Shown here piece after piece: positions 1 through 64,000 of a stretch of DNA of 64,000 nucleotides. The stretch is from Malacoraja senta. Its lineage: Eukaryota. Numbering within the stretch: position 1 is the stretch's first letter; every line of letters begins with the position of its first letter. The DNA lies in NCBI GenBank assembly GCA_038087875.1, contig CM075990.1:7440001-7504000 (forward strand), given 5' to 3'. The position numbers and the translations under genes are program-made. The notes under the pieces are model-generated. The model did no database searches. It saw only the letters and a list, made by a program, of their open reading frames with translations, and was not told the origin of the DNA.

Positions 1-99
1 CTTCTTATCCAGTCCCTCGGGTTCATTGATAACCCACTTCAGTTCTGTGGTTTCTATGGCGACGAAGGCCTGGAAACTTTGCTACTGATGGGATAGGCG

Positions 100-1200
100 A
101 TTGATAAAGAAGCTGGGTGGGTAGTGTTGGAAGTGGCAGTTTCCTGCCACTTTGAATGGACTTCGTAGTGCTTAATGCAAAGCTGGAATTTTATAACCCT
201 GGATGGGTTACTGGCCAAGGATTCCCATGAATTGGGAAGGGCGCTAAGTTTTGTCATGGAAGCTTTGAACTCCAAGCCTTTCCAATGTCTACCTGGTAAT
301 CTCTGGCCCTGATGGAGCTTCAATGTACTCCATTTCAAAGAGTTTAGTATTGGGTCTATAAATGATATATGTCACAATGCCCATCAAAGTAGGCTAAGCC
401 AACTTGATGAAGAGGATGCTGCCCTGGGGAGATGACTTTGGCAGGGCAAGCAAGCTATTGTCAATGGATTTGGAGGACTTTGCAAAGACAGCATTGGTGG
501 TAGCAATCCAGTGCTTTGAGGCCCCCACAGCAGGCAGTCCATGCACGGGCAAATGGGCACGCCTAGTAAACTGTTTAAGAAGGAACTGCAGATGCTGGAA
601 AATTGAAGGTAGGCAAAAATGCTGGAGAAACTCAGCGGGTGAGGCAGCATCTATGGAGCAAAGGGAATAGGCAACGTTTTGGGTCAAAACCCTAGAAGGG
701 TTTCGACCCAAAACGTTGCCTATTTCCTTTGATAGGCATAAGGCAACGTTGCCTATTTCCTTTGCTCCATAGATGCTGCCTCACCTGCTGAGTTTCTCCA
801 GCATTTTCGTCAACCATCACTAGTAAACTATCAGCTTTAGGCTGGTTTGAGGTCTTGATCTTCAAACCCACTTTCGTTCAGGCTGCTAAAGGCTGGGGCA
901 TTGAAGATGGTGAAGAGTTTGTCATCTGGGAGGCGATGTCCAAGATATGGAAAGTGATTCACACTTTCCATGGTCTTGTGCATCTTTATTAGAGTTTAGT
1001 GTGGCGGAGATTGATTGCTGGAGGACTTTAGTTTGGACGTTTAATGCAAAGATCTTTCTCTTAAACATGTCACTGAATGAGTTTACTTAAACATATGATT
1101 GAATGGGTTGTGCAGGTTTTTAATAATTCACTGCAGCTCAATAACTGAGATTGACATGATCTTGATTCTGCAGAGATCACGGATGTTAATCAAATTTCCC
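100..1200 (-). mobile_element. Degraded RTE-clade LINE, C-terminal region
   Basis: Minus-strand remnants such as FPYLG, LKASM and WESLA..R resemble RTE ORF C-termini. Many stops and frameshifts. Confidence 0.45.
573..819. mobile_element. Fold-back Penelope-like terminal-repeat insertion
   Basis: Inverted arms around 671-720. TSD CTAGTAAACT at 563-572 and 820-829. Confidence 0.75.
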
Positions 1201-2269
1201 ACGCGGTCAAAGAGAGAACATATAAACTCTGTACAGCCAGAACCCGTAGTCGGGATAGAACTCTGATTAGTTCCACTCCAGTGGGAGATTCTTTAGATGC
1301 TTAGTGTACTTTCAGTGAGGATTGAAAAGGGGGTTAGTGTTGACAATAGACAATATATACAATAGACAATAGGTGCAGGAGTAGGCCATTCTGCCCTTCG
1401 AGCCAGCACCACCATTCAATGTGATCATGGCTAATCATTAACGTGGACCTATTGGCTAAAATCAAAATGTGCACACCTTTTTCTTAGCGGACGTAGAATG
1501 GAGATGAATTCCTGAAGACAACCAACATATTTGTCCTAATTGGTTCTAGAACTAATTAAGGAACTGACTATATTAGATTTAGTATTGAGTAATGATCCAG
1601 CCTAATTGTGTGTGAATATTTGTCTAATATTGGTTGAAGTATTGAGTTTGAAAGGGAGAAATGGTCATGTGGTCATAAAGCACAGAAACAGGCCCTCAGC
1701 CTAACTCCTACACACCAACCAAGATGTCCACCAATGGAGGTCCTATTTGTCCACAACTGATACAAACTATCCCCATGATTTTGAAGATAGACACAAAGTG
1801 CTGGAGCAACTCAGTGGGTCAGACAGTATTTCTGGAATAAAAGGATAGGTGATGTTTCAAGTCAGGCCCTTCTTCAGACTTCAAGATTCGGGCATGGCCG
1901 AGGGTATTAATGGGTAAGGTACTGTACAGCAGTGAGATATCTTATAAAATTACTCTGTATGATAGTTTGCGCTCCTTAGAACTTCAAGAAGACATCTGAT
2001 AATGTGTCTCTCAAGTGCTGAATCTCATTGAATCAGAAAGAGTTTTGACCAGGTTAGAATGGTAGGGATACCGAGCCAGCAGAGTGTAGGGTTCACAAAG
2101 ACCTGTGCTAGGTCTGCTGCTGCCACACGATTCATAAATTAACTAAACGATTTCGGAGAAAATAAAGTACAGATTCTGCATTTGCCGACAACACAGATAA
2201 AGGCAACAATGGAAGCAGTGCAAATGCACACATTAAGTTAGAGATATTAGCCATGTTGGAGAAAGTTAA

Positions 2270-2566
2270 TGGGGCGGCATGCTGGCGCAGTGGTAGAGTT
2301 GCTGCCTAACAGCGCTGGAGACCCGGGTTCAATCCTCACTGCGGATGCTCTCTGTATGGAGTTTGTAGGTTCTCTCTGTGACCCCGTGGGTTTTCTCTGG
2401 GTGCTCCGGTTACCAAAAGACGTAGAGGTTTGAAAGTCAGTTGGCTTTGGTAAAAAATTGAAAATTGTCCCTTGCGTGTAGGATAGTGAAAGTGTACAGG
2501 GCTCGCTGGTCGGCATGGACTTGGTGGGCTGAAGGGCCTGTTTCTACGCTGTATCTCTAAACTAAA
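2270..2566 (+). mobile_element. tRNA-derived V-SINE (HE1-like)
   Basis: A box TGGCGCAGTGG, B box GGTTCAATCC, central domain, CR1-type tail ending TCTAAACTAAA. Confidence 0.85.
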
Positions 2567-2619
2567 TTGGGCAGAAGTGTGGCAGCCTGACAGTATCAAC
2601 ATCAGGCATGTTAACATGA

Positions 2620-2800
2620 TGTAGAATTGCAGATGCTGGTTAATACACAAGTGCTGGAGTAACTCAGCAGGTCAGACAGCATCTCTGGAGAACATGGATA
2701 GGTAACATTACGGGTCGAGACCCTTCAGAAGTAGGCTCTGACCTGAAACGTCACCTATTCTCCAGCCATGCAGCCTGACCTGCTGAGTTACTCCAGCACT
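2620..2800. mobile_element. Fold-back Penelope-like terminal repeat
   Basis: GTGCTGGAGTAACTCAGCAGGTCAG ... CTGACCTGCTGAGTTACTCCAGCAC inverted arms around degenerate hammerhead motifs. Confidence 0.7.
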
Positions 2801-3899
2801 TCATGTCCATAACATTAGGTAGCAGCCATTCCTGCAATTGTGGACCCAAAAATGGTTGGATGGAGTAGAGTCTTGGAGTGATACACTGTGGAAACAGGCC
2901 CTTCGGCCACACTGGCCAACATGTCCCAGCTACACTAGTCCTACCTGCCCGTGTTTGGCCCATATCCAGACAAACCTGTCCCATCCGTGTACCTGTCTAA
3001 CTGTCTCTTAAACGTTGGGATAGTCTCTGCCTGAACTACATCCTCCGGCAGCTTTCTAAGTGGCAACCATCTAGGCTCAGAGAACGTCCAAAGTAACTTG
3101 CACATGGATCAATAAAATCTCATAAAAGGACAGAAAATAATTATAAAGGTTAATGGAATAGTGAGCGTTACTGTGCGAAGACTGCATTGGAAGGACAAGG
3201 ATGTGCTAAAACTACAGAGAGATAGTTGCAATATAAATGGGAAACTGAGCAGTTCTGGGCACCACATCTAAGGAAGAATAGTTTGATCACAACACAGATT
3301 TCATAGAATGCTATCTGGAACATAATGGTTGAACTATGAAGAGATATTATGCAAGGCAGAATTTAATATAGGATTTGGATGCTCAAGGGGTGATTTACAG
3401 CTTTTAGGATATTACGGAGAGATGGGTTTCACTGTATCTCGGTACACGTGACAATATACTAAACTCAACTAAACTCATAAACTAAGCTCAGATGGAGTGA
3501 AATTAGTTCTAATGAGGTCAAGGATGAGCGGACATGGTCTAACAATGAGCCAGACCCTTCATTGAAATGTAAACTCTCCTTCTCCCCCCACAGATGCTGC
3601 CTGACCTGCTAAGTGTTACCAGCACTACCAGATTCTACATGAGTCATAAGTGGCAGATACTGGAAATCAAAAATAAATACAGAAAATCAAGGAAACAATC
3701 GTCAAGCCTGGCAGGGTTGGCGGAGAGAGTCCTGCCGTGAGCTGCTCCACCATCAGTTCACAGCTACAGTCTTACCTTGAGGTGGGAGGGCATCAGACCT
3801 CAGAGCACAGATCCTGGGGCCATGCATTAAACCATAGCCCCTATTGCAGTCACTGGGAGAACATGCAAACTCCATGCAAGACAGCATCCAAGGTCGAGA

Positions 3900-5127
3900 A
3901 TACAAAGAACACACTTGAACAAAGCTAAAGTATTAGGGGGCTTAGCACTCCCTAACTTCATGTATTATTATTGGTCAGTAAATATTAAAAATATGATCCA
4001 ACTGATGGACAACTCTGCTCAGCAAGTGGGCTGGATTGGGCTCCTCTCACCAATGAAACTGAATAACATAAATTATAACAAAAACCCAATTATACATAGT
4101 ACAATCAGAACTTGGAAACAAATAAAACAAAATTAAAAATTAAGAAATCTATCGCTTTTATCTCCAATAGTTAATAACCCTTCGTTTAATCCCTCTATTA
4201 CAGACAAATCTTTTATACAATGGGATAGACTAGGAATTAAAACGTTCGGTGATTTGTATGAAACTGGAAAATTACTATCATTCCAACAACTACAAATAAA
4301 ATATAAACTGGGAAATAATTAATATTTTAAATATTTTCAAATATGTGACTATTTGAAAAAATATACAAAAGATCATTATAATATCCCAGCAGATGTATTG
4401 GATGAAGCAATGCAGATAAAAGCTGAATCAGCAAACTTAATATCATATTTGTATAATGTTATCTTAAATGTAAAAATACCATCTATGGAAGGTATTAGAA
4501 CAGACTGGGAACAAGAATTAGCTATTAAAATCTCAAAAGAAAGTTGGAATGAACATTTATTAAATGTGCATAAATGTTCGATTAATGTAAGACACACTTT
4601 AATACAATTTAAAGTTTTACATAGATTATATTATTCAAAAACTAAAGTTAATAAAATTTTCCCAAATGTATCATCCATTTGTGATAAATGTCAATCTCAA
4701 GAAGCTACACTCATTTGTTTTTTGTACAAAAATTCAAAAATTTGGGATTGAAATTTTTGAAATCTTTACAAAATTATTTAAAATAAAACTGATAACAAAA
4801 GCAGAATGGATTATCTTCGGAACAACGGAAGATAGTCCTGAACTAAATGTGTTTCATAGAATTATTACAAGTATAGGGTGCAAAAATACTTAAAAAAAAA
4901 AAAACTGAGGTCAAGTAAAGGGGGATGAAAGCTGGAGAGTTGGTATATCCCATTTGCGTGATGCGTATAACAAAGTATTTGTTTTTCTCTTTTTCCCCTT
5001 TTTCTTTTTTCTTCTTCTTTAGGGTCTATCTCTTAATCCTTTCTTTTTAATTTCTTTCTTACAGGGTCTTTGTTCTTTCTTGTTGTCACGTTTTTACACC
5101 TTCACTGTTTTCCTTCACTTTCTCTTG
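3900..5127 (+). mobile_element. 5'-truncated L1-clade LINE (ORF2 C-terminus and T-rich 3' UTR)
   Basis: GGLALPNFMYYYW...WEQEL...LIQFKVLHRLYYSK...ICDKC, typical of the post-RT Cys-rich region of fish L1 ORF2. A-rich coding strand with frameshifts. Confidence 0.8.
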
Positions 5128-6339
5128 TACCCAGCTCACAAGTACTAAGAATCTTCAGCTGCACCTCTCTGCTGGCTCCCTTATTTGATTTAGATTAATT
5201 TAAAATATTCATAAAAATTAAAACCTAGTGAGTCCACTTCCCTTGTCCACCCAGTGCCCAGGTCCCCATTCGGATGAACGAGGAGGCATAGATCACACTT
5301 CTGCCCCCTTGGTCTCAGCACTGTCCCACTCCAGAGTGGTACATCGGAAGCAACGAGTGAGTTTAGGTGTTTACTTCAGAACCACCGTTTGAAAAGGAAA
5401 CTCCATCAAGCCAATGTTTTTCAGATCGATAACCTTTCATAAAAAGTTAGTGATGAAATGGATTTTCTGTAACTAGAGATGTCGACTGAATCTCCGAATG
5501 ATTTCAAAAACTGACGAGAAAATATGGAAATGGGAGGGTGGTGATGATGATCTGAAAATGTTGAACTTGATGTTGAATGTGGACATCTGTGATAGACCTC
5601 ATCATCTAATGAAGAGCTTTTCCTTGAGAAAGCATGGAGAATGTAAGGGATTGAGGCTCTGTGGAATATTCTCTATGCCATAGATCCATGGATCTAAAGA
5701 TGAAGGTATAAACTTGTAGGCAACTGGGATCTCACTGACATGGTTCTGCAGATGGTGAAAGATTCTGCAAGGTGAATGCCCAATTTGGAAAGAGCTTATT
5801 GAAAGCAATACAAGTGCTTCATCAGGAAAGACATGCCTGGCAAGAGTTGAGGACGGGACAACCACTCTTTTAATTGGCTGATATTTTTGAGACCGTATCA
5901 GCTCTTTCACCTGGTGTAGGAATCAGAAGTACCTCTGCAACTCCAAGTTGATACGGACTCCTGGCCACGAAGGCCCAATCTGAATGTCTGGCAGACTTGG
6001 TCACTGCTGTCACTTCCAGCATTGGACTCACCATGGAGTTTAGTAATGTGGCACAAACTTCCTAGGGCTTCCTAAAAATTATCCAGGGAAACTTTAACAA
6101 GATGTTTATTTTTTATATACCTTTTGTATAATTTTGAGTTGTTAAGAGGTTGACAACTTTGTGGTTCCCAACATTTCAGTGGAGTTTGCAATCAGGAAGT
6201 TCCTGTATTGAGCTTTTTGGGACACGGTTACCATTGGGAGATTCCATCAGGTTTCAATGGATTCGTGGGTGAGGAACTTCAAGGCCAATACATGTTGACA
6301 CAGTTACCATTTCCATCTAGTTCTGAGCCACTGGATTGA

Positions 6340-6625
6340 CAGTGGTGCAGCTGGTAGAGTTGCTGTATCTCAATGCAAGAGATTCTGGTTCGATCCTAAC
6401 CTTGGGTTCTGTCGGTTTGGGTTCTCCTTGTGACCGCACGGGCTTTCAGGTTTTCTCCCACATCCAACAGACGTGCGGGTTTGTAGGTTAATTAGCCTTT
6501 ATAAATTGTACTGTGTACTGTGTGTGTGTGTGTGGGGAGCGTTGGAGAAAGTGGGATAACATAGAACTACTGACTAAGGATGATCGATGGTCGGCATGGA
6601 CTTGCAGGGCCGAAGGGCCTGTTTT
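6340..6625 (+). mobile_element. HE1-like V-SINE
   Basis: GGTGCAGCTGGTAGAGTTGCTG head, GGTTCGATCC B box, GGGCCGAAGGGCCTGTTT tail. Confidence 0.75.
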
Positions 6626-7862
6626 CTTCCTGCATCCTTCAATTAATATTAGTGATCGGGACTTTGATATATACTGTAACTCACCCTGGATAAATTCCTT
6701 CATAACTCACTTGTTATCTGATTTTCTAATTTAAATCCCACGCAATTAGATTTCAATCTGTAATTCCATAAGCAAACAACTGGGATATTTTCAATTAGAT
6801 TCTAGTATTTAACAAATTTCCAGTTACCTATTGTACTGCATATAAACGCAACGATCCTCTCAACTACATCCAGCCTGGAACTCGCTGCTGAGGTTTTGAT
6901 ATTCGTATGAATGTTGAGCTCAATGGCCTGTTTCTGTGCCGTATAACTCTACAGTGATAGGAAACACACTGAACCCGAAATTAAATTACAATCTGTTACT
7001 CACTTATCCCACAATGCCTTCAATCATATTCCACTTTCTACCTCACTCCTAGATATCTGGCATTTTAAATTTGAGTCCTTTGAACGCCTTGTTACAAAGA
7101 AGCCCAAATCATTCTCCCAACCCTCTTTATTCTGTCGTCTGTGTGGCATTTGAGCCAACGTAGATTCAATTGGCCAGTGGCCTCTTTGTATAGCTTGAGC
7201 AAATGTACGCATCCTCATCCCATCTGTACAAACTCCAGTATAAGCCCATTAGTTCCATTGCCCCATTTATTTCCCTCTAATTAATCTCTCCGATGCCCAT
7301 TAACTTCCGCCTCATTCTTCTACCACCCACCCACATCAGCTAATTTATATAACATGAACCAACCAGAAGAAAACTGCAGCACCTGGGGGGAAGGGAAACC
7401 CTTGCGGTAAATGGAGAAGAATGAGAGAATTCAATCTATTAAACCGACCTTTTTGCACTGCCCTGCTCCGCCACCCACTCATCTCCTCAGTTCCAAACCT
7501 CGTGATTTATTTGCAGCCTGCAATTCACTCCTGGCTGCCTGTTTAAGTGTAAACATTGAACCCCAAGATTAGGTTCCAGCCTTCAATCCACTCCTGAGTT
7601 TCTCTTATTCTTTATTCTGTATATAAACCCTCAAACCCTTTGATTAGATTCCAACCTGTGACTCATGTTTGGACAACTGTTACTTACTCATGCATCATGA
7701 CCCCCTTGATTAGATTCTGATTGAATGGTTCATTGGTACTTTATTGTTGCATGCACTTAAGTGCAGTGAAATTCCTTTGCATACAGTTCTGTAAAAGTCT
7801 TGCAATACATAGGCACATCACACCCAAGTACAAGAGTTGACCTCACTCACAGTTATCTGTAA

Positions 7863-8222
7863 AGGGCCTGTCCCACTTTCCCGAGTTATTCACGAATTCT
7901 CCCGAGTTTTCCCCTTGATTCAAACTCGCAGAATGTTCGTAACGAGTCTGTAGGAGTCCGTAGATATATCGTGGTGGCTCGTTATGTCAGTTGTAGGTAC
8001 TCGGGGCATCAGGTAAGTCGGGACGTTTTTTCCAGCATGACAAAAAATGTCCACGAGTAAAAAAATAGTCGGGAGGATGCCCCGAGTGCCTACGGCTGAC
8101 ATAATGAGCCACTACGATATATCTACGGACTCCTACGGACCCGTTACGAACATTCTGCGAGTTTGAATCAGGGGAAAACGCGGGAGAATCCGTGTATAAT
8201 TCGGGAAAGTGGGACAGGCCGT
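7863..8222. mobile_element. PIF/Harbinger-like MITE with long inverted arms
   Basis: Termini AGGGCCTGTCCCAC / GTGGGACAGGCCGT, roughly 145-bp inverted arms, TAA on both flanks (7860-7862, 8223-8225). Confidence 0.85.
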
Positions 8223-9046
8223 TAACTCTATATAGAAACTAACAGAAACCCCTGATCAGATTCCATTGTGTCACTAGTTCCAGGTATTTCATCCTCTGAA
8301 CCTCACCTACCAGCCCCTCCACCACAAAACCCCGCAAGAACCAGCCAGTTGTGTGTTACTTTATTTAACAAACCTCTGACTCCCATTCCCACCAGAGTCT
8401 CCCCAGCCCCCTGCACCAAATCAAACACCTTTATTGCATTAGAAACAAAGAACTGCAGATGCTGATTAATACGCAAAAGGAGACTGTGCTGAAGTAACTC
8501 AGATGGCCAGGCAGTGTCTCTGGAGAACATGGATCAGTCATGCTTCTGGTTGTGATCCTTCTTCAGACTGATGGGTCTTGACCTATCCAAGTTTTCAAGA
8601 GATGCTGCCTGCATGACCTGCTGAATTACTCCAGCACTTTGTGACCTCAAGTACATTTTAACCTTTGAACCATTTTTGGATTTCTGTGTTGTCTGTAACC
8701 TTGTGGTCGTTGAAGGTGAATCATCTAAATCCCAGGCATCATTGCACAAGTTCCTCGGAGCAAGTTCCTCAAGCACCCCACCATCTCCAGTTGCTTCCTC
8801 AAAGACAAACCTTCAATGTTAAGGTAGGGTATTTTCTGATGTACAATGTCCAGGTACACCTGTAGCACCCCTGTGCATGCAGCAGTCCCTGCACAAGTGC
8901 AGGGACCTGGTTTGGGATGTGAAGTAGCAGATGAATTCCAGGCATTGTCACATCCAGCAAGAAAGTTTAAACGCCCCACCCCCTCCCCAGGTCTTTCTAT
9001 AGCGTTACATTACCAGTAACAAGTTCCTGCCCAGCAGTATGGAGTC

Positions 9047-9113
<67 letters not shown>

Positions 9114-9530
9114 TTATTGGCCAAGTATTCACATACAAGGAATTTGCCTTGGTGCTCCGCCCACAAGTGACAACATGACACACAGTGACAGTTACTAATG
9201 ACTCAGAAAACACTAAACATTAATAATAATAAAACATTAATGATAAAACACCATTGATCAAGCATGTGAACCAACAAAATACCAGATCAAAGGGAGGCTA
9301 CAGATTTTTGGCTGTTGAGTAGAGCAACTACTCGTGGATAAAAACTGTTTTTATGTCTGGCTGTGGCAGCTTTGACAGTCCGGAGTCGCCTTCCAGAGGG
9401 AAGTGATTCAAAGAGTTTGTGGCCAGGGTGAGAGAAGATCTTGCCCGCTCGCTTCCTGGCCCTTGCAGTGTACAGTTCATCAATGGAGGGAAGGTTGCAG
9501 CCAATAACCTTCTCTGCTGATCGGACGATG
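9047..9530 (-). mobile_element. Rex1/Babar LINE 3' end with (TTAC)n tail
   Basis: VRSAEKVIG..LPSIDELY...SHPGHKLFESLPSGRR...KNSFYP..VALLN. AATAAA is followed by (TTAC)n at 9047-9112. Confidence 0.85.
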
Positions 9531-9944
9531 CTGTGGTGGGGTAATTGCCTGGAAACTGGATTGGCCCAGCTATATGAATGGTGTGGTTGCAAGAGGTTGA
9601 GCATCCTGTGATGTGACTCACCACCAACACACCAAACCATTCCACCATCCTCAAGACGCAAGTCAGCACTGTGATGAATAGTCTCCACTTGCCCGAATGA
9701 GTGCGGCTCCAACTGCGCTCAAAGTTTGACGCCAGCTCGGGTAAACTACTTGGCGGGCACACCATTCACCATGCTAAACCCTCCCTCCCACCACCATATG
9801 GCACACTATAACCTCAGGGTGCCCCATAGAAGTCACTGCCACAACTCAGTGATATCGTCTCCAAAAGTTGCTGCCCTCTTACATGGAAGGACCAGGGCAG
9901 CGAGCACAGGGAGACAGCTCACACTAATTTCCCTTACACCATCC

Positions 9945-10455
9945 AGGGTAGCACAATGGTAGAGCTGCTGCCTCAGAGGGCCACAAAACCCTGGTTCGAT
10001 CCTGACTTCGGGTCCTAGTTGTGTGGAGTTAGGTTCCAACCTGTGACTCTTTTCTGGACATCTGTCATTTATGCATATCTCATGAACCCCTTGATTAAGT
10101 TCTGATTTAGACTCACCCGCAGGCATCTGTAACTCTATACCCAAATTAATAGAAGCTCTTGACCAGATTCTGATTTGTGACTAGTTCCAGGTACCTATTA
10201 TTCTATACACCTCCTCCATCAACTCTTCCACCACAAAACCCCACAGAGACCATGTGGGTTTTCTCCAGGTGCTCCAGTTTCCACCCACATCCCAAAGACA
10301 TGCCGGTTTGTTGCTTAATTTCCCTCTGTAAATTGTATCTAATGTGTAGGGAGTGGATGAGAAAGTAGGATGATGTCGAACCAGTGTAAATGGGTGATCA
10401 ATAGTCAGCACAGACTGGGTGGGCCGATGAGCCCATTTCCATGCTGTATCCCTAA
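9945..10455 (+). mobile_element. HE1-like V-SINE split by about 220 bp of the local tandem array
   Basis: SINE head 9945-10029 and SINE body/tail 10247-10455 flank three array units. Confidence 0.65.
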
Positions 10456-11559
10456 TCTCGCCCATCCTGATTTGGAAATATGCCTGTAGGATCTTGGCTC
10501 CCATCACCGGATACAGGAGCCAAGATCGCCCCGAGGCCCCTGACCGCAGGAGAACAAAGAAGGGAGGAGATTGAACTTTTTTTCGCCTTCCATCACAGTG
10601 AGGAATGTGGGGGAGTCACTGTGGTGGATGTTTATGTTAAAATGTATTTTGTGTGTCCTGTTGCTTTTTATTGGTATGACTGTATGGTAAATCAAATTCC
10701 TCGTATGTTGCAAAACACACTTGGCTAATAAAGTATGATTATGGTTATGAGGATCTAGTTCCTGGAACTCCCTGGCAAATGACCTTCACCACAAACACTC
10801 TGGTGGCTCAAGATGATGAATTGCCCCTTACTTAGCAAGGACAAATAAAGGCGGACAACTGATATCCTCTGCCAATGGGATATACATCATGTTAACGTTG
10901 AAGTTAATATAAATTTACCCTATCTCCTCAATAAATTCCAGGCTGTATCTCAATCCTGGACATCCTGTATCTCACACACAAACGAGCCCAGATTCTTGAT
11001 TTAGATTCCTGCCTGGCATTCACTGTATATAAACCTCAGAAATCTCAATATGCAGTCTGAAATCTAAGTCTGAAGAAGGGTCTCGAACCGAAACCTCACT
11101 ACAGTATTCCTCTGCCCCAGAGATGCTGCCTGACCCACCGAGTTACTCCCGCATTTCAAGAGCGTTTTATTGTCATATGGCCCAGATAGAACAATGACAT
11201 TCTAACTTGTCTATCTTCAATATGATGCCTTACTTTCGAATATCTGTGATGTTTAATGTATGGAGCCTTTAAATAGAGTTTTTAATGTGTAGAGCTTTTA
11301 ATGTCACAGTCCCATTGTTACAGTTCTATAATTCATTCCCGAGAATCTGCTATTTGAAATACAACCCCATCCCCCTCACGAGAAATACACCCGTGATAAC
11401 TCACTTCAGTGTATCTGATATTCTATACCTTGAACCAGAAGCCCTCGGTTGTATTCTTGCTTACAATGTTTTGCCGGACAAATCTAACCCCCTGAAGCCG
11501 TCCATTGGGCTCCAGCTTGTAACTCACTTTCTCGGTGAAGGTGCTGAATTATATGTGTG

Positions 11560-13221
11560 TATCTCAGAATATTCGTTGGGAGCTGAGCGATTGATAAGGA
11601 AGGAGACAGGGCGAGTGACCAGGCTGGCGTTGATCTGGTTCACACGGGCAGCGTTGATGACTGAGAGAGATCGTTCTCCGACATACCTTGGCTTCTTCCC
11701 TTTTTTCTTGTCCTCGACTCTGTGTGAGATTCGATGCGGATACCCAGCGTGGCCCCGGGACATTCCCAGTCTCACTCAGCGCTGCTTCTTCTACCAGGAG
11801 TGCAGAGGCAGGCAGGCAGGCAGGCAGGCAGCCCCCCTCTTCCACCTACCCCACCCCCCCATCCACCCTCTCGCCCATCACTTTATGAAAATGCATCTGG
11901 CTTGTAGATTAGCATCTCCTGGCTCACTGGGGAGAAATAAAAGCTGAAAGAATGGGCCTGGAGCTCCCGGGGGGAATTTGGGAAGAATCGTTTATTCATA
12001 TGCTGGGAGAACCTACCTCCATTTCTGCATTAGCTATTGGGAGGGGCGCAGGCATTTCTCCTTGGACTGGCATTTCTGCAGTTTGTTTTAATGATTTCTC
12101 CACGCTAAGCCGCCCGCTCCCCCAGCCGTTTTCTCCTCCTCCCCTCCTCTTTCTTTCTTTTTAATTTTTCCACCCCCCTCCCCTCCCCTCTCTCGCGGGC
12201 GGGGCGATGCTAGATTTCAACATGCAATGTCAGGCTGCTCTGGTGGAGCCGTTCCCTTCCCCGCATTCCTCCCTCCCTCCCATCAAGCCGATTGGTTTGT
12301 ATCCTTAAGTGCCGGGCCGGGGTTGGATGGCGACTTGAGAGTAGCAGGTGTATTCTGCTGCTCTGCTGCTACTGACGGGCCGGCCGGCAGCGGATGGTTG
12401 TGGGGTCCGGCTGGGGCTAGAGGAGAGGACAGGGAAATACGGCAGTAGCGGGTCCTGTGTGTGTGTGTGTGTGTAGATGTATGTATGTATGTATGTGTGT
12501 GTGTGAGTGAGTGAGTGTTTGGCTGCATCAGCGTGTGCTAGTGCCGAGAATCGCCGGGCACCTGGAGAAGCTCAGCCTCGAAGGTGNNNNNNNNNNNNNN
12601 NNNNNNNNNNNNNNNNNNNNNNNNNNNNNNNNNNNNNNNNNNNNNNNNNNNNNNNNNNNNNNNNNNNNNNNNNNNNNNNNNNNNNNNNNNNNNNNNNNNN
12701 NNNNNNNNNNNNNNNNNNNNNNNNNNNNNNNNNNNNNNNNNNNNNNNNNNNNNNNNNNNNNNNNNNNNNNNNNNNNNNNNNNNNNNNNNNNNNNNNNNNN
12801 NNNNNNNNNNNNNNNNNNNNNNNNNNNNNNNNNNNNNNNNNNNNNNNNNNNNNNNNNNNNNNNNNNNNNNNNNNNNNNNNNNNNNNNNNNNNNNNNNNNN
12901 NNNNNNNNNNNNNCCCGGTACCCAGCAACAGCAGCAAGACAGAAAGGGGGAAACAAGCGATGTGATGATGGAGCTGACTCAGCGCCTCGCCAGTATCGCC
13001 GTATGACTGTCCATTCCAGCATCGCCGGACCCTGCATCTGACGGGAGAGAGAGAGGGGGGGGGGGGGGGGGTGGCAGAGAGAGGGAGAGGGAGGGGGGGG
13101 GGAGGAGGATTTTTCTTCCAGATGCACTGGCCCCCGTGTGATTTTTCGGCCTCTCTGAACCCTGGACAAATGCGCTCCTGATGTCTGTGTGTAGGCTGGC
13201 GAGCTTGGCATTCTCTACAGG
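11560..13221 (+). promoter_or_regulatory. GC/CpG-rich NRG3 promoter and 5' region (interrupted by gap 12587-12913)
   Basis: Free of transposon sequence and CpG-enriched. GC box GGGCGGGG 12197-12204, reverse CCAAT (ATTGG) 12291-12295, AP-1/MARE-core palindrome GCTGACTCAGC 12973-12983. Lies immediately upstream of the NRG3 ATG. Confidence 0.6.
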
Positions 13222-13914
13222 ATGAACGAGGGAGGCATCTCTGCAGCTCCACCCGTTTTCCCCGTCGTCTCTGCAGACCCCGAAGGCTCCAACCCCGGGG
13301 ACGAGCAGGAGGTCTCGCCGCCGTCCCGGGGTCTCCACTGCAGCGGCTGCGTGGTGTGGCCTCGCCAGCAGACCTGGTTGTGCGTCGTCCCGCTTCTCAT
13401 CGGCTTCATCGGGCTGGGGCTCAGCCTGATGTTGCTCAGGTGGATCGTGGTGGGGTCGGTCAAGGAGTATGTGCCGCCGGACCAGCGGGAATCCAACCGC
13501 GTCGGGCAGGATCCCATCTTCCTCTCCAAGCCCAGCTCCGTCCCCAAGAATAGGGATACGACCACCACCACCAGCACCGCAGCACCGCCAGCAGCAGCAG
13601 CAGCAGCAGCAGCATCAGCACCACGCACCCTCCAGTCAATCCTCTTGGCCCCGGCACCCCCAGACTCGCCACCCAGGGCACGGTCCACTCCTCCACCCCC
13701 ACGCCCAGGCCGGGGGTCCCGCTCACCTCCAGCGGCCCCGGGACGTCGCCCTACCGCCTCACGCCCACCGCCACCCACGGGACGCCCTGGCACACGCTGC
13801 CCTACTCTACCTCTGCAAGCAAATTCTTCCTGCACGACTCCACGCCGTCCTGGACACTGTCGAAAGCGGGGCCATCGACCACCGACACCCGCTCCGTCGT
13901 CAGACCCAAATTTC
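13222..13914 (+). CDS. NRG3: Neuregulin-3 first coding exon (N-terminal hydrophobic segment plus Ser/Thr-rich region), with an apparent 1-bp frameshift near 13580
   Basis: The translation LHCSGCVVWPRQQTWLCVVPLLIGFIGLGLSLMLLRWIVVGSVKEYVP...GQDPIFLSKPSSVPK matches the NRG3 N-terminus as I recall it. After 13581 a second frame gives FLHDSTPSWTLS...RPKF, also NRG3-like. The exon ends at donor TTTC|GTAAGT (13914/13915). Confidence 0.95.
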
Positions 13915-14244
13915 GTAAGTAACATGTTTCATTACTCTCCCCCCCCCTCCCTATTGTGGGACTAAAGGGACAGCGAGGGAGCAGGTGGGTGGGTGTGCAT
14001 TCTGTGAGTGAGTGTGCAAATGTGTGTGAGAAAAGTCACTATTACACTTGCCCGTGCGTGAGCGAGTGTGCATTCTGTGAGTGAGTGTGCATTCTGTGAG
14101 TGAGTGTGCATGCCCCCGCCGCGAGTGTGCAAATGTGTGTGAGAAAAGTCACTGTACACTTGCCTGTGTGAGAGAGCCCGTGCATCTCTGTGGTAATTCC
14201 TCTGAGTAGCTCCACACGGTAGTGAGTTTGTGCACGTGTGTGTG

Positions 14245-14404
14245 TGGGGGGGGGGGAGTTGTGTGTATGTGTGTGGGGGGGGGGGTTGTGTGTATGTGTG
14301 TGGGGGGGGGGGTTGTGTGTATGTGTGTGGGGGGGGGGGGGTTGTGTGTATGTGTGTGGGGGGGGAGTTGTGTGTATGTGTGTGGGGGGGGGGTTGTGTG
14401 TATG
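14245..14404 (+). repeat. G-tract minisatellite (G8-13 TTGTGTGTATGTGTGT)n running into a gap
   Basis: Six visible units, directly readable. Confidence 0.9.
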
Positions 14405-15762
14405 NNNNNNNNNNNNNNNNNNNNNNNNNNNNNNNNNNNNNNNNNNNNNNNNNNNNNNNNNNNNNNNNNNNNNNNNNNNNNNNNNNNNNNNNNNNNNNNN
14501 NNNNNNNNNNNNNNNNNNNNNNNNNNNNNNNNNNNNNNNNNNNNNNNNNNNNNNNNNNNNNNNNNNNNNNNNNNNNNNNNNNNNNGGGGTGTGTATGATG
14601 TGTGTGTGTGAGTGGGGGTGTGAGTGGGGGTGTGTATGATGTGTGTCTATGTGTGTGTGTGAGTGGGGGGTGTTCTGCATGCTTCAGTAGACCAGGGAAT
14701 TAACGCTATTGTTATAGAGACTGCACTTGTTCAGGAGCAGGAATTATCAATCAACATCAGCAAGCTCATAATGCATTTAACATTCCAATGTGTAAATAAA
14801 TTCACGCTGACTAATCTTCTTCCCAGTTACAACCAGGATTATATCTGTGTACTCTTCAGTTTCTATCTTCCAATGAGAAAAGATGACTATTGTTATGTTT
14901 ATGTCCAAGAACAGCAGCATTTGCTCTTCTGTAATAAGATTGATTCCAACTGTAAATATAGATGATTGTTATTCTAATCCAGTGTATGTAAGGGGCATGA
15001 CTCTCACTGTGTGTATGTGGGCAATGATTCCAGCTTTGTGTTTATGGTGGCTGAACCACCCTGTGGATATTGAAGCTGAATCCAACCCTGTGGATGTGGC
15101 AAATAGTTCTAACCCTGTTATTTGGAGTATACTTCTCACCCTGTGTATATGAGGGCCCCTTTTGTTAGGGGCCTAATTCTGGCCTTGTGTAGTTGGACCA
15201 TAATTCTAACCCTGTTGGTTTAAGGGCATTGAGTGGATAATTCTATAAATTCTGTATTCAGAGGATAATTTAAATCTGTTTATTTAGAGAATAATTCTGG
15301 CCCTGTATATATGGGGATGCTTCAAGCCTTGAGCATGTGGCTTCTGAATTGCTCCTCTACACATCGAAGCTATTACTAATCCAGTGTACAAGTTATAATT
15401 ACAATCTACCTATTTGTGGTATGACTCGCTGTGCCTTTTGCTTCCATGCTGTTTAAATGGAGGCGGTTTCAAACCTTTTGCAAATGCTACCTGGAATAAA
15501 ACCATCTCAGTGTTAAAAATTGTTGACGGTGGAAATCTGGGATGAAAACAGAAACTGCAGGAAGCACTTAGCAGGTCAGGCAGCATGTGGGGACCAAGAA
15601 ACAGAGTTGACGTTTCAGGTTGACAACCTTCCTGATGTCAACTGTACGTATGCAAGGAGCATTGTACGGCTGTATACATGTTAGCTGTTTCCAACTGTAA
15701 AATGGGACTGCTGATTCTGACTGTGCATATGATTGCCTATTCTAGCCCTGTGCATGTGGAGT

Positions 15763-15855
15763 CTGAAGAAGGGTTTCAGCCCGAAACGTTGCCTATTTCC
15801 TTCGCTCCATAGATGCTGCCTCACCCGCTGAGTTTCTCCAGCATTTTTGTCTACC
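15763..15855 (+). mobile_element. Penelope-like terminal repeat with minimal hammerhead motif
   Basis: CTGAAGA A GGGT TTCA GCCC GAAACGTT followed by the family 3' sequence. Confidence 0.75.
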
Positions 15856-16654
15856 GTTAATTCTACATACATGGGCTAACACTGTGCATATTAAGGCTGA
15901 TTCTAACTATATGTGTGTCTAATTTTAAAACTTTGAATACGGTGTCTGATTGTCACCATGTCGATATTGAGGCTCATTGGAATACAGTACATATCAAAGC
16001 AAATTCTATTGCAGTGTAAGGGTATTGATTCTAATGCTGTTTATGTAATAGCTGGTTTTAAAGCCTGTGTATATAGTTGCTCCTTCTAGCCGTGTATAGC
16101 AATGCTCACTTTAACTTTGATATGGAAAATAACTCTATTCCTGTGTATGTTGAGGCTCATTCTAACACTGCATATATCAAAGCTGATTGTTATGCAGCCC
16201 ATGCTAACCTGGTTTATATGATGGCTGAATTTAGAACTGTGTACATGCACCTGATTCTATCTCTGTTGTTGATTTCAAAGTCTGAGTCTAAATCCTGCAC
16301 ATGCTGATTTTATACTTTGCATTTCCGGGCTGTTCTGTTCTTGTGCAGGTGGAAGCTGAAACTAATTTTGTATTTCATGGGGGCTGCAAAGATCATGTAT
16401 ATGAGGGCTGATTCTAATCATGCCTATATGACATGATTGTATGATGTCTATATGATGGTTGATTCCAATGCTGCATCTATTCCTGTAAATATAGAAACAG
16501 ATTCTGTCATTGTGTACAATCAGGGTAATTTTATACTAGCGCGCATGATCAGGTTCTGTGCACATTTGAGGATATTCTTTACTGTTGCACAGATGGGTCC
16601 TTTCCTCGTGTGTGTCAATCGATGCTCTAATTGTACATCTTGTGGTTTTAATCG

Positions 16655-17070
16655 AAGATAGGCACAAAAAGCTGGAGTTACTCAGTGGGTCACACAGCGT
16701 TTCTGGAGAAAGGGAATTGGTGACGTTTCAAGTTGAGACCCTTCAGACTGAGAGTCGGGGAAAGGGAGATGAGAGATATATAGATGGTGATATAGAGAGA
16801 TGTAGAACAAATGAATGAAAGTGTTTGAAAAAAAGTAAAGATGATAACGGAAAAAGGCCAATGTTGGCTGTGGGCTAGGTGAAAACAAGTTACAGACAAT
16901 GAGACTCAACAAGACGACTTTGAAAACGAGTACAATGACTGAGGTGGGGGAGGGACGGGGAGAGGGGGGATGCAAGCGTTACTTGGAGTTAGAGAAATCA
17001 ATATTCATATCACTGGGTTGTAAGTTGCCCAGGCAAAATATAAGGTGCTTCTTCTTCCAATTAGCGACCC
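16655..17070 (-). mobile_element. Penelope-like element 3' fragment (GIY-YIG C-terminus, UTR, terminal repeat)
   Basis: Reverse complement of the 62550-62930 region, including HLIF.LG.L.PS.MNIDFS. Confidence 0.75.
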
Positions 17071-17771
17071 TGGGTTTATAGAGGAGAATGTGAGCAAGGT
17101 TGGGACAGGCAGCTCCTCAAATCTGCTCCAACGTTCAACAAGATCGTGGCTCAACTTCTACCTCAATACCTATTCTCTCCTCACATCCCTCAATTCCTTT
17201 GCTATCCAGAAATCTATTGACTTGTGTTTTGAACATAATCAATGACATTATTCACGGAACTTCATCAATAACTTCCTGTGTTTATACAGCGACGAGGCAT
17301 AGTAACATGATTCAAGACTCTTCGCAAGAGCATTATCAGCAAAAGCTGACAAAGCCATATGGAGACATTAAAACAGTTTACTAGAAATGATCAACAAGGT
17401 AAATTTAAGGAGTAGGGAAAGGTGGGAGATTTTCGGAGACACTGGGGATTAAGGTCTGGATTATTGGTTACATTTGGGAAAGGGCTGGAAGCCAGAATTG
17501 GAGAAATGCAGAGATCTTGGACTAGTTTAGATGGAGGGATGATGCCATTGGAGGGATTGGCAAGGAAGGATTAGAATTGCTTATCTGGGAATCAATGCAC
17601 AACATCGAAAAGAGCGAATGGCCTACTCCACCACCTATTTTTCTATGTGTCCATGTGAGAAAATAACACTGCATCGGCAACAATCTTGGTTGACCTTGTG
17701 CTTGCACAGAGTAGAACGAGGGAGGTAAGGTCTGGTGTTGACCGCTCCAGGGAAGAACAAAGATGTGAAGG

Positions 17772-17922
17772 TAGACACAAAATGCTGGAGTAACTCAGCG
17801 GGTGAGTCAAGACCAGAAACGTCGCCCATTCCTTCTCTCCAGAGGTGCTGCCTCACCCGCTGAGTTACTCCAGTATTTTGTGTCTACCTTCGATTTGAAC
17901 CAGCACCTGCAGTTCTGTCTTA
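17772..17922. mobile_element. Fold-back Penelope-like terminal-repeat insertion
   Basis: Inverted arms. TSD AACAAAGA(T/C)GTGAAGG at 17756-17771 and 17923-17938. Confidence 0.75.
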
Positions 17923-19069
17923 AACAAAGACGTGAAGGCAGATCTCAGCAACAAATGATCTGAGACTGATGTGGAATCCACCAGAGCCAGGAGTGGAGAC
18001 AGACGGGTGTAGGAAGGAACTGCAGATGTACCGAATGTGTAAAGGCATGGATATGCATTCCAAAACTCAAAGCGACCCAAAAATGGCAAGGTTATGAGCT
18101 CTCAGCTTGAGTTTCTGACAGCGACCTGTGACAGGGTTGAGGAGTTGACCATGAAACCGAGTTTTGATAGGGATCATAAAGACAGACTACATGAATCCTT
18201 GTTCTAAATCAATATGATTCGAGACTGGCTGCATTGCTCTGTGCATTGAGTGTGTTTTAACCCTGGACACATGGGGATTGATTTTATCTCTGTGTATATC
18301 GCAACTGATCCTGTCACTGTGTACGTTGAGACCGACCCTGTATATCAAGTTTGATATTGCTGCCATATTTATTGAAATTAATTCAATTGCTGTATATATC
18401 AAGACTTATCTTCTCATGCCTACTGAGGTTGCTTCAATAAGCACATTAGGATAGATGCAGTATCTGTGCATTTTGAGTGATCGTACTGTGGTGTTTGTCG
18501 CTGTGTACATCAGGAATGATATGATTCTTGCCCTGTGTATATGGAGACTATACCATGCCTGTGTACAACAAAACTGATCCTCTCCTGATATGTATCAAGA
18601 TTGTTTACATCCCTGTGCGTAGTGGATTGATTCTATCATTACGTACTGACTGATATTGTCAAGACTGACGTTGTCTCTGCTTAGACTTTTTCCTTCACTT
18701 GCGTTTTGAGACTGATTTGAGCCGTGGGCATCAAAAGTGACTTTAAATCTTTGTGTACGTGGATACTGTTCCTATCCCTAATAAAGCAAAAGGCTATAAT
18801 CCTGAAATATGTAGAGACAGACTTACCTGGAAATAATGAGCAAACAAGGCAATATCTGGAGCGATTGTTTCAGTTCTGTGATCTTTCATTTCACATAAGG
18901 TCATTGACCTGATATTTTACCTCTGCATGTAACCTTATATATTAAAAAAATTATTCAAAGCCAGTGCATATAGTTTAATTTCATTGCTCTATCTGTACTG
19001 AATCTAAGCCTCTGCACATCAAAATGTATTCTATCATTGTGTATATCTTAATTATTTTGTTATGGGGCC

Positions 19070-19410
19070 ATTTAGCATGGAAACTGACCATTTGGCCCAT
19101 CGGGTCCATGCCAACCATCCATTTACACTAGTCCTACACTAATCCCATTTTATTCTCCCTTCATTTCAACCTAATACCCCCCCAGCTTCTACCACTTGCC
19201 TACATACAGGGGTAATTTACATTGGTCAATTAACCCCCTCATGTGCATGTCTTTGGGATGTGGGAGGAAATGGGAGCACAAGGAAGGAATCCATGCATTC
19301 ACAGGGAGAATGTGCAAACTCGACCCAGACAGAGCCCAAGGTCAGGATCAAACTTGGGTTACTGGAGTTGTGAGGTGGGAGCTCTAGTAGTGATGTCACA
19401 GTGCCAGCTT
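19070..19410 (-). mobile_element. Older HE1-like V-SINE
   Basis: Diverged reverse complement of the SINE consensus seen elsewhere in the window. Confidence 0.65.
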
Positions 19411-21604
19411 GTAATGGCTTAAGCTAAACCAAGGCAGTTGAATGGAGCATTATACACATGATTAGACACAAAGCATATGAGGAGGCATTTAGAGAAAATG
19501 ACTGAGCTGGATTTTTAGGGCTTCGTTAAATAAGATGCAGAGAGGTGGTAAGGTTCAGGAAGGCAATTTCAGAGCTTGATGCCTTCCAGGACAGCTGAAG
19601 CAAAATAAGTAATGATAGAGAGAGTAAACAGCAGTGATCAGAAAAACTCAGTTATATCGGAGGGACATCTTAAGTAGGGGCAATATCATGGTAGGGTTTG
19701 AAAATAAAAGTTACTATTTTAAAAGCTCGAAGCTCGGCCCAATGTAGGTTTGTATACACGGTGAGCAACACAAGTTAGGATGCACAGTCCTAGATCTTGG
19801 CTGAATTCTAATTTTCCATTCAATCTTTAATCTGCTGAGTTCCCAAGCACAAAAACAAACTGCCAGAGGAACTGAGTGGGCCAGGCAGCGTCTATGGAGG
19901 GAAGTGGACGGACGGCAATATTGTGGGTCGGGACCCGTCTTCAGGCTGATAGGGTGGAGAGGAGGTAGCTGGTGGAGGGAGGTGAGGAGACGGAGTGGGA
20001 CAAGAGCTGGCAAGTGATGGGGTGGATCCAGGGTGAGGAGGGGTTGATTGGTAGATGAGTCAGGAGGGGGAGCGTTGATAGTAACCCAGGCGGCAGGGGA
20101 TAGGTGCAGAAGACAATGGGGTGCAAAGAGTGGGATCTAGTAAGAAGGGGAGAGCAATGCAGAACCAGAGGGTGGGTGGAGGGGAAGGGAAGGGTGGGGG
20201 GAAAGAGGCTGCTGGCTTCGAATATACTCAATGACTGAGTCTTCTCAGTCTCTGAAATAGATTTACAATCCTCTACATAAAGACATTTCTGCATCTCGGT
20301 GATAAATATGAACATTTATTCTAAATCCCTTACCTCTGGGTGCTTCAGCCTATGGAAACTTGCTTCTAGCACCGACCCCGTCCATTGCCTTAAGGATTTA
20401 ATGGTTCTTTTTATGACAACCCCACCATCCCATAAATCTGTATAATGAACCTTTGTTGAACTGTCTGAACAGCATACCTCGCCTTCATTAGGCAAGCAGA
20501 CTTGAACAGTACAGAGCACAGGTGTTGACTCACCAATTCATTATATAATTCCAGCAAGACTTCTGTAATTTTATCCCTCATCCTCTGAAATAAAATACAG
20601 AGATGACATTTGTTTTCTAATTGCTTGCTAAACCTGTGTGTGTTTATTTTCTCTGTTTCATGAACCAGCATGTTAATCGTCTCGAGCATATCACATCAGC
20701 AAATTTAGTTTGTTTTCACATTCTTTTTCCAAAAAATACTAATAACCTCCCCTTTCTTTATTATACTGCATACACATCATAGGTTTGAGTGATCGGAGCA
20801 GAATTCGGCTGATCGAGTTCAATCATGGCTGATCTATCTCTCCTAATCCCATTCTCTGACCTTATCCCCACAACCCCTGACACCCGTACTAATCAAGAAT
20901 CTATTTATCTCTGCCTTGCAAATATCCATTGACTTGGCCTCCACAGCCTTCCCTACTCGTCCGTGCATATGTGTCTTTATAGATCTTATTGATTCACATT
21001 TTAACTTCCATGCCCAGCTCTGAGACATAGCAGCAAACTTGGATATGATGCACTTGGTTCCTTTATCTATTCATTCCATATATATCTTTTAGACCTTAAA
21101 TGGGTCGGACACTAGTGCTGCTGCTCGCTTCCTGGGAATTACAGCACGGTGGTTAAATTACTAGAGTAATAATCGAGAGGCTTGAACCAACAATCTAGAG
21201 AGATTAGTTCAAATCCATCTGTGGTATCTGGAGAATATATCTCCAGTTAATTAATTAATCTAGATTTTTTTTTTCAAAGAAAGCTATTATCAGTTCTATG
21301 AGCACTTGGTTATCGCATGTAAAATGGATCTGGTTCACTGGTTTCTTTCACAGAATGTATTCTGTCAGCCTTTGCCAACCTAAATATGACTACTGACAAA
21401 GGTTAACTGCCCTCCGAAATGCCCAAGCAAACCACTCAGTTGTATCAAGTTAGGAGTACATTTAGGAATTGAGAATGATACAATGCCCCGGATTCAGATG
21501 CAGCCAAGGTATATGCAGTCCAATCTACCTTGAAAAGTTGACCTCAGTGCATCTTAAGGCTGCTGTATAAATGGGGTGAGCTGCCCTACTGCTCAGCCAG
21601 TCAT

Positions 21605-21840
21605 CGGGGTGGTGAATCTGTGGAATTCGGTGCCACAGGAGGCTGTGGAGGCCAAGTCAGTAGATATATTTAAGGCAGAGATAGATAGATCCTTGATTAG
21701 TATGGGTGTCAGAGGTTATGGGGAGAAAGCAGGAGAATGGGGTTCGGAGGGAGAGATAGATCAGCCATCATTGAACAGCGGAGTCGACTTGATGGGCTGA
21801 ACGGCCTATTTCTGCCCCTATTAATTATGATCTTATGATC
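21605..21840 (+). mobile_element. CR1 LINE 3' end
   Basis: VVNLWNSVPQEAVEAKSVDIFKAEIDRSL followed by the CR1 3' UTR. Confidence 0.8.
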
Positions 21841-23311
21841 AGGGGAACACAGTCGCAAGCACAGAGTCGTAGCTTTATGGAGTCCAACATCATCACGCCG
21901 GGATGGGTCGCATCCCACCAGAGAGACTGCTGCGTTGGTGTTGTACTCGCAATGGAGCTGCACTGGGAAGCCTTCGCATGGACTGCAGAGCCCAAGGCAT
22001 CCGATCATAAGCCTCCAAGGGGAAGCGCTCCCTGATTGTCCTGGCTCTCCTCACTCAGCTGAAGTCCATCCTGCAGGTTACAAAGAGTATTCAGGAATGA
22101 TTCAAAGGATAATTGTTTCAAACGTGCTTTATTTCTCATGTATGCGACTGCACGGTGAAATTCTTTTTGCATGTATTACACCTGCAGGCGCCACCATTTG
22201 GGCGCCGTTATCCTAAGTCCAAAGTCCGGTCGGCCCGCGCGCTCGATGTACAGGAGTGGTTTCCACGAACTGGCTCCTCTTACAACATTGGCGGATTGAA
22301 GATAGGGCCAAATGAATGGACCAGAAACATGGAAGATCAGACGTAATGGGAGGAAATGTGAGCACATTAATTTTGATAGAAAATAAACAGCAGGCAGAAT
22401 ATATTTTAAGTGATAAATGAGTTATTGATTGGGACGTATGGGTGTCAGGGGTTATGGGGAGAAGGCAGGAGAATGGGGTTGAAAGGGAAAGATGGATCAA
22501 CCATGATTAATTGACGGAGTAGACTTGATGGGCCAATTGGCCTAGTTCTGCAGGTCGATCATTTATGACCTTATGGGAGGGAGCCTTTTCAAAATGATTA
22601 AGTGTTTGAGAAAGAACCGAAGATGCTGGAAAAATCGAAGGTAGACAAAAATGCTGGAGAAACTCAGCGGGTGAGGCAGCATCTATGGAGTGAAGGAATA
22701 GGTGACGCTTCGGGTCGAGACTCTTCTTCCGATTTTTCAAAATGAAATGGGGAGAGTTCCGGGCAAGCTTATTCCTGCCTTAATTCTGCTCCTAGAACTT
22801 ATAAACTTGTGTGTTCTTGTACATGACGTTAACATGCTGCTGGAAACTACATTGATCTGTTTAACAAAATCATTTCAAGAGTCAACGGTGTTTTATTGCC
22901 TTATGTGCTGGAATGGAACAATGGAATTATTACTTGCAGCAGCACAGTTGGTTAAGAATGTACTCAATAGATAATAAGAAATAAAACGTTCAATAATCCA
23001 ATATAGTGCAAAAATAAAACAAAGACCCAAAATCTCGATTGCAGCTCAGGCATTCCTTACTTCAGAGTTTAGTTGGTTCGGAATCTTCAATAAGCTGATG
23101 GTTGTTGGGAGGAAGCTGTTCCTGAACCTGGATGTTATTGTTTTGAGACAATATTGAGATGAAGGCTATTCCTTCTTCCAGATGACAGGAGTGAAAAGAG
23201 AGCGTGGCCAGTATGGTGTGGGTCATTGTTAATGATGATGATTAAATTAGACAATAGACAATAGGTGCAGGAGTAGGCCATTCGGCCCTTCGAGCCATTC
23301 AATGTGATCAT

Positions 23312-23690
23312 TCTTAAGGGAATTCTTAATGGATTGGACAGGCTAGATGCAGGAAAAAAAATTCCGATGTTGGGGGAATCCAGAACCAGCGGGTCACAGT
23401 TTAAGACTATGGGGTAGGCCATTTAGGACTGAGACAAGGAAAAACGTTTTCACCCAGAGAGTTGTGGATCTGTGGAATTCTCTGCCACAGAAGGCAGAGG
23501 AGGACAATTCACTGGATGTTTTCAAGAGAGAGTTAGATATAGCTCTTAGGGCTAATGGAATCAAGGGATATGGGGAAAAAGCAGGTATGGGGGACTGATT
23601 TTGGATGATCAGCCATAATCATATTGAATGCTGGTGCTGGCTCAAAGGGGTGATTGGCCTACTCCTGCACCTCTATTCTATGTATCCATT
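23312..23690 (+). mobile_element. CR1 LINE 3' fragment
   Basis: GHSLRL.GRPFRTETRKNVFTQRVVDLWNSLPQKA...FKRELD. Confidence 0.85.
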
Positions 23691-23829
23691 ACATGGGTTG
23701 GACAAAACTAATCTAGCTGTTCAGAATGGAATATCTGGAAGGTGCTGTGAAATCTATTCCACTACTGTACCACACGGCACTGCACATTATCACTCTACCA
23801 TAATTAGTCACCAAGAGGCAGAATCATAG

Positions 23830-24280
23830 TTTTAGACTTTAGAGATACAGCGGAGAAACAGGTCCTTTGGCCCACCGAGTCCATGCCGACTAGCGATCGC
23901 CCTGTACACAAACCTACACACACAAGGACAAATTTTACGCCTTACCAAAGGCAATGAACCAAAAAACCTGTACATCTTTGGAGCGCAATCAAAAATGCTG
24001 GAGAAACTCAGCGGGTGCAGCAGCATCTATGGAGCGAAGGAGATAGGCAACGTTTCGGGCCCGAAACGTTGCCTATTTCCTTCGCTCCATAGATGCTGCT
24101 GCACCCGCTGAGTTTCTCCAGCATTTTGTGTACCTTCGATTTTCCAGCATCTGCAGTTCCTTCTTTAACATCTTTGGAGTGTGGAAGGAAACCAGAGCAC
24201 CCGGAGAAAACCCATGTGGTTGCAGGGAGAACATAGAGCCTCTGTACAGACAGCGCCCGTGTTCAGGACCGAACCCTGGT
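23830..24280 (-). mobile_element. HE1-like V-SINE containing a nested fold-back Penelope-like insertion (23984-24167)
   Basis: SINE tail and body are interrupted. TSD ACATCTTTGGAG at 23972-23983 and 24168-24179. Confidence 0.8.
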
Positions 24281-25073
24281 AGAGACAATATTGAGATGAA
24301 GGCTATTCCTTCTTCCAGATGACAGGAGTGAAAAGAGAGCATGGCCAGGATGGTGTGGGTCGTTGATGATACTTGCTACCTTTTTGAGACAGCACTACTT
24401 ATAGATCCCTTCGATGGTAGGCAGGTCAGTACCCAAGATGTACCGGGCAGTGTTCACCACTTTTTGTAATCTCCTTCATTCATGGGCCAAACCAGGCCGT
24501 GACGTAACCAGTCAGTATGTTCTCACTGTACACCTGTGGAAGTTTACTCAAACCACTGTGCCACTGTGCCTCCCAAATGAGTGTGGATGAGTGTGTTGAA
24601 AGCCTCGCCAAAGCTGCCTGAACATGAATTACCTATCTTGTGATGCTGCAACATGTGACTGCTGTGATAAGTAGCAAAAACAGGCAGAACTAAGTGACCC
24701 TATAGCTAATGGATCAGATCAAAGCTCTACAGTTTTTCCATCTCGAGGCATGGACGTTAATGAGCAATTAAACAGATAATGAGAGATGCATAAAGGGACA
24801 CAATGTGCTGGAGTAACTCAGCAGGTCTGGCGGCATCACTGGAGAATATGGATAGGTGACGTTTCGGGCCGAGATCCTTCAGACGTCAGAGTCACAAAAA
24901 CTTCATCTTTCCATGTTCTGCAGAGATGCTACCTGACCTGCTGAGTTAGTCCAGCATTTTGTGTCCTATTGTTTGTTAACCAACATCTGCAGTTCTTTGT
25001 TTCGAGCTAATGGGAGGCGATTCTCTCCAGTCTTCACCGATGATCGTGTCCAGCTTGTGAGTGTGAAAATTAA

Positions 25074-25312
25074 AGGGCCGGTCCCACTTGGCCGTCATTT
25101 GCGCGTCACGCAGATGGCGCGCTCAGATTTTGTACATCACAAAATCCTGCGATGCCACGCGCAGCCGCGCATCACTGCCTATGTCATCGCACACTATGCG
25201 CGCGTAATGCGCACCATGCGTGCATCACGTGTGTGTCACGGCGCGTGCGTCATGACGCATAAATGATGTCGCGTAAATTATGCGCAAATGACGGCCAAGT
25301 GGGACAGGCCCT
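25074..25312. mobile_element. PIF/Harbinger-like MITE (CpG-rich subfamily)
   Basis: TIR AGGGCCGGTCCCACTTGGCCGTCATTTGCGC / GCGCAAATGACGGCCAAGTGGGACAGGCCCT. TAA TSD at 25071-25073 and 25313-25315. Confidence 0.85.
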
Positions 25313-28066
25313 TAAGGCAATAGTCATCCGTCTGATAGTGTGGGAAAACTGACCAGATTCATCCTGTTCACAAGCAAGATAAATCCCATCAGCTCGTCAT
25401 TATCTCCACCAACCTCTCTCAATTATTGACAAAGCGATGGGAAGATGTTGATGATTGCGTTGCTGATAGCTGCTGATAATCTCCACACGGAGCTCGTAAT
25501 GGATTCTCCAGGAGCAGATTTTATCACAACCTTGACCAAGGCACAAAGAAAAGGACTGAAATCCGTGGTTCATCAATGAAACTGGAGAATAGATATCAAG
25601 GGGAAATCTCTCCTTGGGCTGAAATCATACCTTGTATAGAGAATAATTGTTGCAGCTTCTGGATTTTAATTATCTTAGCCCCAATATCATTGCACATTCC
25701 TCAAGGCAGTATCCTAGGCCCAACCATCTTCTGCTGTTTCATCAATGATCTTCAAGATTATCGATTAAATGTTTCTTGATGATTCCATAACGTTCAATTT
25801 AATTCACAATTCTTCAGGATATAAAGCAGTACATGCCTGCATGCAGAAGTCTTGGATGATACAAAGTGCCTGAGGAACTTCACAGATCAGGCAAGTATCT
25901 GACAAGGGAATGGATAGTTGCTGTTTCATGTTGAGACTTCATGTTCTTCAGATGGATTGTAGTAGGTGGAAGCTGGAAATTAGAGGTGGGGGTGGGACAG
26001 AGCATGGCAAGTTCCCTCTTGAGTTCCTCCGGCATTTTGTGTTTTCCATTCCCTCTATAGATGCTGCCTGGCCTGCTGTTCCTCCGACACTTTGTGTTTT
26101 GCTCAAGATTCCAGCATCTGCAATTCCTTGTGTCTCCAAATCCTGGATACCAGTCAGGGGCATGGGCACGCATTCAAGGCAATGATCAAACTCTAAACAG
26201 TCCACTTGACATCGAGTGACGTTCCATCACTGAGTCCCCCACTATCAGTATTGTAGAGGAATACTGGCGACAGTATCCTGAACTATATCAGCAATATCAA
26301 CGTTAACAAGAGTAAGTTAAACGCTGACTTTCCTGGGCCAAGTGATTTATCTATAACGTCTGAACCTTTCATTCAACTGCAGGACGTAACAGAACCACGA
26401 TAAAACATTGCTCAGTTGGTTGGATGAGTCATCTCCAACATCAAAGAAGTGCAACGCCATCCAGGTCAAAGCTGTTGACTTTGAATGGCACGACATCAAG
26501 CATCCCATTCTCAGGAACACGGTGTGTACCACCTACAAACCAGACTGCACTCACTCACCAAGCCATGTTTGGCAGCATCTCGCAAACCCACATCCCCTGT
26601 CACATTAGAAAGATGAGTACTGCAGGCAGATGGAAGCATCTCCATGAGTGGGTTCCCCTCCAAGTCGCTCATCGTACTGCTTTGGAAATATACTGTCTTT
26701 CCTCTCTGCTGATGGGGACTGAACATACCGGCAGCAACATTGCAGTAGTATCTTCATCAGGCCTGTCACAGTTGTTTGGGAGGGTAGATCACCGGCACCT
26801 TCTCCAAGGATGGGATTTGATGAAAGCATCGCTGCTAACACCCACACCTTGTGAGTCTATTTATAAAACACCGCTATGTTTTAGCTTGCCAATTCAAATA
26901 CGTCTTGTTTATTCCCAACCTCCTTGAGCCAAACCTGATTCATTGCATCCAATATTATGTCACTCATATTGTGATTCAATTTGTGTGGCTCAAATGAATA
27001 ACAAAAATAAATGACAAACATAGAGGAAAACTTTGATAATCAGGTATCAGTGTTAAAACATTTCAATGTTCGGCATCTGGCTCACCAGGTAGTGATGTTC
27101 ACACTTCCTCCACTATACAGGGTCTGGTTCCCATGTCCCTCTAACACATCAGGACCTTGGTCCCAACACTCTCTCTAACATAGAACAGTACAATAAAGGA
27201 ATTGGCCTTACGGCCCACAAGGTCTGTGTTATACATGATGCCAAGACCAACTCTCATCCACCTGCACATGTTCCATATTCCTCCATTCCCTGCCCATCCA
27301 TGTGCCTATCCAGAAGCCACTTAAACACCACTTTTCGTATCTGCTTCCACCACCACGAGTGCATTGCAGGCACTACCCGACATAGTTCATCGTTTCACCT
27401 CTGATCCTAAAGCTATTACTCTTAGACGTTGGCATTTCCACCTTTGGTACAAGGTTCTGTCTGTTTACCCTATCTATGCTTCTCATCATTTTATATACCT
27501 TTCAAGACTCCCCTCAACATCTGACGCTCCAGAGAAAACAATCGTAAGAGGACCATTTTTCCTGCCCTCCCTCCAACACTTGATTCCTTTGTTTCCTCCA
27601 GGCCCCCAAGTTCCTGTATTCTCTCTCTGCAAGATAACAGGTTTCTGATTCCTCTGCTGCTTCTAACACACCAGGACTCTGATTTCTGTGCTCTATTAAA
27701 ATGTCGGTGCCTTAGTTCCTCTGTTCCTTGCAACACCCTAGCAACCTAGTTCTCTTGGTCCCTCCAATACACTGAGACACCATTCTGTGCTTTCATTCAC
27801 ACACCCTTTCAAGCACTCCTTAAACTCGCCCAGTTTCCAGCTTCCACACTAACTTTAACATCCCCAGAGCCCTGTTTTGCACGATATGAAACTTACCCGG
27901 TCCCAGTTCTCATGCTTCTTTGAAAATACTATTATTTTATTAACATTTAAAAACAAAGTGAATGAAAAGAGTGTTGAAGTTTCAATTGAGAACAGCATCC
28001 GATAATCTGAAAAATCTGCCTGTCCAGCACCACTAAAGTCCCGAACATGCCAGATTAACAGAGTTA

Positions 28067-28380
28067 GTTAAGTTTAGAGATACAGCACGGAAACAGGCCC
28101 TTCGGCCCACCGTGTCTGCACCGGCCAGCGATCCCCACACATTAATACTATCCTACACACACACTAGGGACAATTTACATTGATACCAAGCCAATTAACC
28201 ACCAAACCTGTACGTCTTTGGTGTGTGGGAGGAAACCAAAGATCTCGGAGAAAACCCACATCATCACGGGGAGAATGTGCAAACTCCGTACAGACAGCAC
28301 CCATCGTCGGGATCGAACCCGGGTCTCTGGTGGTGTAAGCACTCGCTGTATGGCAGCAACTTTACTGCTGCGCCACCCTG
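28067..28380 (-). mobile_element. HE1-like V-SINE
   Basis: Full-length reverse-complement copy. Confidence 0.85.
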
Positions 28381-29054
28381 CAGCTCAACAGTCTTATTGT
28401 GTTCACTAAATGGGGCAGCAGGAATGCAGAAAGAATAAAAGAGTTAATACTGCAGGTGAATGACTCTTCCCCAGAATAGACAAAAGTAAGAGAAGATATA
28501 TATTTTAAATTGCGGAGAGCAAAAGCAGGAATGTGTGCAATAAATTGGAGACATTTGGAGTTTGTCCAAAATATGCCATTGCTTTTGGTGTTGCCTAAGA
28601 GAGCAATATGACTGCATGTTGAATCATAGTGATGTAGGAAGGAACTGCAAATGCTGCTTTAAACCAAAGATAGACACAAAAAGCTGGAGTAAGTCAACAG
28701 GTCAGACAGCATCTCCGGAGAGAAGGAATAGGTGACGTTTCTGGTCGAGACACTTCTTCAGACAAGGCTGTTGACCCTATCTTCTGTTGAATCTTAGTTG
28801 TTGTACTTTGGGGGTGTAAATTGAGGGAGATGAATAATGGCAGAAAAATCACCATGTTGGGGCTTGGAGAAGCAGAACACAGCACTGCTGGAAATCTGAA
28901 TCTAAAGACAATGTGGAAATATATATCTGATCAGGCAGCGTCTGTGGAGAGAGAATAACTGAGTTAATGTTAGGAGTGGATGGCCTTTCATCAATGACCT
29001 GAGAGAGGTGCCTTGCATGGCTCCTTACTGATTATTGTTTAGGTTTTTTAAGTT

Positions 29055-29300
29055 TTTAGAGATACAACATGGAAACAGGCCACGCTGACCATTGATGACC
29101 CCTTCACACTAGTTCTACCCTACACCCATTAGGGACAATTTACAGAAGCAAATTAACCTACAAACGCACACGTCGTTGGGATGTGGGATTAAACCAGAGC
29201 ACCTGGAGAATAGGGCGAACATGCAAACTCCACACAGACAGCACCTGAGGTCAGGATCCAACCCGGATCGCTGGCGCTGTGAGGCAGCAGCAGCTCTCTC
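29055..29300 (-). mobile_element. HE1-like V-SINE
   Basis: Reverse-complement copy with internal deletions. Confidence 0.7.
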
Positions 29301-29821
29301 TGCCGTTTGTATTTATACACCCTGATAATTCCACACTCGGGTAATTCTCTGCTAAACATGAGATCATTTCCATCAAACTATGATGGCTCTGCTGAAATGT
29401 AGATATCTTTTTTACTGCCGCATCTCCATTCCGGCATCCTTTATTTTCCCCTGCAGCTGATGTCAGTAAGCCTGGTCTGTAGCTTGATCTTCTGCCCTGA
29501 GGTAGAGAGGGACCAATCCAACACTCCCATTACAATACCGCTTCAGTAAGGTACCAGACCCAGACGATGAACTCGGAATAACGGCTGGCTCTTTATGACT
29601 TGGTTGCGCAGAAATTACTTTGGGGATTGTAAATCTATTGAATTTACTGCATCAAATGCGTGTGATGTTCAGTGGTCGAGTATTTTTCAAAAGGTATTGG
29701 TAAGTGCTAAGTAAGTACGTTCAGGATTGAAGTCCATGGAATAAAAGGAAAATGATAGATTGTGTTGGGGACATTAACCCTAAGAATCATGGTGAATGCT
29801 TGCGTTTTTGGATGGAGAAGG

Positions 29822-30465
29822 TTTAGTTTAGAGATGCATCACGGAAACAGGCCCTTCGGCCCACCGAATCCACGCCGGCCAGCGATCCCCGCACGTTAAC
29901 ACTATCTTACGCAGACTAGGGACAATTTACACACATACCAAGTACACAAACCCAAGCCAATTAAACTACAAACCTGTACGTCTTTGGATTGTGGGAGGAA
30001 ACCGAAGTTCTCGACAAAAACCCACGTGGTCACGGGGATAACGTACAAACTCCGTACAGACAGCACCCGTAGTCGGGATCAAACCCGGGTCCCTGGCACT
30101 GCAAGCACTGTAAAAGCCCTGTCCCACTGTATGAGTTCATTCAAGAGATCTTCCCGAGTTTGCCCTGATTCGAACTCGGAGATTTACGGTAATGGCCGCT
30201 CGTAAGTACTCGGGGCTCTCGTGGACATTTTTCAACAAGTTGAAAAATCTTCACGCATCTTCCCGAGCTTACCTGCCGCTAGCAAGTCTTCCCGAGTACC
30301 TGCCGTTAGCGTTACGAGCCGCTAAGAGACGTCCCCGAGCTCCGACGTACCCGCTACGTTCATTCTACGTGCTTATCACGAGCTTGATTTTTTTTTTTAC
30401 ACGGGAGAGCTCTTGGAATGGACTCGTACCGTGGGACAGGGCCATTAGGCAGCAACTCTGCCACA
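29822..30465 (-). mobile_element. HE1-like V-SINE interrupted by a MITE
   Basis: SINE sequence GCAAGCACTG-TAA|MITE|TTA-GGCAGCAACTCT. Confidence 0.8.
30114..30444. mobile_element. 331-bp PIF/Harbinger-like MITE
   Basis: TIR (A)AGCCCTGTCCCAC / GTGGGACAGGGCCA, flanked by TAA and TTA. An inverted copy lies at 36500-36830. Confidence 0.85.
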
Positions 30466-30549
30466 GGTATACAGAAGATTTTCCCAGTGGTCAGAATGAG
30501 GACTACCACTTTTCTCAATGTATGTTAGTGTCTTAGAGGTGTGCATGCA

Positions 30550-31130
30550 GTTTAGTTTACTGTCACGTGTACCGAGGTACAGTGAAAAGCTTTTGTTGCG
30601 TGCTAACCAGTCAGCGGAAGGACAATACAGGATTACAATCGAGCCGTTCACAGTGTACAGCTACACGATGAAGGAATTACATTTAGTGCAAGATAAAACC
30701 TGTAAAGTCCGATCACAGATAGTCCTATGGTCTCCAATGAGGTAGATAGTAGTTCAGGACTGCTCTCTAGTTGTAGTTGGTTGGTTCAGTTACCTGATAA
30801 CAGCTGGGAAGAAACTGTTGCTAAATCTGGAGGTGTGCATTTTTACACTTCTATACTTTTTTCCTGATGGGAGAGGGGAGAGGAGGAAATGGCCAGGGTA
30901 CGACTCATCCTTGATGCTGCTGCTGGCCTTGCTGAGGCTAAAATGGGATAAATGGAAAGAAGATTGGTTTATGTGATGGTCTGGGCTGCATCCATAATTC
31001 TCCGCAATTTCTTACGGTCTTGGATGGAGCTGCTCCCAAACCAAGCTGTGATGCTTTTTGGTGCATCTGTGGGAGTTGTTGGGGATATGCCGAACTTCCT
31101 AAGCCTTCTAAGGACCTAGAGGCGTTCTGT
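30550..31130 (-). mobile_element. Rex1-type LINE 3' fragment
   Basis: Minus strand carries remnants of the ...LPSG... C-terminus and the same 3' UTR family as 37055-37300. Confidence 0.6.
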
Positions 31131-34129
31131 ACAGTGAGTAATTTCAAAATTACTCATTGGCAGCACGGTGGCGCAGCTGGCAGAGCTTCTGCAGCGCAGT
31201 GCCAGACATCGCCAGTTCGATCCTGACTTCGGTATCTGTCTGTGTGGAGTTTGCACTTTCTCCCTGTGTCTGTGTGAGCTCCCCCCCCCCCGCCTCCTTT
31301 GTTACTCTGTGAGTCGATCGTTCTATGTTTGGCTGAGTTTGAGAGGTTTACTGGTCCGAACGGGATTCAGCGAGTGGACAGGAAGATAAACTAAAAATGT
31401 GATGAAGTGTGAAGTGGGATGAGGGGGTGGAATGGTTGTGTTTTATTATGTGGTTTGGGGCAAGAAATTCATTCTTGGTTGCTTGTGCTAAACCTGCCGT
31501 AAATAATGATACTTTAATGTCATATGTACCTAGGTACAGTGAAATACTGCCTCCAGCAAATTCCAATCCAGTAAAATCATACTAGATCTCGGCACAATCC
31601 CAGATCAGTATGAAGATGCAGCGTTTGTGGCCTTCACCAAGACACTACACAAAGAGTCGACACCTTTTGTGTTGCCAACAAAGTTTCAAAGTTCTTAAGA
31701 GTGCAGTCTCACCTTGGTCCTAAAGGCCCGTTGCCATGGCGGCACCGATCCTCTCCTCCATTAGCCGCCATCTTGAAATTGGTCCTTTATCCAGCGTTCG
31801 GTGCCGTCACCGATTCCCTCCACCCACCTCACGGGTTCCCGGCCTCCGGGTTCGATCAGGAGAAGAGTCTCGGACGATTCCGGGCGGGTTCCCGGTGCCG
31901 CGGTGAGCGAGCCAGGCCTGCTGTTGGGGTCAGGCCGCCCGCCGCTCACCAGGATCTTCTGCTGCACCACGAGGCTCGCTGGTGACCAGGTTGTGAACTG
32001 GTTCTGTTTTTACAGGCATCCATAAGTCAAGTTTGCCTTTAAGTTTATGTGCTTTAAGTACACTATTATTATTTGNNNNNNNNNNNNNNNNNNNNNNNNN
32101 NNNNNNNNNNNNNNNNNNNNNNNNNNNNNNNNNNNNNNNNNNNNNNNNNNNNNNNNNNNNNNNNNNNNNNNNNNNNNNNNNNNNNNNNNNNNNNNNNNNN
32201 NNNNNNNNNNNNNNNNNNNNGATTTTTGTATGTAATTGTTTGTAATTGTATTTGTTAGTCTGTGTTCAAGATGGCGGTCGGAGGGGAGAGTGGACGCTGG
32301 CGTTAAATTGCCGCTGCTCTCTCCTCAAATTGTGCTTCTGATTTTCTTTTTTTTGTGTTTTTGGAAGGAATTCTGTCCCTGATTTATGTATTGGTCTTTA
32401 TAACCTATTTTTTTTAAAATTCTGATTATATGTTTTCTATAAATCTCTGTATGGTGTCCTTGAGACCTCGGTATAAGGCGCCCGTAAATAAAATCCATTA
32501 TTATTATTATTATATATATCTAATATGTGTGTATAGATATGATCTATATATATATATATGTGTGTATATATACGAACACTGAACTGTTTGTTTATCTCAT
32601 TTATTACATTGATTACAGTGTACTATGTTTACATATTCTGTTGTCTGCTGTAAGTAAGAATTTTATTGTTTTTTATTTGGGACATATGGTAATAAAGCAC
32701 TCTTGACTCTTTTGACTGACAGAAAATCAGTAACTCTCACTCTTGGATAACCAGACATTGCAATGGGTGGCATCAAGAGCACATCCAAATGTCAAGAAAG
32801 AACAATGACAACTGTAAGTGGAGAGAAAGAGCGGAAACTAATTCTGCCCTTTGTACTTCACTAATCAAACTTTTGAATTAAATACTATCATGCATGCCTG
32901 TTCGTATGTAGGGGGTGTCCATAAATTGGGCATTCATAATCTGGGGGGTCTGCATAGTTCTTAAGTTCATAAGTGATAGGAGCAGAATTGGACCATTGGG
33001 CCCATCAAGTCTACCCCATCATTCAATCGTGGCTGATCTATCTCCTAATCCCATTCTCCTGCCTTCTCCCCATAACCTCTGACACCCGCACTAATCTAGA
33101 ATCTATCTCTGCCTTAAAAATATCCACTGTCGGCCTCCACAGCCTTCTGTGGCAATCAATTTCACGGATTCACCACCTTCTGACTAAAGAAATTGCTCTT
33201 CATCTCCTTCCTAAAGAAACGTCCTTTAATTCTGAGGCTATGACCTCTGGTCCTGGACTATCCCACAGAGTTACCTCTCTACAGGTAACTTTGGCAGCAT
33301 TGAAGAGCAAAATACTATTGCTACTACTAACAGAGAATAAATTCCCTGGTGTTCACACTTACAATTTGTCATGTAATCCTAGTAATTTCTCTAGTACTTT
33401 CTCTTTACTAATATTAATTACCCACTCTCTTTAGACCCTTGTTTCTCTTGTACTTTGGTAAATGTAATATGTTTTTCACAGACAGATTCAAAATATTTTG
33501 TCAGATACTTCCTTGTTCCCAATTATAATTCCACTGTCCATTGCCACAAAGGGATTCTTCGTCTTTGCTATTTGCTTCCTTTTTATATGCTTTTCAAAGC
33601 CCTGATTCTGACTGTACTTCATACTCTTATTTTCCATCTTTGTCAGTTCTCCAGTCACCCTTTGAAGATTGTGAAACCAGTTCAATCTTCAGTGTTCCAG
33701 CTCTATTGTAGGGCAGCATTGTACGGAGTAATGTTGGCTCGGTACATGATCATCGGATCGTTAATCTTCATACTTTAACATTCATTGGGACCTGTAACAT
33801 GTTGTACAAGTGCTGGAGTAACTCAACGGGTCAGGCAGCATCTCTGGAGAACATAGATAGATGACGTTTCAGATGTCGTGACACCTTCTTCATTTGCAAT
33901 AACCTTAACTTAGTAAAACACCTCTAGATGTTTTAAAGAGGCATTGGGGCAAAACCTCAAATTCTTATGTAAGAAAGAACTGCAGATGCTGGTTTACACT
34001 GAAAATGGACACACAATGCGGGTTTGTAACTTAACGGGTCAGGCAGCATATCTGGAGAAAAGGAATAGGTGACGTTTCAGGTCGAGACCATTCATCAGAA
34101 CATCAAATTCTTAGTTGTTTTTCACAAGT

Positions 34130-35450
34130 TCACAAGTTATAGTAGAATTAGGCCATTCAGCCCAATGAGTACTACACCATGGCTGATCTCTGCCTCCTAA
34201 TCCCATTTTCCTGCCCTCCCCATAACCCTTGACACCCGTTCTAATCAAGAATTTATTTATCTCTACCTTAAAAACATCCACTGACTTGGCCTCCACAGCC
34301 CTCTGTGACAATGAGTTCCACAGATTAACTACCCTCTGACTAAAGAATTTCCTCCTCGCCTCCTTTCTTAAAGAGCAGGGGCGGAAAACCCGGGGGGACC
34401 AGCCCTCCATGTTTTGAGAGGTGGGGGACATCCCCCCCCCAAGTTTTTGTGATCCGTATTTTAAAACCCGGTGAAATCTCCGCTTTCCGCGAGACAGTGG
34501 GGGTGGGACTGCTGATCGAGGGCGCCGATTGGACGAGAGAGACGTCGGTCAGCAGGCAATGGAGGCGGGACATGATAATTCAGCGCGATGATTGGAGGAG
34601 GGAGGAGTGGGGGTGGGGGGGGGGTGTGCCTGAGGATAGAGTGCGGTGATTGGAGGAGTGGGGTGGGCCTGAGGATAGAGCGCGGTGATTGGAGGAGGGA
34701 GACGTGGCACAGACCTCTGCATCATCCGCAGGCTGGATCGATCCCGGCCGGGTCTCCGGCGCTGTCCCGAGTACCACCCCCCCCCCCACCCCCATGGGTG
34801 GCCAGAGAGGTCGGCAGAAAAGATCCTCCACTATAGGATCTTTGGTTGGTAGTCAGACCGGCGTGGTGCCCCCCAGGCCAGCGCAGAGAACCAGCGCTAA
34901 ACCAGCTCACTCTGCCTGTCCCGCCAGGTGAGCCTATAGCCTTCCTGGACTGGCGGGGAATATGGCCAGCGCGGAGAAGCAGCGCTGGCCATATCAGTCC
35001 AGACAGGGCTGTAGTTAACCCGGTGACACAGGCAGAGTTGAGCTGCATTTAGCGCTGGATTGAGCCTCCGAAGCAAAGATACTACCTCGCGCGTGTGTGT
35101 GTGTGAGAGTGCGCATGCGCGCGCGGCCGCCAAAAAAATTGTGTCCCCCGTCCCCTCCATGTTTTGATAGCGGGTTCCGCTCTTGTAAAAGAGCACCCTT
35201 TAATTCTGAGGCTATGACCTCTGGTCCTAGACTCTCCCATCAGTGGAAACATCCTTTCCAATTCCACTTTATCTATGCTTTTCATTATTCTGTAAGTTTC
35301 ATTGAGATCCCCCTTCAACCTTCTAAACTCCAGTGAGTTGAGGCCCAGTGGTGTAAAGTGCTCATCATATGCTAGCCCACTCATTCCTGGAATAATTCTT
35401 GTAAACCTCCCCTGGACCCTCTCCAGAGCCAGCACATCCTTCCTCAGATA
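34130..35450 (-). mobile_element. CR1 LINE 3' fragment interrupted by a DNA transposon
   Basis: LRKDVLALERVQGRFTRIIPG...GHSLRIKG | RKEARRKFFSQRVVNLWNSL is continuous across the 34376-35185 insert. Confidence 0.85.
34376..35185. mobile_element. Non-autonomous hAT-like DNA transposon (810 bp)
   Basis: Imperfect TIR CAGGGGCGGAA / TTCCGCTCTTG. 8-bp TSD TTAAAGAG / TAAAAGAG. The empty site TTCTAAAAGAGCGCCC is seen in the CR1 copy at about 54711. Confidence 0.75.
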
Positions 35451-35451
35451 T

Positions 35452-36372
35452 ACAATCAATACAATACAATACAATACGTTTTATTCGTCACTTGCACATA
35501 AGTGAAATGAATTTGCCAGCAGCGGTACAATGATAAAGAACACACAAAAACACACTAAAAATTGAACACAAACATCCACCACAACATTCATCACTGTGGT
35601 GGAAGGCACAAAATATGGCCAGTGCTCCTCCATTTCCCCCCGTGGTCAGGACCTCAACCCTTCGCAGCCGTCGCTGCGGGCGTCCAGATGTTCAGACAAG
35701 GTAAAAAAGTCCAGGTAAGTCCTGAAACGGTGCCTCCCCACCAGAGACCGGGGCTTCAAGTTGGTGTAGGCCGCAGGCCGGCAGTCGGAGATTTAAAGTC
35801 CCCGCAGCGCCGCAGCCAGAAGCACCGCAGACTGCAGGGCCGGCAGTCGAAGCTCCCCTCCAGGGATCCCCAGCGAGGGACCCCGCTCCTGATGGTAAGT
35901 CCCCGCCGCGCCTGCGGTAGAAGTTGGCCGCGGGCCAGCATTCAGAGCTTCTTCTCCCCCCGGGTCCCCAACGAGGATTCCCAGGCCCAGGACGCTGCCC
36001 CAGCTGGAGCTCTGCAGACTGCGGATTCAGGCTTCAGGCTGCCAAGGGCCAGCGAACGGAGAGCTCCCCTCCGGCGACCCCCGGCGAGGGCTCGCCCGCA
36101 CCAGGCCGAAAGTCCCCGCTGCGCCCGCCGCTGAAGCCCCGGGCGCGTCTCCGGGAAAGGCCGTACCGATCCTTGCTGTTAGGCCACGGGGGAGGCGACA
36201 TGGAAAAAGTCGCCTCTCCGTGGAGGAGGCGACCGAAACGGTTTCCCCTTCACCCCCCACACCACCCCCCACACAAGACACACAGAGGAACATTAAAAAC
36301 CCACATTAGGACACACTAAAAAAACAAAAAAAGTAGAAAGAACTGACACGCTGCTGACAGGGCTGCCGGCAG
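35452..36372 (-). mobile_element. GC-rich non-coding retroposon with Rex1-like 3' end and (ATTGT)n tail
   Basis: AATAAA plus a microsatellite tail at 35452-35485, and a CpG-rich body with no RT motif. Confidence 0.5.
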
Positions 36373-36499
36373 GTAGATTGGAAGATCGGGAATTCATCAT
36401 AATATGAGAGGTCTGTTAATGAATCTGGAAACAGCTGGGAAGAAGCATTACATGGGTGATGCATCAACTGCATTAAATCCAAGTCTAAGTGAAGACTAA

Positions 36500-36830
36500 T
36501 GGCCCTGTCCCACGGTACAAGTTCATTCCAAGAGCTCTCCCGAGTTTAAAAAAAAATCAAACTCGTGGTAAGCACGGAGAATGAACATAGCGGGTACGTC
36601 GGAGCTCGGGGACGTCTCTTAGCGGCTCGTAACCCTAACGGCAGGTACTCGGGAAGACTCGCTAACGGCAGGTAAGCTCGGGAAGACTCGTGAAGATTTT
36701 TCAACATGTTGAAAAATCTCCACGAGAGCCCCGAGTACCGACGAGTGGCCATTACCGTAAATCTCCGAGTTCGAATCAGGGCAAACTCGGGAGAGCTCTT
36801 GGAATGAACTCGTACCGTGGGACAGGGCCA
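36500..36830. mobile_element. 331-bp PIF/Harbinger-like MITE (inverted copy of 30114-30444)
   Basis: TIR TGGCCCTGTCCCACGGTAC / GTACCGTGGGACAGGGCCA, flanked by TAA and TGA. Confidence 0.85.
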
Positions 36831-37411
36831 TGAGGCTTCAGAATTTGGATGAACTTGTTCATTAAGACTGATATGGGGAAGTTGCCGAATAATGGAATAG
36901 TTATCAACAAGCAGGAGAGAAGCTGTGGCAAGATTAGTATCAACTGAGGGTGTGGAAATGAAAATGAATAGTCTTAATGGTAACAAGAATATGGTTCAAA
37001 ATACAACACTAGCTGAAGTTTGACGAGAATGTCGTAAACAGTCTTGTTCACTTAGTTCAGTTTTGTTGCGTGCTAACCAGTCAGCAGAAAGACAATACAT
37101 GATTACAATCGATCCATTTACAGTGTATAGATACATGATTAGGGAATAATGTTTAGTGCAAGGTAAAGCCAGCAAAGTCCGATTAAGGATCATCTGAGGG
37201 TCACAAAAGAGGTAGATAGTAGTTCAGGACTGCTCTCTGGTTGTGGTAGGATGATTCAGTTGTCTGATAACAGCTGGGAAGAAACTGTCCCTGAATCTGG
37301 TGGTTTCTTACAGATAGTTTACATGGAGAAGGACGGAGTCTGTCGCTGGGAACCGGTCCCAAAAGCCAACAGATTTAGTTTACTCAATATTGCCATGGGA
37401 GAGACAAAATC

Positions 37412-37645
37412 TGGAGGAAGGAACTGCAGATGCTGATTTAACTCGAATATAGACACAAGATGCTGGAGTAACCCTGCGGGACAGGCAACATCTCTGGAGA
37501 GAAGGAATGTGTGACATTTCGGGTCGAGACCTTTCTTCAGACTGATCTGAAAGGTCTGAAGAAGGGTTTTAAACCGAAACGTACCCACTCCTTCTCACCA
37601 GAGTTGCTGCCTGTCCCGCTGAGTTATTCCAGCATTTTGTGTCTA
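37412..37645. mobile_element. Fold-back Penelope-like terminal repeat with back-to-back hammerhead motifs
   Basis: Minus-strand motif 37513-37540 and plus-strand motif 37556-37583, with inverted arms. Confidence 0.75.
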
Positions 37646-38489
37646 TTGCCATGGAATAAATCTCTGTACATTCAGTGTTGGTCCACGATTAGTAGCCTGA
37701 CGAAGTTGAGAGAGTGGTGGGGATTGTGAGGGATGGTCGTGCGTGTGGCACAGGGGCACCAGAGTGGAAGCTGATGATGTGTTTTCAAAATATGTCACTG
37801 TGGAAGCTTCGCGTGAGAAGCAGGAGGAGTCTGGGATTGGTCCTTGTGGGCCCCAGAGATAATGATGGGGACGTGAAGGTAGCCATTGGTGCTGACTCTG
37901 TGGAGTCTTCTCGACAGCCCTTATCCTCAAGTCCTTGGTCTCCCATTGCTCAAGTGTTACTGTGGCAGCTGTTACTTAGCAAGCACAATGGACTGCCGGA
38001 CATCCAGCATCTTCAACAATCAGAAAGGATTGCCATGGTCAGCAGGGAACATGCAGGTTGTAACATTGCCAGCCTGAACCTGGCAGGACACTGAGATTAA
38101 AGTTAGTTGAGAAAACATGGTGGAGGGTTCAGGGGAAACCTGCTGAAATCTTGAGGGTATTGATCTTTCCATCAAGAACTATCTCATCAATCAGCTTCCC
38201 AACTTCTTCACCGGCATCCACAAATGCCTCATGACCCTTCACCCTGCAAAGGCCAGCATGCCATTGTAACCAACACCCAAGCCCCAAGCATAATGCTGAA
38301 GATGGATTTGGGTGGGAGTGTGTGATCTTGGTTGCATGGATCTCTGGTTGGATGAATACTCCTAAAGCAGACAGCCAGAACACTCTGCAACACTCCTGAA
38401 CTGTCAAAAGGCACAAAATGCTGGAGTAACTCAGCGGGACGGGCGGCATCTCTGGAGAGAAGTAAGCACAATTGGCTGATTTTAATATT

Positions 38490-38790
38490 TAGTTTAATTT
38501 ATAGATGCAGTGAGGCTTTTCATCCCACCGAGTCCACGCCAACCATCGATCACCTGTACACACTAGTTCCATGTCATCCTACTTTCCCATCTACTTCCTA
38601 CACAATGCGGGACATTTTACACAGGCCAATTAACCTGCAAACCCACACATCTTTGGGACGTGGGAGGAAACCAGGGCACCTGAAGGAAACCCTCGTGGTC
38701 ACGGGGAGAAGTGTAAACCACACACAGACAGCATCCGAGGTCGGGATCCAACCAGGGCCTCTGGCTCTGTGAGGCAGCACTACCAACTTT
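38490..38790 (-). mobile_element. HE1-like V-SINE
   Basis: Reverse-complement copy. Confidence 0.75.
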
Positions 38791-39330
38791 CAGGCCCTTG
38801 GCTTCTTCAATGGTACACCTTTGTTAAAAATAACTCAGAAACTTGTTTCTTATATTAATGATGATGTTTCAAATGACTTAAAAAAAAAGTTAAGCGTGTT
38901 GGAGAGTAGTTTTGTTGAGCATTTGTCCCTAGACTTGTGGGCGAGTTACCTTGTATGTTGGTGAATTTGGAAGATGTGGTTTGCTGCAAATTCCTTCAGC
39001 TACTACACTTCCACGTTCGATGTTGCCCGTCAATCCATGGGAAGCCTGCCTCTCCCCTGGAGTAGCCGAGCATGGGGAGTGGTGGGGACGTGGGGTAGAG
39101 ATGGTGTTGGGGAGAGCTGTCCAATCTCNNNNNNNNNNNNNNNNNNNNNNNNNNNNNNNNNNNNNNNNNNNNNNNNNNNNNNNNNNNNNNNNNNNNNNNN
39201 NNNNNNNNNNNNNNNNNNNNNNNNNNNNNNNNNNNNNNNNNNNNNNNNNNNNNNNNNNNNNNNNNNNNNNNNNNNNNNNNNNNNNNNNNNNNNNNNNNNN
39301 NNNNNNNNNNNNNNNNNNNNNNNNNNNNNN

Positions 39331-39590
39331 GTCCCTCTCTGTCCCTCTCTTTCCCTCTCTTTCCCTCTCTTTCCCTCTCTGTCCCTCTCTGTCCCTCTCT
39401 GTCCCTCTCTGTCCCTCTCTTTCCCTCTCTTTCCCTCTCTTTCCCTCTCTTTCGCTCTCTTTCGCTCTCTCTCGCTCTCTCTCTCTCTCACACACACTCT
39501 TTCTCTCGCTCTCCCTCGCTCTCCCTCTCTCTCCCTCTCTCTCCCTCTCTTTCCCTCTCTTTCCCTCTCTTTCCCTCTCTTTCCCTCTCT
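39331..39590 (+). repeat. 10-bp polypyrimidine minisatellite ((T/G)TCCCTCTCT)n
   Basis: Directly readable. Abuts a gap. Confidence 0.95.
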
Positions 39591-40167
39591 GTGCAATTCC
39601 TCCCTCCTGACACTTCGATTCAGGCAATAAATTTCGACAAGCCTTTAAAATAAACATTCTGTCTGATCCACGGACGTGGCAATGGGACCAGTAATTAAAA
39701 ACTTCCATCCTTTCTGCTCTGGGTCAATGTTTACAACTCTCCAATTAATGGCCACAGTAAGGAGGTGAGTTAAATCACATAATAGAGGCAGACGGAAGAG
39801 AAACATTTCAAAATCGTATTCCCTCACATAACATCAGCCTCATTGCTTCCTGGAGGAATGACTATCCTTTGCAGCATTTTCTCTCCAGCCAGCAGCCTGA
39901 ATGGCCATTGACCTGAGAACATGAAATAAAGATGCAGGAATCCATCTTGTCATCTCTTGCGCCAAGTCCACCATTCAGCACGATCATGGCTGACCTTCCA
40001 TCTCCTCTCTCCTACCCTTGCATTCCAGAAAATCTATCCATTTCACCCCCAGTAAGGAGACGCATTGGCTATTCTGTCCAACATCCGCCGTTCAGATCTT
40101 GATTCACACTTGTCTTACCTCTTCCCTCAGTGCCACTAACCCCCTATACTTTATATCCGAAAACATG

Positions 40168-40470
40168 GACGCCACAGTGGCACAGCGGTAGAGTTGCTGC
40201 CTTGCAGCGCTTACAGCACCGGAGACCCCGGTTCGATCCTGACTACGGATGCTGTCTGTGTGGAGTTTGTACGCTCTCCCTGTGACCTGCGTAGGTGTTC
40301 TCTGAGATCTCCGGTTTCCTCCCACCCTCCAAAGACGTACAGGTTTGTAGGTTAATTGGCTTGGTATCAATGTAAAACTGTCCTCCGTGTGTGTAGCGTG
40401 GTGTGCGGGCATCGCTGGTCGGTACGGACCCGGTGGGCTGAAGGGCCTGTTTCCGTGCTGTATCTCCAAA
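40168..40470 (+). mobile_element. HE1-like V-SINE
   Basis: TGGCACAGCGG A box, GGTTCGATCC B box, CR1-type tail. Confidence 0.85.
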
Positions 40471-40796
40471 CAAAGTAAATTAACCTATCCGTCTTTCTCT
40501 TGAACGTAATGTTTGTGTCTCCATGGCTCTCGTGGTTGGAGAATTCCAAAGATTCAATATCTCTGGGTGTAGAAATTTCCCTCCTCGTCCCTCTCCTGAG
40601 TGGCTGGCCGCTTATTAGGAGACTGTGGCCCTTGGTTTGAGACCCCCCAGCCAGGTGAAACATCAACTTCACATCTATCCTCCTAAATAATGTATATTTT
40701 ACTTAGACCGCCATAAATATATTCAACATGTGAGGATCAATGCTGTCACGAGAAGAAGAACATTCGTGGATTGTAAGTATAGTGGATGTCTGATGT

Positions 40797-40890
40797 CTGA
40801 AGAAGGGTCTCGACCCGAAACGTTGCCTATTTCCTTCGGTCCATAGATGCTGCCTCACCCGCTGAGTTTCTCCAGCATTTTTGTCTACCG
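40797..40890 (+). mobile_element. Penelope-like terminal repeat with minimal hammerhead motif
   Basis: CTGAAGA A GGGT CTCG ACCC GAAACGTT. Confidence 0.8.
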
Positions 40891-41266
40891 AGGATTTTAA
40901 CCCGGTGTTATGCCCAACATACCCTGCTAGATTAATTCCTAGAGATTTAGGGATGATGCTAGCAAACCTTTACTGCACCTTCTCACTTGTATCCTAGACT
41001 TCACCTTACCCTTCCTGAGATGAGGAGATCAAATCTGTGTGCAGTTCTCCACTGTATTCCGGTACGGTGGTCCTACACTGCCAGGGTGAGGTCAAACTAC
41101 GGGTTTAAACCGAAGATGGACACAAAATGCTGGAGTAACTCAGCAGGACAGGCAGCATCTCTGGAGAGAAGGAATGGGTGATGCTTTGGTTCGAGACACT
41201 TCTTCAGACTGAGGGACCTATTCTTGTGCTGTACTATATTCTATGTCAGGATGTGGACCTGATATG

Positions 41267-41504
41267 TAGAAAGGAACTGCAGATGCTGGTTAAAACCAAA
41301 GATAGACAAAAAAGGCTGGAGTAACTCAGCGTTACTTTTTTGCATACCTGTCATTCATTTGTTCTACATCACCATCTATAGCCCTTGTTGCCCTCTCCCC
41401 TGACTCTCAGTCTGAAGAAGGGTCTTGAACAGAAATGTCACCTAGTCCATTTCTCCAGAGATGCTGCCTGACCCGCTGGGTTACTCCAGCTTTTTGTGTC
41501 TATC
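41267..41504. mobile_element. Fold-back Penelope-like insertion
   Basis: Inverted arms. TSD TGGACCTGATATG at 41254-41266 and 41505-41517. Confidence 0.75.
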
Positions 41505-42414
41505 TGGACCTGATATGCCGATCGTCTTCCACAGATGCTGCCTGACCTGCTGAGTTCCTTGAGCAGCTCCCCTGTAATTTAGTTACAGATTCCTGCATCT
41601 GCACTTCTCTTGTCCCTGCAGTGGCAGCAAGACATTCGTACGCTTGTACTCCATCCATCTTGCAATTAGGGACAGTGTGTTAGTTGTCTTTTCAGTTTAG
41701 AGTTGCTTGCTAACGTTTTGTCATCTTCATGCATTGGGTACATGAGCACCAAAATTGACCGGTTATCCTCGATTTGAAATGGGTTTTTTAAATGAAAATC
41801 CACAGTTCCTGACATTTGCTCTCCATTTCCTCCTGTCCTGTGCACGTTCCGAGGATGCCCACATCCCTACATCAGCCTCTCCATTTACTCTCTCACCGAG
41901 CTTTGTGGCATCAGCAAATATAGATACTTTGCAGCTGAATGGTTTCTCCATTCGGGTTATTTATATAGATTGCAGGAACTGAGGCCCAGGCTCTGATCCT
42001 TTGACACCCTGCTGGTTGCAGGCTGTCAACTGGAGAACGTCACATTCATTGAGACGCCCTGTTTTTTTGGTTCATCAGTCGGTCTCTCCTGCACATTAAC
42101 CACACGAGCCCTTAGCCCGTAACCTTTCACGCAACACTTCAGCAAATGTCTAATGACAATGTACATGTACAATATCCTCTCGTTCTCCCTTATCTGGCCT
42201 GCTGCTTACATTCTCAACAACCCTTAATACCTTTGTTAAACATGATTTCCCTTCCATAAAACCATGTTGATTTTGACTAATCAGGTCAAGCTTTTCTCAC
42301 TGAGCCGTTCTCACATCCCTGATGACGGTGCAGGGAGGAACTGCAGATACTGGTTTAAACCAAGGATAGACACAAAAAGCTGCAGTCACTCAGCAGGTCA
42401 GGCAGCATCTCATA

Positions 42415-43110
42415 AGGTCATAGGGGGATAGGAGTAGGATTAGGCCATTCAGCCCATCAAGTCTGCTCCGCCATTCAATCATGGCTGATCTATCTCTCCT
42501 TCCGAACCCCATACTCCTGCCTTCTCCCCATAACCTCTGACACCCGTACTAATCAAGAATCTATTTATCTCTGACTTTAAAAATATCCACTGATGGCCTC
42601 CACAGCCTTCTGTGGCAAAGAATTCCACAGATTCACCACCCTTTTTAAGTTGGAGATAAATAGATTCTTGATTAGTACGGGTGTCAGAGGTTATGGGGAG
42701 AAGGCAGGAGAATGGGGTTCAGAGGGAGAGATAGATCAGCCATGATTGAATGGCGAAGTAGACTTGATAAATAAATTTCACCTCATCTCCTTCCTAAAAT
42801 ATCACCTCATCTCCTTCCTAAAAGAATGTCCTTTAAATTCTGAAGCTATGACCTCTGGTCCTAGACTCTCCAACGAGTGGAAGCTTCCTCTCCACATCCA
42901 CTCCATCCAAGCCTTTCACTACTCTGTATATTTCAATGAGATCCCCCATCAACCAAGTGATGAGTTCTCCAGAGAGATTCCAGTGGATTCTAAACTCCAG
43001 AGAGTACAGGCCCAGTGCCGACAAATGCTCATCATAGGTTAACCTACTCATTCCACGGGATCATTCTTGTAAACCTCCTCTGGATCCTCCCCAGAGCCAG
43101 CACATCCTTC
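42415..43110 (-). mobile_element. CR1 LINE 3' fragment with an internal inverted duplication
   Basis: LTYDEHLSALGLYSLEFR...GESRTRGHS. The segment 42650-42768 is an inverted copy of the tail. Confidence 0.8.
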
Positions 43111-44166
43111 CTCTGGAGAAAAGGAATAGGTGACGTTTGGGTCGGGGCCCTTCTTCTAATAATGGTTCCAGTATTTTGCCCAACCTGCTTGTCATTGCTG
43201 TTTTCTCTCTCCCTCTTCTTGAGCAGTGATGTCTCTTTTCCAATGATCTCGGACTGTTACCGAATTTGGGGAAATTTATGGATTGCCACCTGTGCACTTA
43301 ATGTCTCTGCAGCTTCCTCTAGGATATAGTCTGTCAGGTTTAGAGGATTTGTTGACTATTAGAATCTTGCTTTTGTTTCCTTTACCGATGTTAATTAGTT
43401 TAAGTTCCTCAGTTTTATTGACGACGGATGATTATATCCTTTGTCTTTTGTTGTGAGAGAGAGAGAAAAACACACACAATCCTTATGGCAGGAAGGAAAT
43501 GGTGGCATTGAAGAGGTTTACCAGAATGCCGGCTGGATTAGACCGGTTAGCTATAAGGAGAGTTTGGACAAACTGGAATTGGATTCTCAGGAGTTTTCTC
43601 AGGACATATATAAAAGTCTCAACCTCTCCCTTGTCTCTGTTTGGCTGCTCATCTGACAACAGTATGGCGGGAATATCGTAGGAGCTGCCAGGGAAGTAGT
43701 TGAGACCGATACTATAACAGCATTTAAAGGCACAGGTACATAGATGGGGAAAGGTTTAATAAAGGGATAAAGGCCAAACATAGTCAAATGGGATTAGCTT
43801 AGAAAGAGCATCTTGGTCATCATGGACGTTGGGCTGAAGGGCCTGTTACATACTGCATGACCCTATAACAGTACATGATGACCAGAAATTTCCTCTAACT
43901 TAATAATGGAGATGCAAGCTTAATTGCCTTCAGTTCCTATCATAAAAAAACACTTCCTGACCAAAAACTCCATCTACCTCTTCGTAACGAACCCATCCTG
44001 AAATACACTGTTCACAATCTAGGTGTCATATTTGACTTTGAGCTCAGAGCCCAGAACTGTGCCACACATTTCCACCACTGCAACTTCTCCAAGTGCCTAT
44101 CAATGGCTTGTGACTCCAGCAGTGCCAATTCTAATCCATTCCCATTCTCCAATCCATCCACTTCTC

Positions 44167-44490
44167 ATAGTCATAGAGTGATACAGTGTGGAAACAGGCC
44201 CTTTGGCCCAACTTGCCCACATTGGCCAACATGACCCATCTGCACTGGTCCTACCTGCTTGCATTTGGGTCCATATCCCTCCAAACCTGTCCTATCCATG
44301 TACCTGTCTAACTGTTTCGTAAACATTGGGATAGTCCCAGCCTCAACTACCTCCTCTGGCAGCTTGTTCCATACACCCATCACCCTTTGTGTGAAAAAGT
44401 TACCCCTCAGATACCTGTTAAATCTTTTCCCCTTCACCTTAAACCTCTGTCCTCTGGTCCTTGATTCCCCTCCTCTGGGCAAGAGACTGT
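44167..44490 (-). mobile_element. CR1 LINE 3' end
   Basis: GESRTRGQRFKVKG.RF...RGNFFTQRVMGVWNKLPEEVVEA. Confidence 0.85.
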
Positions 44491-45029
44491 ACATCCCGAG
44501 TTTCTATCCCCCATGATCTGGTGATCATCCAAAACTAACTCATCGACCTATTTACCATTTGCGGATGTACACAGGATCCTAATGAAGCAATGCCTTGATT
44601 TTTAAATTTCACCTTAGTTTTTCAATCCCTCTGTGGTCTTGTGCATTCCCATTGTACCCTGCCCTCCAGCACTCCTCCTCTTGAAGCTCTCTGTACTCAT
44701 TTAACTTTGGCCTTTGCGTAATGTCCTAATTGAATCAGCCCTCACTATTGGCAGCAGCACCCTCGGGTGCCATTATTTTGGACCTTTAGAATCCCCGCTC
44801 TGAACATCTCCGTCTCGCTACTTCATCCTCATTAAAGCTCGCCTCATTGACCAGGTTTTTCTTCATTGTCTTAACACCTCCTGCCTCAAGTGGTGGCAAA
44901 TGTTGTTTACTTGCGTTCCTGTGATGCTCCACGTAATGCATTAAAAGGTCGCTCTAAATGTTGGCGGCACATTGGCTCAGCAGACAGAGCTGTTTCCTCA
45001 CAACTCAAGTGACCCAGGTTTCCCAGTAA

Positions 45030-45700
45030 CTTCCCGGCGAGGACACGGCTATTCTCCGAGTCGCGTCCTCGCCCCCCTCCTCGCGGCCTACCACCTGGAT
45101 TGCAGCGGCCTTTCCTGCCGGGGACCCGGACCAGAGCTTCAGCAGCGGCGGCGCAGCGCTGGATACATCGCGGAGCGGGCGATTGCTTACCTGGTTCACC
45201 GTTGACGAGTGTTGGGCCTGCTGCTCCAACATCGGAGCTGTGGTCCGTAGAGCTTCCAGCGCGGGCGGCGCTGACTTCAACATCGCGGAGTCCTGGGGCC
45301 CTTTGCCGGGGGCCGCCAGCGTTGAATCTCGGCCTGTGCACTTCGGGAGCTGCGGACTCCTGTAGGAGGTGGCCGATTCGGATGTCCAAGCCGCGGAGGA
45401 TGTCCTCCAGTCCGACATCGGACTTCCATCACCCCGGCGAGCGGGCCTGAACATCGGGCCGCCCGTAGCGGCGACAGCGGGGGGTTTGGGAGCCCCCTCG
45501 ACCACGGGAGGACAACAGAGGAGGATGACTGAATTTTGGAGCCTTCCCTCACAGTGGGGAAACTTTGATCCCGCTGTGTGGGGATGTCTGTGTTAAAGAC
45601 TATCGTGTTCTGTGCTGTTTATTATTCATATGGCTGTATGGTGACCACACGTTTCACTGTACCAATTGGTACATGTGACAAATAAATGTATCTTGTATAT
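45030..45700 (+). mobile_element. GC-rich non-coding retroposon with Rex1-like 3' end
   Basis: CpG-rich body. The 3' block GCCTTCC.TCACAGTG...GTATGG...AATAAA is shared with 10480-10750. Confidence 0.5.
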
Positions 45701-45784
45701 TGAACCTGACCTCTGGTTCTATCTGTGTGGACATTCTGGTCCTGGTTCTATTTCTTATGTGTCTGAAACAAGTCCCTCAATAGG

Positions 45785-46445
45785 AGGGGCACAGAGTCGC
45801 AAGTAGTAGAGCTTCTGCCTCACAACTCCAGGCATGTGGGTTCAACATATCGTGTGGAGTTTGCGTTTTCAACCCCACAACCCTGCATGGGCTCCACCTG
45901 AATGCTCTCGGTTCCTCCCATATCCAAAGAGGTCATAAGTGATAGCAGCAGAATTAGGCCATTCAGCCCATCAAGTCCTCTCCACCATTCGATCATGGCT
46001 GATCTATCTCTCACTCCAAACCCCATTCTCCTGCCTTCACCCCATAACCCCTGACACCTATACTAATCAAGAATCTATCTATCTCTGCCGTAACAATTGA
46101 CGGCCTCCACAGCCTTCAGTGGCAATGAGTTCCACAGATTCACCACCCTCTGACAAAATAAATTCCTCCTCATCTCCTTCCGACGTCCTTTAATTCTGAG
46201 GCTATCACCTCTAGTCCCAGACTCTCCCAATAGTGGAAATGTCCTCTCCACATCCCAGAGTTGCGGATCGGGTAGTTAAAAGGCCACCGTACACTGCACC
46301 TAGAATGTAGGCGAGTGGTAGAGACTTTCGGGGTGGGTGGGAAGATGAGGAGAATATGGGGAGAATTAAATAGGATTAAGGCGGATGTATGATTGATTGT
46401 TGGCACAAGCTCAGTGGGCTGAAGGACATGTTTCCATGCTGAATG
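45785..46445 (+). mobile_element. V-SINE interrupted by a minus-strand CR1 3' end (45931-46254)
   Basis: The SINE breaks after CATATCCAAAGA and resumes at CACATCCCAGAG. Confidence 0.65.
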
Positions 46446-47829
46446 CCGCTTCTACTCAGAATCCAAATGAAACAGACAGATCTACACATAAATTTAAGTT
46501 GCTTGAGGCGATCCAATCCATCAAATACTTTTAAAAATCCTAAAGTCCTCTCTGTCAAGTCCCTTCAGTCTGCACTTTTCGAGAAGAAAGGGTCCCAGAG
46601 TGTTCCGTCTTTTCCTTTCTCACACTTCTGCACAGACCCCCAGGGAGAGCAGTAAATGCTGCCTTGGCAGCATTGCCCAGGAAAATGAACCACAATTAAA
46701 AATTCCACCCTCTTCTCCCCATTTAATCTTCGCTGCAACGTGGTGTCGAAAACCTCTCCGCAATTTTGCAAGTGGAGTCCCAGTGAGGTTTGTTTACAAG
46801 TCCATCATGTTCGATCCATGTGCAAATGATCTTCAGCGCTTTGTTTTTTTATTTCTACGGATATTTAAATCCGTGCCTTGATCAGTGATCAGTGATTCTG
46901 CCCCCCCCCCCCCATCTGCTCCTTTGCCCTATTTCATCACAGACACCCCCAAGTATTGAGTGACCCTATTACTGTTCCAATCTAAATACAACAGCGAATG
47001 TGTATCTGTTTGGAAGTTTATTTGCAGCTTAAATGCCTATCTGAAGGGTTATTCATGTCATTCGAGGGTTACTGGCTCACATCTCTCCCCTGTGTAATTA
47101 CAATTCCCCCACTAAATTTAGTGTCAGATACAAAGTCTGACGTTGTCATTTAGTTTCCTGCGCTGAAGGCATTTAATAAGGAAGAGAAGTGGGAAAGGGC
47201 TAGTTTGCCCTCGAACCTGCTTTGACGTCCAGCAAGATTGTGGCCAATCCAATCCTTTGTGCAGTTGTGCTCAACAATTCCCCTATTTGTTGATTCCCTC
47301 AATCTAAAAATCTATCATTCTCGGTCTTAAATAAGCAACAAATGAGCACCCACAGCCTTCCGCAGAGAATTTCAGAGATGTACAATCCTTGCGTGGAAAT
47401 TTCTCAACTCGGTTCTCAATGTCGAACGGAAAGCAAAACAGAATTGCAGGTGTTAGAATCTGAAATAAACAGGAATGCAGGAAGAACTCAGCCAGTTTAT
47501 CAGCATCTGTGGTGAGAAACCAGCTAGTGCTTCAGTTCGAAGACCCTTCATCACCACTAAGAACAAGAGGAAACAAGTTCAAACGATGTCTTCGATCCGA
47601 AACACTAACGGGGCTCTCTTTCCACGGATGTTCCATTGCTAGCTGAGTTCTTCTAGCATTTCTGTTTTGTTCTAAATGTTCAACCGCTTCCCTGAGACCA
47701 TACCCCACTAAGCGTCAACTCAGAAAGGAAATGTGTAAGTATCCACTTTCAGTTGCTGACCTCTGAAATGGTTCAGTGCAAACACCCCTCATTCTTCAAA
47801 CTCCCCTGTTTCTCATCAACACGTGATGC

Positions 47830-48146
47830 TGACTTGCAGCGGTAGAGTTGCTGCCTTACAGCGCTTGCAGCGCCAGAGACCCGGGTTCGATCCCGACTAC
47901 GTGTGCTGTCTGTACGGAGTTTGCACGTTCTCCCCATGACCGCTTGGGTTTTCACCGAGATCTTCGGTTTCCTCCCACACTCCAAAAACGTGCAGGTTTG
48001 TAGGTTAATTGGCTTGGTGTATGTGTAAAAAAAATTGTCCCGTGTGTGTGTGTGTGTAAGATAGTGTTAATGTGCGGGGATCGCTGGTCGGTGCGGACCT
48101 CGGTCGGCCGAAGGTTTCCACATTATATCTCTAAACTAAACTAAAC
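47830..48146 (+). mobile_element. HE1-like V-SINE
   Basis: B box GGTTCGATCC and (CTAAA)n tail. Confidence 0.85.
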
Positions 48147-48605
48147 TCCAGTTCATGTAGGACGATCCCTTCTCAGACAATCCCACGTCCTGGAATATCC
48201 ATGCACTGCTCCCAAGGAAAGTGAACTTATGGAAACCTAAACTACACATGATATTCCAGTTGTACACTCGGAAATTCCAGTTTGATCACTGTGAAATCCT
48301 TAAATCGTTTAGAAAGCGGGACGCACAGTGTCTCTTGCCCAGAGTAGGTGAATCAAGGACCAGATGACACAGGTTTAAGGTGAAGGGGAAAAAAATTAAT
48401 AGGAATCTGAGGGGTAACTGTAGATTGGCTATTTCATACTAGCCTATTATAGTGTTTGTTAGTAGTAACTGTGCCTAGTATGTGCTTCATATTATCGAGA
48501 GCTTGCTTACGCTAGTTAGAAGGAGTAGCAGCTCGGAGATGTGATGACTGCAGATCCCTTGCTGTATGTAGATTTAATAAATATGTGTTGTATCGTGATG
48601 GTGTG

Positions 48606-48750
48606 TTCTTCTTCTTCTTGCATATGGCGTGCACAGCCTAAAGTTGTAGGACAACTTGTTCTATTTGGTCTTATTTGGTTGTGCACGCTAGGTTGATTGC
48701 ATTCGTCGAAACAGGGCGGACCAGGTGAAGGTTGCAATCTCCACCCCGTG
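48606..48750 (-). mobile_element. Retroposon 3' end with (GAA)n tail, nested in a CR1 3' fragment (48330-48950, +)
   Basis: TTCTTCTTCTTCTTGCATATGGCGTGCAC tail, with CR1 sequence on both sides. Confidence 0.45.
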
Positions 48751-49560
48751 ATGTGTGTTCGAGGGCTGGGACTATCCCAACGTTTAAGAAGCAGGTTAGA
48801 CAGGTACATGGATAAGACAGGTTTGGAGGGATATGGACTAAATGCAGGCAGGTGGGACTAGTGTAGCTGGGACATGTTGGCCGGTGTGGGCAAGTTGGGC
48901 TGAAGGGCCTGTTTCCACACTGTATCACTCTGTGACTCTGTGACTGTGTACTTTAGTCACACCAACACACGATGCTGACTTCCATACATATCTATGAGGA
49001 TATCATTATGTGCTGTGCCCACATGACACCTTATTTATATATTCTCTACACATCCCTCGTTCCTTGCAGATGGTGCCATCTTCAGGGCTGGTGTTTCTGC
49101 CTCTCGTGCTGCACCATTTATTCTGCTCAGTGAGCGGGCACAATTGAAGCAGCAATTGGATCCATCAAAGAAAACGAATTAGCGGCTGACATTAATATAC
49201 ACAATCATCCCACGATCACCTCTCTTTAACGAGGAGATGTCCCTCTGGAGCCGCCCGGTGTTCGACGCTGTACAATCTTTGCACACCAGTGGTTTTGAAC
49301 AGGTTCATTAAGTGAATGCCGCACCTTGCAGTGCTGTCCCGGGCACTGCTAAATGCTGCAGCAGCATCTTGGACATGCCTCTGTTTGTACGGTGCGGCAG
49401 CTTCATCATCCATCTCACTTCTGTTTGCTTTCATTTACAAACACAGCTTTCCTGGATTCAAAATGAAGGCGTGCCGGCATAAGCAAGCCGGGCGCACTCA
49501 ATTAATATCTGTCAGTGTTTACACGTGGCGCTTGGATCACGCTTGTCTCTGCTGCCAGGG

Positions 49561-49800
49561 TCTGTGTTGGTCCTGACTGTCCTTGTTCCAGTCAGGTTTT
49601 TCCTATACAAGACTGTGTCTGTGTTGGTCCTGACTGTCCTTGTTCCAGTGAGGTTTTTCCTATACAAGACTGTGTCTGTGTTGGTCCTGACTGTCCTTGT
49701 TCCAGTGAGGTTTTTCCTATACAAGATTGTGTCTGTGTTGGTCCTGACTGTCCTTGTTCCAGTGAGCTTTTTCCTTTACAAGACTGTGTCTGTGTTGGCC
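49561..49800 (+). repeat. 57-bp minisatellite, about 4.2 near-identical copies
   Basis: Units start at 49561, 49618, 49675, 49732 and 49789 (partial). Confidence 0.95.
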
Positions 49801-50361
49801 CTGTGTCTTGGTTGCAGGTTCCTTTACCAGACTCGCTGCATCTCGTGCCAAGATCATTGAACTGTCTATCTGTATCTGGCAGATATGTATTTGGTTCCAT
49901 TGTTCTTTATCTGGTTGCCCACATCAGGCATGTATGTCTCTGATCCTAAGCATGTTTAAGCGGACTCCTTGCATCTGGTCTGTCTGCCTCTGGTCATGGC
50001 AGCGTTGAATAGACTCAGTGTCTGTGTGTATGTTAAGTGGACAGTTTTCTCATACTACATCTGTTGATTTGTTTAAACTCTCCTGACATTTTGCCAGCTC
50101 CTGCCTCCTAATGACCTTGTAAATATTTTTCTATTGACTGACTTAACAGGTACACCAAATGTAAAGATTAATTTATGCAGTGATCTTGCAATCTACAAAA
50201 CGTGTGCCATCCAGCCATTCATGCAGAGTAAATATTGACGGAGCGTGCCATGTGTGATTTCAATACGGGCAACCTGTACCACACTCCGATCCTTCACACA
50301 TCCTTGCGCGTTGCGTGCCAGATATTCTCACCAACCTGCCGTGAGCTCGGTTGAGCTCTTT

Positions 50362-50665
50362 AGACTTTAGAAATACAACGCGGAAACAGGCCCGTCAGCC
50401 CACCGAGTCCGCGCCAACCAGCGGTCATCCCGTACACTAGTCCCATCCTGCACTCTAGGGACAGTGTTACAATTTTATTTAAGCCAACCAACCATCAAAC
50501 CTGTACGTCTTTGGAGTGTGGGGGGAAAACCGAAGATCTTGGCGAAAACCCACGCCAGTCACGGGGAGAACGTACAAACTCCGTACAGACAGCACCCGTA
50601 GTCAGAATCGAATCCGGGTCTGTGTCGCTCCAAGGCAGCAACTCTACCGCTGCGCCACCATGCCT
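50362..50665 (-). mobile_element. HE1-like V-SINE
   Basis: Full-length reverse-complement copy. Confidence 0.85.
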
Positions 50666-51989
50666 CCTGTTCTATTCACAATCTTTGTTTAGTTTTCCAA
50701 TGGACTTAAGTCCTTTTGAGATCAAGGCTCATGTATATTTTCTAATGAAGAGTACAGTAATGTGACATGGTAAATGCATATGAACCTACATTTAAATCCT
50801 GGCAAGCTCAAGGCATGCTATATCACCACACGACTGAAGGGCTGGAGATGCCTCATAAGTTGAAGGGAAGAATGAAGTTGACGGCTGCAAACCATTCAGT
50901 TTAATGTTGGGAGTCAACAAAGCAGGACAAAATTACGTAGCATTTGGAAAACTAATAAATGAAAGGCAGTTTCAAAGGCATTAGTTTAAGGCAAAACATG
51001 TTTGAATAACTCGGTTGAGTTCTTTGATGTGATAGCAGTAGAGTTGGTGATCGTAATGCAATCGGCTGTGTGCAGATACTCTCAAAAATATTATTCACTG
51101 CACTGGACAAACATTGGTTTTATTGTAGTTCCAAAGCAAGAAAGTTGTGCAGAGCATTGATAAACACTGGATGGATTACAGTTTTGGGGAGTGTGGTTTG
51201 CAAGAAATACTGGCCTTCGGCAAGGGTGCAGAAGGGATTTAGCGGAATGCTGTAAGGTTATAGACAATAGCAATAGGTGCAGGAGTAGGCCATCCGGCCC
51301 TTCGAGCCAGCACTGCCATTCGATGTGATCATAGCTGATCATCCCCAATCAGTACCCCGTTCCTGCCTTCTCCCCATATCCACTGACTCGCTGAGCCCTA
51401 TCTAGCTCTCTCTTGAAAGCTGCCTCCACTGCCCTCTGAGGCAGAGAATTCCACATTATGATACTTAGATGTGAAATTTCTTCTGCCAGAGTCCAGTTGA
51501 GTTTATTCTCATATGCACAGATACAGTGAGATACAGGTACAATGAAAATCTTGCTTGCAGCTGCACCGCAGATGCATAGACTCAGACAACGCACCAAAGT
51601 TCATAAATTACACGCACATTTTGCAAGACATGAAAAAGAAAAGTAGCCTGCAATAAACAAAACATTAGAATAAATCACAATTAGAACAAAGCAAGTCCAT
51701 GGTAATGCAAGAAGACCACAATGAATGAATGAATAAATAAGTTTATTGGCCACAGATGTTCACATACAAGGAATTTGCCTTGGTGCTCCACTCGCAAGTG
51801 ACAACATGACATACAGTGACAATTAGGAATGATAATAAAACATTAAACATTAATAATAAAACATTATCGATTGTTATCCATTGTTCTTTATCTGGTTGCC
51901 TATCATCCTGGAGCCAAAGAAAAGCAAGGTAGCGCTATAATGGTCACCATTCAGAGACTCTAACATCCACCAAACATGAAGGACGTTGA

Positions 51990-54190
51990 GAGGCTGGTCA
52001 TGGTGTACATTAACTCCTGCATCTCAGACTGCATTGACCCACCACAATGTGACTACCATAATCACTGGTCCACAGCAGATGCCATAACAAGGACACGTAT
52101 GTTAAACTTCTGTTAATTGAATATAGCTGTGCCTTCAACACCATAATTCCAACCAAAATCATCTCTAATCTCCTGGACCTGGGAATTATTAACCTCCACT
52201 GTAAATTGGATCTCTGTCTTCCTGACCCACGGACCACAATCAGTAAGGGTTGGTGACAAGGTATTTTATAAGGTAATTCTCAACACCGGGGTGCTTCCTT
52301 ACCCCTTTAGGAATACAGCCACAACTGGGCAGACAAGTTCTGCTCTAACTCCGTTGATAAGTGTGAGGATGACACCACTGTGGTGGGCCGGATCTCAAAC
52401 GGTGACAAGATAGAATATAGGAAGGGGATAGAGAACTTCAGAGCATGTTGTCGAAGCAACAACCTCTCCTCAGCAAGATAAAGGAGCTGGTCTTCGAGCT
52501 CAGAGAGCAGGGTGGAGTGCACATTCCAGTCTGTATCAATGGCACTGGAGTGGAGATGGTGGGAGCTTCAAGTTCTATCATATCACCATGGTTCTTTGTC
52601 TTGGTCCAAACATGCCAATTACCTCAGACTTCTGACAAGGTAAATTATTATGTATACTTTACTCCAAGGCCACAAAAGTACACAAAAACCTTCACTTCTC
52701 AGAAGTCTAAGGAAATTCGGCATGTCTCCAATAACAGTGGATGTGGTGTATCTGAACTTTCAAAAAGCCTTTGACTAGGTCCCACACAAGAGATTAGTGT
52801 GCAAAATTAGAGCACGTGGTATTGGGGGTAGGGTATTGACATGGATAGAGAACTGGTTGGCAGAAAGGAAGCAAAGAGTAGGAATTAACGGGTCCTTTTC
52901 AGAACGGGCAGGCAGTGGCTAATGGGGTGCCACAAGGCATGGTGCTGGGACCCCAGTTGTTTACAATGTATATTAACGATTTAGACGAGGGAATTAAATG
53001 TAACATCTCTAAGTTTTTGAATAACAGAAAGCTGGGTGGTAGTGTGAACTGAGAGGAGGATGCTATGAGGTTGCAGGGTGACTTGGATAGGTTAGGCGAG
53101 TGGGCAGGAACATGGCAGATGCAGTATAATGTAGATAAATGTGAGGTTATCCACTTGGTGGCAAGAACAGGAAGGCAGATTATTATCTGAATGGTGTCAC
53201 CTTAGGAGAAGGGGAGGTGCAACGAGACCTTGGTGTGCTTGTACATCAGTCACTGAAAGTAAACATGCAGGTACAGCAGGCAGTGAAGAAAGCCTTCATT
53301 GCGAGAGGATTGGAGTTTTGGAGCAAGGAGGTCCTACTACAGTTGTACAGGGTCCTGGTGAGACCGCACCTGGAGCATTGTGTGCAATTTTGGTCTCCTA
53401 ATTTGAGGAAGGACATTTTTGCTGCAGAGGGAGTGCAGCATAGGTTCACCAGGTTAATTCTCGGGATGGCGGGACTGACATATGATGAAAGAATGGGTCG
53501 ACTTGGATTGTATTCGCTGGAATTTAGAAGGATGAGAGGATATCTTATAGAAACATATAAAATTCTTAGAGGATTGGACAGGGTAGATGCAGGAAAAATG
53601 TTCCTAATGTTGGGAAAGTCCAGAACCAGGGGTCACAGTTTAAGAATAAGGGGTAGGCCATTGAGGACTGAGACGAGTAAAAGATTTTTTCACCCAGAGA
53701 GTTGTGAATCTGTGAATTCTCTGCCACAGAAGGCAGTGGAGGCCTATTCACTGAATGTGTTCAAGAGAGAGTTAGATTTAGCTCTTGGGGCTAAGGGAAT
53801 CATGGGATATGGGGAAAAAGCCGGAACGGGGTGATGATTTTGGATGATTGGCTATGATCATATAGAATGGCGGTGCTGGCTCGAATGTTACGAATTTCTA
53901 CAGATACACTATAGAAAGTATCTGACCTGGATATCTCACAGCTTGGTGTGGCAAGGCTCTGCCCAAAATTACAAGAAATTGCAAAGAGTTGTGAACGTAG
54001 CGCTGTATATCATGCAAACCAGCTGCTCCTCATTCAATTCCATCAACGCAACTTAATTAACGATCGCTCGCATCCCGATGAATCTCTCTTCCCCTTTCCC
54101 TTCGGGCATGAGATACTAAAGCTTGTACCACCAGTTTCAAGAACAGCTTCTTCCCTGCTGTTATCAAACTCTTCAATGCCCTTTCATGTG
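51990..54190 (+). mobile_element. Degraded Rex1 LINE (RT region) split by a CR1 insertion
   Basis: YVKLLLIEYSCAFNTIIPTKIISNLLDLG at about 52100. It resumes after 53885 with KKLQRVV...SHP..SLF. Confidence 0.7.
52737..53885 (+). mobile_element. CR1 LINE (RT C-terminal half to 3' UTR)
   Basis: VDVVYLNFQKAFD, GVPQG.VLGP.LF, QRDLGVLVH, LYRVLVRPHLEHCVQFWSP. Confidence 0.9.
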
Positions 54191-54463
54191 TTAAGGATGT
54201 AGTTTGAACAACTCTGAAGGAAAAGAAGAGATCACAAGATCACCCTTCTTCAGATAAACTAGGGGCAAGAAAAAGGCAGAACAATTCAGGGCTAGCGACA
54301 GATGACCTCAGGAAGGGTGAAGCTCATATTGGCACAGTTGGCTAGGGAAGGTGTGATAACAAGAGGGATCTAAGGATGTGGACAGTGGAACTGTTAGGCC
54401 GACTATGGTGGGGGAGGGGAGGAAATGCAGGAGTTACATGAAATTAGAGAAGTCAACGTTGGG

Positions 54464-54892
54464 TTCACAAGTTCACAAGCTATAGGAGTAGAATTAGGCC
54501 ATTCGGCCCATCGAGTGCACTCCGCCATTCAATCATGACCTAATCCTATTTTCCTGCCTTCTCCCCCATAACCCTTGACACCCGTTCTAATCAAGAATTT
54601 GTCTATCTCTGCCTTAAAAATATCCACTCACTTGGCTTCCGCAGCCGTCTGTGGCAATGAGTTCCACAGATTAATTACCCTCTGACTAAAGAAGTTCCTT
54701 CTCACCTCCTTTCTAAAAGAGCGCCCTTTAATTCTGAGGCTATGACCTCTGGTCCTAGACTCCCCCACCAGTGGAAACATGCTCTCCACATCCACTCTAT
54801 CCATGCCTTTCATTATTCTGTAAGTTTCAATGAGGTCTCTCCACCCCCCCCAACCCCCCCACCCCCCCCAACCTTCTAAACTCCAGCGAGTA
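54464..54892 (-). mobile_element. CR1 LINE 3' end
   Basis: DLIETYRIMKGMDRVD...GHSLRIKGRSFRKEVRRNFFSQRVINLWNSLP. Confidence 0.85.
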
Positions 54893-55647
54893 AGGGTTGT
54901 TATCTTCCCAAGCGGAATATGAGGTGCTGAAATATGAGGGGAATGGTCAGTGTTGGGGCGAGGCATGATCAGGCCGTGCTGATACTGCGACCTCATGGTT
55001 CCCATTGAGTAAGTGTACCTCGGGTGGAAGGGGGAGTAAAGGGGGCAAATGGGGAAGTTGACTGAGAGCAGACTTGTGGAATGCGGCACTAGATCATGGC
55101 TTTAGATGTAGATTTAACGGAGTTAGATTTAGCTCTCAGGGCCCATTCCATTGTTCTCCCATTATTATTGGGATTTATTATTGATGTATTCAAGAGCGAG
55201 TTAGATTTAGCTCTTGGGGCTAACAGAATCAAGGGATATGTGGACAAAGCAGGAACGGGGGTACTGAGTTTGGATGATCAGCCATGATCATATTGGCTGG
55301 CTCGAAGGGCCGAATGGCCTACTCCTGCACCGATTTTTTTATGTCTCTGTAGCTTCCGTTGTAGAAATCATTGTGCTGCCACTAATTCTGTCAAACCGCC
55401 TCCCGTTACTCTGCTGCATTCACTCAGCGGCCGATGGGATTTGGAGACAACCAGCCAGAACCCCTCGCGCACGAGGATAGTAAACTCATCCCTACAGAGT
55501 ACATCCAAAACTGCAGCTGCTGGAAATGTCGACTTGAAACAGGAGACGCTGGAAACACTCAACAGGTCGGGCAGCATCAGTGGAGAGAGGAACAGTGTTA
55601 ATGTTTCATCTTGAAGGCCTCTCATTAGACAATCTTTATTTTTTATT

Positions 55648-55923
55648 TTTAGAGACACAGCGCAGAAACAGGCCCTTCGGCCCTCCGAGTCCATACCAAC
55701 CAGCGAGCCCCACATATCCGACATGCACTAGGGACAATTCATACCGAGCCAATTTACCTGCACACCTGTACGTCTTTGGAATATTGGGAGGAAACCGACG
55801 ATCTCGGAGAAAACCCGTACAGGTCACGGGGGGAACGTACAGACAAGCACCCGTAGTCAGGATCGAACCCGGGTCCCTGGCGCTGTAAGGCAGCAACTCT
55901 ACTGGTGCGCCACCGTGCCGCCC
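55648..55923 (-). mobile_element. HE1-like V-SINE
   Basis: The reverse complement begins GGGCGGCACGGTGGCGCA. Confidence 0.85.
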
Positions 55924-58525
55924 AATGTTAGTTCCTTTTGTCTCCACAGATGCTGCCTGATCTGCTGTGTATTTCTGGTGCGTTTCTTTAAAGAGCCTTC
56001 ATACGGGTGGTGGCAAATGTGTCAGGACTAGCAGTCTGACCCATTCTCCCCCTCTCTCCATCTCACTGTCGATCTTTCCTTCACTTCCCCTCTTTCCTTT
56101 GCTCACAGATCCCTTTCCTCCCCCAACACTCCCTCAGTTGNNNNNNNNNNNNNNNNNNNNNNNNNNNNNNNNNNNNNNNNNNNNNNNNNNNNNNNNNNNN
56201 NNNNNNNNNNNNNNNNNNNNNNNNNNNNNNNNNNNNNNNNNNNNNNNNNNNNNNNNNNNNNNNNNNNNNNNNNNNNNNNNNNNNNNNNNNNNNNNNNNNN
56301 NNNNNNNNNNNNNNNNNNNNNNNNNNNNNNNNNNNNNNNNNNNNNNNNNNNNNNNNNNNNNNNNNNNNNNNNNNNNNNNNNNNNNNNNNNNNNNNNNNNN
56401 NNNNNNNNNNNNNNNNNNNNNGAGGAGTCAGGGACTGCACAGCTCATACAGCCAGATGTGTTCATGCTGCATGGACGTCCTGTCGCTGATCCCACAGCAC
56501 AGCTGAACAACATGTGTGTGTGTGTGCGTGCATACGCGTATGTGTGTACATCTGCATGCATGTGTGTGTATGAGAAACATGAGATTGTGTAGGAAAGAAC
56601 TGGAAATGCTGGTTTAAATCGAAGATAGACACAAAATGCTGGAGTAACTCAGCGGGACAGGCAGCATCTCTGCGGAGAAGGAATGAGTGACGTTTCGGGT
56701 CAAGAGCCTTCTTCCTACTCCAACATTTTGTGCCAATGGAAGAGATTTTNNNNNNNNNNNNNNNNNNNNNNNNNNNNNNNNNNNNNNNNNNNNNNNNNNN
56801 NNNNNNNNNNNNNNNNNNNNNNNNNNNNNNNNNNNNNNNNNNNNNNNNNNNNNNNNNNNNNNNNNNNNNNNNNNNNNNNNNNNNNNNNNNNNNNNNNNNN
56901 NNNNNNNNNNNNNNNNNNNNNNNNNNNNNAGATGGACAAAGGTGATTGTATCTGATAGTGGCACAGACTTGTGTGCGACTGTGTGAAATAGGGGGAGTAA
57001 ATCAGGTGAGAGAGGGAGAGAGAGAGAGAGAGTGGGAGATGAGGAGGAGTACGCAGACAGTGAGAGTAGTTTCACGTAATGGCAGCAGCTCAGAGAAGAT
57101 AAGACTGTCAGAGCTGGGAGAATGATTAGTTTATTCAGCCCCTCAGTCTGCCCCAGCATTTAATAAGGTCAGGGATGATGTTGTTGATCGCTTCTACTTC
57201 ACTCCTCTAGACCCGTGTCTCTCCCTCTCTGGCTGAATTGAACATTTTGGTGAGATTATTAATACAGGTTGCCGTACGTGTGGATGAGTAGATTTACTGC
57301 CGATGGCAGGAATAGAAGGTTCTCATCTTGCCGGTTGCGGACTTGCACACGGCTCCAGGGAGTAGTATGTGTCTAACACCACTGGCTGCACTGGCAGTCC
57401 AAGTTTGGAGCAGGCCCTGGCTCCAGTGCAGATCTGGACCCAACACTGGCTGCACTGGCTGTCCAAATCTCCCCGAAACCTTCGGCATTCCAGAGAAAAC
57501 TATCCAGGTCTGTCCAATGTCTCCTTGTAGCTCATCCAGGCACCATTCTGGTAAAACCTCCCGTACGCCCTATCCAATGCTTCCCTATCCTTCCTGTAAT
57601 GGGGTGATCAGAAATGCATGCAATAGTCTAAGTGTCTAGAGTCAAGAATGTTTTATTATCATATGTCCCAGATGGAACAATGACATTCTTACTTGCAGCA
57701 GCACCACAGCATATGTAAACATAGTACACTGTAAACAATATGATAAATGAGAGAGAAAAGTTCAGTGTGTGTGTAAAAATACACATACCCACATATATAT
57801 ATATATAAATTATTTATTATATACACACATACATACGTAACTAATGTCCTATAAAGCTGCATCATGACATCCAGACTTCTACTCAAAGCCCCAACCTATG
57901 AAGCAAGCATACCGTATACCCTCTTTACCATTCCATCTACATATGTTGACACTTTCAGGGAGCTGTGGACTTGACCCCCAAGATCTCTCTGTACATCAAT
58001 GCCATTGAGCGTCATGCCATTAATTGGATATTTTCCCCTTGCATTTGACCTCCCAAAGTAGAACACCTCACACTCGCTCGGTTTGAACTCCGTCTGCATT
58101 TTCTCCGCTCATATCTGTCGCCGATCTACATATCCCGCTGCATCAAGTCAATTTCAAGTCAAGTCAAGTCAATTTTATTTCTATAACACATTTAAAATGT
58201 TGACCAAAGTGCTTTACATCAGTGCAGGTACTAACGTGGTACAAAGATCTAACAATACATACGTAAATACATACGTACAGCGCTCCCTCAGAGGACCTCA
58301 AGAAACGCTTGTGAGTAGAAATAAGTTTTAAGTCTAGATTTAAAGGAGTCGATGGAGGGGGAAGTTCTGATGAGAAGAGGGATGCTGTTCCACAGTCTAC
58401 ATATGCATATGTAGCAACACTACATATCCTCAAGGAGGTGAGGTGTGGAGGCGTCACTCTCCCTGTTGGGGAAGCTGGAGGCACAAGAGCGACAAGATAG
58501 AAGAGATACAAGATAGACAAGATAG

Positions 58526-59021
58526 CATCGGTGAGACCAAGCGGAGGCTTGGCGATCGTTTCGCCGAACACCTCCGGTCGGTCCGCAATAACCAACCTGA
58601 ACTCCCGGTGGCTCAGCACTTCAACTCCCCCTCCCATTCCGTATCTGACCTCTCTGTCCTGGGTCTCCTCCATGGCCACAGCGAGCAACACCGTAAATTG
58701 GAGGAAATGCACCTCATATTCCGCTTGGGCAGTCTACATCCTGGTGGCCTGAACGTTGAATTCTCCCAACTCTGCTAGCCCTTGCTGTCCCCTCCCCTTC
58801 ATCAGCCATCTGGTTGTCTCCTCCCCTCCCCCAGCCCTCGGGCTCCTCCTCCGCCTTTTTCCTTTTTTCCTTTCTTCTCCCCACCCCCTATCAGTCTGAA
58901 GAAGGGGTTCGGCCCGAAACGTTACCTATTTCCTTCGCTCCATAGATGCTGCTGCACCTGCTGAGTTTCTCCAGCATTTTTGTGTACCTTTGATTTTCCA
59001 GCATCTGCAGTTCCTTCTTTA
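58526..59021 (+). mobile_element. 5'-truncated Penelope-like retroelement (GIY-YIG endonuclease C-terminus plus hammerhead-bearing terminal repeat)
   Basis: IGETKRRLGDRFAEHLRSV...PVAQHFNSPSH...RKLEE.HLIFRLGSLHPGGLN. Hammerhead motif 58896-58923. TSD ACAAGATAGAAGAG at 58492-58505 and 59022-59035. Confidence 0.9.
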
Positions 59022-59433
59022 ACAAGATAGAAGAGTTACTGTGGGGCCAAAGCATTGCCCCTAGGCTCAGAATCAGTGGAACAACAGATCAAAGGTCCAC
59101 AACCGACTGTGTTGAGATCTCTAAAACAGAAGGCAGAGAACCAGAGTGTTCAGCGACTGTGGAAAACTGTTTGCCTTTCTCCACTTCAATGGTATTGTAT
59201 TATTACTGGCTTAATATGAGATCATGTTGGTCACATGAAGACATTTGTGAAGTCTCACTTAGAGTACCATGTTCAGTTTTGGGCACCTTGTTATAGGAAA
59301 GACGTTGTCAAACTGGAAAGAGTGCAGAGGAGACTGACAATGATGTTGCCACATCTCGAGGGCCTGAGCTACAGGGAGAGGTTGAGCAGGCTACGACTTT
59401 ATTCCTTGGAGTGCAAGAGGATGAACGGTCTTG

Positions 59434-61680
59434 AGGTCATAAGTGATAGCAGCAGAATTAGGCCATTCAGCCCCTCGAGTCTGCCCCGCCATTCAATCAT
59501 GGTTGATCTTTCTCTCCCTCCATTCTCCCGCCTTCTCCTGACACCCGTACTAATCAATAATCTATCTATCTTTAAAATTATCCATTGGCTTGGCCTCCAT
59601 AGCAAAGAATTCCGCAGATCACCACCCTCTGACTAAAGAAATTCCTACTCATCTCCTTCCTGAAGGAACATCATTTAATTCTGAGGCTACGACCTCTAGT
59701 CCTTGATTCTCCCACTAGTGGAAACCTCCTCTCCACATCCACTCTATCCAAGCCTTTCACTATTTGGTATGTTTCAATAAGGTCCCCCCTCATTCTTTTA
59801 AACTCCAGCGACTACAGGTTCAGTGCCGTCAAACCATCATCATAAGTTCCCACTCATCCCTGGGATCATTCTTGTAAACCTCTTCTGGACCCTCTCCAGA
59901 GCCAGCACATCCTTCCTCAGATATGGTGCCCACAATTGCTCACAATATTCCAAATGCAGCCTGACCAGCGCCTTATAGAGCCTCAGCATTACATCTCTGT
60001 TTATCCACACAAGCCCTCTAGAAACAAATACTAGCATTGAGTTTGCCTTCTTTACTACCGATTCGACTTGCAGATTAACTTTTTGGGAATCCTGCACCAG
60101 CTCCCAAGTCCCTTTGCACCTCCGATTTATGGGTCTTCTCCCCATTTAGAAAATAGTCCAAGCCTTTATTTCTAATACCAAAATGCATGACTCCACACTT
60201 TGCTACACCATATTCCATCTGCCACTTCTCTGCCCACTCTCCCAACCTGTCCAAGTCCTTCTGCAGAGTCCCTGCTTTCTCTGCCCTTCCACCTATTTGT
60301 GTATCATCCGCAAAGTTGGCCACAAAGCCTTCAATCCCCTCGTCCAAATCATTAATATACAACGTGAAAGGTAGCGGCCCCAGCACCGATCGTTGTGGAC
60401 CTCTGCTAGTCACTGGCAGCCAAGCAGATAAAGCCCCCTTTATTGCCACTCTTTGTCTTCTGCCATCCAGCCAACCTGCTATCCATGCTAGTATCTGCCC
60501 TTTCATACCGTGGGCTCTTATCTTCCTTCGCAGCCTCACATGTGTCACCTTGTCAAAGGCTTCCTGAAAATCTAGGTAAACAACATCCACTGATTCTCTT
60601 TTGTCTGTCCTGCTATTTACTTCTTCAAAGAATTCCAGCAGATTCGTCAGGCAAGATCTCCCCTTCACAAAACCATACTGACTTTGGCCTATTTTATCAT
60701 GAACTTCTCAGTACTCCGTAACCTCATCCTTTATAATGGACACTAAAATCTTACAAACCACTGACGTCAGACTAACGGGCCTGTAATTCCCACTATTCTG
60801 CTTTGCTCCCTTCTTGTACAGCGGGGTAATATTGACAATTTTCCAATCGTTTGGAACCACTCCTGTCTTTATAGATTCTTGATATATCACTATTAATGCC
60901 TCCACAATCTCTAAAGCCATCTCTTTCAGAACTCCAGGGTGCAGTCCATCTGGTCCAGGTGACATCCACCCTCAGCCTTTTCAGTTTCCCAAGCACCTTC
61001 TCCATAGTAATAGCCACTCCACCAACTACCACCCCCTGACTCTCTTGAATATCAGGCACATTATAGACAATAGACAATAGGTGCAGGAGTAGGCCATTTT
61101 GCCCTTCGATCCAGCACCGCCATTCAATGTGATCATGGCTGATCATCCCCAATCAGTACCCCGTTCCTGCCTTCTCCCCATATCCCCTGACTCTGCTATT
61201 TTTAAGAGCCCTATCTAGCTCTCTCTTGAAAGCATCCAGAGAACCCGCCTCCACCGCCCTCTGAGGCAGAGAATTCCACACGCTCACCACTCTCTGTGAG
61301 AAAAAGTGTTTCCTCGTCTCCGTTCTAAATGGCTCACCCCTTATTCTTAAACTGTGGCCCCTGGTTCTGGACTCACCCAACAACATTGTTGGTGTTTTCT
61401 ACTGTGAAGCCTGATGCAAAAAAGTTGTTCAACTCCTCTGCCATTTCTTTATTCCCCATTATCACTTTCCCTGCATCTATCGCCAGCAGTCTAACGCCCA
61501 CTCTTGCCTCTTTCTTATCTTTATATATCTGAAGAGCGTCTTGCTCTCCTCTTTTATCTTATTAGCTAGCTTACCTTCATATTTCATCTTTTCTCCCCCA
61601 TATTGCCTTCATAGTTAACTTCTGTTGTTCTTTGAAAGCTTCCCAATCCTCTGGCTTCCCACTAATCTTTGCAATGTTAT
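59434..61680 (-). mobile_element. Long CR1 LINE fragment (RT domain, frameshifted) with a nested CR1 3' end at 61063-61383
   Basis: SPGPDGLHP.VLKE, GNYRPVSLTSVV.K, GRSCLTNLLEFFEEV, VYLDFQ.AFDKV, FADDT. Confidence 0.92.
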
Positions 61681-61734
61681 ACAGAAGTGATGGAGGTGGG
61701 CAGAATCGTGAGAATAATAGACCAGGTAAACACA

Positions 61735-62040
61735 CACTGCTGCCTAGAGTAGGGGGGTCGAGAACCAGAGAACATAGGTTTAAGGTGAGGGGGTAAAGAT
61801 TTAATAGGAATCTGAGGAATAACTTATTTACACAAAGGGTGCTGGATGCATGGAATGAGCTGCTGGAGGAGGTAGTTGAGGCAGGGTCCATCGTAACATT
61901 TAGAAACATTTAGACAGGTACATGAATAGGATAGGTTAAGAGGGATATGGGCCATACGCAGGCAGGTAGGACTAGTGTAGATCGGACATGGTCGGTGTGG
62001 CTAAGGGGCCTGTTTCCGCGCTGTGTGATTCCATGACTTA
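61735..62040 (+). mobile_element. CR1 LINE 3' end
   Basis: Same subfamily as 44167-44490, in the opposite orientation. Confidence 0.8.
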
Positions 62041-62093
62041 ATGCAGACTAGGAACGGAGCACAAGGAACTTGATTCACTCTTTGTCAGCTGTT

Positions 62094-62150
62094 ACCAGGC
62101 AAGAATGGACTTGATACCCCTCACCAGGCAAGAATGGACTTGATACCCCT
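62094..62150 (+). repeat. 28-bp perfect tandem duplication
   Basis: ACCAGGCAAGAATGGACTTGATACCCCT at 62094-62121 and 62123-62150. Confidence 0.9.
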
Positions 62151-62378
62151 TACACACTTAGAGTGAGAGGGGTATCGCCGAAACATCACAGAGGCTCAAT
62201 CTCTGCCACTCGATGCAGCTCAATGGGGGATGAAGATTTAAGGAGACCCCCATGAGAGGTTGGCCCTGACCAGTGGAGGTGGGGGCTAGCCATGTTGGCT
62301 CGTCTGGGGGAGGATATTATCGGATATGGTCACCAGTTTCATGAATGGTACGTGCCTAACTGCCATTGGGAAGGTGGT

Positions 62379-62954
62379 ATACATCGGCGAAACCAAACTT
62401 AGACTGAGCAATCGTTTTGCTGAACATCTTCACTCAGTCCTCCTGAACCTACCTGATTTCCCAGTTGCTAAACACTTTAATTCTCCTTCCCATTCCCACA
62501 CTGACCTTTCTGCCCTCGGTCTCCTCCATCGTCAGAGTGAAGCTAAACGCAAATTGGAGGAACAGCACCTCATATTTCGCTTGGGCAACTTACGGCACAG
62601 TGGTATGAATATTGATTTCTCTAAATTCAGGTATCCCCGGCATTCCCTCTCTCTCTCTACCCCTCCCCCACCCAAGTCGCACCAGCTTCTTGTTTTCACC
62701 CAACAAACAGGTAAAAATGGCCTGTTTCCTTTATCATCGTTACCTTTTTGCATATCGTTCATTCATTGTTCTTTATCTCTCTACATTATCATCTATATCT
62801 CTCATTTCTCTTATCCCTAATCGGTCTGAAGAAGGATTTCGATCCGAAACGTCACCTATTCCTTCTCTGCAGAGATGCTGTCTGTCCCGCTGAGTTACTA
62901 CAGCATTTTGTGTCTATCTTCGGTTTAAACCAGCATCTGCAGTTCCTTCCTACA
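62379..62954 (+). mobile_element. 5'-truncated Penelope-like retroelement (GIY-YIG C-terminus plus hammerhead-bearing terminal repeat)
   Basis: YIGETKLRLSNRFAEHL...PVAKHFNSPSHSH...RKLEEQHLIFRLG. TSD CATTGGGAAGGTGGT at 62364-62378 and 62955-62969. Confidence 0.9.
62819..62860 (+). ncRNA. Putative minimal type I hammerhead ribozyme
   Basis: Stem I AATCGGT/ACCTATT (6 of 7 pairs), core CTGAAGA, stem II GGAT-TTCG-ATCC, GAAAC, cleavage triplet GTC. Confidence 0.7.
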
Positions 62955-63141
62955 CATTGGGAAGGTGGTGTTGTGTTGAGCCACTTTCTTGAATCATTGA
63001 AGTGCCTCTGATGACGGATCTATCGCTGTGCTGTTGAGTGTCAGATATCACACAGGACAATGGCCGTAGAGTGAATAAGAAATAAGTCCTGGAAAAAGTC
63101 ACGAGCAGGACCGCAGATAAGTTCCCAGATAAATTCCTGCA

Positions 63142-63612
63142 AGGTTAATTCCCGGGATGGCGGGACTGTCATTTGCTTAGAGAACGGAGCGGCTGGGGTT
63201 GTATACTCTGGAATTTAGAAGGATGAGAGGGCATCTTATTGAAACATATAAGATTATGAAGGGTTTGGACACGCTAGAGGCAGGAAACATGTTCTCGATG
63301 TTGGGGGTGTCCAGAACCAGGGGCCACAGTTTAAGAATAAGGGATAAGCAATTTAGAACGGAGACGAGGAAACACTTTTTCTCACAGAGAGTTGTGAGTC
63401 TGTGGAATTCTCTGCCTCAAAGGGCAGTGGAGGTTGGTTCTCTGGATACTTTCAAGAGAGAGCTAGATAGGGCTCTTAACGATAGCGGAGTCAGGGGATA
63501 TGGGGAGAAGGCAGGAACGGGGTACTGATTGGGGATGATCAGCCATGATCACATTAATGGCGGTGCTGGCTCGAAGGGCCGAATGGCCTACTCCTGCACC
63601 TATTGTCTATAT
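63142..63612 (+). mobile_element. CR1 LINE 3' fragment
   Basis: LYTLEFRRMRGHLIETYKIMKGLD...FFSQRVVSLWNSLPQRAVE. Confidence 0.9.
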
Positions 63613-64000
63613 AAAATGATGGCGTGCATCCCAAGAGTTTGAAGGAGGTGGCTATGGTATTAATGGTAGTCTTCTTCAAGCAATCCATAGATTCTGGGGT
63701 GACTCCTACAGATTGCAAACTAGCAAATGTAACCACGTTATTTAAGAATGGGGGTAGTGGGAATAAGCCACAGAACTTAGGACCCGAGAACCAGACATCA
63801 GTAGCAGGGAAATGGTGGAATCTATTATCAGGCAAGTGACAGCAGGGTTGTCATTTTTTAAATCGTAATAGGATTGGGCAGGACCAACATGGATTTATGT
63901 AAGAAATCATGTTTGACTAATCACCTAATTTTATGTTTAAGTTGTAGCTGAGCAAAATGGAATAGGGGTGGGTATAGGAAGATCTGAGAAATTTGGACAT

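What the first reader, a model, noticed from the sequence alone, without database searches (positions are those of the whole stretch)
563..62969. A family of tiny mobile fold-back elements built from a hammerhead-bearing Penelope terminal repeat, each with its own 10-16 bp TSD
Seen: one ~130-bp unit (CTGAAGAAGGG..CCCGAAACGT[C/T]...GATGCTGCC...GCTGAGTT.CTCCAGCA...CTGCAGTTCC) recurs more than 20 times. Many copies are 150-250 bp inverted pairs (573-819, 2620-2800, 8445-8645, 17772-17922, 23984-24167, 24795-25000, 37412-37645, 41267-41504). Clean flanking duplications occur at 563/820 (10 bp), 17756/17923 (16 bp, 1 mismatch), 23972/24168 (12 bp) and 41254/41505 (13 bp). The same unit ends the two GIY-YIG-coding copies (58526-59021, 62379-62954), which carry 14- and 15-bp TSDs. 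Known: Penelope-like elements (PLEs) carry minimal hammerheads in their terminal repeats and often have an inverted 5' segment. Inference: these non-coding fold-backs are complete, independent insertion events. They may be a retrozyme-like non-autonomous family mobilised by the PLE RT/GIY-YIG.
Basis: partly seen in the sequence, partly recalled or inferred. Interest (0 to 1): 0.85.

Follow-up and report, generated by a model that had tools for sequence, protein, structure and literature searches.

The report
Leader-only Penelope retroelement fold-back insertions
The tiny inverted-repeat elements are real, separate insertions, but they look like very short, dead-on-arrival by-products of an ordinary Penelope-like retrotransposon copying its hammerhead-bearing terminal repeat onto both DNA strands, not a new self-propagating mobile family.

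Summary
A ~100-135 bp unit (minimal hammerhead core, conserved body, optional 34-nt tail) occurs as 46 arms at about 35 loci in 64 kb. All eight listed inverted pairs exist, and I found two more plus two with mini-arms. Eleven elements have target-site duplications of 10-16 bp that chance does not explain. The unit ends two 5'-truncated copies that encode the C-terminal part of a Penelope-type GIY-YIG endonuclease.

- Every fold-back junction is different.
- Fold-backs arise in at least three subfamilies that also have coding copies.
- The unit never forms tandem arrays.
- Only 4 of 46 arms keep an intact hammerhead core, and none of these is in a fold-back.

Two regularities match published Penelope biology. 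In 10/10 fold-backs one arm ends at model position ~566 (with tail) and the other at ~520-536 (without tail). The 5' ends pile up at positions 431-444, at the 5' edge of the hammerhead.

Most likely each element is a dead-on-arrival product of target-primed reverse transcription on both strands, from two adjacent internal start sites, running off a short leader. This is a new member of a known kind. First readers noted the same pattern in two other windows of this genome.

The parts
573..819 (.). Fold-back, T subfamily. Long arm (-) 573-~693 with tail; short arm (+) ~694-819 ending at model position ~536, with an internal template-switch duplication. TSD CTAGTAAACT at 563-572 and 820-829.
2625..2809 (.). 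Fold-back, CCATG subfamily. Long arm (-), short arm (+). Junction at the palindromic CTTCAGAAG. Only a degenerate TSD candidate (11/13) at 2612-2624 and 2810-2822.
8446..8646 (.). Fold-back, CCATG subfamily, old. Long arm (-) reaching model position 429; short arm (+) from ~443. No clear TSD.
17772..17922 (.). Fold-back, G subfamily. Short arm (-) 17772-17809 (model 490-532); long arm (+) 17810-17922 (model 447-566). TSD of 16 bp with 1 mismatch at 17756-17771 and 17923-17938.
23984..24167 (.). Youngest fold-back, T subfamily. The arms are 100% identical over 70 shared model columns (model positions 440-535). Perfect palindromic centre GGGCCC inside hammerhead stem II. Short arm (-), long arm (+). 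TSD ACATCTTTGGAG at 23972-23983 and 24168-24179.
24787..25007 (.). Fold-back, CCATG subfamily. Short arm (-) reaches model position 435. Long arm (+) starts at ~448-456 and has the tail. Weak TSD TAATG[A/G]GAG.
25858..26129 (.). Older, more complex fold-back. The short arm (-) runs through the hammerhead into 3'UTR-like sequence. It is followed by a short direct fragment (model 505-531) and then the long arm (+), model 471-566.
37399..37643 (.). Fold-back, G subfamily. Long arm (-) has 16 extra nt beyond the tail. Short arm (+) ends at model position ~530.
41267..41504 (.). Fold-back, G subfamily. Long arm (-) covers only model 499-566. Short arm (+) covers model 292-533, including 3'UTR. Neither arm can be a copy of the other. 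TSD TGGACCTGATATG at 41254-41266 and 41505-41517.
47439..47667 (.). Old fold-back. Long arm (-), short arm (+). Weak TSD GTTCT[C/A]AATGT.
28631..28784 (-). Long arm (model 434-566) plus a 20-nt inverted mini-arm (model ~515-534) at its 5' end. TSD of 14 bp with 1 mismatch at 28617-28630 and 28785-28798.
56590..56741 (-). Long arm (model 434-566) plus a 22-nt inverted mini-arm (model 507-528). An assembly gap starts at 56750, so the TSD on that side cannot be assessed.
22598..22733 (-). Solo unit, T subfamily, long form. Its 5' end at model position ~435 abuts the TSD directly. TSD of 12 bp at 22586-22597 and 22734-22745.
33968..34098 (-). Solo unit, G subfamily, long form. Its 5' end at model position ~435-437 abuts the TSD. 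TSD of 15 bp with 1 mismatch at 33953-33967 and 34099-34113.
15731..15880 (+). Solo unit with an intact hammerhead core. It is flanked by ~25-30 nt of filler on each side that is partly inverted-repeated. TSD ACTGTGCATAT at 15720-15730 and 15881-15891.
58527..59021 (+). Copy A, T subfamily. A 5'-truncated PLE made of the GIY-YIG C-terminal 83 codons (IGETK...), a 3'UTR, then the unit with tail. TSD ACAAGATAGAAGAG at 58492-58505 and 59022-59035, with a stuttered (ACAAGATAG) filler at 58506-58526.
62379..62954 (+). Copy B, G subfamily. A 5'-truncated PLE made of the GIY-YIG C-terminus (YIGETK...), a 3'UTR, then the unit with tail. Its hammerhead has a compensated stem II (GGAU/AUCC). TSD CATTGGGAAGGTGGT at 62364-62378 and 62955-62969.
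16636..17097 (-). Third longer PLE 3' fragment (model 129-550), short-form end. Carries the CTGA---AGG deletion in the hammerhead box.
40794..40902 (+). Solo short-form unit with an intact hammerhead core and a 7-nt stutter (TGTCTGA TGTCTGAAG) at its 5' end.
41097..41212 (-). Example of the other solo arms. The remainder, listed, start at 1781, 3563, 11065, 15533, 19830, 33808, 38402, 42333, 43111, 54209 and 55509.

Best explanation
Each solo unit and each fold-back is a dead-on-arrival insertion made by the RT/GIY-YIG protein of an autonomous Penelope-like element (PLE). They are not copies of a fold-back master.

The unit is the element's pseudo-LTR, or leader. It runs from model position ~434, at the 5' edge of the minimal hammerhead, to ~532, with an optional 34-nt tail to ~566.

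Proposed steps, all inferred:
1. The endonuclease makes staggered nicks 10-16 bp apart, which produces the TSD.
2. Both 3'-OH ends prime reverse transcription on PLE RNA. One starts at the inner start site (~532, short arm) and the other at the outer start site (~566, long arm with tail).
3. Both cDNAs usually run only ~100-135 nt, to a discrete RNA 5' end at A434/G435. This lies in the motif TCAGTC, a perfect initiator-like sequence, so the products are run-off leader cDNAs.
4. The two antisense cDNA ends are joined head to head, often within the self-complementary hammerhead stem II (GGGTCTCGACCC) or CTTCAGAAG. This gives a unique junction each time.
5. If only one strand is extended, a solo unit results.

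Shown here: the anatomy, the TSDs, the long/short rule, the 5' pile-up, the junction diversity and the subfamily structure.
For: 1. PLE origin. The unit ends copies A and B, whose ORF fragments match C-termini of RVT_1+GIY-YIG proteins at up to 85% identity.

2. Independent insertions. Eleven TSDs of 10-16 bp have p of 0.003-0.013 each, against ~0.4 expected by chance over 35 loci.

3. Long/short rule. In 10/10 fold-backs and 2/2 mini-arm elements, one arm ends at model position ~556-566 and the other at ~520-536. Another example lies at L001:11390-11490. The probability is at most 0.001 if the ends were chosen independently. The 34-nt difference equals the published one-sided 30-40 bp PLE tail (PMC8557442, PMC3846280). 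It also fits the two adjacent internal RT start sites of Anolis Poseidon, whose protein cleaves and extends both strands in vitro (PMC11167929).

4. 5' ends. 19 of 40 arms start at model positions 431-444. TSD-delimited solo copies start at 435-437. Six of ten such ends keep G435, and four keep A434-G435.

5. The junctions all differ: 444|441, 434|438, 429|443, 490|447, 452|452, 435|~452, 429|431, 499|292.

6. Arms within a fold-back share private variants. Identity is 100% and 95% in the youngest and falls to 76-83% in the old ones.

7. Fold-backs occur in the T, G and CCATG subfamilies. T and G have coding copies A and B, and CCATG shares its CTGA---AGG deletion with the long copy 17097m.

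8. In 41267, 25858 and L001:11390, neither arm is contained in the other. These need two separate templated syntheses.
Against: - No full-length PLE of this family is in the window, and look-ups for one failed. The position of the unit at the 5' end of an intact element, and a transcription start at 434, are therefore inferred and not seen.
- In vitro, Anolis Poseidon showed no strand preference between the two start sites (PMC11167929). The strict long/short pairing seen here needs an extra assumption, such as one RNA or an asymmetric dimer.
- Arkhipova et al. 2013 (PMC3846280) favoured self-priming at junction palindromes. Seven of ten fold-backs here would also fit that.
- The 5'-stutter support for a true RNA end is only marginal (3 of ~20 against 0.7 expected).
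- A. vaga data show pseudo-LTRs can suffice in cis for mobilisation, so re-mobilisation of some copies is not excluded.
- The sample is one 64-kb window plus one 12.7-kb locus.
Confidence: 0.7

Rival explanations
1. A self-propagating non-autonomous family. The pseudo-LTR-only units or fold-backs are themselves transcribed, for example from the initiator-like TCAGTC, and are repeatedly re-mobilised in trans by the PLE protein. This would be SINE-like or retrozyme-like.
For: - The copy number of short units far exceeds that of ORF-bearing copies: about 30 loci against 3-4 in the window.
- The 5' end is discrete.
- Pseudo-LTRs suffice in cis for trans-mobilisation in A. vaga (PMC3846280).
- Vertebrate non-LTR retrozymes derive from PLE pseudo-LTRs (bioRxiv 10.64898/2026.07.22.740005).
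Against: - No two of the 10-13 fold-backs share a junction.
- Subfamily markers of the short copies are those of coding copies.
- There are no tandem direct repeats, so no two same-sense hammerheads could excise a circle.
- Only 4 of 46 arms have an intact core.
- Most short copies lack the 5' strand of helix I.
- The copies stop at the RT start sites. The Anolis PLE needs ~55 nt of RNA downstream of the start (PMC11167929).
Confidence: 0.17
2. Self-priming (snap-back). A single target-primed cDNA folds back on the palindromic hammerhead stem II and copies itself, making the second arm. Only one DNA strand is primed by the element.
For: - Palindromic centres occur at several junctions: GGGCCC at 24059 and CTTCAGAAG at 2726.
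- The short arm lies within the coordinates of the long arm in 7 of 10 cases.
- Arkhipova et al. 2013 proposed self-priming for such palindromic junctions (PMC3846280).
Against: - The long arm always has a tail that the short arm lacks, so the long arm can never be a copy of the short one.
- In 41267, 25858 and L001:11390 the short arm contains sequence absent from the long arm, so the short arm is not a copy of the long one either.
- A self-copy would have no reason to stop at a fixed point 34 nt before the end.
Confidence: 0.1
3. A MITE-like or Foldback DNA transposon with terminal inverted repeats, unrelated to retrotransposition. For solo units, an alternative is solo pseudo-LTRs left by recombination between the two repeats of a full element.
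For: The elements are inverted repeats flanked by TSDs. Solo pseudo-LTRs are reported in A. vaga (PMC3846280).
Against: - TSD length varies from 10 to 16 bp instead of being fixed.
- The two termini are unequal (long versus short), and inner junctions vary.
- The arms are collinear with the 3' end of RT/EN-coding copies.
- Recombination cannot make head-to-head pairs.
- 100-bp repeats recombine rarely relative to the ~30 short loci seen.
Confidence: 0.02

Closest known systems
Canonical insertion architecture of endonuclease-containing Penelope-like elements: inverted pseudo-LTR, pseudo-LTR, ORF, pseudo-LTR, with a 30-40 bp tail at one end (Evgen'ev & Arkhipova 2005; Arkhipova et al. 2013, PMC3846280; Craig et al. 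2021, PMC8557442)
   Same: - Head-to-head inverted terminal repeats with palindromic junctions.
- A tail on only one of the inverted repeats. In A. vaga the inverted pseudo-LTR is 37 bp shorter; here the difference is 34 nt.
- Short TSDs of variable length.
- A hammerhead inside the repeat.
- An initiator-like motif.
- Heavy 5' truncation.
   Different: The ORF-containing body is absent here, so only the two repeats remain (150-250 bp in total). These ORF-less forms are the majority of copies in this window. The published descriptions I read focus on ORF-bearing or gene-capturing inserts.
Two-site internal initiation and double-strand priming by Anolis Poseidon PLE in vitro (Frangieh et al. 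2024, PMC11167929)
   Same: - Two adjacent reverse-transcription start sites whose spacing equals the genomic tail.
- Start sites ~70-105 nt downstream of the hammerhead cleavage site (85-92 nt in Anolis).
- Both target strands are extended.
- A short RNA just downstream of the hammerhead suffices as template.
   Different: In vitro the start site showed no strand bias. Here each genomic fold-back uses one site per arm (10/10). The ORF start lies differently relative to the hammerhead.
Minimal dimeric hammerheads of PLEs dispersed in metazoan genomes (Cervera & de la Pena 2014, PMC4209133)
   Same: - CUGANGA and GAAA boxes.
- An unpaired nucleotide before stem II.
- The G10.1-C11.1 pair.
- Palindromic ACGU in place of helix III.
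- Mostly single dispersed motifs, with some pairs 100-700 bp apart on opposite strands.
   Different: Stem II here has 4 bp rather than 6-8. Most copies are decayed or lack the 5' strand of helix I. That paper did not analyse TSDs, junctions or arm ends.
Animal non-LTR retrozymes (Cervera & de la Pena 2020, PMC7229834; Li, Clavereau & Pollet 2026, bioRxiv 10.64898/2026.07.22.740005)
   Same: Short non-coding sequences derived from PLE pseudo-LTRs that carry type I hammerheads. Monomeric dispersed copies are reported.
   Different: Retrozymes are direct tandem repeats whose two same-sense ribozymes release a circular RNA. Here there are no tandem arrays, the arms are inverted and the ribozymes are mostly broken.
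Twin priming of LINE-1, giving 5'-inverted insertions (Ostertag & Kazazian 2001; cited from my own knowledge)
   Same: The second DNA end of a staggered break also primes reverse transcription. This gives an inverted 5' segment inside one TSD.
   Different: In L1 the two segments partition one RNA, so the inverted part lies upstream of the direct part. Here both arms cover the same RNA region, and each starts at a defined internal start site.

Membership tests
Endonuclease-containing Penelope-like element (PLE) | C-terminal GIY-YIG endonuclease coding sequence joined to the repeat | tested here: met
   Copies A and B encode (Y)IGETK...HFN.P.H... They are 49-85% identical to C-termini of proteins with RVT_1 plus GIY-YIG (P0001, P0143, P0055). 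Pfam alone does not recognise the truncated 83-aa fragment.
Endonuclease-containing Penelope-like element (PLE) | Telomerase-like reverse transcriptase domain in the same ORF | tested here: not met
   No PLE-type RT is present in the window (tblastn). The RVT_1 ORF at 60075-60668(-) matches the LINE-like half of a chimeric gene call. All PLE copies here are 5'-truncated, so the RT is seen only in database relatives.
Endonuclease-containing Penelope-like element (PLE) | Pseudo-LTRs, direct or inverted, with an inverted 5'-truncated copy at the 5' end | tested here: met
   There are 10 head-to-head pairs plus 2 mini-arm cases, and no tail-to-tail pair within 60 bp.
Endonuclease-containing Penelope-like element (PLE) | Optional 30-40 bp tail at only one end of the insertion | tested here: met
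   The 3' ends fall in two classes, model positions ~520-536 and ~556-566. Every fold-back has one of each.
Endonuclease-containing Penelope-like element (PLE) | Short TSDs of variable length | tested here: met
   Eleven TSDs of 10-16 bp.
PLE minimal hammerhead (min-HHR) | CUGANGA and GAAA catalytic boxes followed by a cleavable GUH | tested here: met
   The consensus is CTGAAGA-A-GGGTCTCGACCC-GAAAC-GTC (T subfamily GTT). It is intact in 4 of 46 arms, and 12 arms keep both boxes.
PLE minimal hammerhead (min-HHR) | [quoted passage not shown] | tested here: met
   There is an extra A after CUGAAGA, stem II is GGGU/ACCC, and the ACGU palindrome is present. Copy B has a compensated stem II, GGAU/AUCC.
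PLE minimal hammerhead (min-HHR) | Match to a curated hammerhead covariance model | tested here: not met
   No Rfam hammerhead hit at the gathering threshold, nor at E<=10. I expect this follows from the absent helix III, on which those models probably depend (my inference, not checked here). The call as a hammerhead therefore rests on motif criteria only.
PLE minimal hammerhead (min-HHR) | Self-cleavage (as a dimer) | not testable with these tools
   Needs in vitro transcription of dimeric constructs.
Non-LTR retrozyme | Direct tandem repeats, each monomer with a same-sense hammerhead | tested here: not met
   Tandem Repeats Finder finds no array of the unit. Adjacent arms are inverted or are independent insertions of different subfamilies.
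Non-LTR retrozyme | Circular RNA product | not testable with these tools
   No RNA data are available.
MITE / Foldback DNA transposon | Fixed TSD length and conserved, equal terminal inverted repeats | tested here: not met
   TSDs range from 10 to 16 bp, and the termini are unequal (long versus short).

The most novel reading that the evidence does not exclude
The pseudo-LTR-only units and fold-backs are not mere by-products. They form a self-sustaining non-autonomous lineage, transcribed from the initiator-like TCAGTC at the hammerhead edge and re-mobilised in trans by the PLE protein. They would be an inverted-repeat counterpart of animal retrozymes. A milder new point that the data do support is that the two reverse-transcription start sites are used one per DNA strand within a single integration event.
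Probability: 0.12. Interest if true: 0.6.

Novelty: new member of a known kind. Interest (0 to 1): 0.3.

Why it matters
The finding gives genomic, in vivo-derived support for a transposition mechanism so far seen only in vitro for one lizard element: priming on both strands from two adjacent internal start sites. It adds one regularity that the in vitro work did not show, namely one start site per arm in every fold-back.

It also explains why minimal hammerhead motifs are scattered in thousands of single or oppositely oriented copies in fish and amphibian genomes. They are leader-only cDNAs, not ribozyme genes or retrozymes.

For genome annotation, these 100-250 bp palindromic pieces should be assigned to the Penelope family rather than called as MITEs or novel elements.

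It does not reveal a new class of mobile element.

Tried and rejected
- Rfam at the gathering threshold on the whole window, and at E<=10 on 62700-63000, gave no hammerhead family. The ribozyme call rests on published min-HHR criteria.
- Pfam on the ORFs as listed, and on the correct-frame GIY-YIG fragment, gave no hit. Homology was established through a full HMMER search and Pfam on the hits.
- A literal search for the unit's sequence in the paper library found nothing.
- Look-ups for a full-length relative in a fish genome failed. P0030 is not on record, P0007 returned no DNA, and P0001 proved to be a chimeric LINE-RT plus truncated-PLE gene call. The two full-length PLE contigs obtained (L002, L003) are distant, metagenome-derived relatives and were used only for hammerhead comparison.
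- I considered the snap-back model and rejected it as the general mechanism. The long arm is never contained in the short arm, and the short arm is not contained in the long arm in at least three cases.
- The apparent protein homology upstream of the TSDs of A and B (tblastn extensions) is not real similarity.
- The 5'-stutter test for a true RNA end was only marginal, at 3 of ~20 against 0.7 expected.
- Three CCATG fold-backs align to each other across their centres at 67-74%. Their junction coordinates and long/short orientation differ, so they are not copies of one master.
- I did not test stem II covariation statistically, because most copies are decaying neutrally.

Full report
**Observation**

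The window contains six N runs at exactly the stated coordinates. None of the elements discussed spans a gap. Only the element at 56590-56741 lies 9 bp from one.

The seed motif CTGAAGAAGGG (at most 1 mismatch) occurs 15 times against 1.9 expected. I built an nhmmer profile of 563 positions from the 3' end of copy B (62379-62954) and iterated it once. It finds 46 arms at E<0.01, which cluster into about 35 loci. In profile coordinates the layout is:
- GIY-YIG C-terminus: 1-~250
- 3'UTR: ~250-433
- Hammerhead-like core: CTGAAGA starts at 437, and the predicted cleavage site is after C464
- Conserved body: to ~532 (...CAGCATTTTGTGTCTATC)
- Further segment: to ~566 (TTCGGTTTAAACCAGCATCTGCAGTTCCTTCCTA)

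I found two more, at 25858-26129 and 47439-47667. Two apparent solo copies carry 20-22 nt inverted mini-arms (28631-28784, 56590-56741).

**Target-site duplications**

An ungapped flank-to-flank scan was compared with 3000-5000 random placements of the same geometry. It gives p of 0.003-0.013 for:
- the TSDs of copies A and B
- five further ones: 37388/37644, 22586/22734, 33953/34099, 28617/28785 and 15720/15881

About 0.4 such matches would be expected by chance over 35 loci, and eleven are seen. These are genuine, separate insertion events. TSD length varies from 10 to 16 bp. The three oldest fold-backs have lost recognisable TSDs.

**What the unit is**

Copies A and B end in the unit and begin with an ORF fragment, (Y)IGETK(R/L)RL..RFAEHL...HFNSPSHS.... 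Pfam does not recognise this truncated piece. A full HMMER search finds 1485 relatives. The longer ones carry RVT_1 plus GIY-YIG with the match at their extreme C-terminus, for example P0143 (813 aa) and P0055 (609 aa). The unit is therefore the 3' terminal region of an endonuclease-containing Penelope-like element (PLE).

No PLE-type RT is present in the window. The RVT_1 ORF at 60075-60668(-) is LINE-like.

**The hammerhead**

The consensus is CUGAAGA-A-GGGUCUCGACCC-GAAAC-GUC. It meets the published criteria for PLE minimal hammerheads (PMC4209133):
- both catalytic boxes
- an unpaired nucleotide before stem II
- the G10.1-C11.1 pair
- palindromic ACGU replacing helix III, which implies action as a dimer

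Copy B has a doubly compensated stem II, GGAU/AUCC. Rfam has no hit, even at E<=10. Only four arms (15763, 40797, 58896, 62826) keep an intact core. No fold-back has one, because the junction cuts it or mutations break it. One subfamily carries a 3-nt deletion in the CUGANGA box in both short and long copies. Copies that start at 434-437 also lack the 5' strand of helix I.

**Regularities**

1. 3' ends. They fall into two sharp classes, ~520-536 (short) and ~556-566 (long). Every fold-back has exactly one of each: 10/10, plus 2/2 mini-arm elements, plus one more at L001:11390-11490. If ends were chosen independently, the probability is at most 0.001.
2. 5' ends. Nineteen of 40 arms start at 431-444. 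TSD-delimited solo copies start at 435-437, directly against the TSD. Several keep A434-G435 of the motif TCAGTC.
3. Junctions. All are different.
4. Arms. The two arms of a fold-back share private variants. They are 100% and 95% identical in the youngest elements and 76-83% in old ones. This fits identity at insertion followed by independent decay.
5. Subfamilies. Fold-backs occur in three subfamilies (T, G, CCATG), whose diagnostic positions are shared with ORF-bearing or long copies.
6. Arrangement. There are no tandem direct arrays.

**Comparison with the literature**

The typical PLE insert is an inverted pseudo-LTR, a pseudo-LTR, the ORF and a second pseudo-LTR. It carries a 30-40 bp tail on only one of the inverted repeats, a palindrome at the inverted junction, an initiator-like motif in the repeat and TSDs of about 8-10 bp (PMC3846280, PMC8557442). 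Solo pseudo-LTRs have been reported (PMC3846280). Pairs of minimal hammerheads 100-700 bp apart on opposite strands have also been reported (PMC4209133).

Frangieh et al. 2024 (PMC11167929) studied the Anolis Poseidon protein. They showed that:
- it cleaves and extends both target strands
- reverse transcription starts at two adjacent internal RNA sites, and the sequence between them is the tail
- the start sites lie 85-92 nt downstream of the hammerhead cut
- RNA about 55 nt beyond the start site is needed

In the window the two end classes lie ~70 and ~102 nt downstream of the predicted cut and are 34 nt apart.

**Mechanism (inferred)**

Staggered nicks produce the TSD. Both 3'-OH ends prime on PLE RNA, one at the inner site and one at the outer site. 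Both cDNAs usually run off after ~100-135 nt at a discrete RNA 5' end at A434/G435.

That position is most simply a transcription start in the upstream pseudo-LTR. The motif TCAGTC is a perfect YYANWYY initiator, and the G subfamily has a TATA-like motif at about -30. The products would then be leader-only cDNAs.

The two antisense cDNA ends are joined head to head, helped by the self-complementary stem II and CTTCAGAAG. This explains why junctions cluster there yet differ in detail.

Self-priming cannot be the general route. The long arm always has a tail that the short arm lacks. In 41267, 25858 and L001:11390 the short arm holds sequence that the long arm lacks.

The inserted copies stop at the start sites. 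By analogy with Anolis they lack the downstream RNA needed to be templates again, so they are dead on arrival.

**Verdict**

The reading as independent insertions made by PLE machinery is supported. The reading as a distinct, self-propagating, retrozyme-like fold-back family is not supported. Its own refutation test (unique junctions) is met, although the lengths show a discrete peak rather than a continuum.

This is a new member, and a clear minimal form, of a known kind of structure. The strict one-site-per-arm rule and the leader run-off are modestly informative for PLE mechanism.

First readers noted the same pattern in two other windows of this genome (s1-140362, s1-191406). I did not examine those windows.

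**Limits**

- The sample is one 64-kb window plus a 12.7-kb locus.
- No full-length element of this family was available.
- No RNA data were available.
- No Dfam or Repbase comparison could be made.

Noticed in passing
window 58527 and 62379; L001:6418: Copies A and B are independent insertions with different TSDs and subfamilies. Both are 5'-truncated within about 6 nt of the same codon, (Y)IGETK, of the GIY-YIG domain. A third copy in L001 starts only ~14 codons further upstream. This may be a second preferred cDNA stop or RNA end.
   Followed up: partly
window 58492-58526: The 5' TSD of copy A is followed by two extra stuttered copies of ACAAGATAG. This fits the reported PLE insertion bias for microsatellite-like targets.
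   Followed up: no
window 60075-60668 (-) and 52779-53151 (+): Reverse-transcriptase (RVT_1) ORF fragments. They match the LINE-like N-terminal half of P0001 and not PLE RTs. P0001 itself is a chimeric gene call (LINE RT plus truncated PLE endonuclease) in assembly GCA_028641065.1.
   Followed up: partly
window 2700-2728, 24860-24884, ~16950 (arm 17097m): One subfamily carries CTGA---AGG, a 3-nt deletion inside the hammerhead CUGANGA box. It occurs in both short and long copies, so the ribozyme core was already broken in an active source lineage.
   Followed up: partly
window unit positions ~486-566 (e.g. 22598-22680, 24090-24167): The strongly conserved GAGATGCTGCC contains an ATG. In the young T subfamily its frame stays open to the end of the tail. 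This recalls A. vaga pseudo-LTRs that hold the first 12-22 codons of the PLE ORF. The G consensus has an in-frame TAA.
   Followed up: no
window 15700-15900: The solo unit at 15731-15880 is bracketed by ~25-30 nt fillers that are partly inverted repeats of each other (TAGCCCTGTGCATGT and ACATACATGGGCTA). GCTGATTCT lies outside both TSD copies. This is an unusually complex target or junction.
   Followed up: no
window 35400-35450, 59880-59925, 43060-43110: Another interspersed repeat (...ATCTGAGGAAGGATGTGCTGGCTCTGGAGAGGGTCC...) recurs at least three times. One copy truncates the PLE unit at 43111-43158.
   Followed up: no
L002 (JGI metagenome contig, 3266 bp): A circularly assembled tandem PLE. 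Its min-HHR CTGAGGA-A-GACUACAUAGUC-GAAAUAUU lies at 2833-2865, and the ORF ATG is at 2991. The motif CAACATCTGCA just after the ATG resembles the tail motif CAGCATCTGCA of the window's unit.
   Followed up: no
window 13573-13914: An earlier first-reader note places NRG3 exon 1 here, so the window is vertebrate genic or intronic DNA. I did not check this.
   Followed up: no

What the first reader, a model, noticed from the sequence alone, without database searches (positions are those of the whole stretch)
13573..13914. Hidden frameshift in NRG3 exon 1: the ORF track follows the wrong frame after about 13580
Seen: the ATG frame continues as poly-Ala and then Pro/Arg-rich sequence, meeting the donor in phase 0. 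The frame starting at 13581 reads STASSSSSSSSISTTHPP...WHTLPYSTSASKFFLHDSTPSWTLSKAGPSTTDTRSVVRPKF + C|GT. At the switch, the 9-bp repeat AGCACCGCC has one copy lacking a C (AGCACCGC|AGCACCGCC, 13573-13589). Known (from recall): vertebrate NRG3 has a Ser/Thr-rich stalk with LHDSTPSWTLS and ...PKF-H leading into the EGF exon, which implies phase 1. Inference: adding one base restores a 694-nt phase-1 exon. This is most likely an assembly error in low-complexity GC-rich DNA. Otherwise it is a real null allele or loss of this isoform.
Basis: partly seen in the sequence, partly recalled or inferred. Interest (0 to 1): 0.7.

Follow-up and report, generated by a model that had tools for sequence, protein, structure and literature searches.

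The report
Frame break in skate NRG3 exon 1
The first coding exon of a skate's neuregulin-3 gene really does change reading frame inside a short Thr/Ser-coding repeat, but this is most likely a sequencing or assembly slip (or else a very young broken allele) in an otherwise ordinary, well-conserved gene.

Summary
Window 13222-13914 (+) is the first coding exon of NRG3 in a skate. It is about 94% identical in protein to Amblyraja radiata and Leucoraja erinacea NRG3.

- **Frame switch.** The N-terminus and membrane segment lie in the ATG frame up to about 13578. The Ser/Thr-rich stalk (…LHDSTPSWTLS…RPKF) lies in the -1 frame from 13581 to the GTAAGT donor at 13915.
- **Evidence.** Homology, pN/pS (about 0.1 in the correct frame on each side of the break; 4-5 in the ATG frame after it) and a codon-position change-point at 13580 all agree.
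- **Phase.** Transcripts of related skates show the exon ends in phase 1 (C|CT, Pro).
- **The lesion.** It is a perfect 8-nt tandem duplication (13573-13580 / 13581-13588).
- **Consequence if read as written.** The ATG frame would stop about 24 codons into exon 2, before the EGF domain.
- **What could not be settled.** No sequence from the same species was found, so artefact versus real allele is open. My estimate is artefact about 0.6, real recent null allele about 0.33, dead duplicate about 0.04.

This is an ordinary finding of low interest.

The parts
13046..13221 (+). 5' UTR of NRG3 exon 1. It includes a GA/poly-G tract within which transcripts of related skates begin.
   Evidence: Aligns nearly base for base with the 5' ends of three skate transcripts (L001, L004, L005) and two genomic contigs (L002, L003).
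13222..13914 (+). Coding part of NRG3 exon 1 as assembled: 693 nt from the ATG to the last exon base. Orthologues have a length of 3n+1.
   Evidence: tblastn with skate and sawfish NRG3 proteins. DNA alignment to skate transcripts.
13222..13578 (+). Segment read in the ATG frame: cytoplasmic N-terminus, hydrophobic membrane segment, and the juxtamembrane stretch up to ...KNRDTTTTTST.
   Evidence: 93-95% protein identity to rajid NRG3 and 85% to Pristis and Mobula. pN/pS is 0.10-0.12 in this frame. G+C at the third codon position is about 0.9.
13375..13455 (+). Hydrophobic segment WLCVVPLLIGFIGLGLSLMLLRWIVVG, the N-terminal membrane anchor of NRG3.
   Evidence: Columns are nearly invariant across elasmobranch orthologues. 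The membrane role is inferred from general knowledge of NRG3 and was not tested here.
13561..13624 (+). Low-complexity ACC/AGC (Thr/Ser) tract that contains the break. Its length varies among skates in steps of 3n.
   Evidence: Tandem Repeats Finder reports period 9 and period 3 arrays. Tract lengths differ between A. radiata, L. erinacea and the Logan transcripts.
13573..13588 (+). The frame break: two perfect copies of the 8-mer AGCACCGC (13573-13580 and 13581-13588). Equally, this is a 9-mer AGCACCGCC duplicated with one C missing from the first copy.
   Evidence: The sequence itself. Period-8 run of 9 matches starting at 13572. Change-point at 13580. The window carries 35 or 26 extra nt here relative to other skates, that is 3n-1.
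13581..13914 (+). Segment read in the -1 frame: the Ser/Thr-rich stalk with LHDSTPSWTLS and RPKF. The last base, C at 13914, is the first base of a split Pro codon (phase 1).
   Evidence: Alignment to nine elasmobranch NRG3 proteins. pN/pS is 0.04-0.13 in this frame against 4-5 in the ATG frame. The exon junction is seen in related transcripts compared with genomic contigs.
13915..13920 (+). Splice donor GTAAGT of intron 1.
   Evidence: Same position and sequence as in L. erinacea-like genomic contigs L002 and L003. Transcripts L001, L004 and L005 diverge exactly here.
13654..13655 (+). Site of a 21-nt in-frame deletion (7 aa, TRGTSPV) relative to all other elasmobranchs compared. It is flanked by CACCC microhomology.
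13689..13690 (+). Site of a 27-nt in-frame deletion (9 aa) relative to other skates.

Best explanation
The window carries the orthologous first coding exon of neuregulin-3 (NRG3) of a skate species. That species is distinct from Amblyraja radiata and Leucoraja erinacea.

The exon encodes the N-terminal cytoplasmic stretch, the membrane anchor and the Ser/Thr-rich stalk. It ends in phase 1 before the EGF-domain exon, which lies outside the window.

As assembled, the reading frame is broken once, at 13573-13588. This lies inside an ACC/AGC repeat tract that changes length easily. A short motif is duplicated there with a length of 8 nt instead of 9.

The most likely cause is a consensus or assembly slip in this G+C-rich, low-complexity spot: one C lost from a genuine in-frame 9-nt duplication, possibly at a heterozygous repeat-length difference. 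On this reading the living animal has an intact phase-1 exon and a normal NRG3.

**Shown:** gene identity, the frame switch and its position, the exon phase, and strong purifying selection on both halves.
**Inferred:** that the missing base is technical rather than biological.
For: **Gene and frame**
- The closest proteins are NCBI-named pro-neuregulin-3 of Pristis, Mobula, Amblyraja, Leucoraja and other elasmobranchs.
- Two tblastn HSPs fall in frames +1 and +3.
- Alignments show the orthologues run straight through in one frame.

**Selection**
- pN/pS is 0.10-0.12 before the break in the ATG frame.
- It is 0.04-0.13 after the break in the -1 frame, and 4-5 after the break in the ATG frame.
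- The downstream half has therefore been kept as coding for essentially the whole time since the split from other skates. The break is either not real or very young.

- The break falls in a tandem-repeat tract of a 67% G+C exon.
- The only departure from the NNC triplet pattern is the GC at 13579-13580.
- The other two indels of this lineage in the exon are multiples of three, 21 and 27 nt.

**Leads only**
- Other notes of this scan report several one- and two-base frame breaks in conserved genes of the same assembly. I did not check them.
Against: - No read, transcript or second assembly of the same species could be found. The technical origin is therefore a prior, not a result.
- The lesion is a perfect 8-nt tandem duplication. 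A single natural replication-slippage event produces exactly that, whereas the artefact reading needs a real 9-nt duplication plus a lost base at the unit boundary.
- The sequencing technology of the assembly is unknown. If it is a high-accuracy long-read assembly, an error at a two-base C run is much less likely.
- Natural frameshift alleles of NRG3 exist in chicken (PMC5521077).
Confidence: 0.6

Rival explanations
1. This is a real, evolutionarily very recent germline frameshift allele. An 8-nt tandem duplication arose by replication slippage in the Thr/Ser repeat and was captured in the assembled haplotype, probably heterozygous or polymorphic.

Transcripts from this allele would encode the N-terminus and membrane anchor followed by about 110 Pro/Arg/Ala-rich residues. 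They would stop early in exon 2, before the EGF domain. The allele would therefore be null for all isoforms that start at this exon and probably subject to nonsense-mediated decay. Isoforms from alternative first exons, if skates have them, would be spared.
For: - The perfect 8-mer tandem duplication at 13573-13588 is the signature of a single slippage event.
- The tract is demonstrably slippage-prone among skates.
- Carrying the ATG frame into exon 2 of a related skate transcript gives a stop after 24 codons (proxy only).
- Chicken NRG3 has a segregating frameshift deletion, and NRG3 uses alternative first exons (PMC5521077).
Against: - NRG3 exon 1 is strongly constrained on both sides of the break (pN/pS about 0.1), so a fixed or old break is excluded.
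- Only a rare young allele fits, and that has a low prior for any one conserved gene.
- The same sequence is equally produced by loss of one base from an in-frame 9-nt duplication.
- There is no independent sequence from the species.
Confidence: 0.33
2. The window holds a duplicated, decaying copy of the NRG3 5' end (a pseudo-exon like the chicken PsiNRG3 segment), not the working gene. On this reading the working exon 1 lies elsewhere in the genome.
For: - Partial duplications of NRG3 exon 1, intron 1 and exon 2 exist in chicken (PMC5521077).
- The window differs by about 5% in DNA from five other skate sequences that are nearly identical to each other.
Against: - pN/pS of about 0.1 over both halves, the intact ATG, the intact GTAAGT donor and the conserved 5' UTR all argue for a copy under selection.
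- No second NRG3-like protein cluster was seen in any elasmobranch.
- The 5% divergence is what an orthologue of a different skate lineage would show.
Confidence: 0.04
3. The sequence is correct and the gene is still expressed in full. The possible routes are the ATG frame being the true one (a Pro/Arg-rich stalk with a phase-0 intron), removal of the extra bases by splicing, or ribosomal frameshifting.
For: The ATG frame is open to the donor and beyond.
Against: - All three frames are open here because of the G+C content.
- The ATG frame after the break has pN/pS of 4-5 and no similarity to any NRG3.
- A phase-0 end would put exon 2 out of frame.
- There is no GT dinucleotide in 13560-13625 that could act as an internal donor.
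- No slippery site or stimulator is evident.
Confidence: 0.01

Closest known systems
Pro-neuregulin-3 (NRG3) of rajid skates: Amblyraja radiata XP_032868825.1, Leucoraja erinacea XP_055517799.1, and Logan transcripts from SRR24105902, SRR24105903 and SRR24105887
   Same: - Same exon architecture: 5' UTR, ATG, membrane anchor, Thr/Ser tract, LHDSTPSWTLS, RPKF, and a phase-1 GTAAGT donor.
- About 94% protein identity and about 95% DNA identity.
- The start of the intron also aligns.
   Different: - The window has five N-terminal amino-acid differences.
- It has a longer Thr/Ser tract whose extra length is 3n-1, which is the frame break.
- It has two in-frame deletions of 7 and 9 residues in the stalk.
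NRG3 of other elasmobranchs (Pristis pectinata XP_051897470.1, Mobula, Narcine, Heterodontus, Chiloscyllium and others) and of tetrapods including human
   Same: - The membrane segment and the GQDPIFLSKPS block are conserved.
- The LHDSTPSWTLS motif and the PKF exon end are conserved.
   Different: - The stalk between these blocks is poorly conserved and varies in length.
- The residue after PKF is Pro in elasmobranchs.
Segregating frameshift deletion and partial duplication of chicken NRG3 (Abe et al. 2017, PMC5521077)
   Same: It is a naturally occurring small frameshift indel in a 5' coding exon of NRG3, in a gene that also has alternative first exons.
   Different: - The chicken case is a 2-bp deletion in a different, small exon.
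- It was shown by genotyping and is linked to copy-number variation.
- For the skate there is no population or read evidence.
Consensus or polishing indel errors in low-complexity, G+C-rich first exons of vertebrate genome assemblies
   Same: It is a single non-3n length error inside a short tandem repeat of a conserved gene that otherwise shows strong purifying selection.
   Different: - This could not be demonstrated here.
- A perfect 8-nt duplication is not the commonest form of such errors, which are mostly homopolymer length errors.

Membership tests
NRG3 (pro-neuregulin-3) orthologue, exon 1 | Conserved N-terminal region with a hydrophobic membrane anchor (…WPRQQTWLCVVPLLIGFIGLGLSLMLL…GQDPIFLSKPS) | tested here: met
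   E = 1.3e-60 to Pristis NRG3. 93-95% identity to rajid NRG3 over residues 1-117.
NRG3 (pro-neuregulin-3) orthologue, exon 1 | Ser/Thr-rich stalk with the LHDSTPSWTLS motif, ending in …PKF | tested here: met
   Present only in the -1 frame, 13581-13913. It aligns to nine elasmobranch NRG3 proteins and to a human isoform.
NRG3 (pro-neuregulin-3) orthologue, exon 1 | Exon ends in phase 1 at a GT donor directly after …AAA TTY C | tested here: met
   Related skate transcripts and genomic contigs diverge exactly at this point. The window has C|GTAAGT at 13914/13915. Phase 1 holds only in the -1 frame.
NRG3 (pro-neuregulin-3) orthologue, exon 1 | One uninterrupted reading frame from the ATG to the donor | tested here: not met
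   The frame changes at 13573-13588. The exon is 693 nt, whereas orthologues have 3n+1 (706 nt in L001).
NRG3 (pro-neuregulin-3) orthologue, exon 1 | EGF-like domain and C-terminal region downstream | not testable with these tools
   No further NRG3 exon lies in the 64-kb window, as expected given the very long intron 1. The Pristis gene spans about 300 kb.
Assembly or consensus indel artefact | Raw reads of the sequenced individual disagree with the assembled base string | not testable with these tools
   No reads are available. No contig or protein of the same species is in the collections.
Assembly or consensus indel artefact | Break lies in low-complexity or G+C-rich sequence of a gene otherwise under purifying selection | tested here: met
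   Tandem-repeat tract. Exon G+C is 0.67. pN/pS is about 0.1 on both sides of the break.
Natural slippage frameshift allele | Lesion is a clean tandem duplication, or a deletion of a repeat-adjacent unit, whose length is not a multiple of three | tested here: met
   Perfect 8-mer tandem duplication at 13573-13580 / 13581-13588. This is not exclusive: a 9-mer duplication lacking one C gives the same string.
Natural slippage frameshift allele | Same lesion seen in independent reads, individuals or transcripts | tested here: inconclusive
   An exact look-up of the 247-aa frameshifted ORF found nothing. No intact version from the species was found either.

The most novel reading that the evidence does not exclude
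The 8-nt tandem duplication is real. The sequenced skate then carries a natural knock-out of all NRG3 isoforms that start at the canonical membrane-anchor exon, in a gene that is otherwise under strong purifying selection. This would be a young loss-of-function allele of a neurodevelopmental ErbB4 ligand in a cartilaginous fish, tolerated either because it is heterozygous or because alternative first exons supply EGF-containing isoforms.
Probability: 0.3. Interest if true: 0.3.

Novelty: already known. Interest (0 to 1): 0.12.

Why it matters
The main value is for annotation.

- An ORF- or ATG-frame-based gene model at this locus would produce a false 247-aa product, or a truncated NRG3 without its EGF domain.
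- The correct model needs a frame correction at 13573-13588.
- Combined with other frame breaks noted in this assembly, this break is a useful flag for local consensus quality in G+C-rich first exons.
- If the break proved real, it would be an ordinary young loss-of-function allele of modest interest. It would not be a new kind of biology.

Tried and rejected
**Searches for sequence from the same species (all blank)**
1. Exact look-up of the 247-aa frameshifted ORF.
2. Homology search with the N-terminal part, restricted to proteins of 127-404 aa. It returned only distant vertebrate NRG3 exon-1 ORFs at 78% identity or less.
3. Search with the -1-frame half, restricted to proteins of 61-194 aa. 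It returned no hits.
4. Search with Pristis NRG3, restricted to proteins of 359-1141 aa. It found other elasmobranchs but not this species.

**Sawfish genomic DNA.** I tried to fetch the Pristis locus for a DNA outgroup. The gene range is too long and no DNA was returned. Synonymous changes therefore could not be polarised onto the window's lineage.

**Scan notes.** The notes have nothing on this locus or on neuregulin. They only yielded unverified leads that this assembly has other small frame breaks.

**Literature.** A search for NRG3 isoform classes returned irrelevant papers. Only the chicken NRG3 paper was useful.

**Readings rejected**
- ATG frame as the true frame: pN/pS of 4-5 and no homology.
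- Splicing out of the extra bases: no GT in 13560-13625.
- Openness of the frame as evidence of coding: all three frames are open.
- N runs as evidence of a short-read assembly: several are flanked by unique sequence and may be deliberate masks. I drew no conclusion from them and did not try to fill them.

Full report
**What is in the sequence.**
- An ATG at 13222 opens a frame that runs without a stop to 13965, a 247-aa ORF. It reads ...SKPSSVPKNRDTTTTTSTAAPPAAAAAAAASAPRT..., followed by Pro/Arg-rich sequence.
- The frame with codons at 13581, 13584... has a stop at 13551-13553. It then reads STASSSSSSSSISTTHPPVNPLGPG...KFFLHDSTPSWTLSKAGPSTTDTRSVVRPKF, ending one base before GTAAGT at 13915.
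- All three forward frames are open over 13554-13913, because the exon is 67% G+C. Openness alone therefore does not tell which frame is used.

**What gene it is.**
- A profile-free HMMER search of the ATG-frame N-terminus (residues 1-117) against 1.8 billion representative proteins gave 42 hits. Those I looked up or that carried a source name are NRG3. The best was Pristis pectinata pro-neuregulin-3 (E = 1.3e-60, 87% identity).
- A second search listed NRG3 of nine elasmobranchs.
- The closest cluster holds Amblyraja radiata XP_032868825.1, Leucoraja erinacea XP_055517799.1 and three full-length transcripts assembled from public runs.
- The window is 93-95% identical to these over the N-terminus but differs from all of them at the same five residues. 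It is about 5% diverged in DNA, while the others are within about 1% of each other.
- The window therefore comes from a different skate lineage. Scan notes on other windows of this genome also call it a skate, a lead that agrees with my own result.
- Only exon 1 of the gene lies in the window.

**Which frame is coding, and where the switch is.** Four lines of evidence agree.
1. *Homology.* tblastn with four NRG3 proteins gives 13222-13557 in frame +1 and 13626-13913 in frame +3. Protein alignments show every orthologue running through in one frame, from ...KNRDTTTS... to ...THPPVNPLGPG...LHDSTPSWTLS...RPKF. The ATG-frame translation after the break matches nothing in skate NRG3 (best E 0.31).
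2. *Selection.* Against each of five skate sequences, pN/pS is 0.10-0.12 before the break in the ATG frame. After the break it is 0.04-0.13 in the -1 frame, 4-5 in the ATG frame and 1.8-3.6 in the third frame (undefined against L004, which has no synonymous difference there).
3. *Composition.* G+C at the third codon position (about 0.9) moves from the ATG frame to the -1 frame between 13520 and 13580. A two-segment codon-position model has its optimum at 13580, with all positions within 2 log units in 13568-13584. It beats one-frame models by about 60 log units. The model was trained on the ends of the same exon.
4. *Triplet pattern.* The ACC/AGC tract follows an NNC pattern that is broken only by the dinucleotide GC at 13579-13580.

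**Exon phase.**
- Genomic contigs of an L. erinacea-like skate (L002, L003) and transcripts (L001, L004, L005) are identical up to ...AAATTCC. They then diverge into GTAAGT (genomic) or CTACCACC (transcript).
- The exon therefore ends with the first base of a Pro codon, which is phase 1. The coding part of exon 1 is 706 nt (3n+1) in L001, against 693 nt (3n) in the window.
- The window has the same GTAAGT donor at 13915.

**Anatomy of the lesion.**
- Relative to the other skates, the window carries 35 or 26 extra bases in the Thr/Ser tract (36-1 or 27-1). It also has two clean in-frame deletions of 21 and 27 nt further on.
- Within the extra bases, 13573-13580 and 13581-13588 are identical 8-mers (AGCACCGC), followed by C.
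- There are two equally simple descriptions:
  - a single 8-nt tandem duplication, giving a 685-nt exon after removing it.
- Both restore phase 1. The sequence alone cannot choose between them.
- Perfect period-8 duplications occur about once per 6 kb in this window (10 loci). Finding one exactly at the change-point is therefore not a coincidence.

**Consequence if the sequence is taken literally.**
- The product keeps the N-terminus and membrane anchor and then has about 110 unrelated residues.
- Continuing that frame into exon 2 of a related skate transcript (a proxy, since the window's own exon 2 is not available) gives a stop after 24 codons, before the EGF domain.
- That would be a null allele for exon-1-containing isoforms and a likely target of nonsense-mediated decay. 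The decay prediction is an inference.

**Artefact or real allele.**
- The selection result means the break cannot be old. It is either technical or a very young allele.
- For the artefact reading:
  - the break sits in a repeat tract of a G+C-rich first exon;
  - the other indels of this lineage in the exon respect the frame;
  - there is a generally higher prior for consensus indels than for a true loss-of-function allele in a constrained gene;
  - as unverified leads, several other small frame breaks in conserved genes have been noted in this assembly.
- For a real allele:
  - the clean 8-nt tandem duplication is what one slippage event would give;
  - the tract is visibly slippage-prone among skates;
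  - a segregating frameshift in chicken NRG3 and alternative first exons in NRG3 provide precedent (PMC5521077).
- I could not find any sequence of the same species, and the assembly technology is unknown. The N runs in the window may be gaps or deliberate masks. I drew nothing from them and did not try to fill them.
- My estimate is artefact 0.6, real young allele 0.33, decaying duplicate copy 0.04, anything else 0.01-0.03.

**Comparison with what is known, and verdict.**
- This is the ordinary NRG3 exon 1, already annotated in related skates. The frame break is either a routine assembly defect or a routine young null allele.
The lesion is also a clean 8-nt duplication, and the split codon is Pro in elasmobranchs.
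- The finding is of low interest. Its practical value is a corrected gene model and a flag on local assembly quality.

Noticed in passing
window 13654/13655 and 13689/13690: There are two lineage-specific in-frame deletions (21 nt = 7 aa, and 27 nt = 9 aa) in the NRG3 stalk. Both are relative to all other elasmobranch NRG3 compared, and both are flanked by short microhomology. They show that the stalk tolerates length change as long as the frame is kept.
   Followed up: partly
window 13561-13624; L001-L005 at the same place: The ACC/AGC (Thr/Ser) tract of NRG3 exon 1 behaves like a coding microsatellite among skates. A. radiata, L. erinacea and the Logan transcripts differ in it by 9-nt steps (TTTS-TTTT, TTTSTSS-TTTT, TTTSTSSSSTTTTT).
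   Followed up: partly
window 13046-13110: The 5' UTR holds a (GA)n plus poly-G tract. Three transcripts of related skates begin inside the matching tract, so either the transcription start lies there or assembled transcripts break at it.
   Followed up: no
window 12587-12913 and 14405-14585: N runs lie on both sides of exon 1, leaving it on a 1,491-nt island of sequence. The right-hand run sits in GT/poly-G repeats, and the left-hand one has unique sequence on both sides. I did not fill them or look them up.
   Followed up: no
window 13215-13925 (-): A 236-aa antisense ORF covers the whole exon. It is most simply a by-product of the G+C-rich, stop-poor sequence and is not evidence of a gene.
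   Followed up: no
window 60078-60668 (-): This ORF fragment has a reverse-transcriptase domain (Pfam RVT_1, E = 2e-17). It is a decayed retrotransposon in NRG3 intron 1.
   Followed up: partly
window 13921-14400 vs L002/L003: The first ~300 nt of intron 1, which are rich in GTGAGTGTGCA-type repeats, still align at roughly 90% with the L. erinacea-like genomic contigs. The chicken NRG3 paper also reports a conserved 5' segment of intron 1.
   Followed up: no
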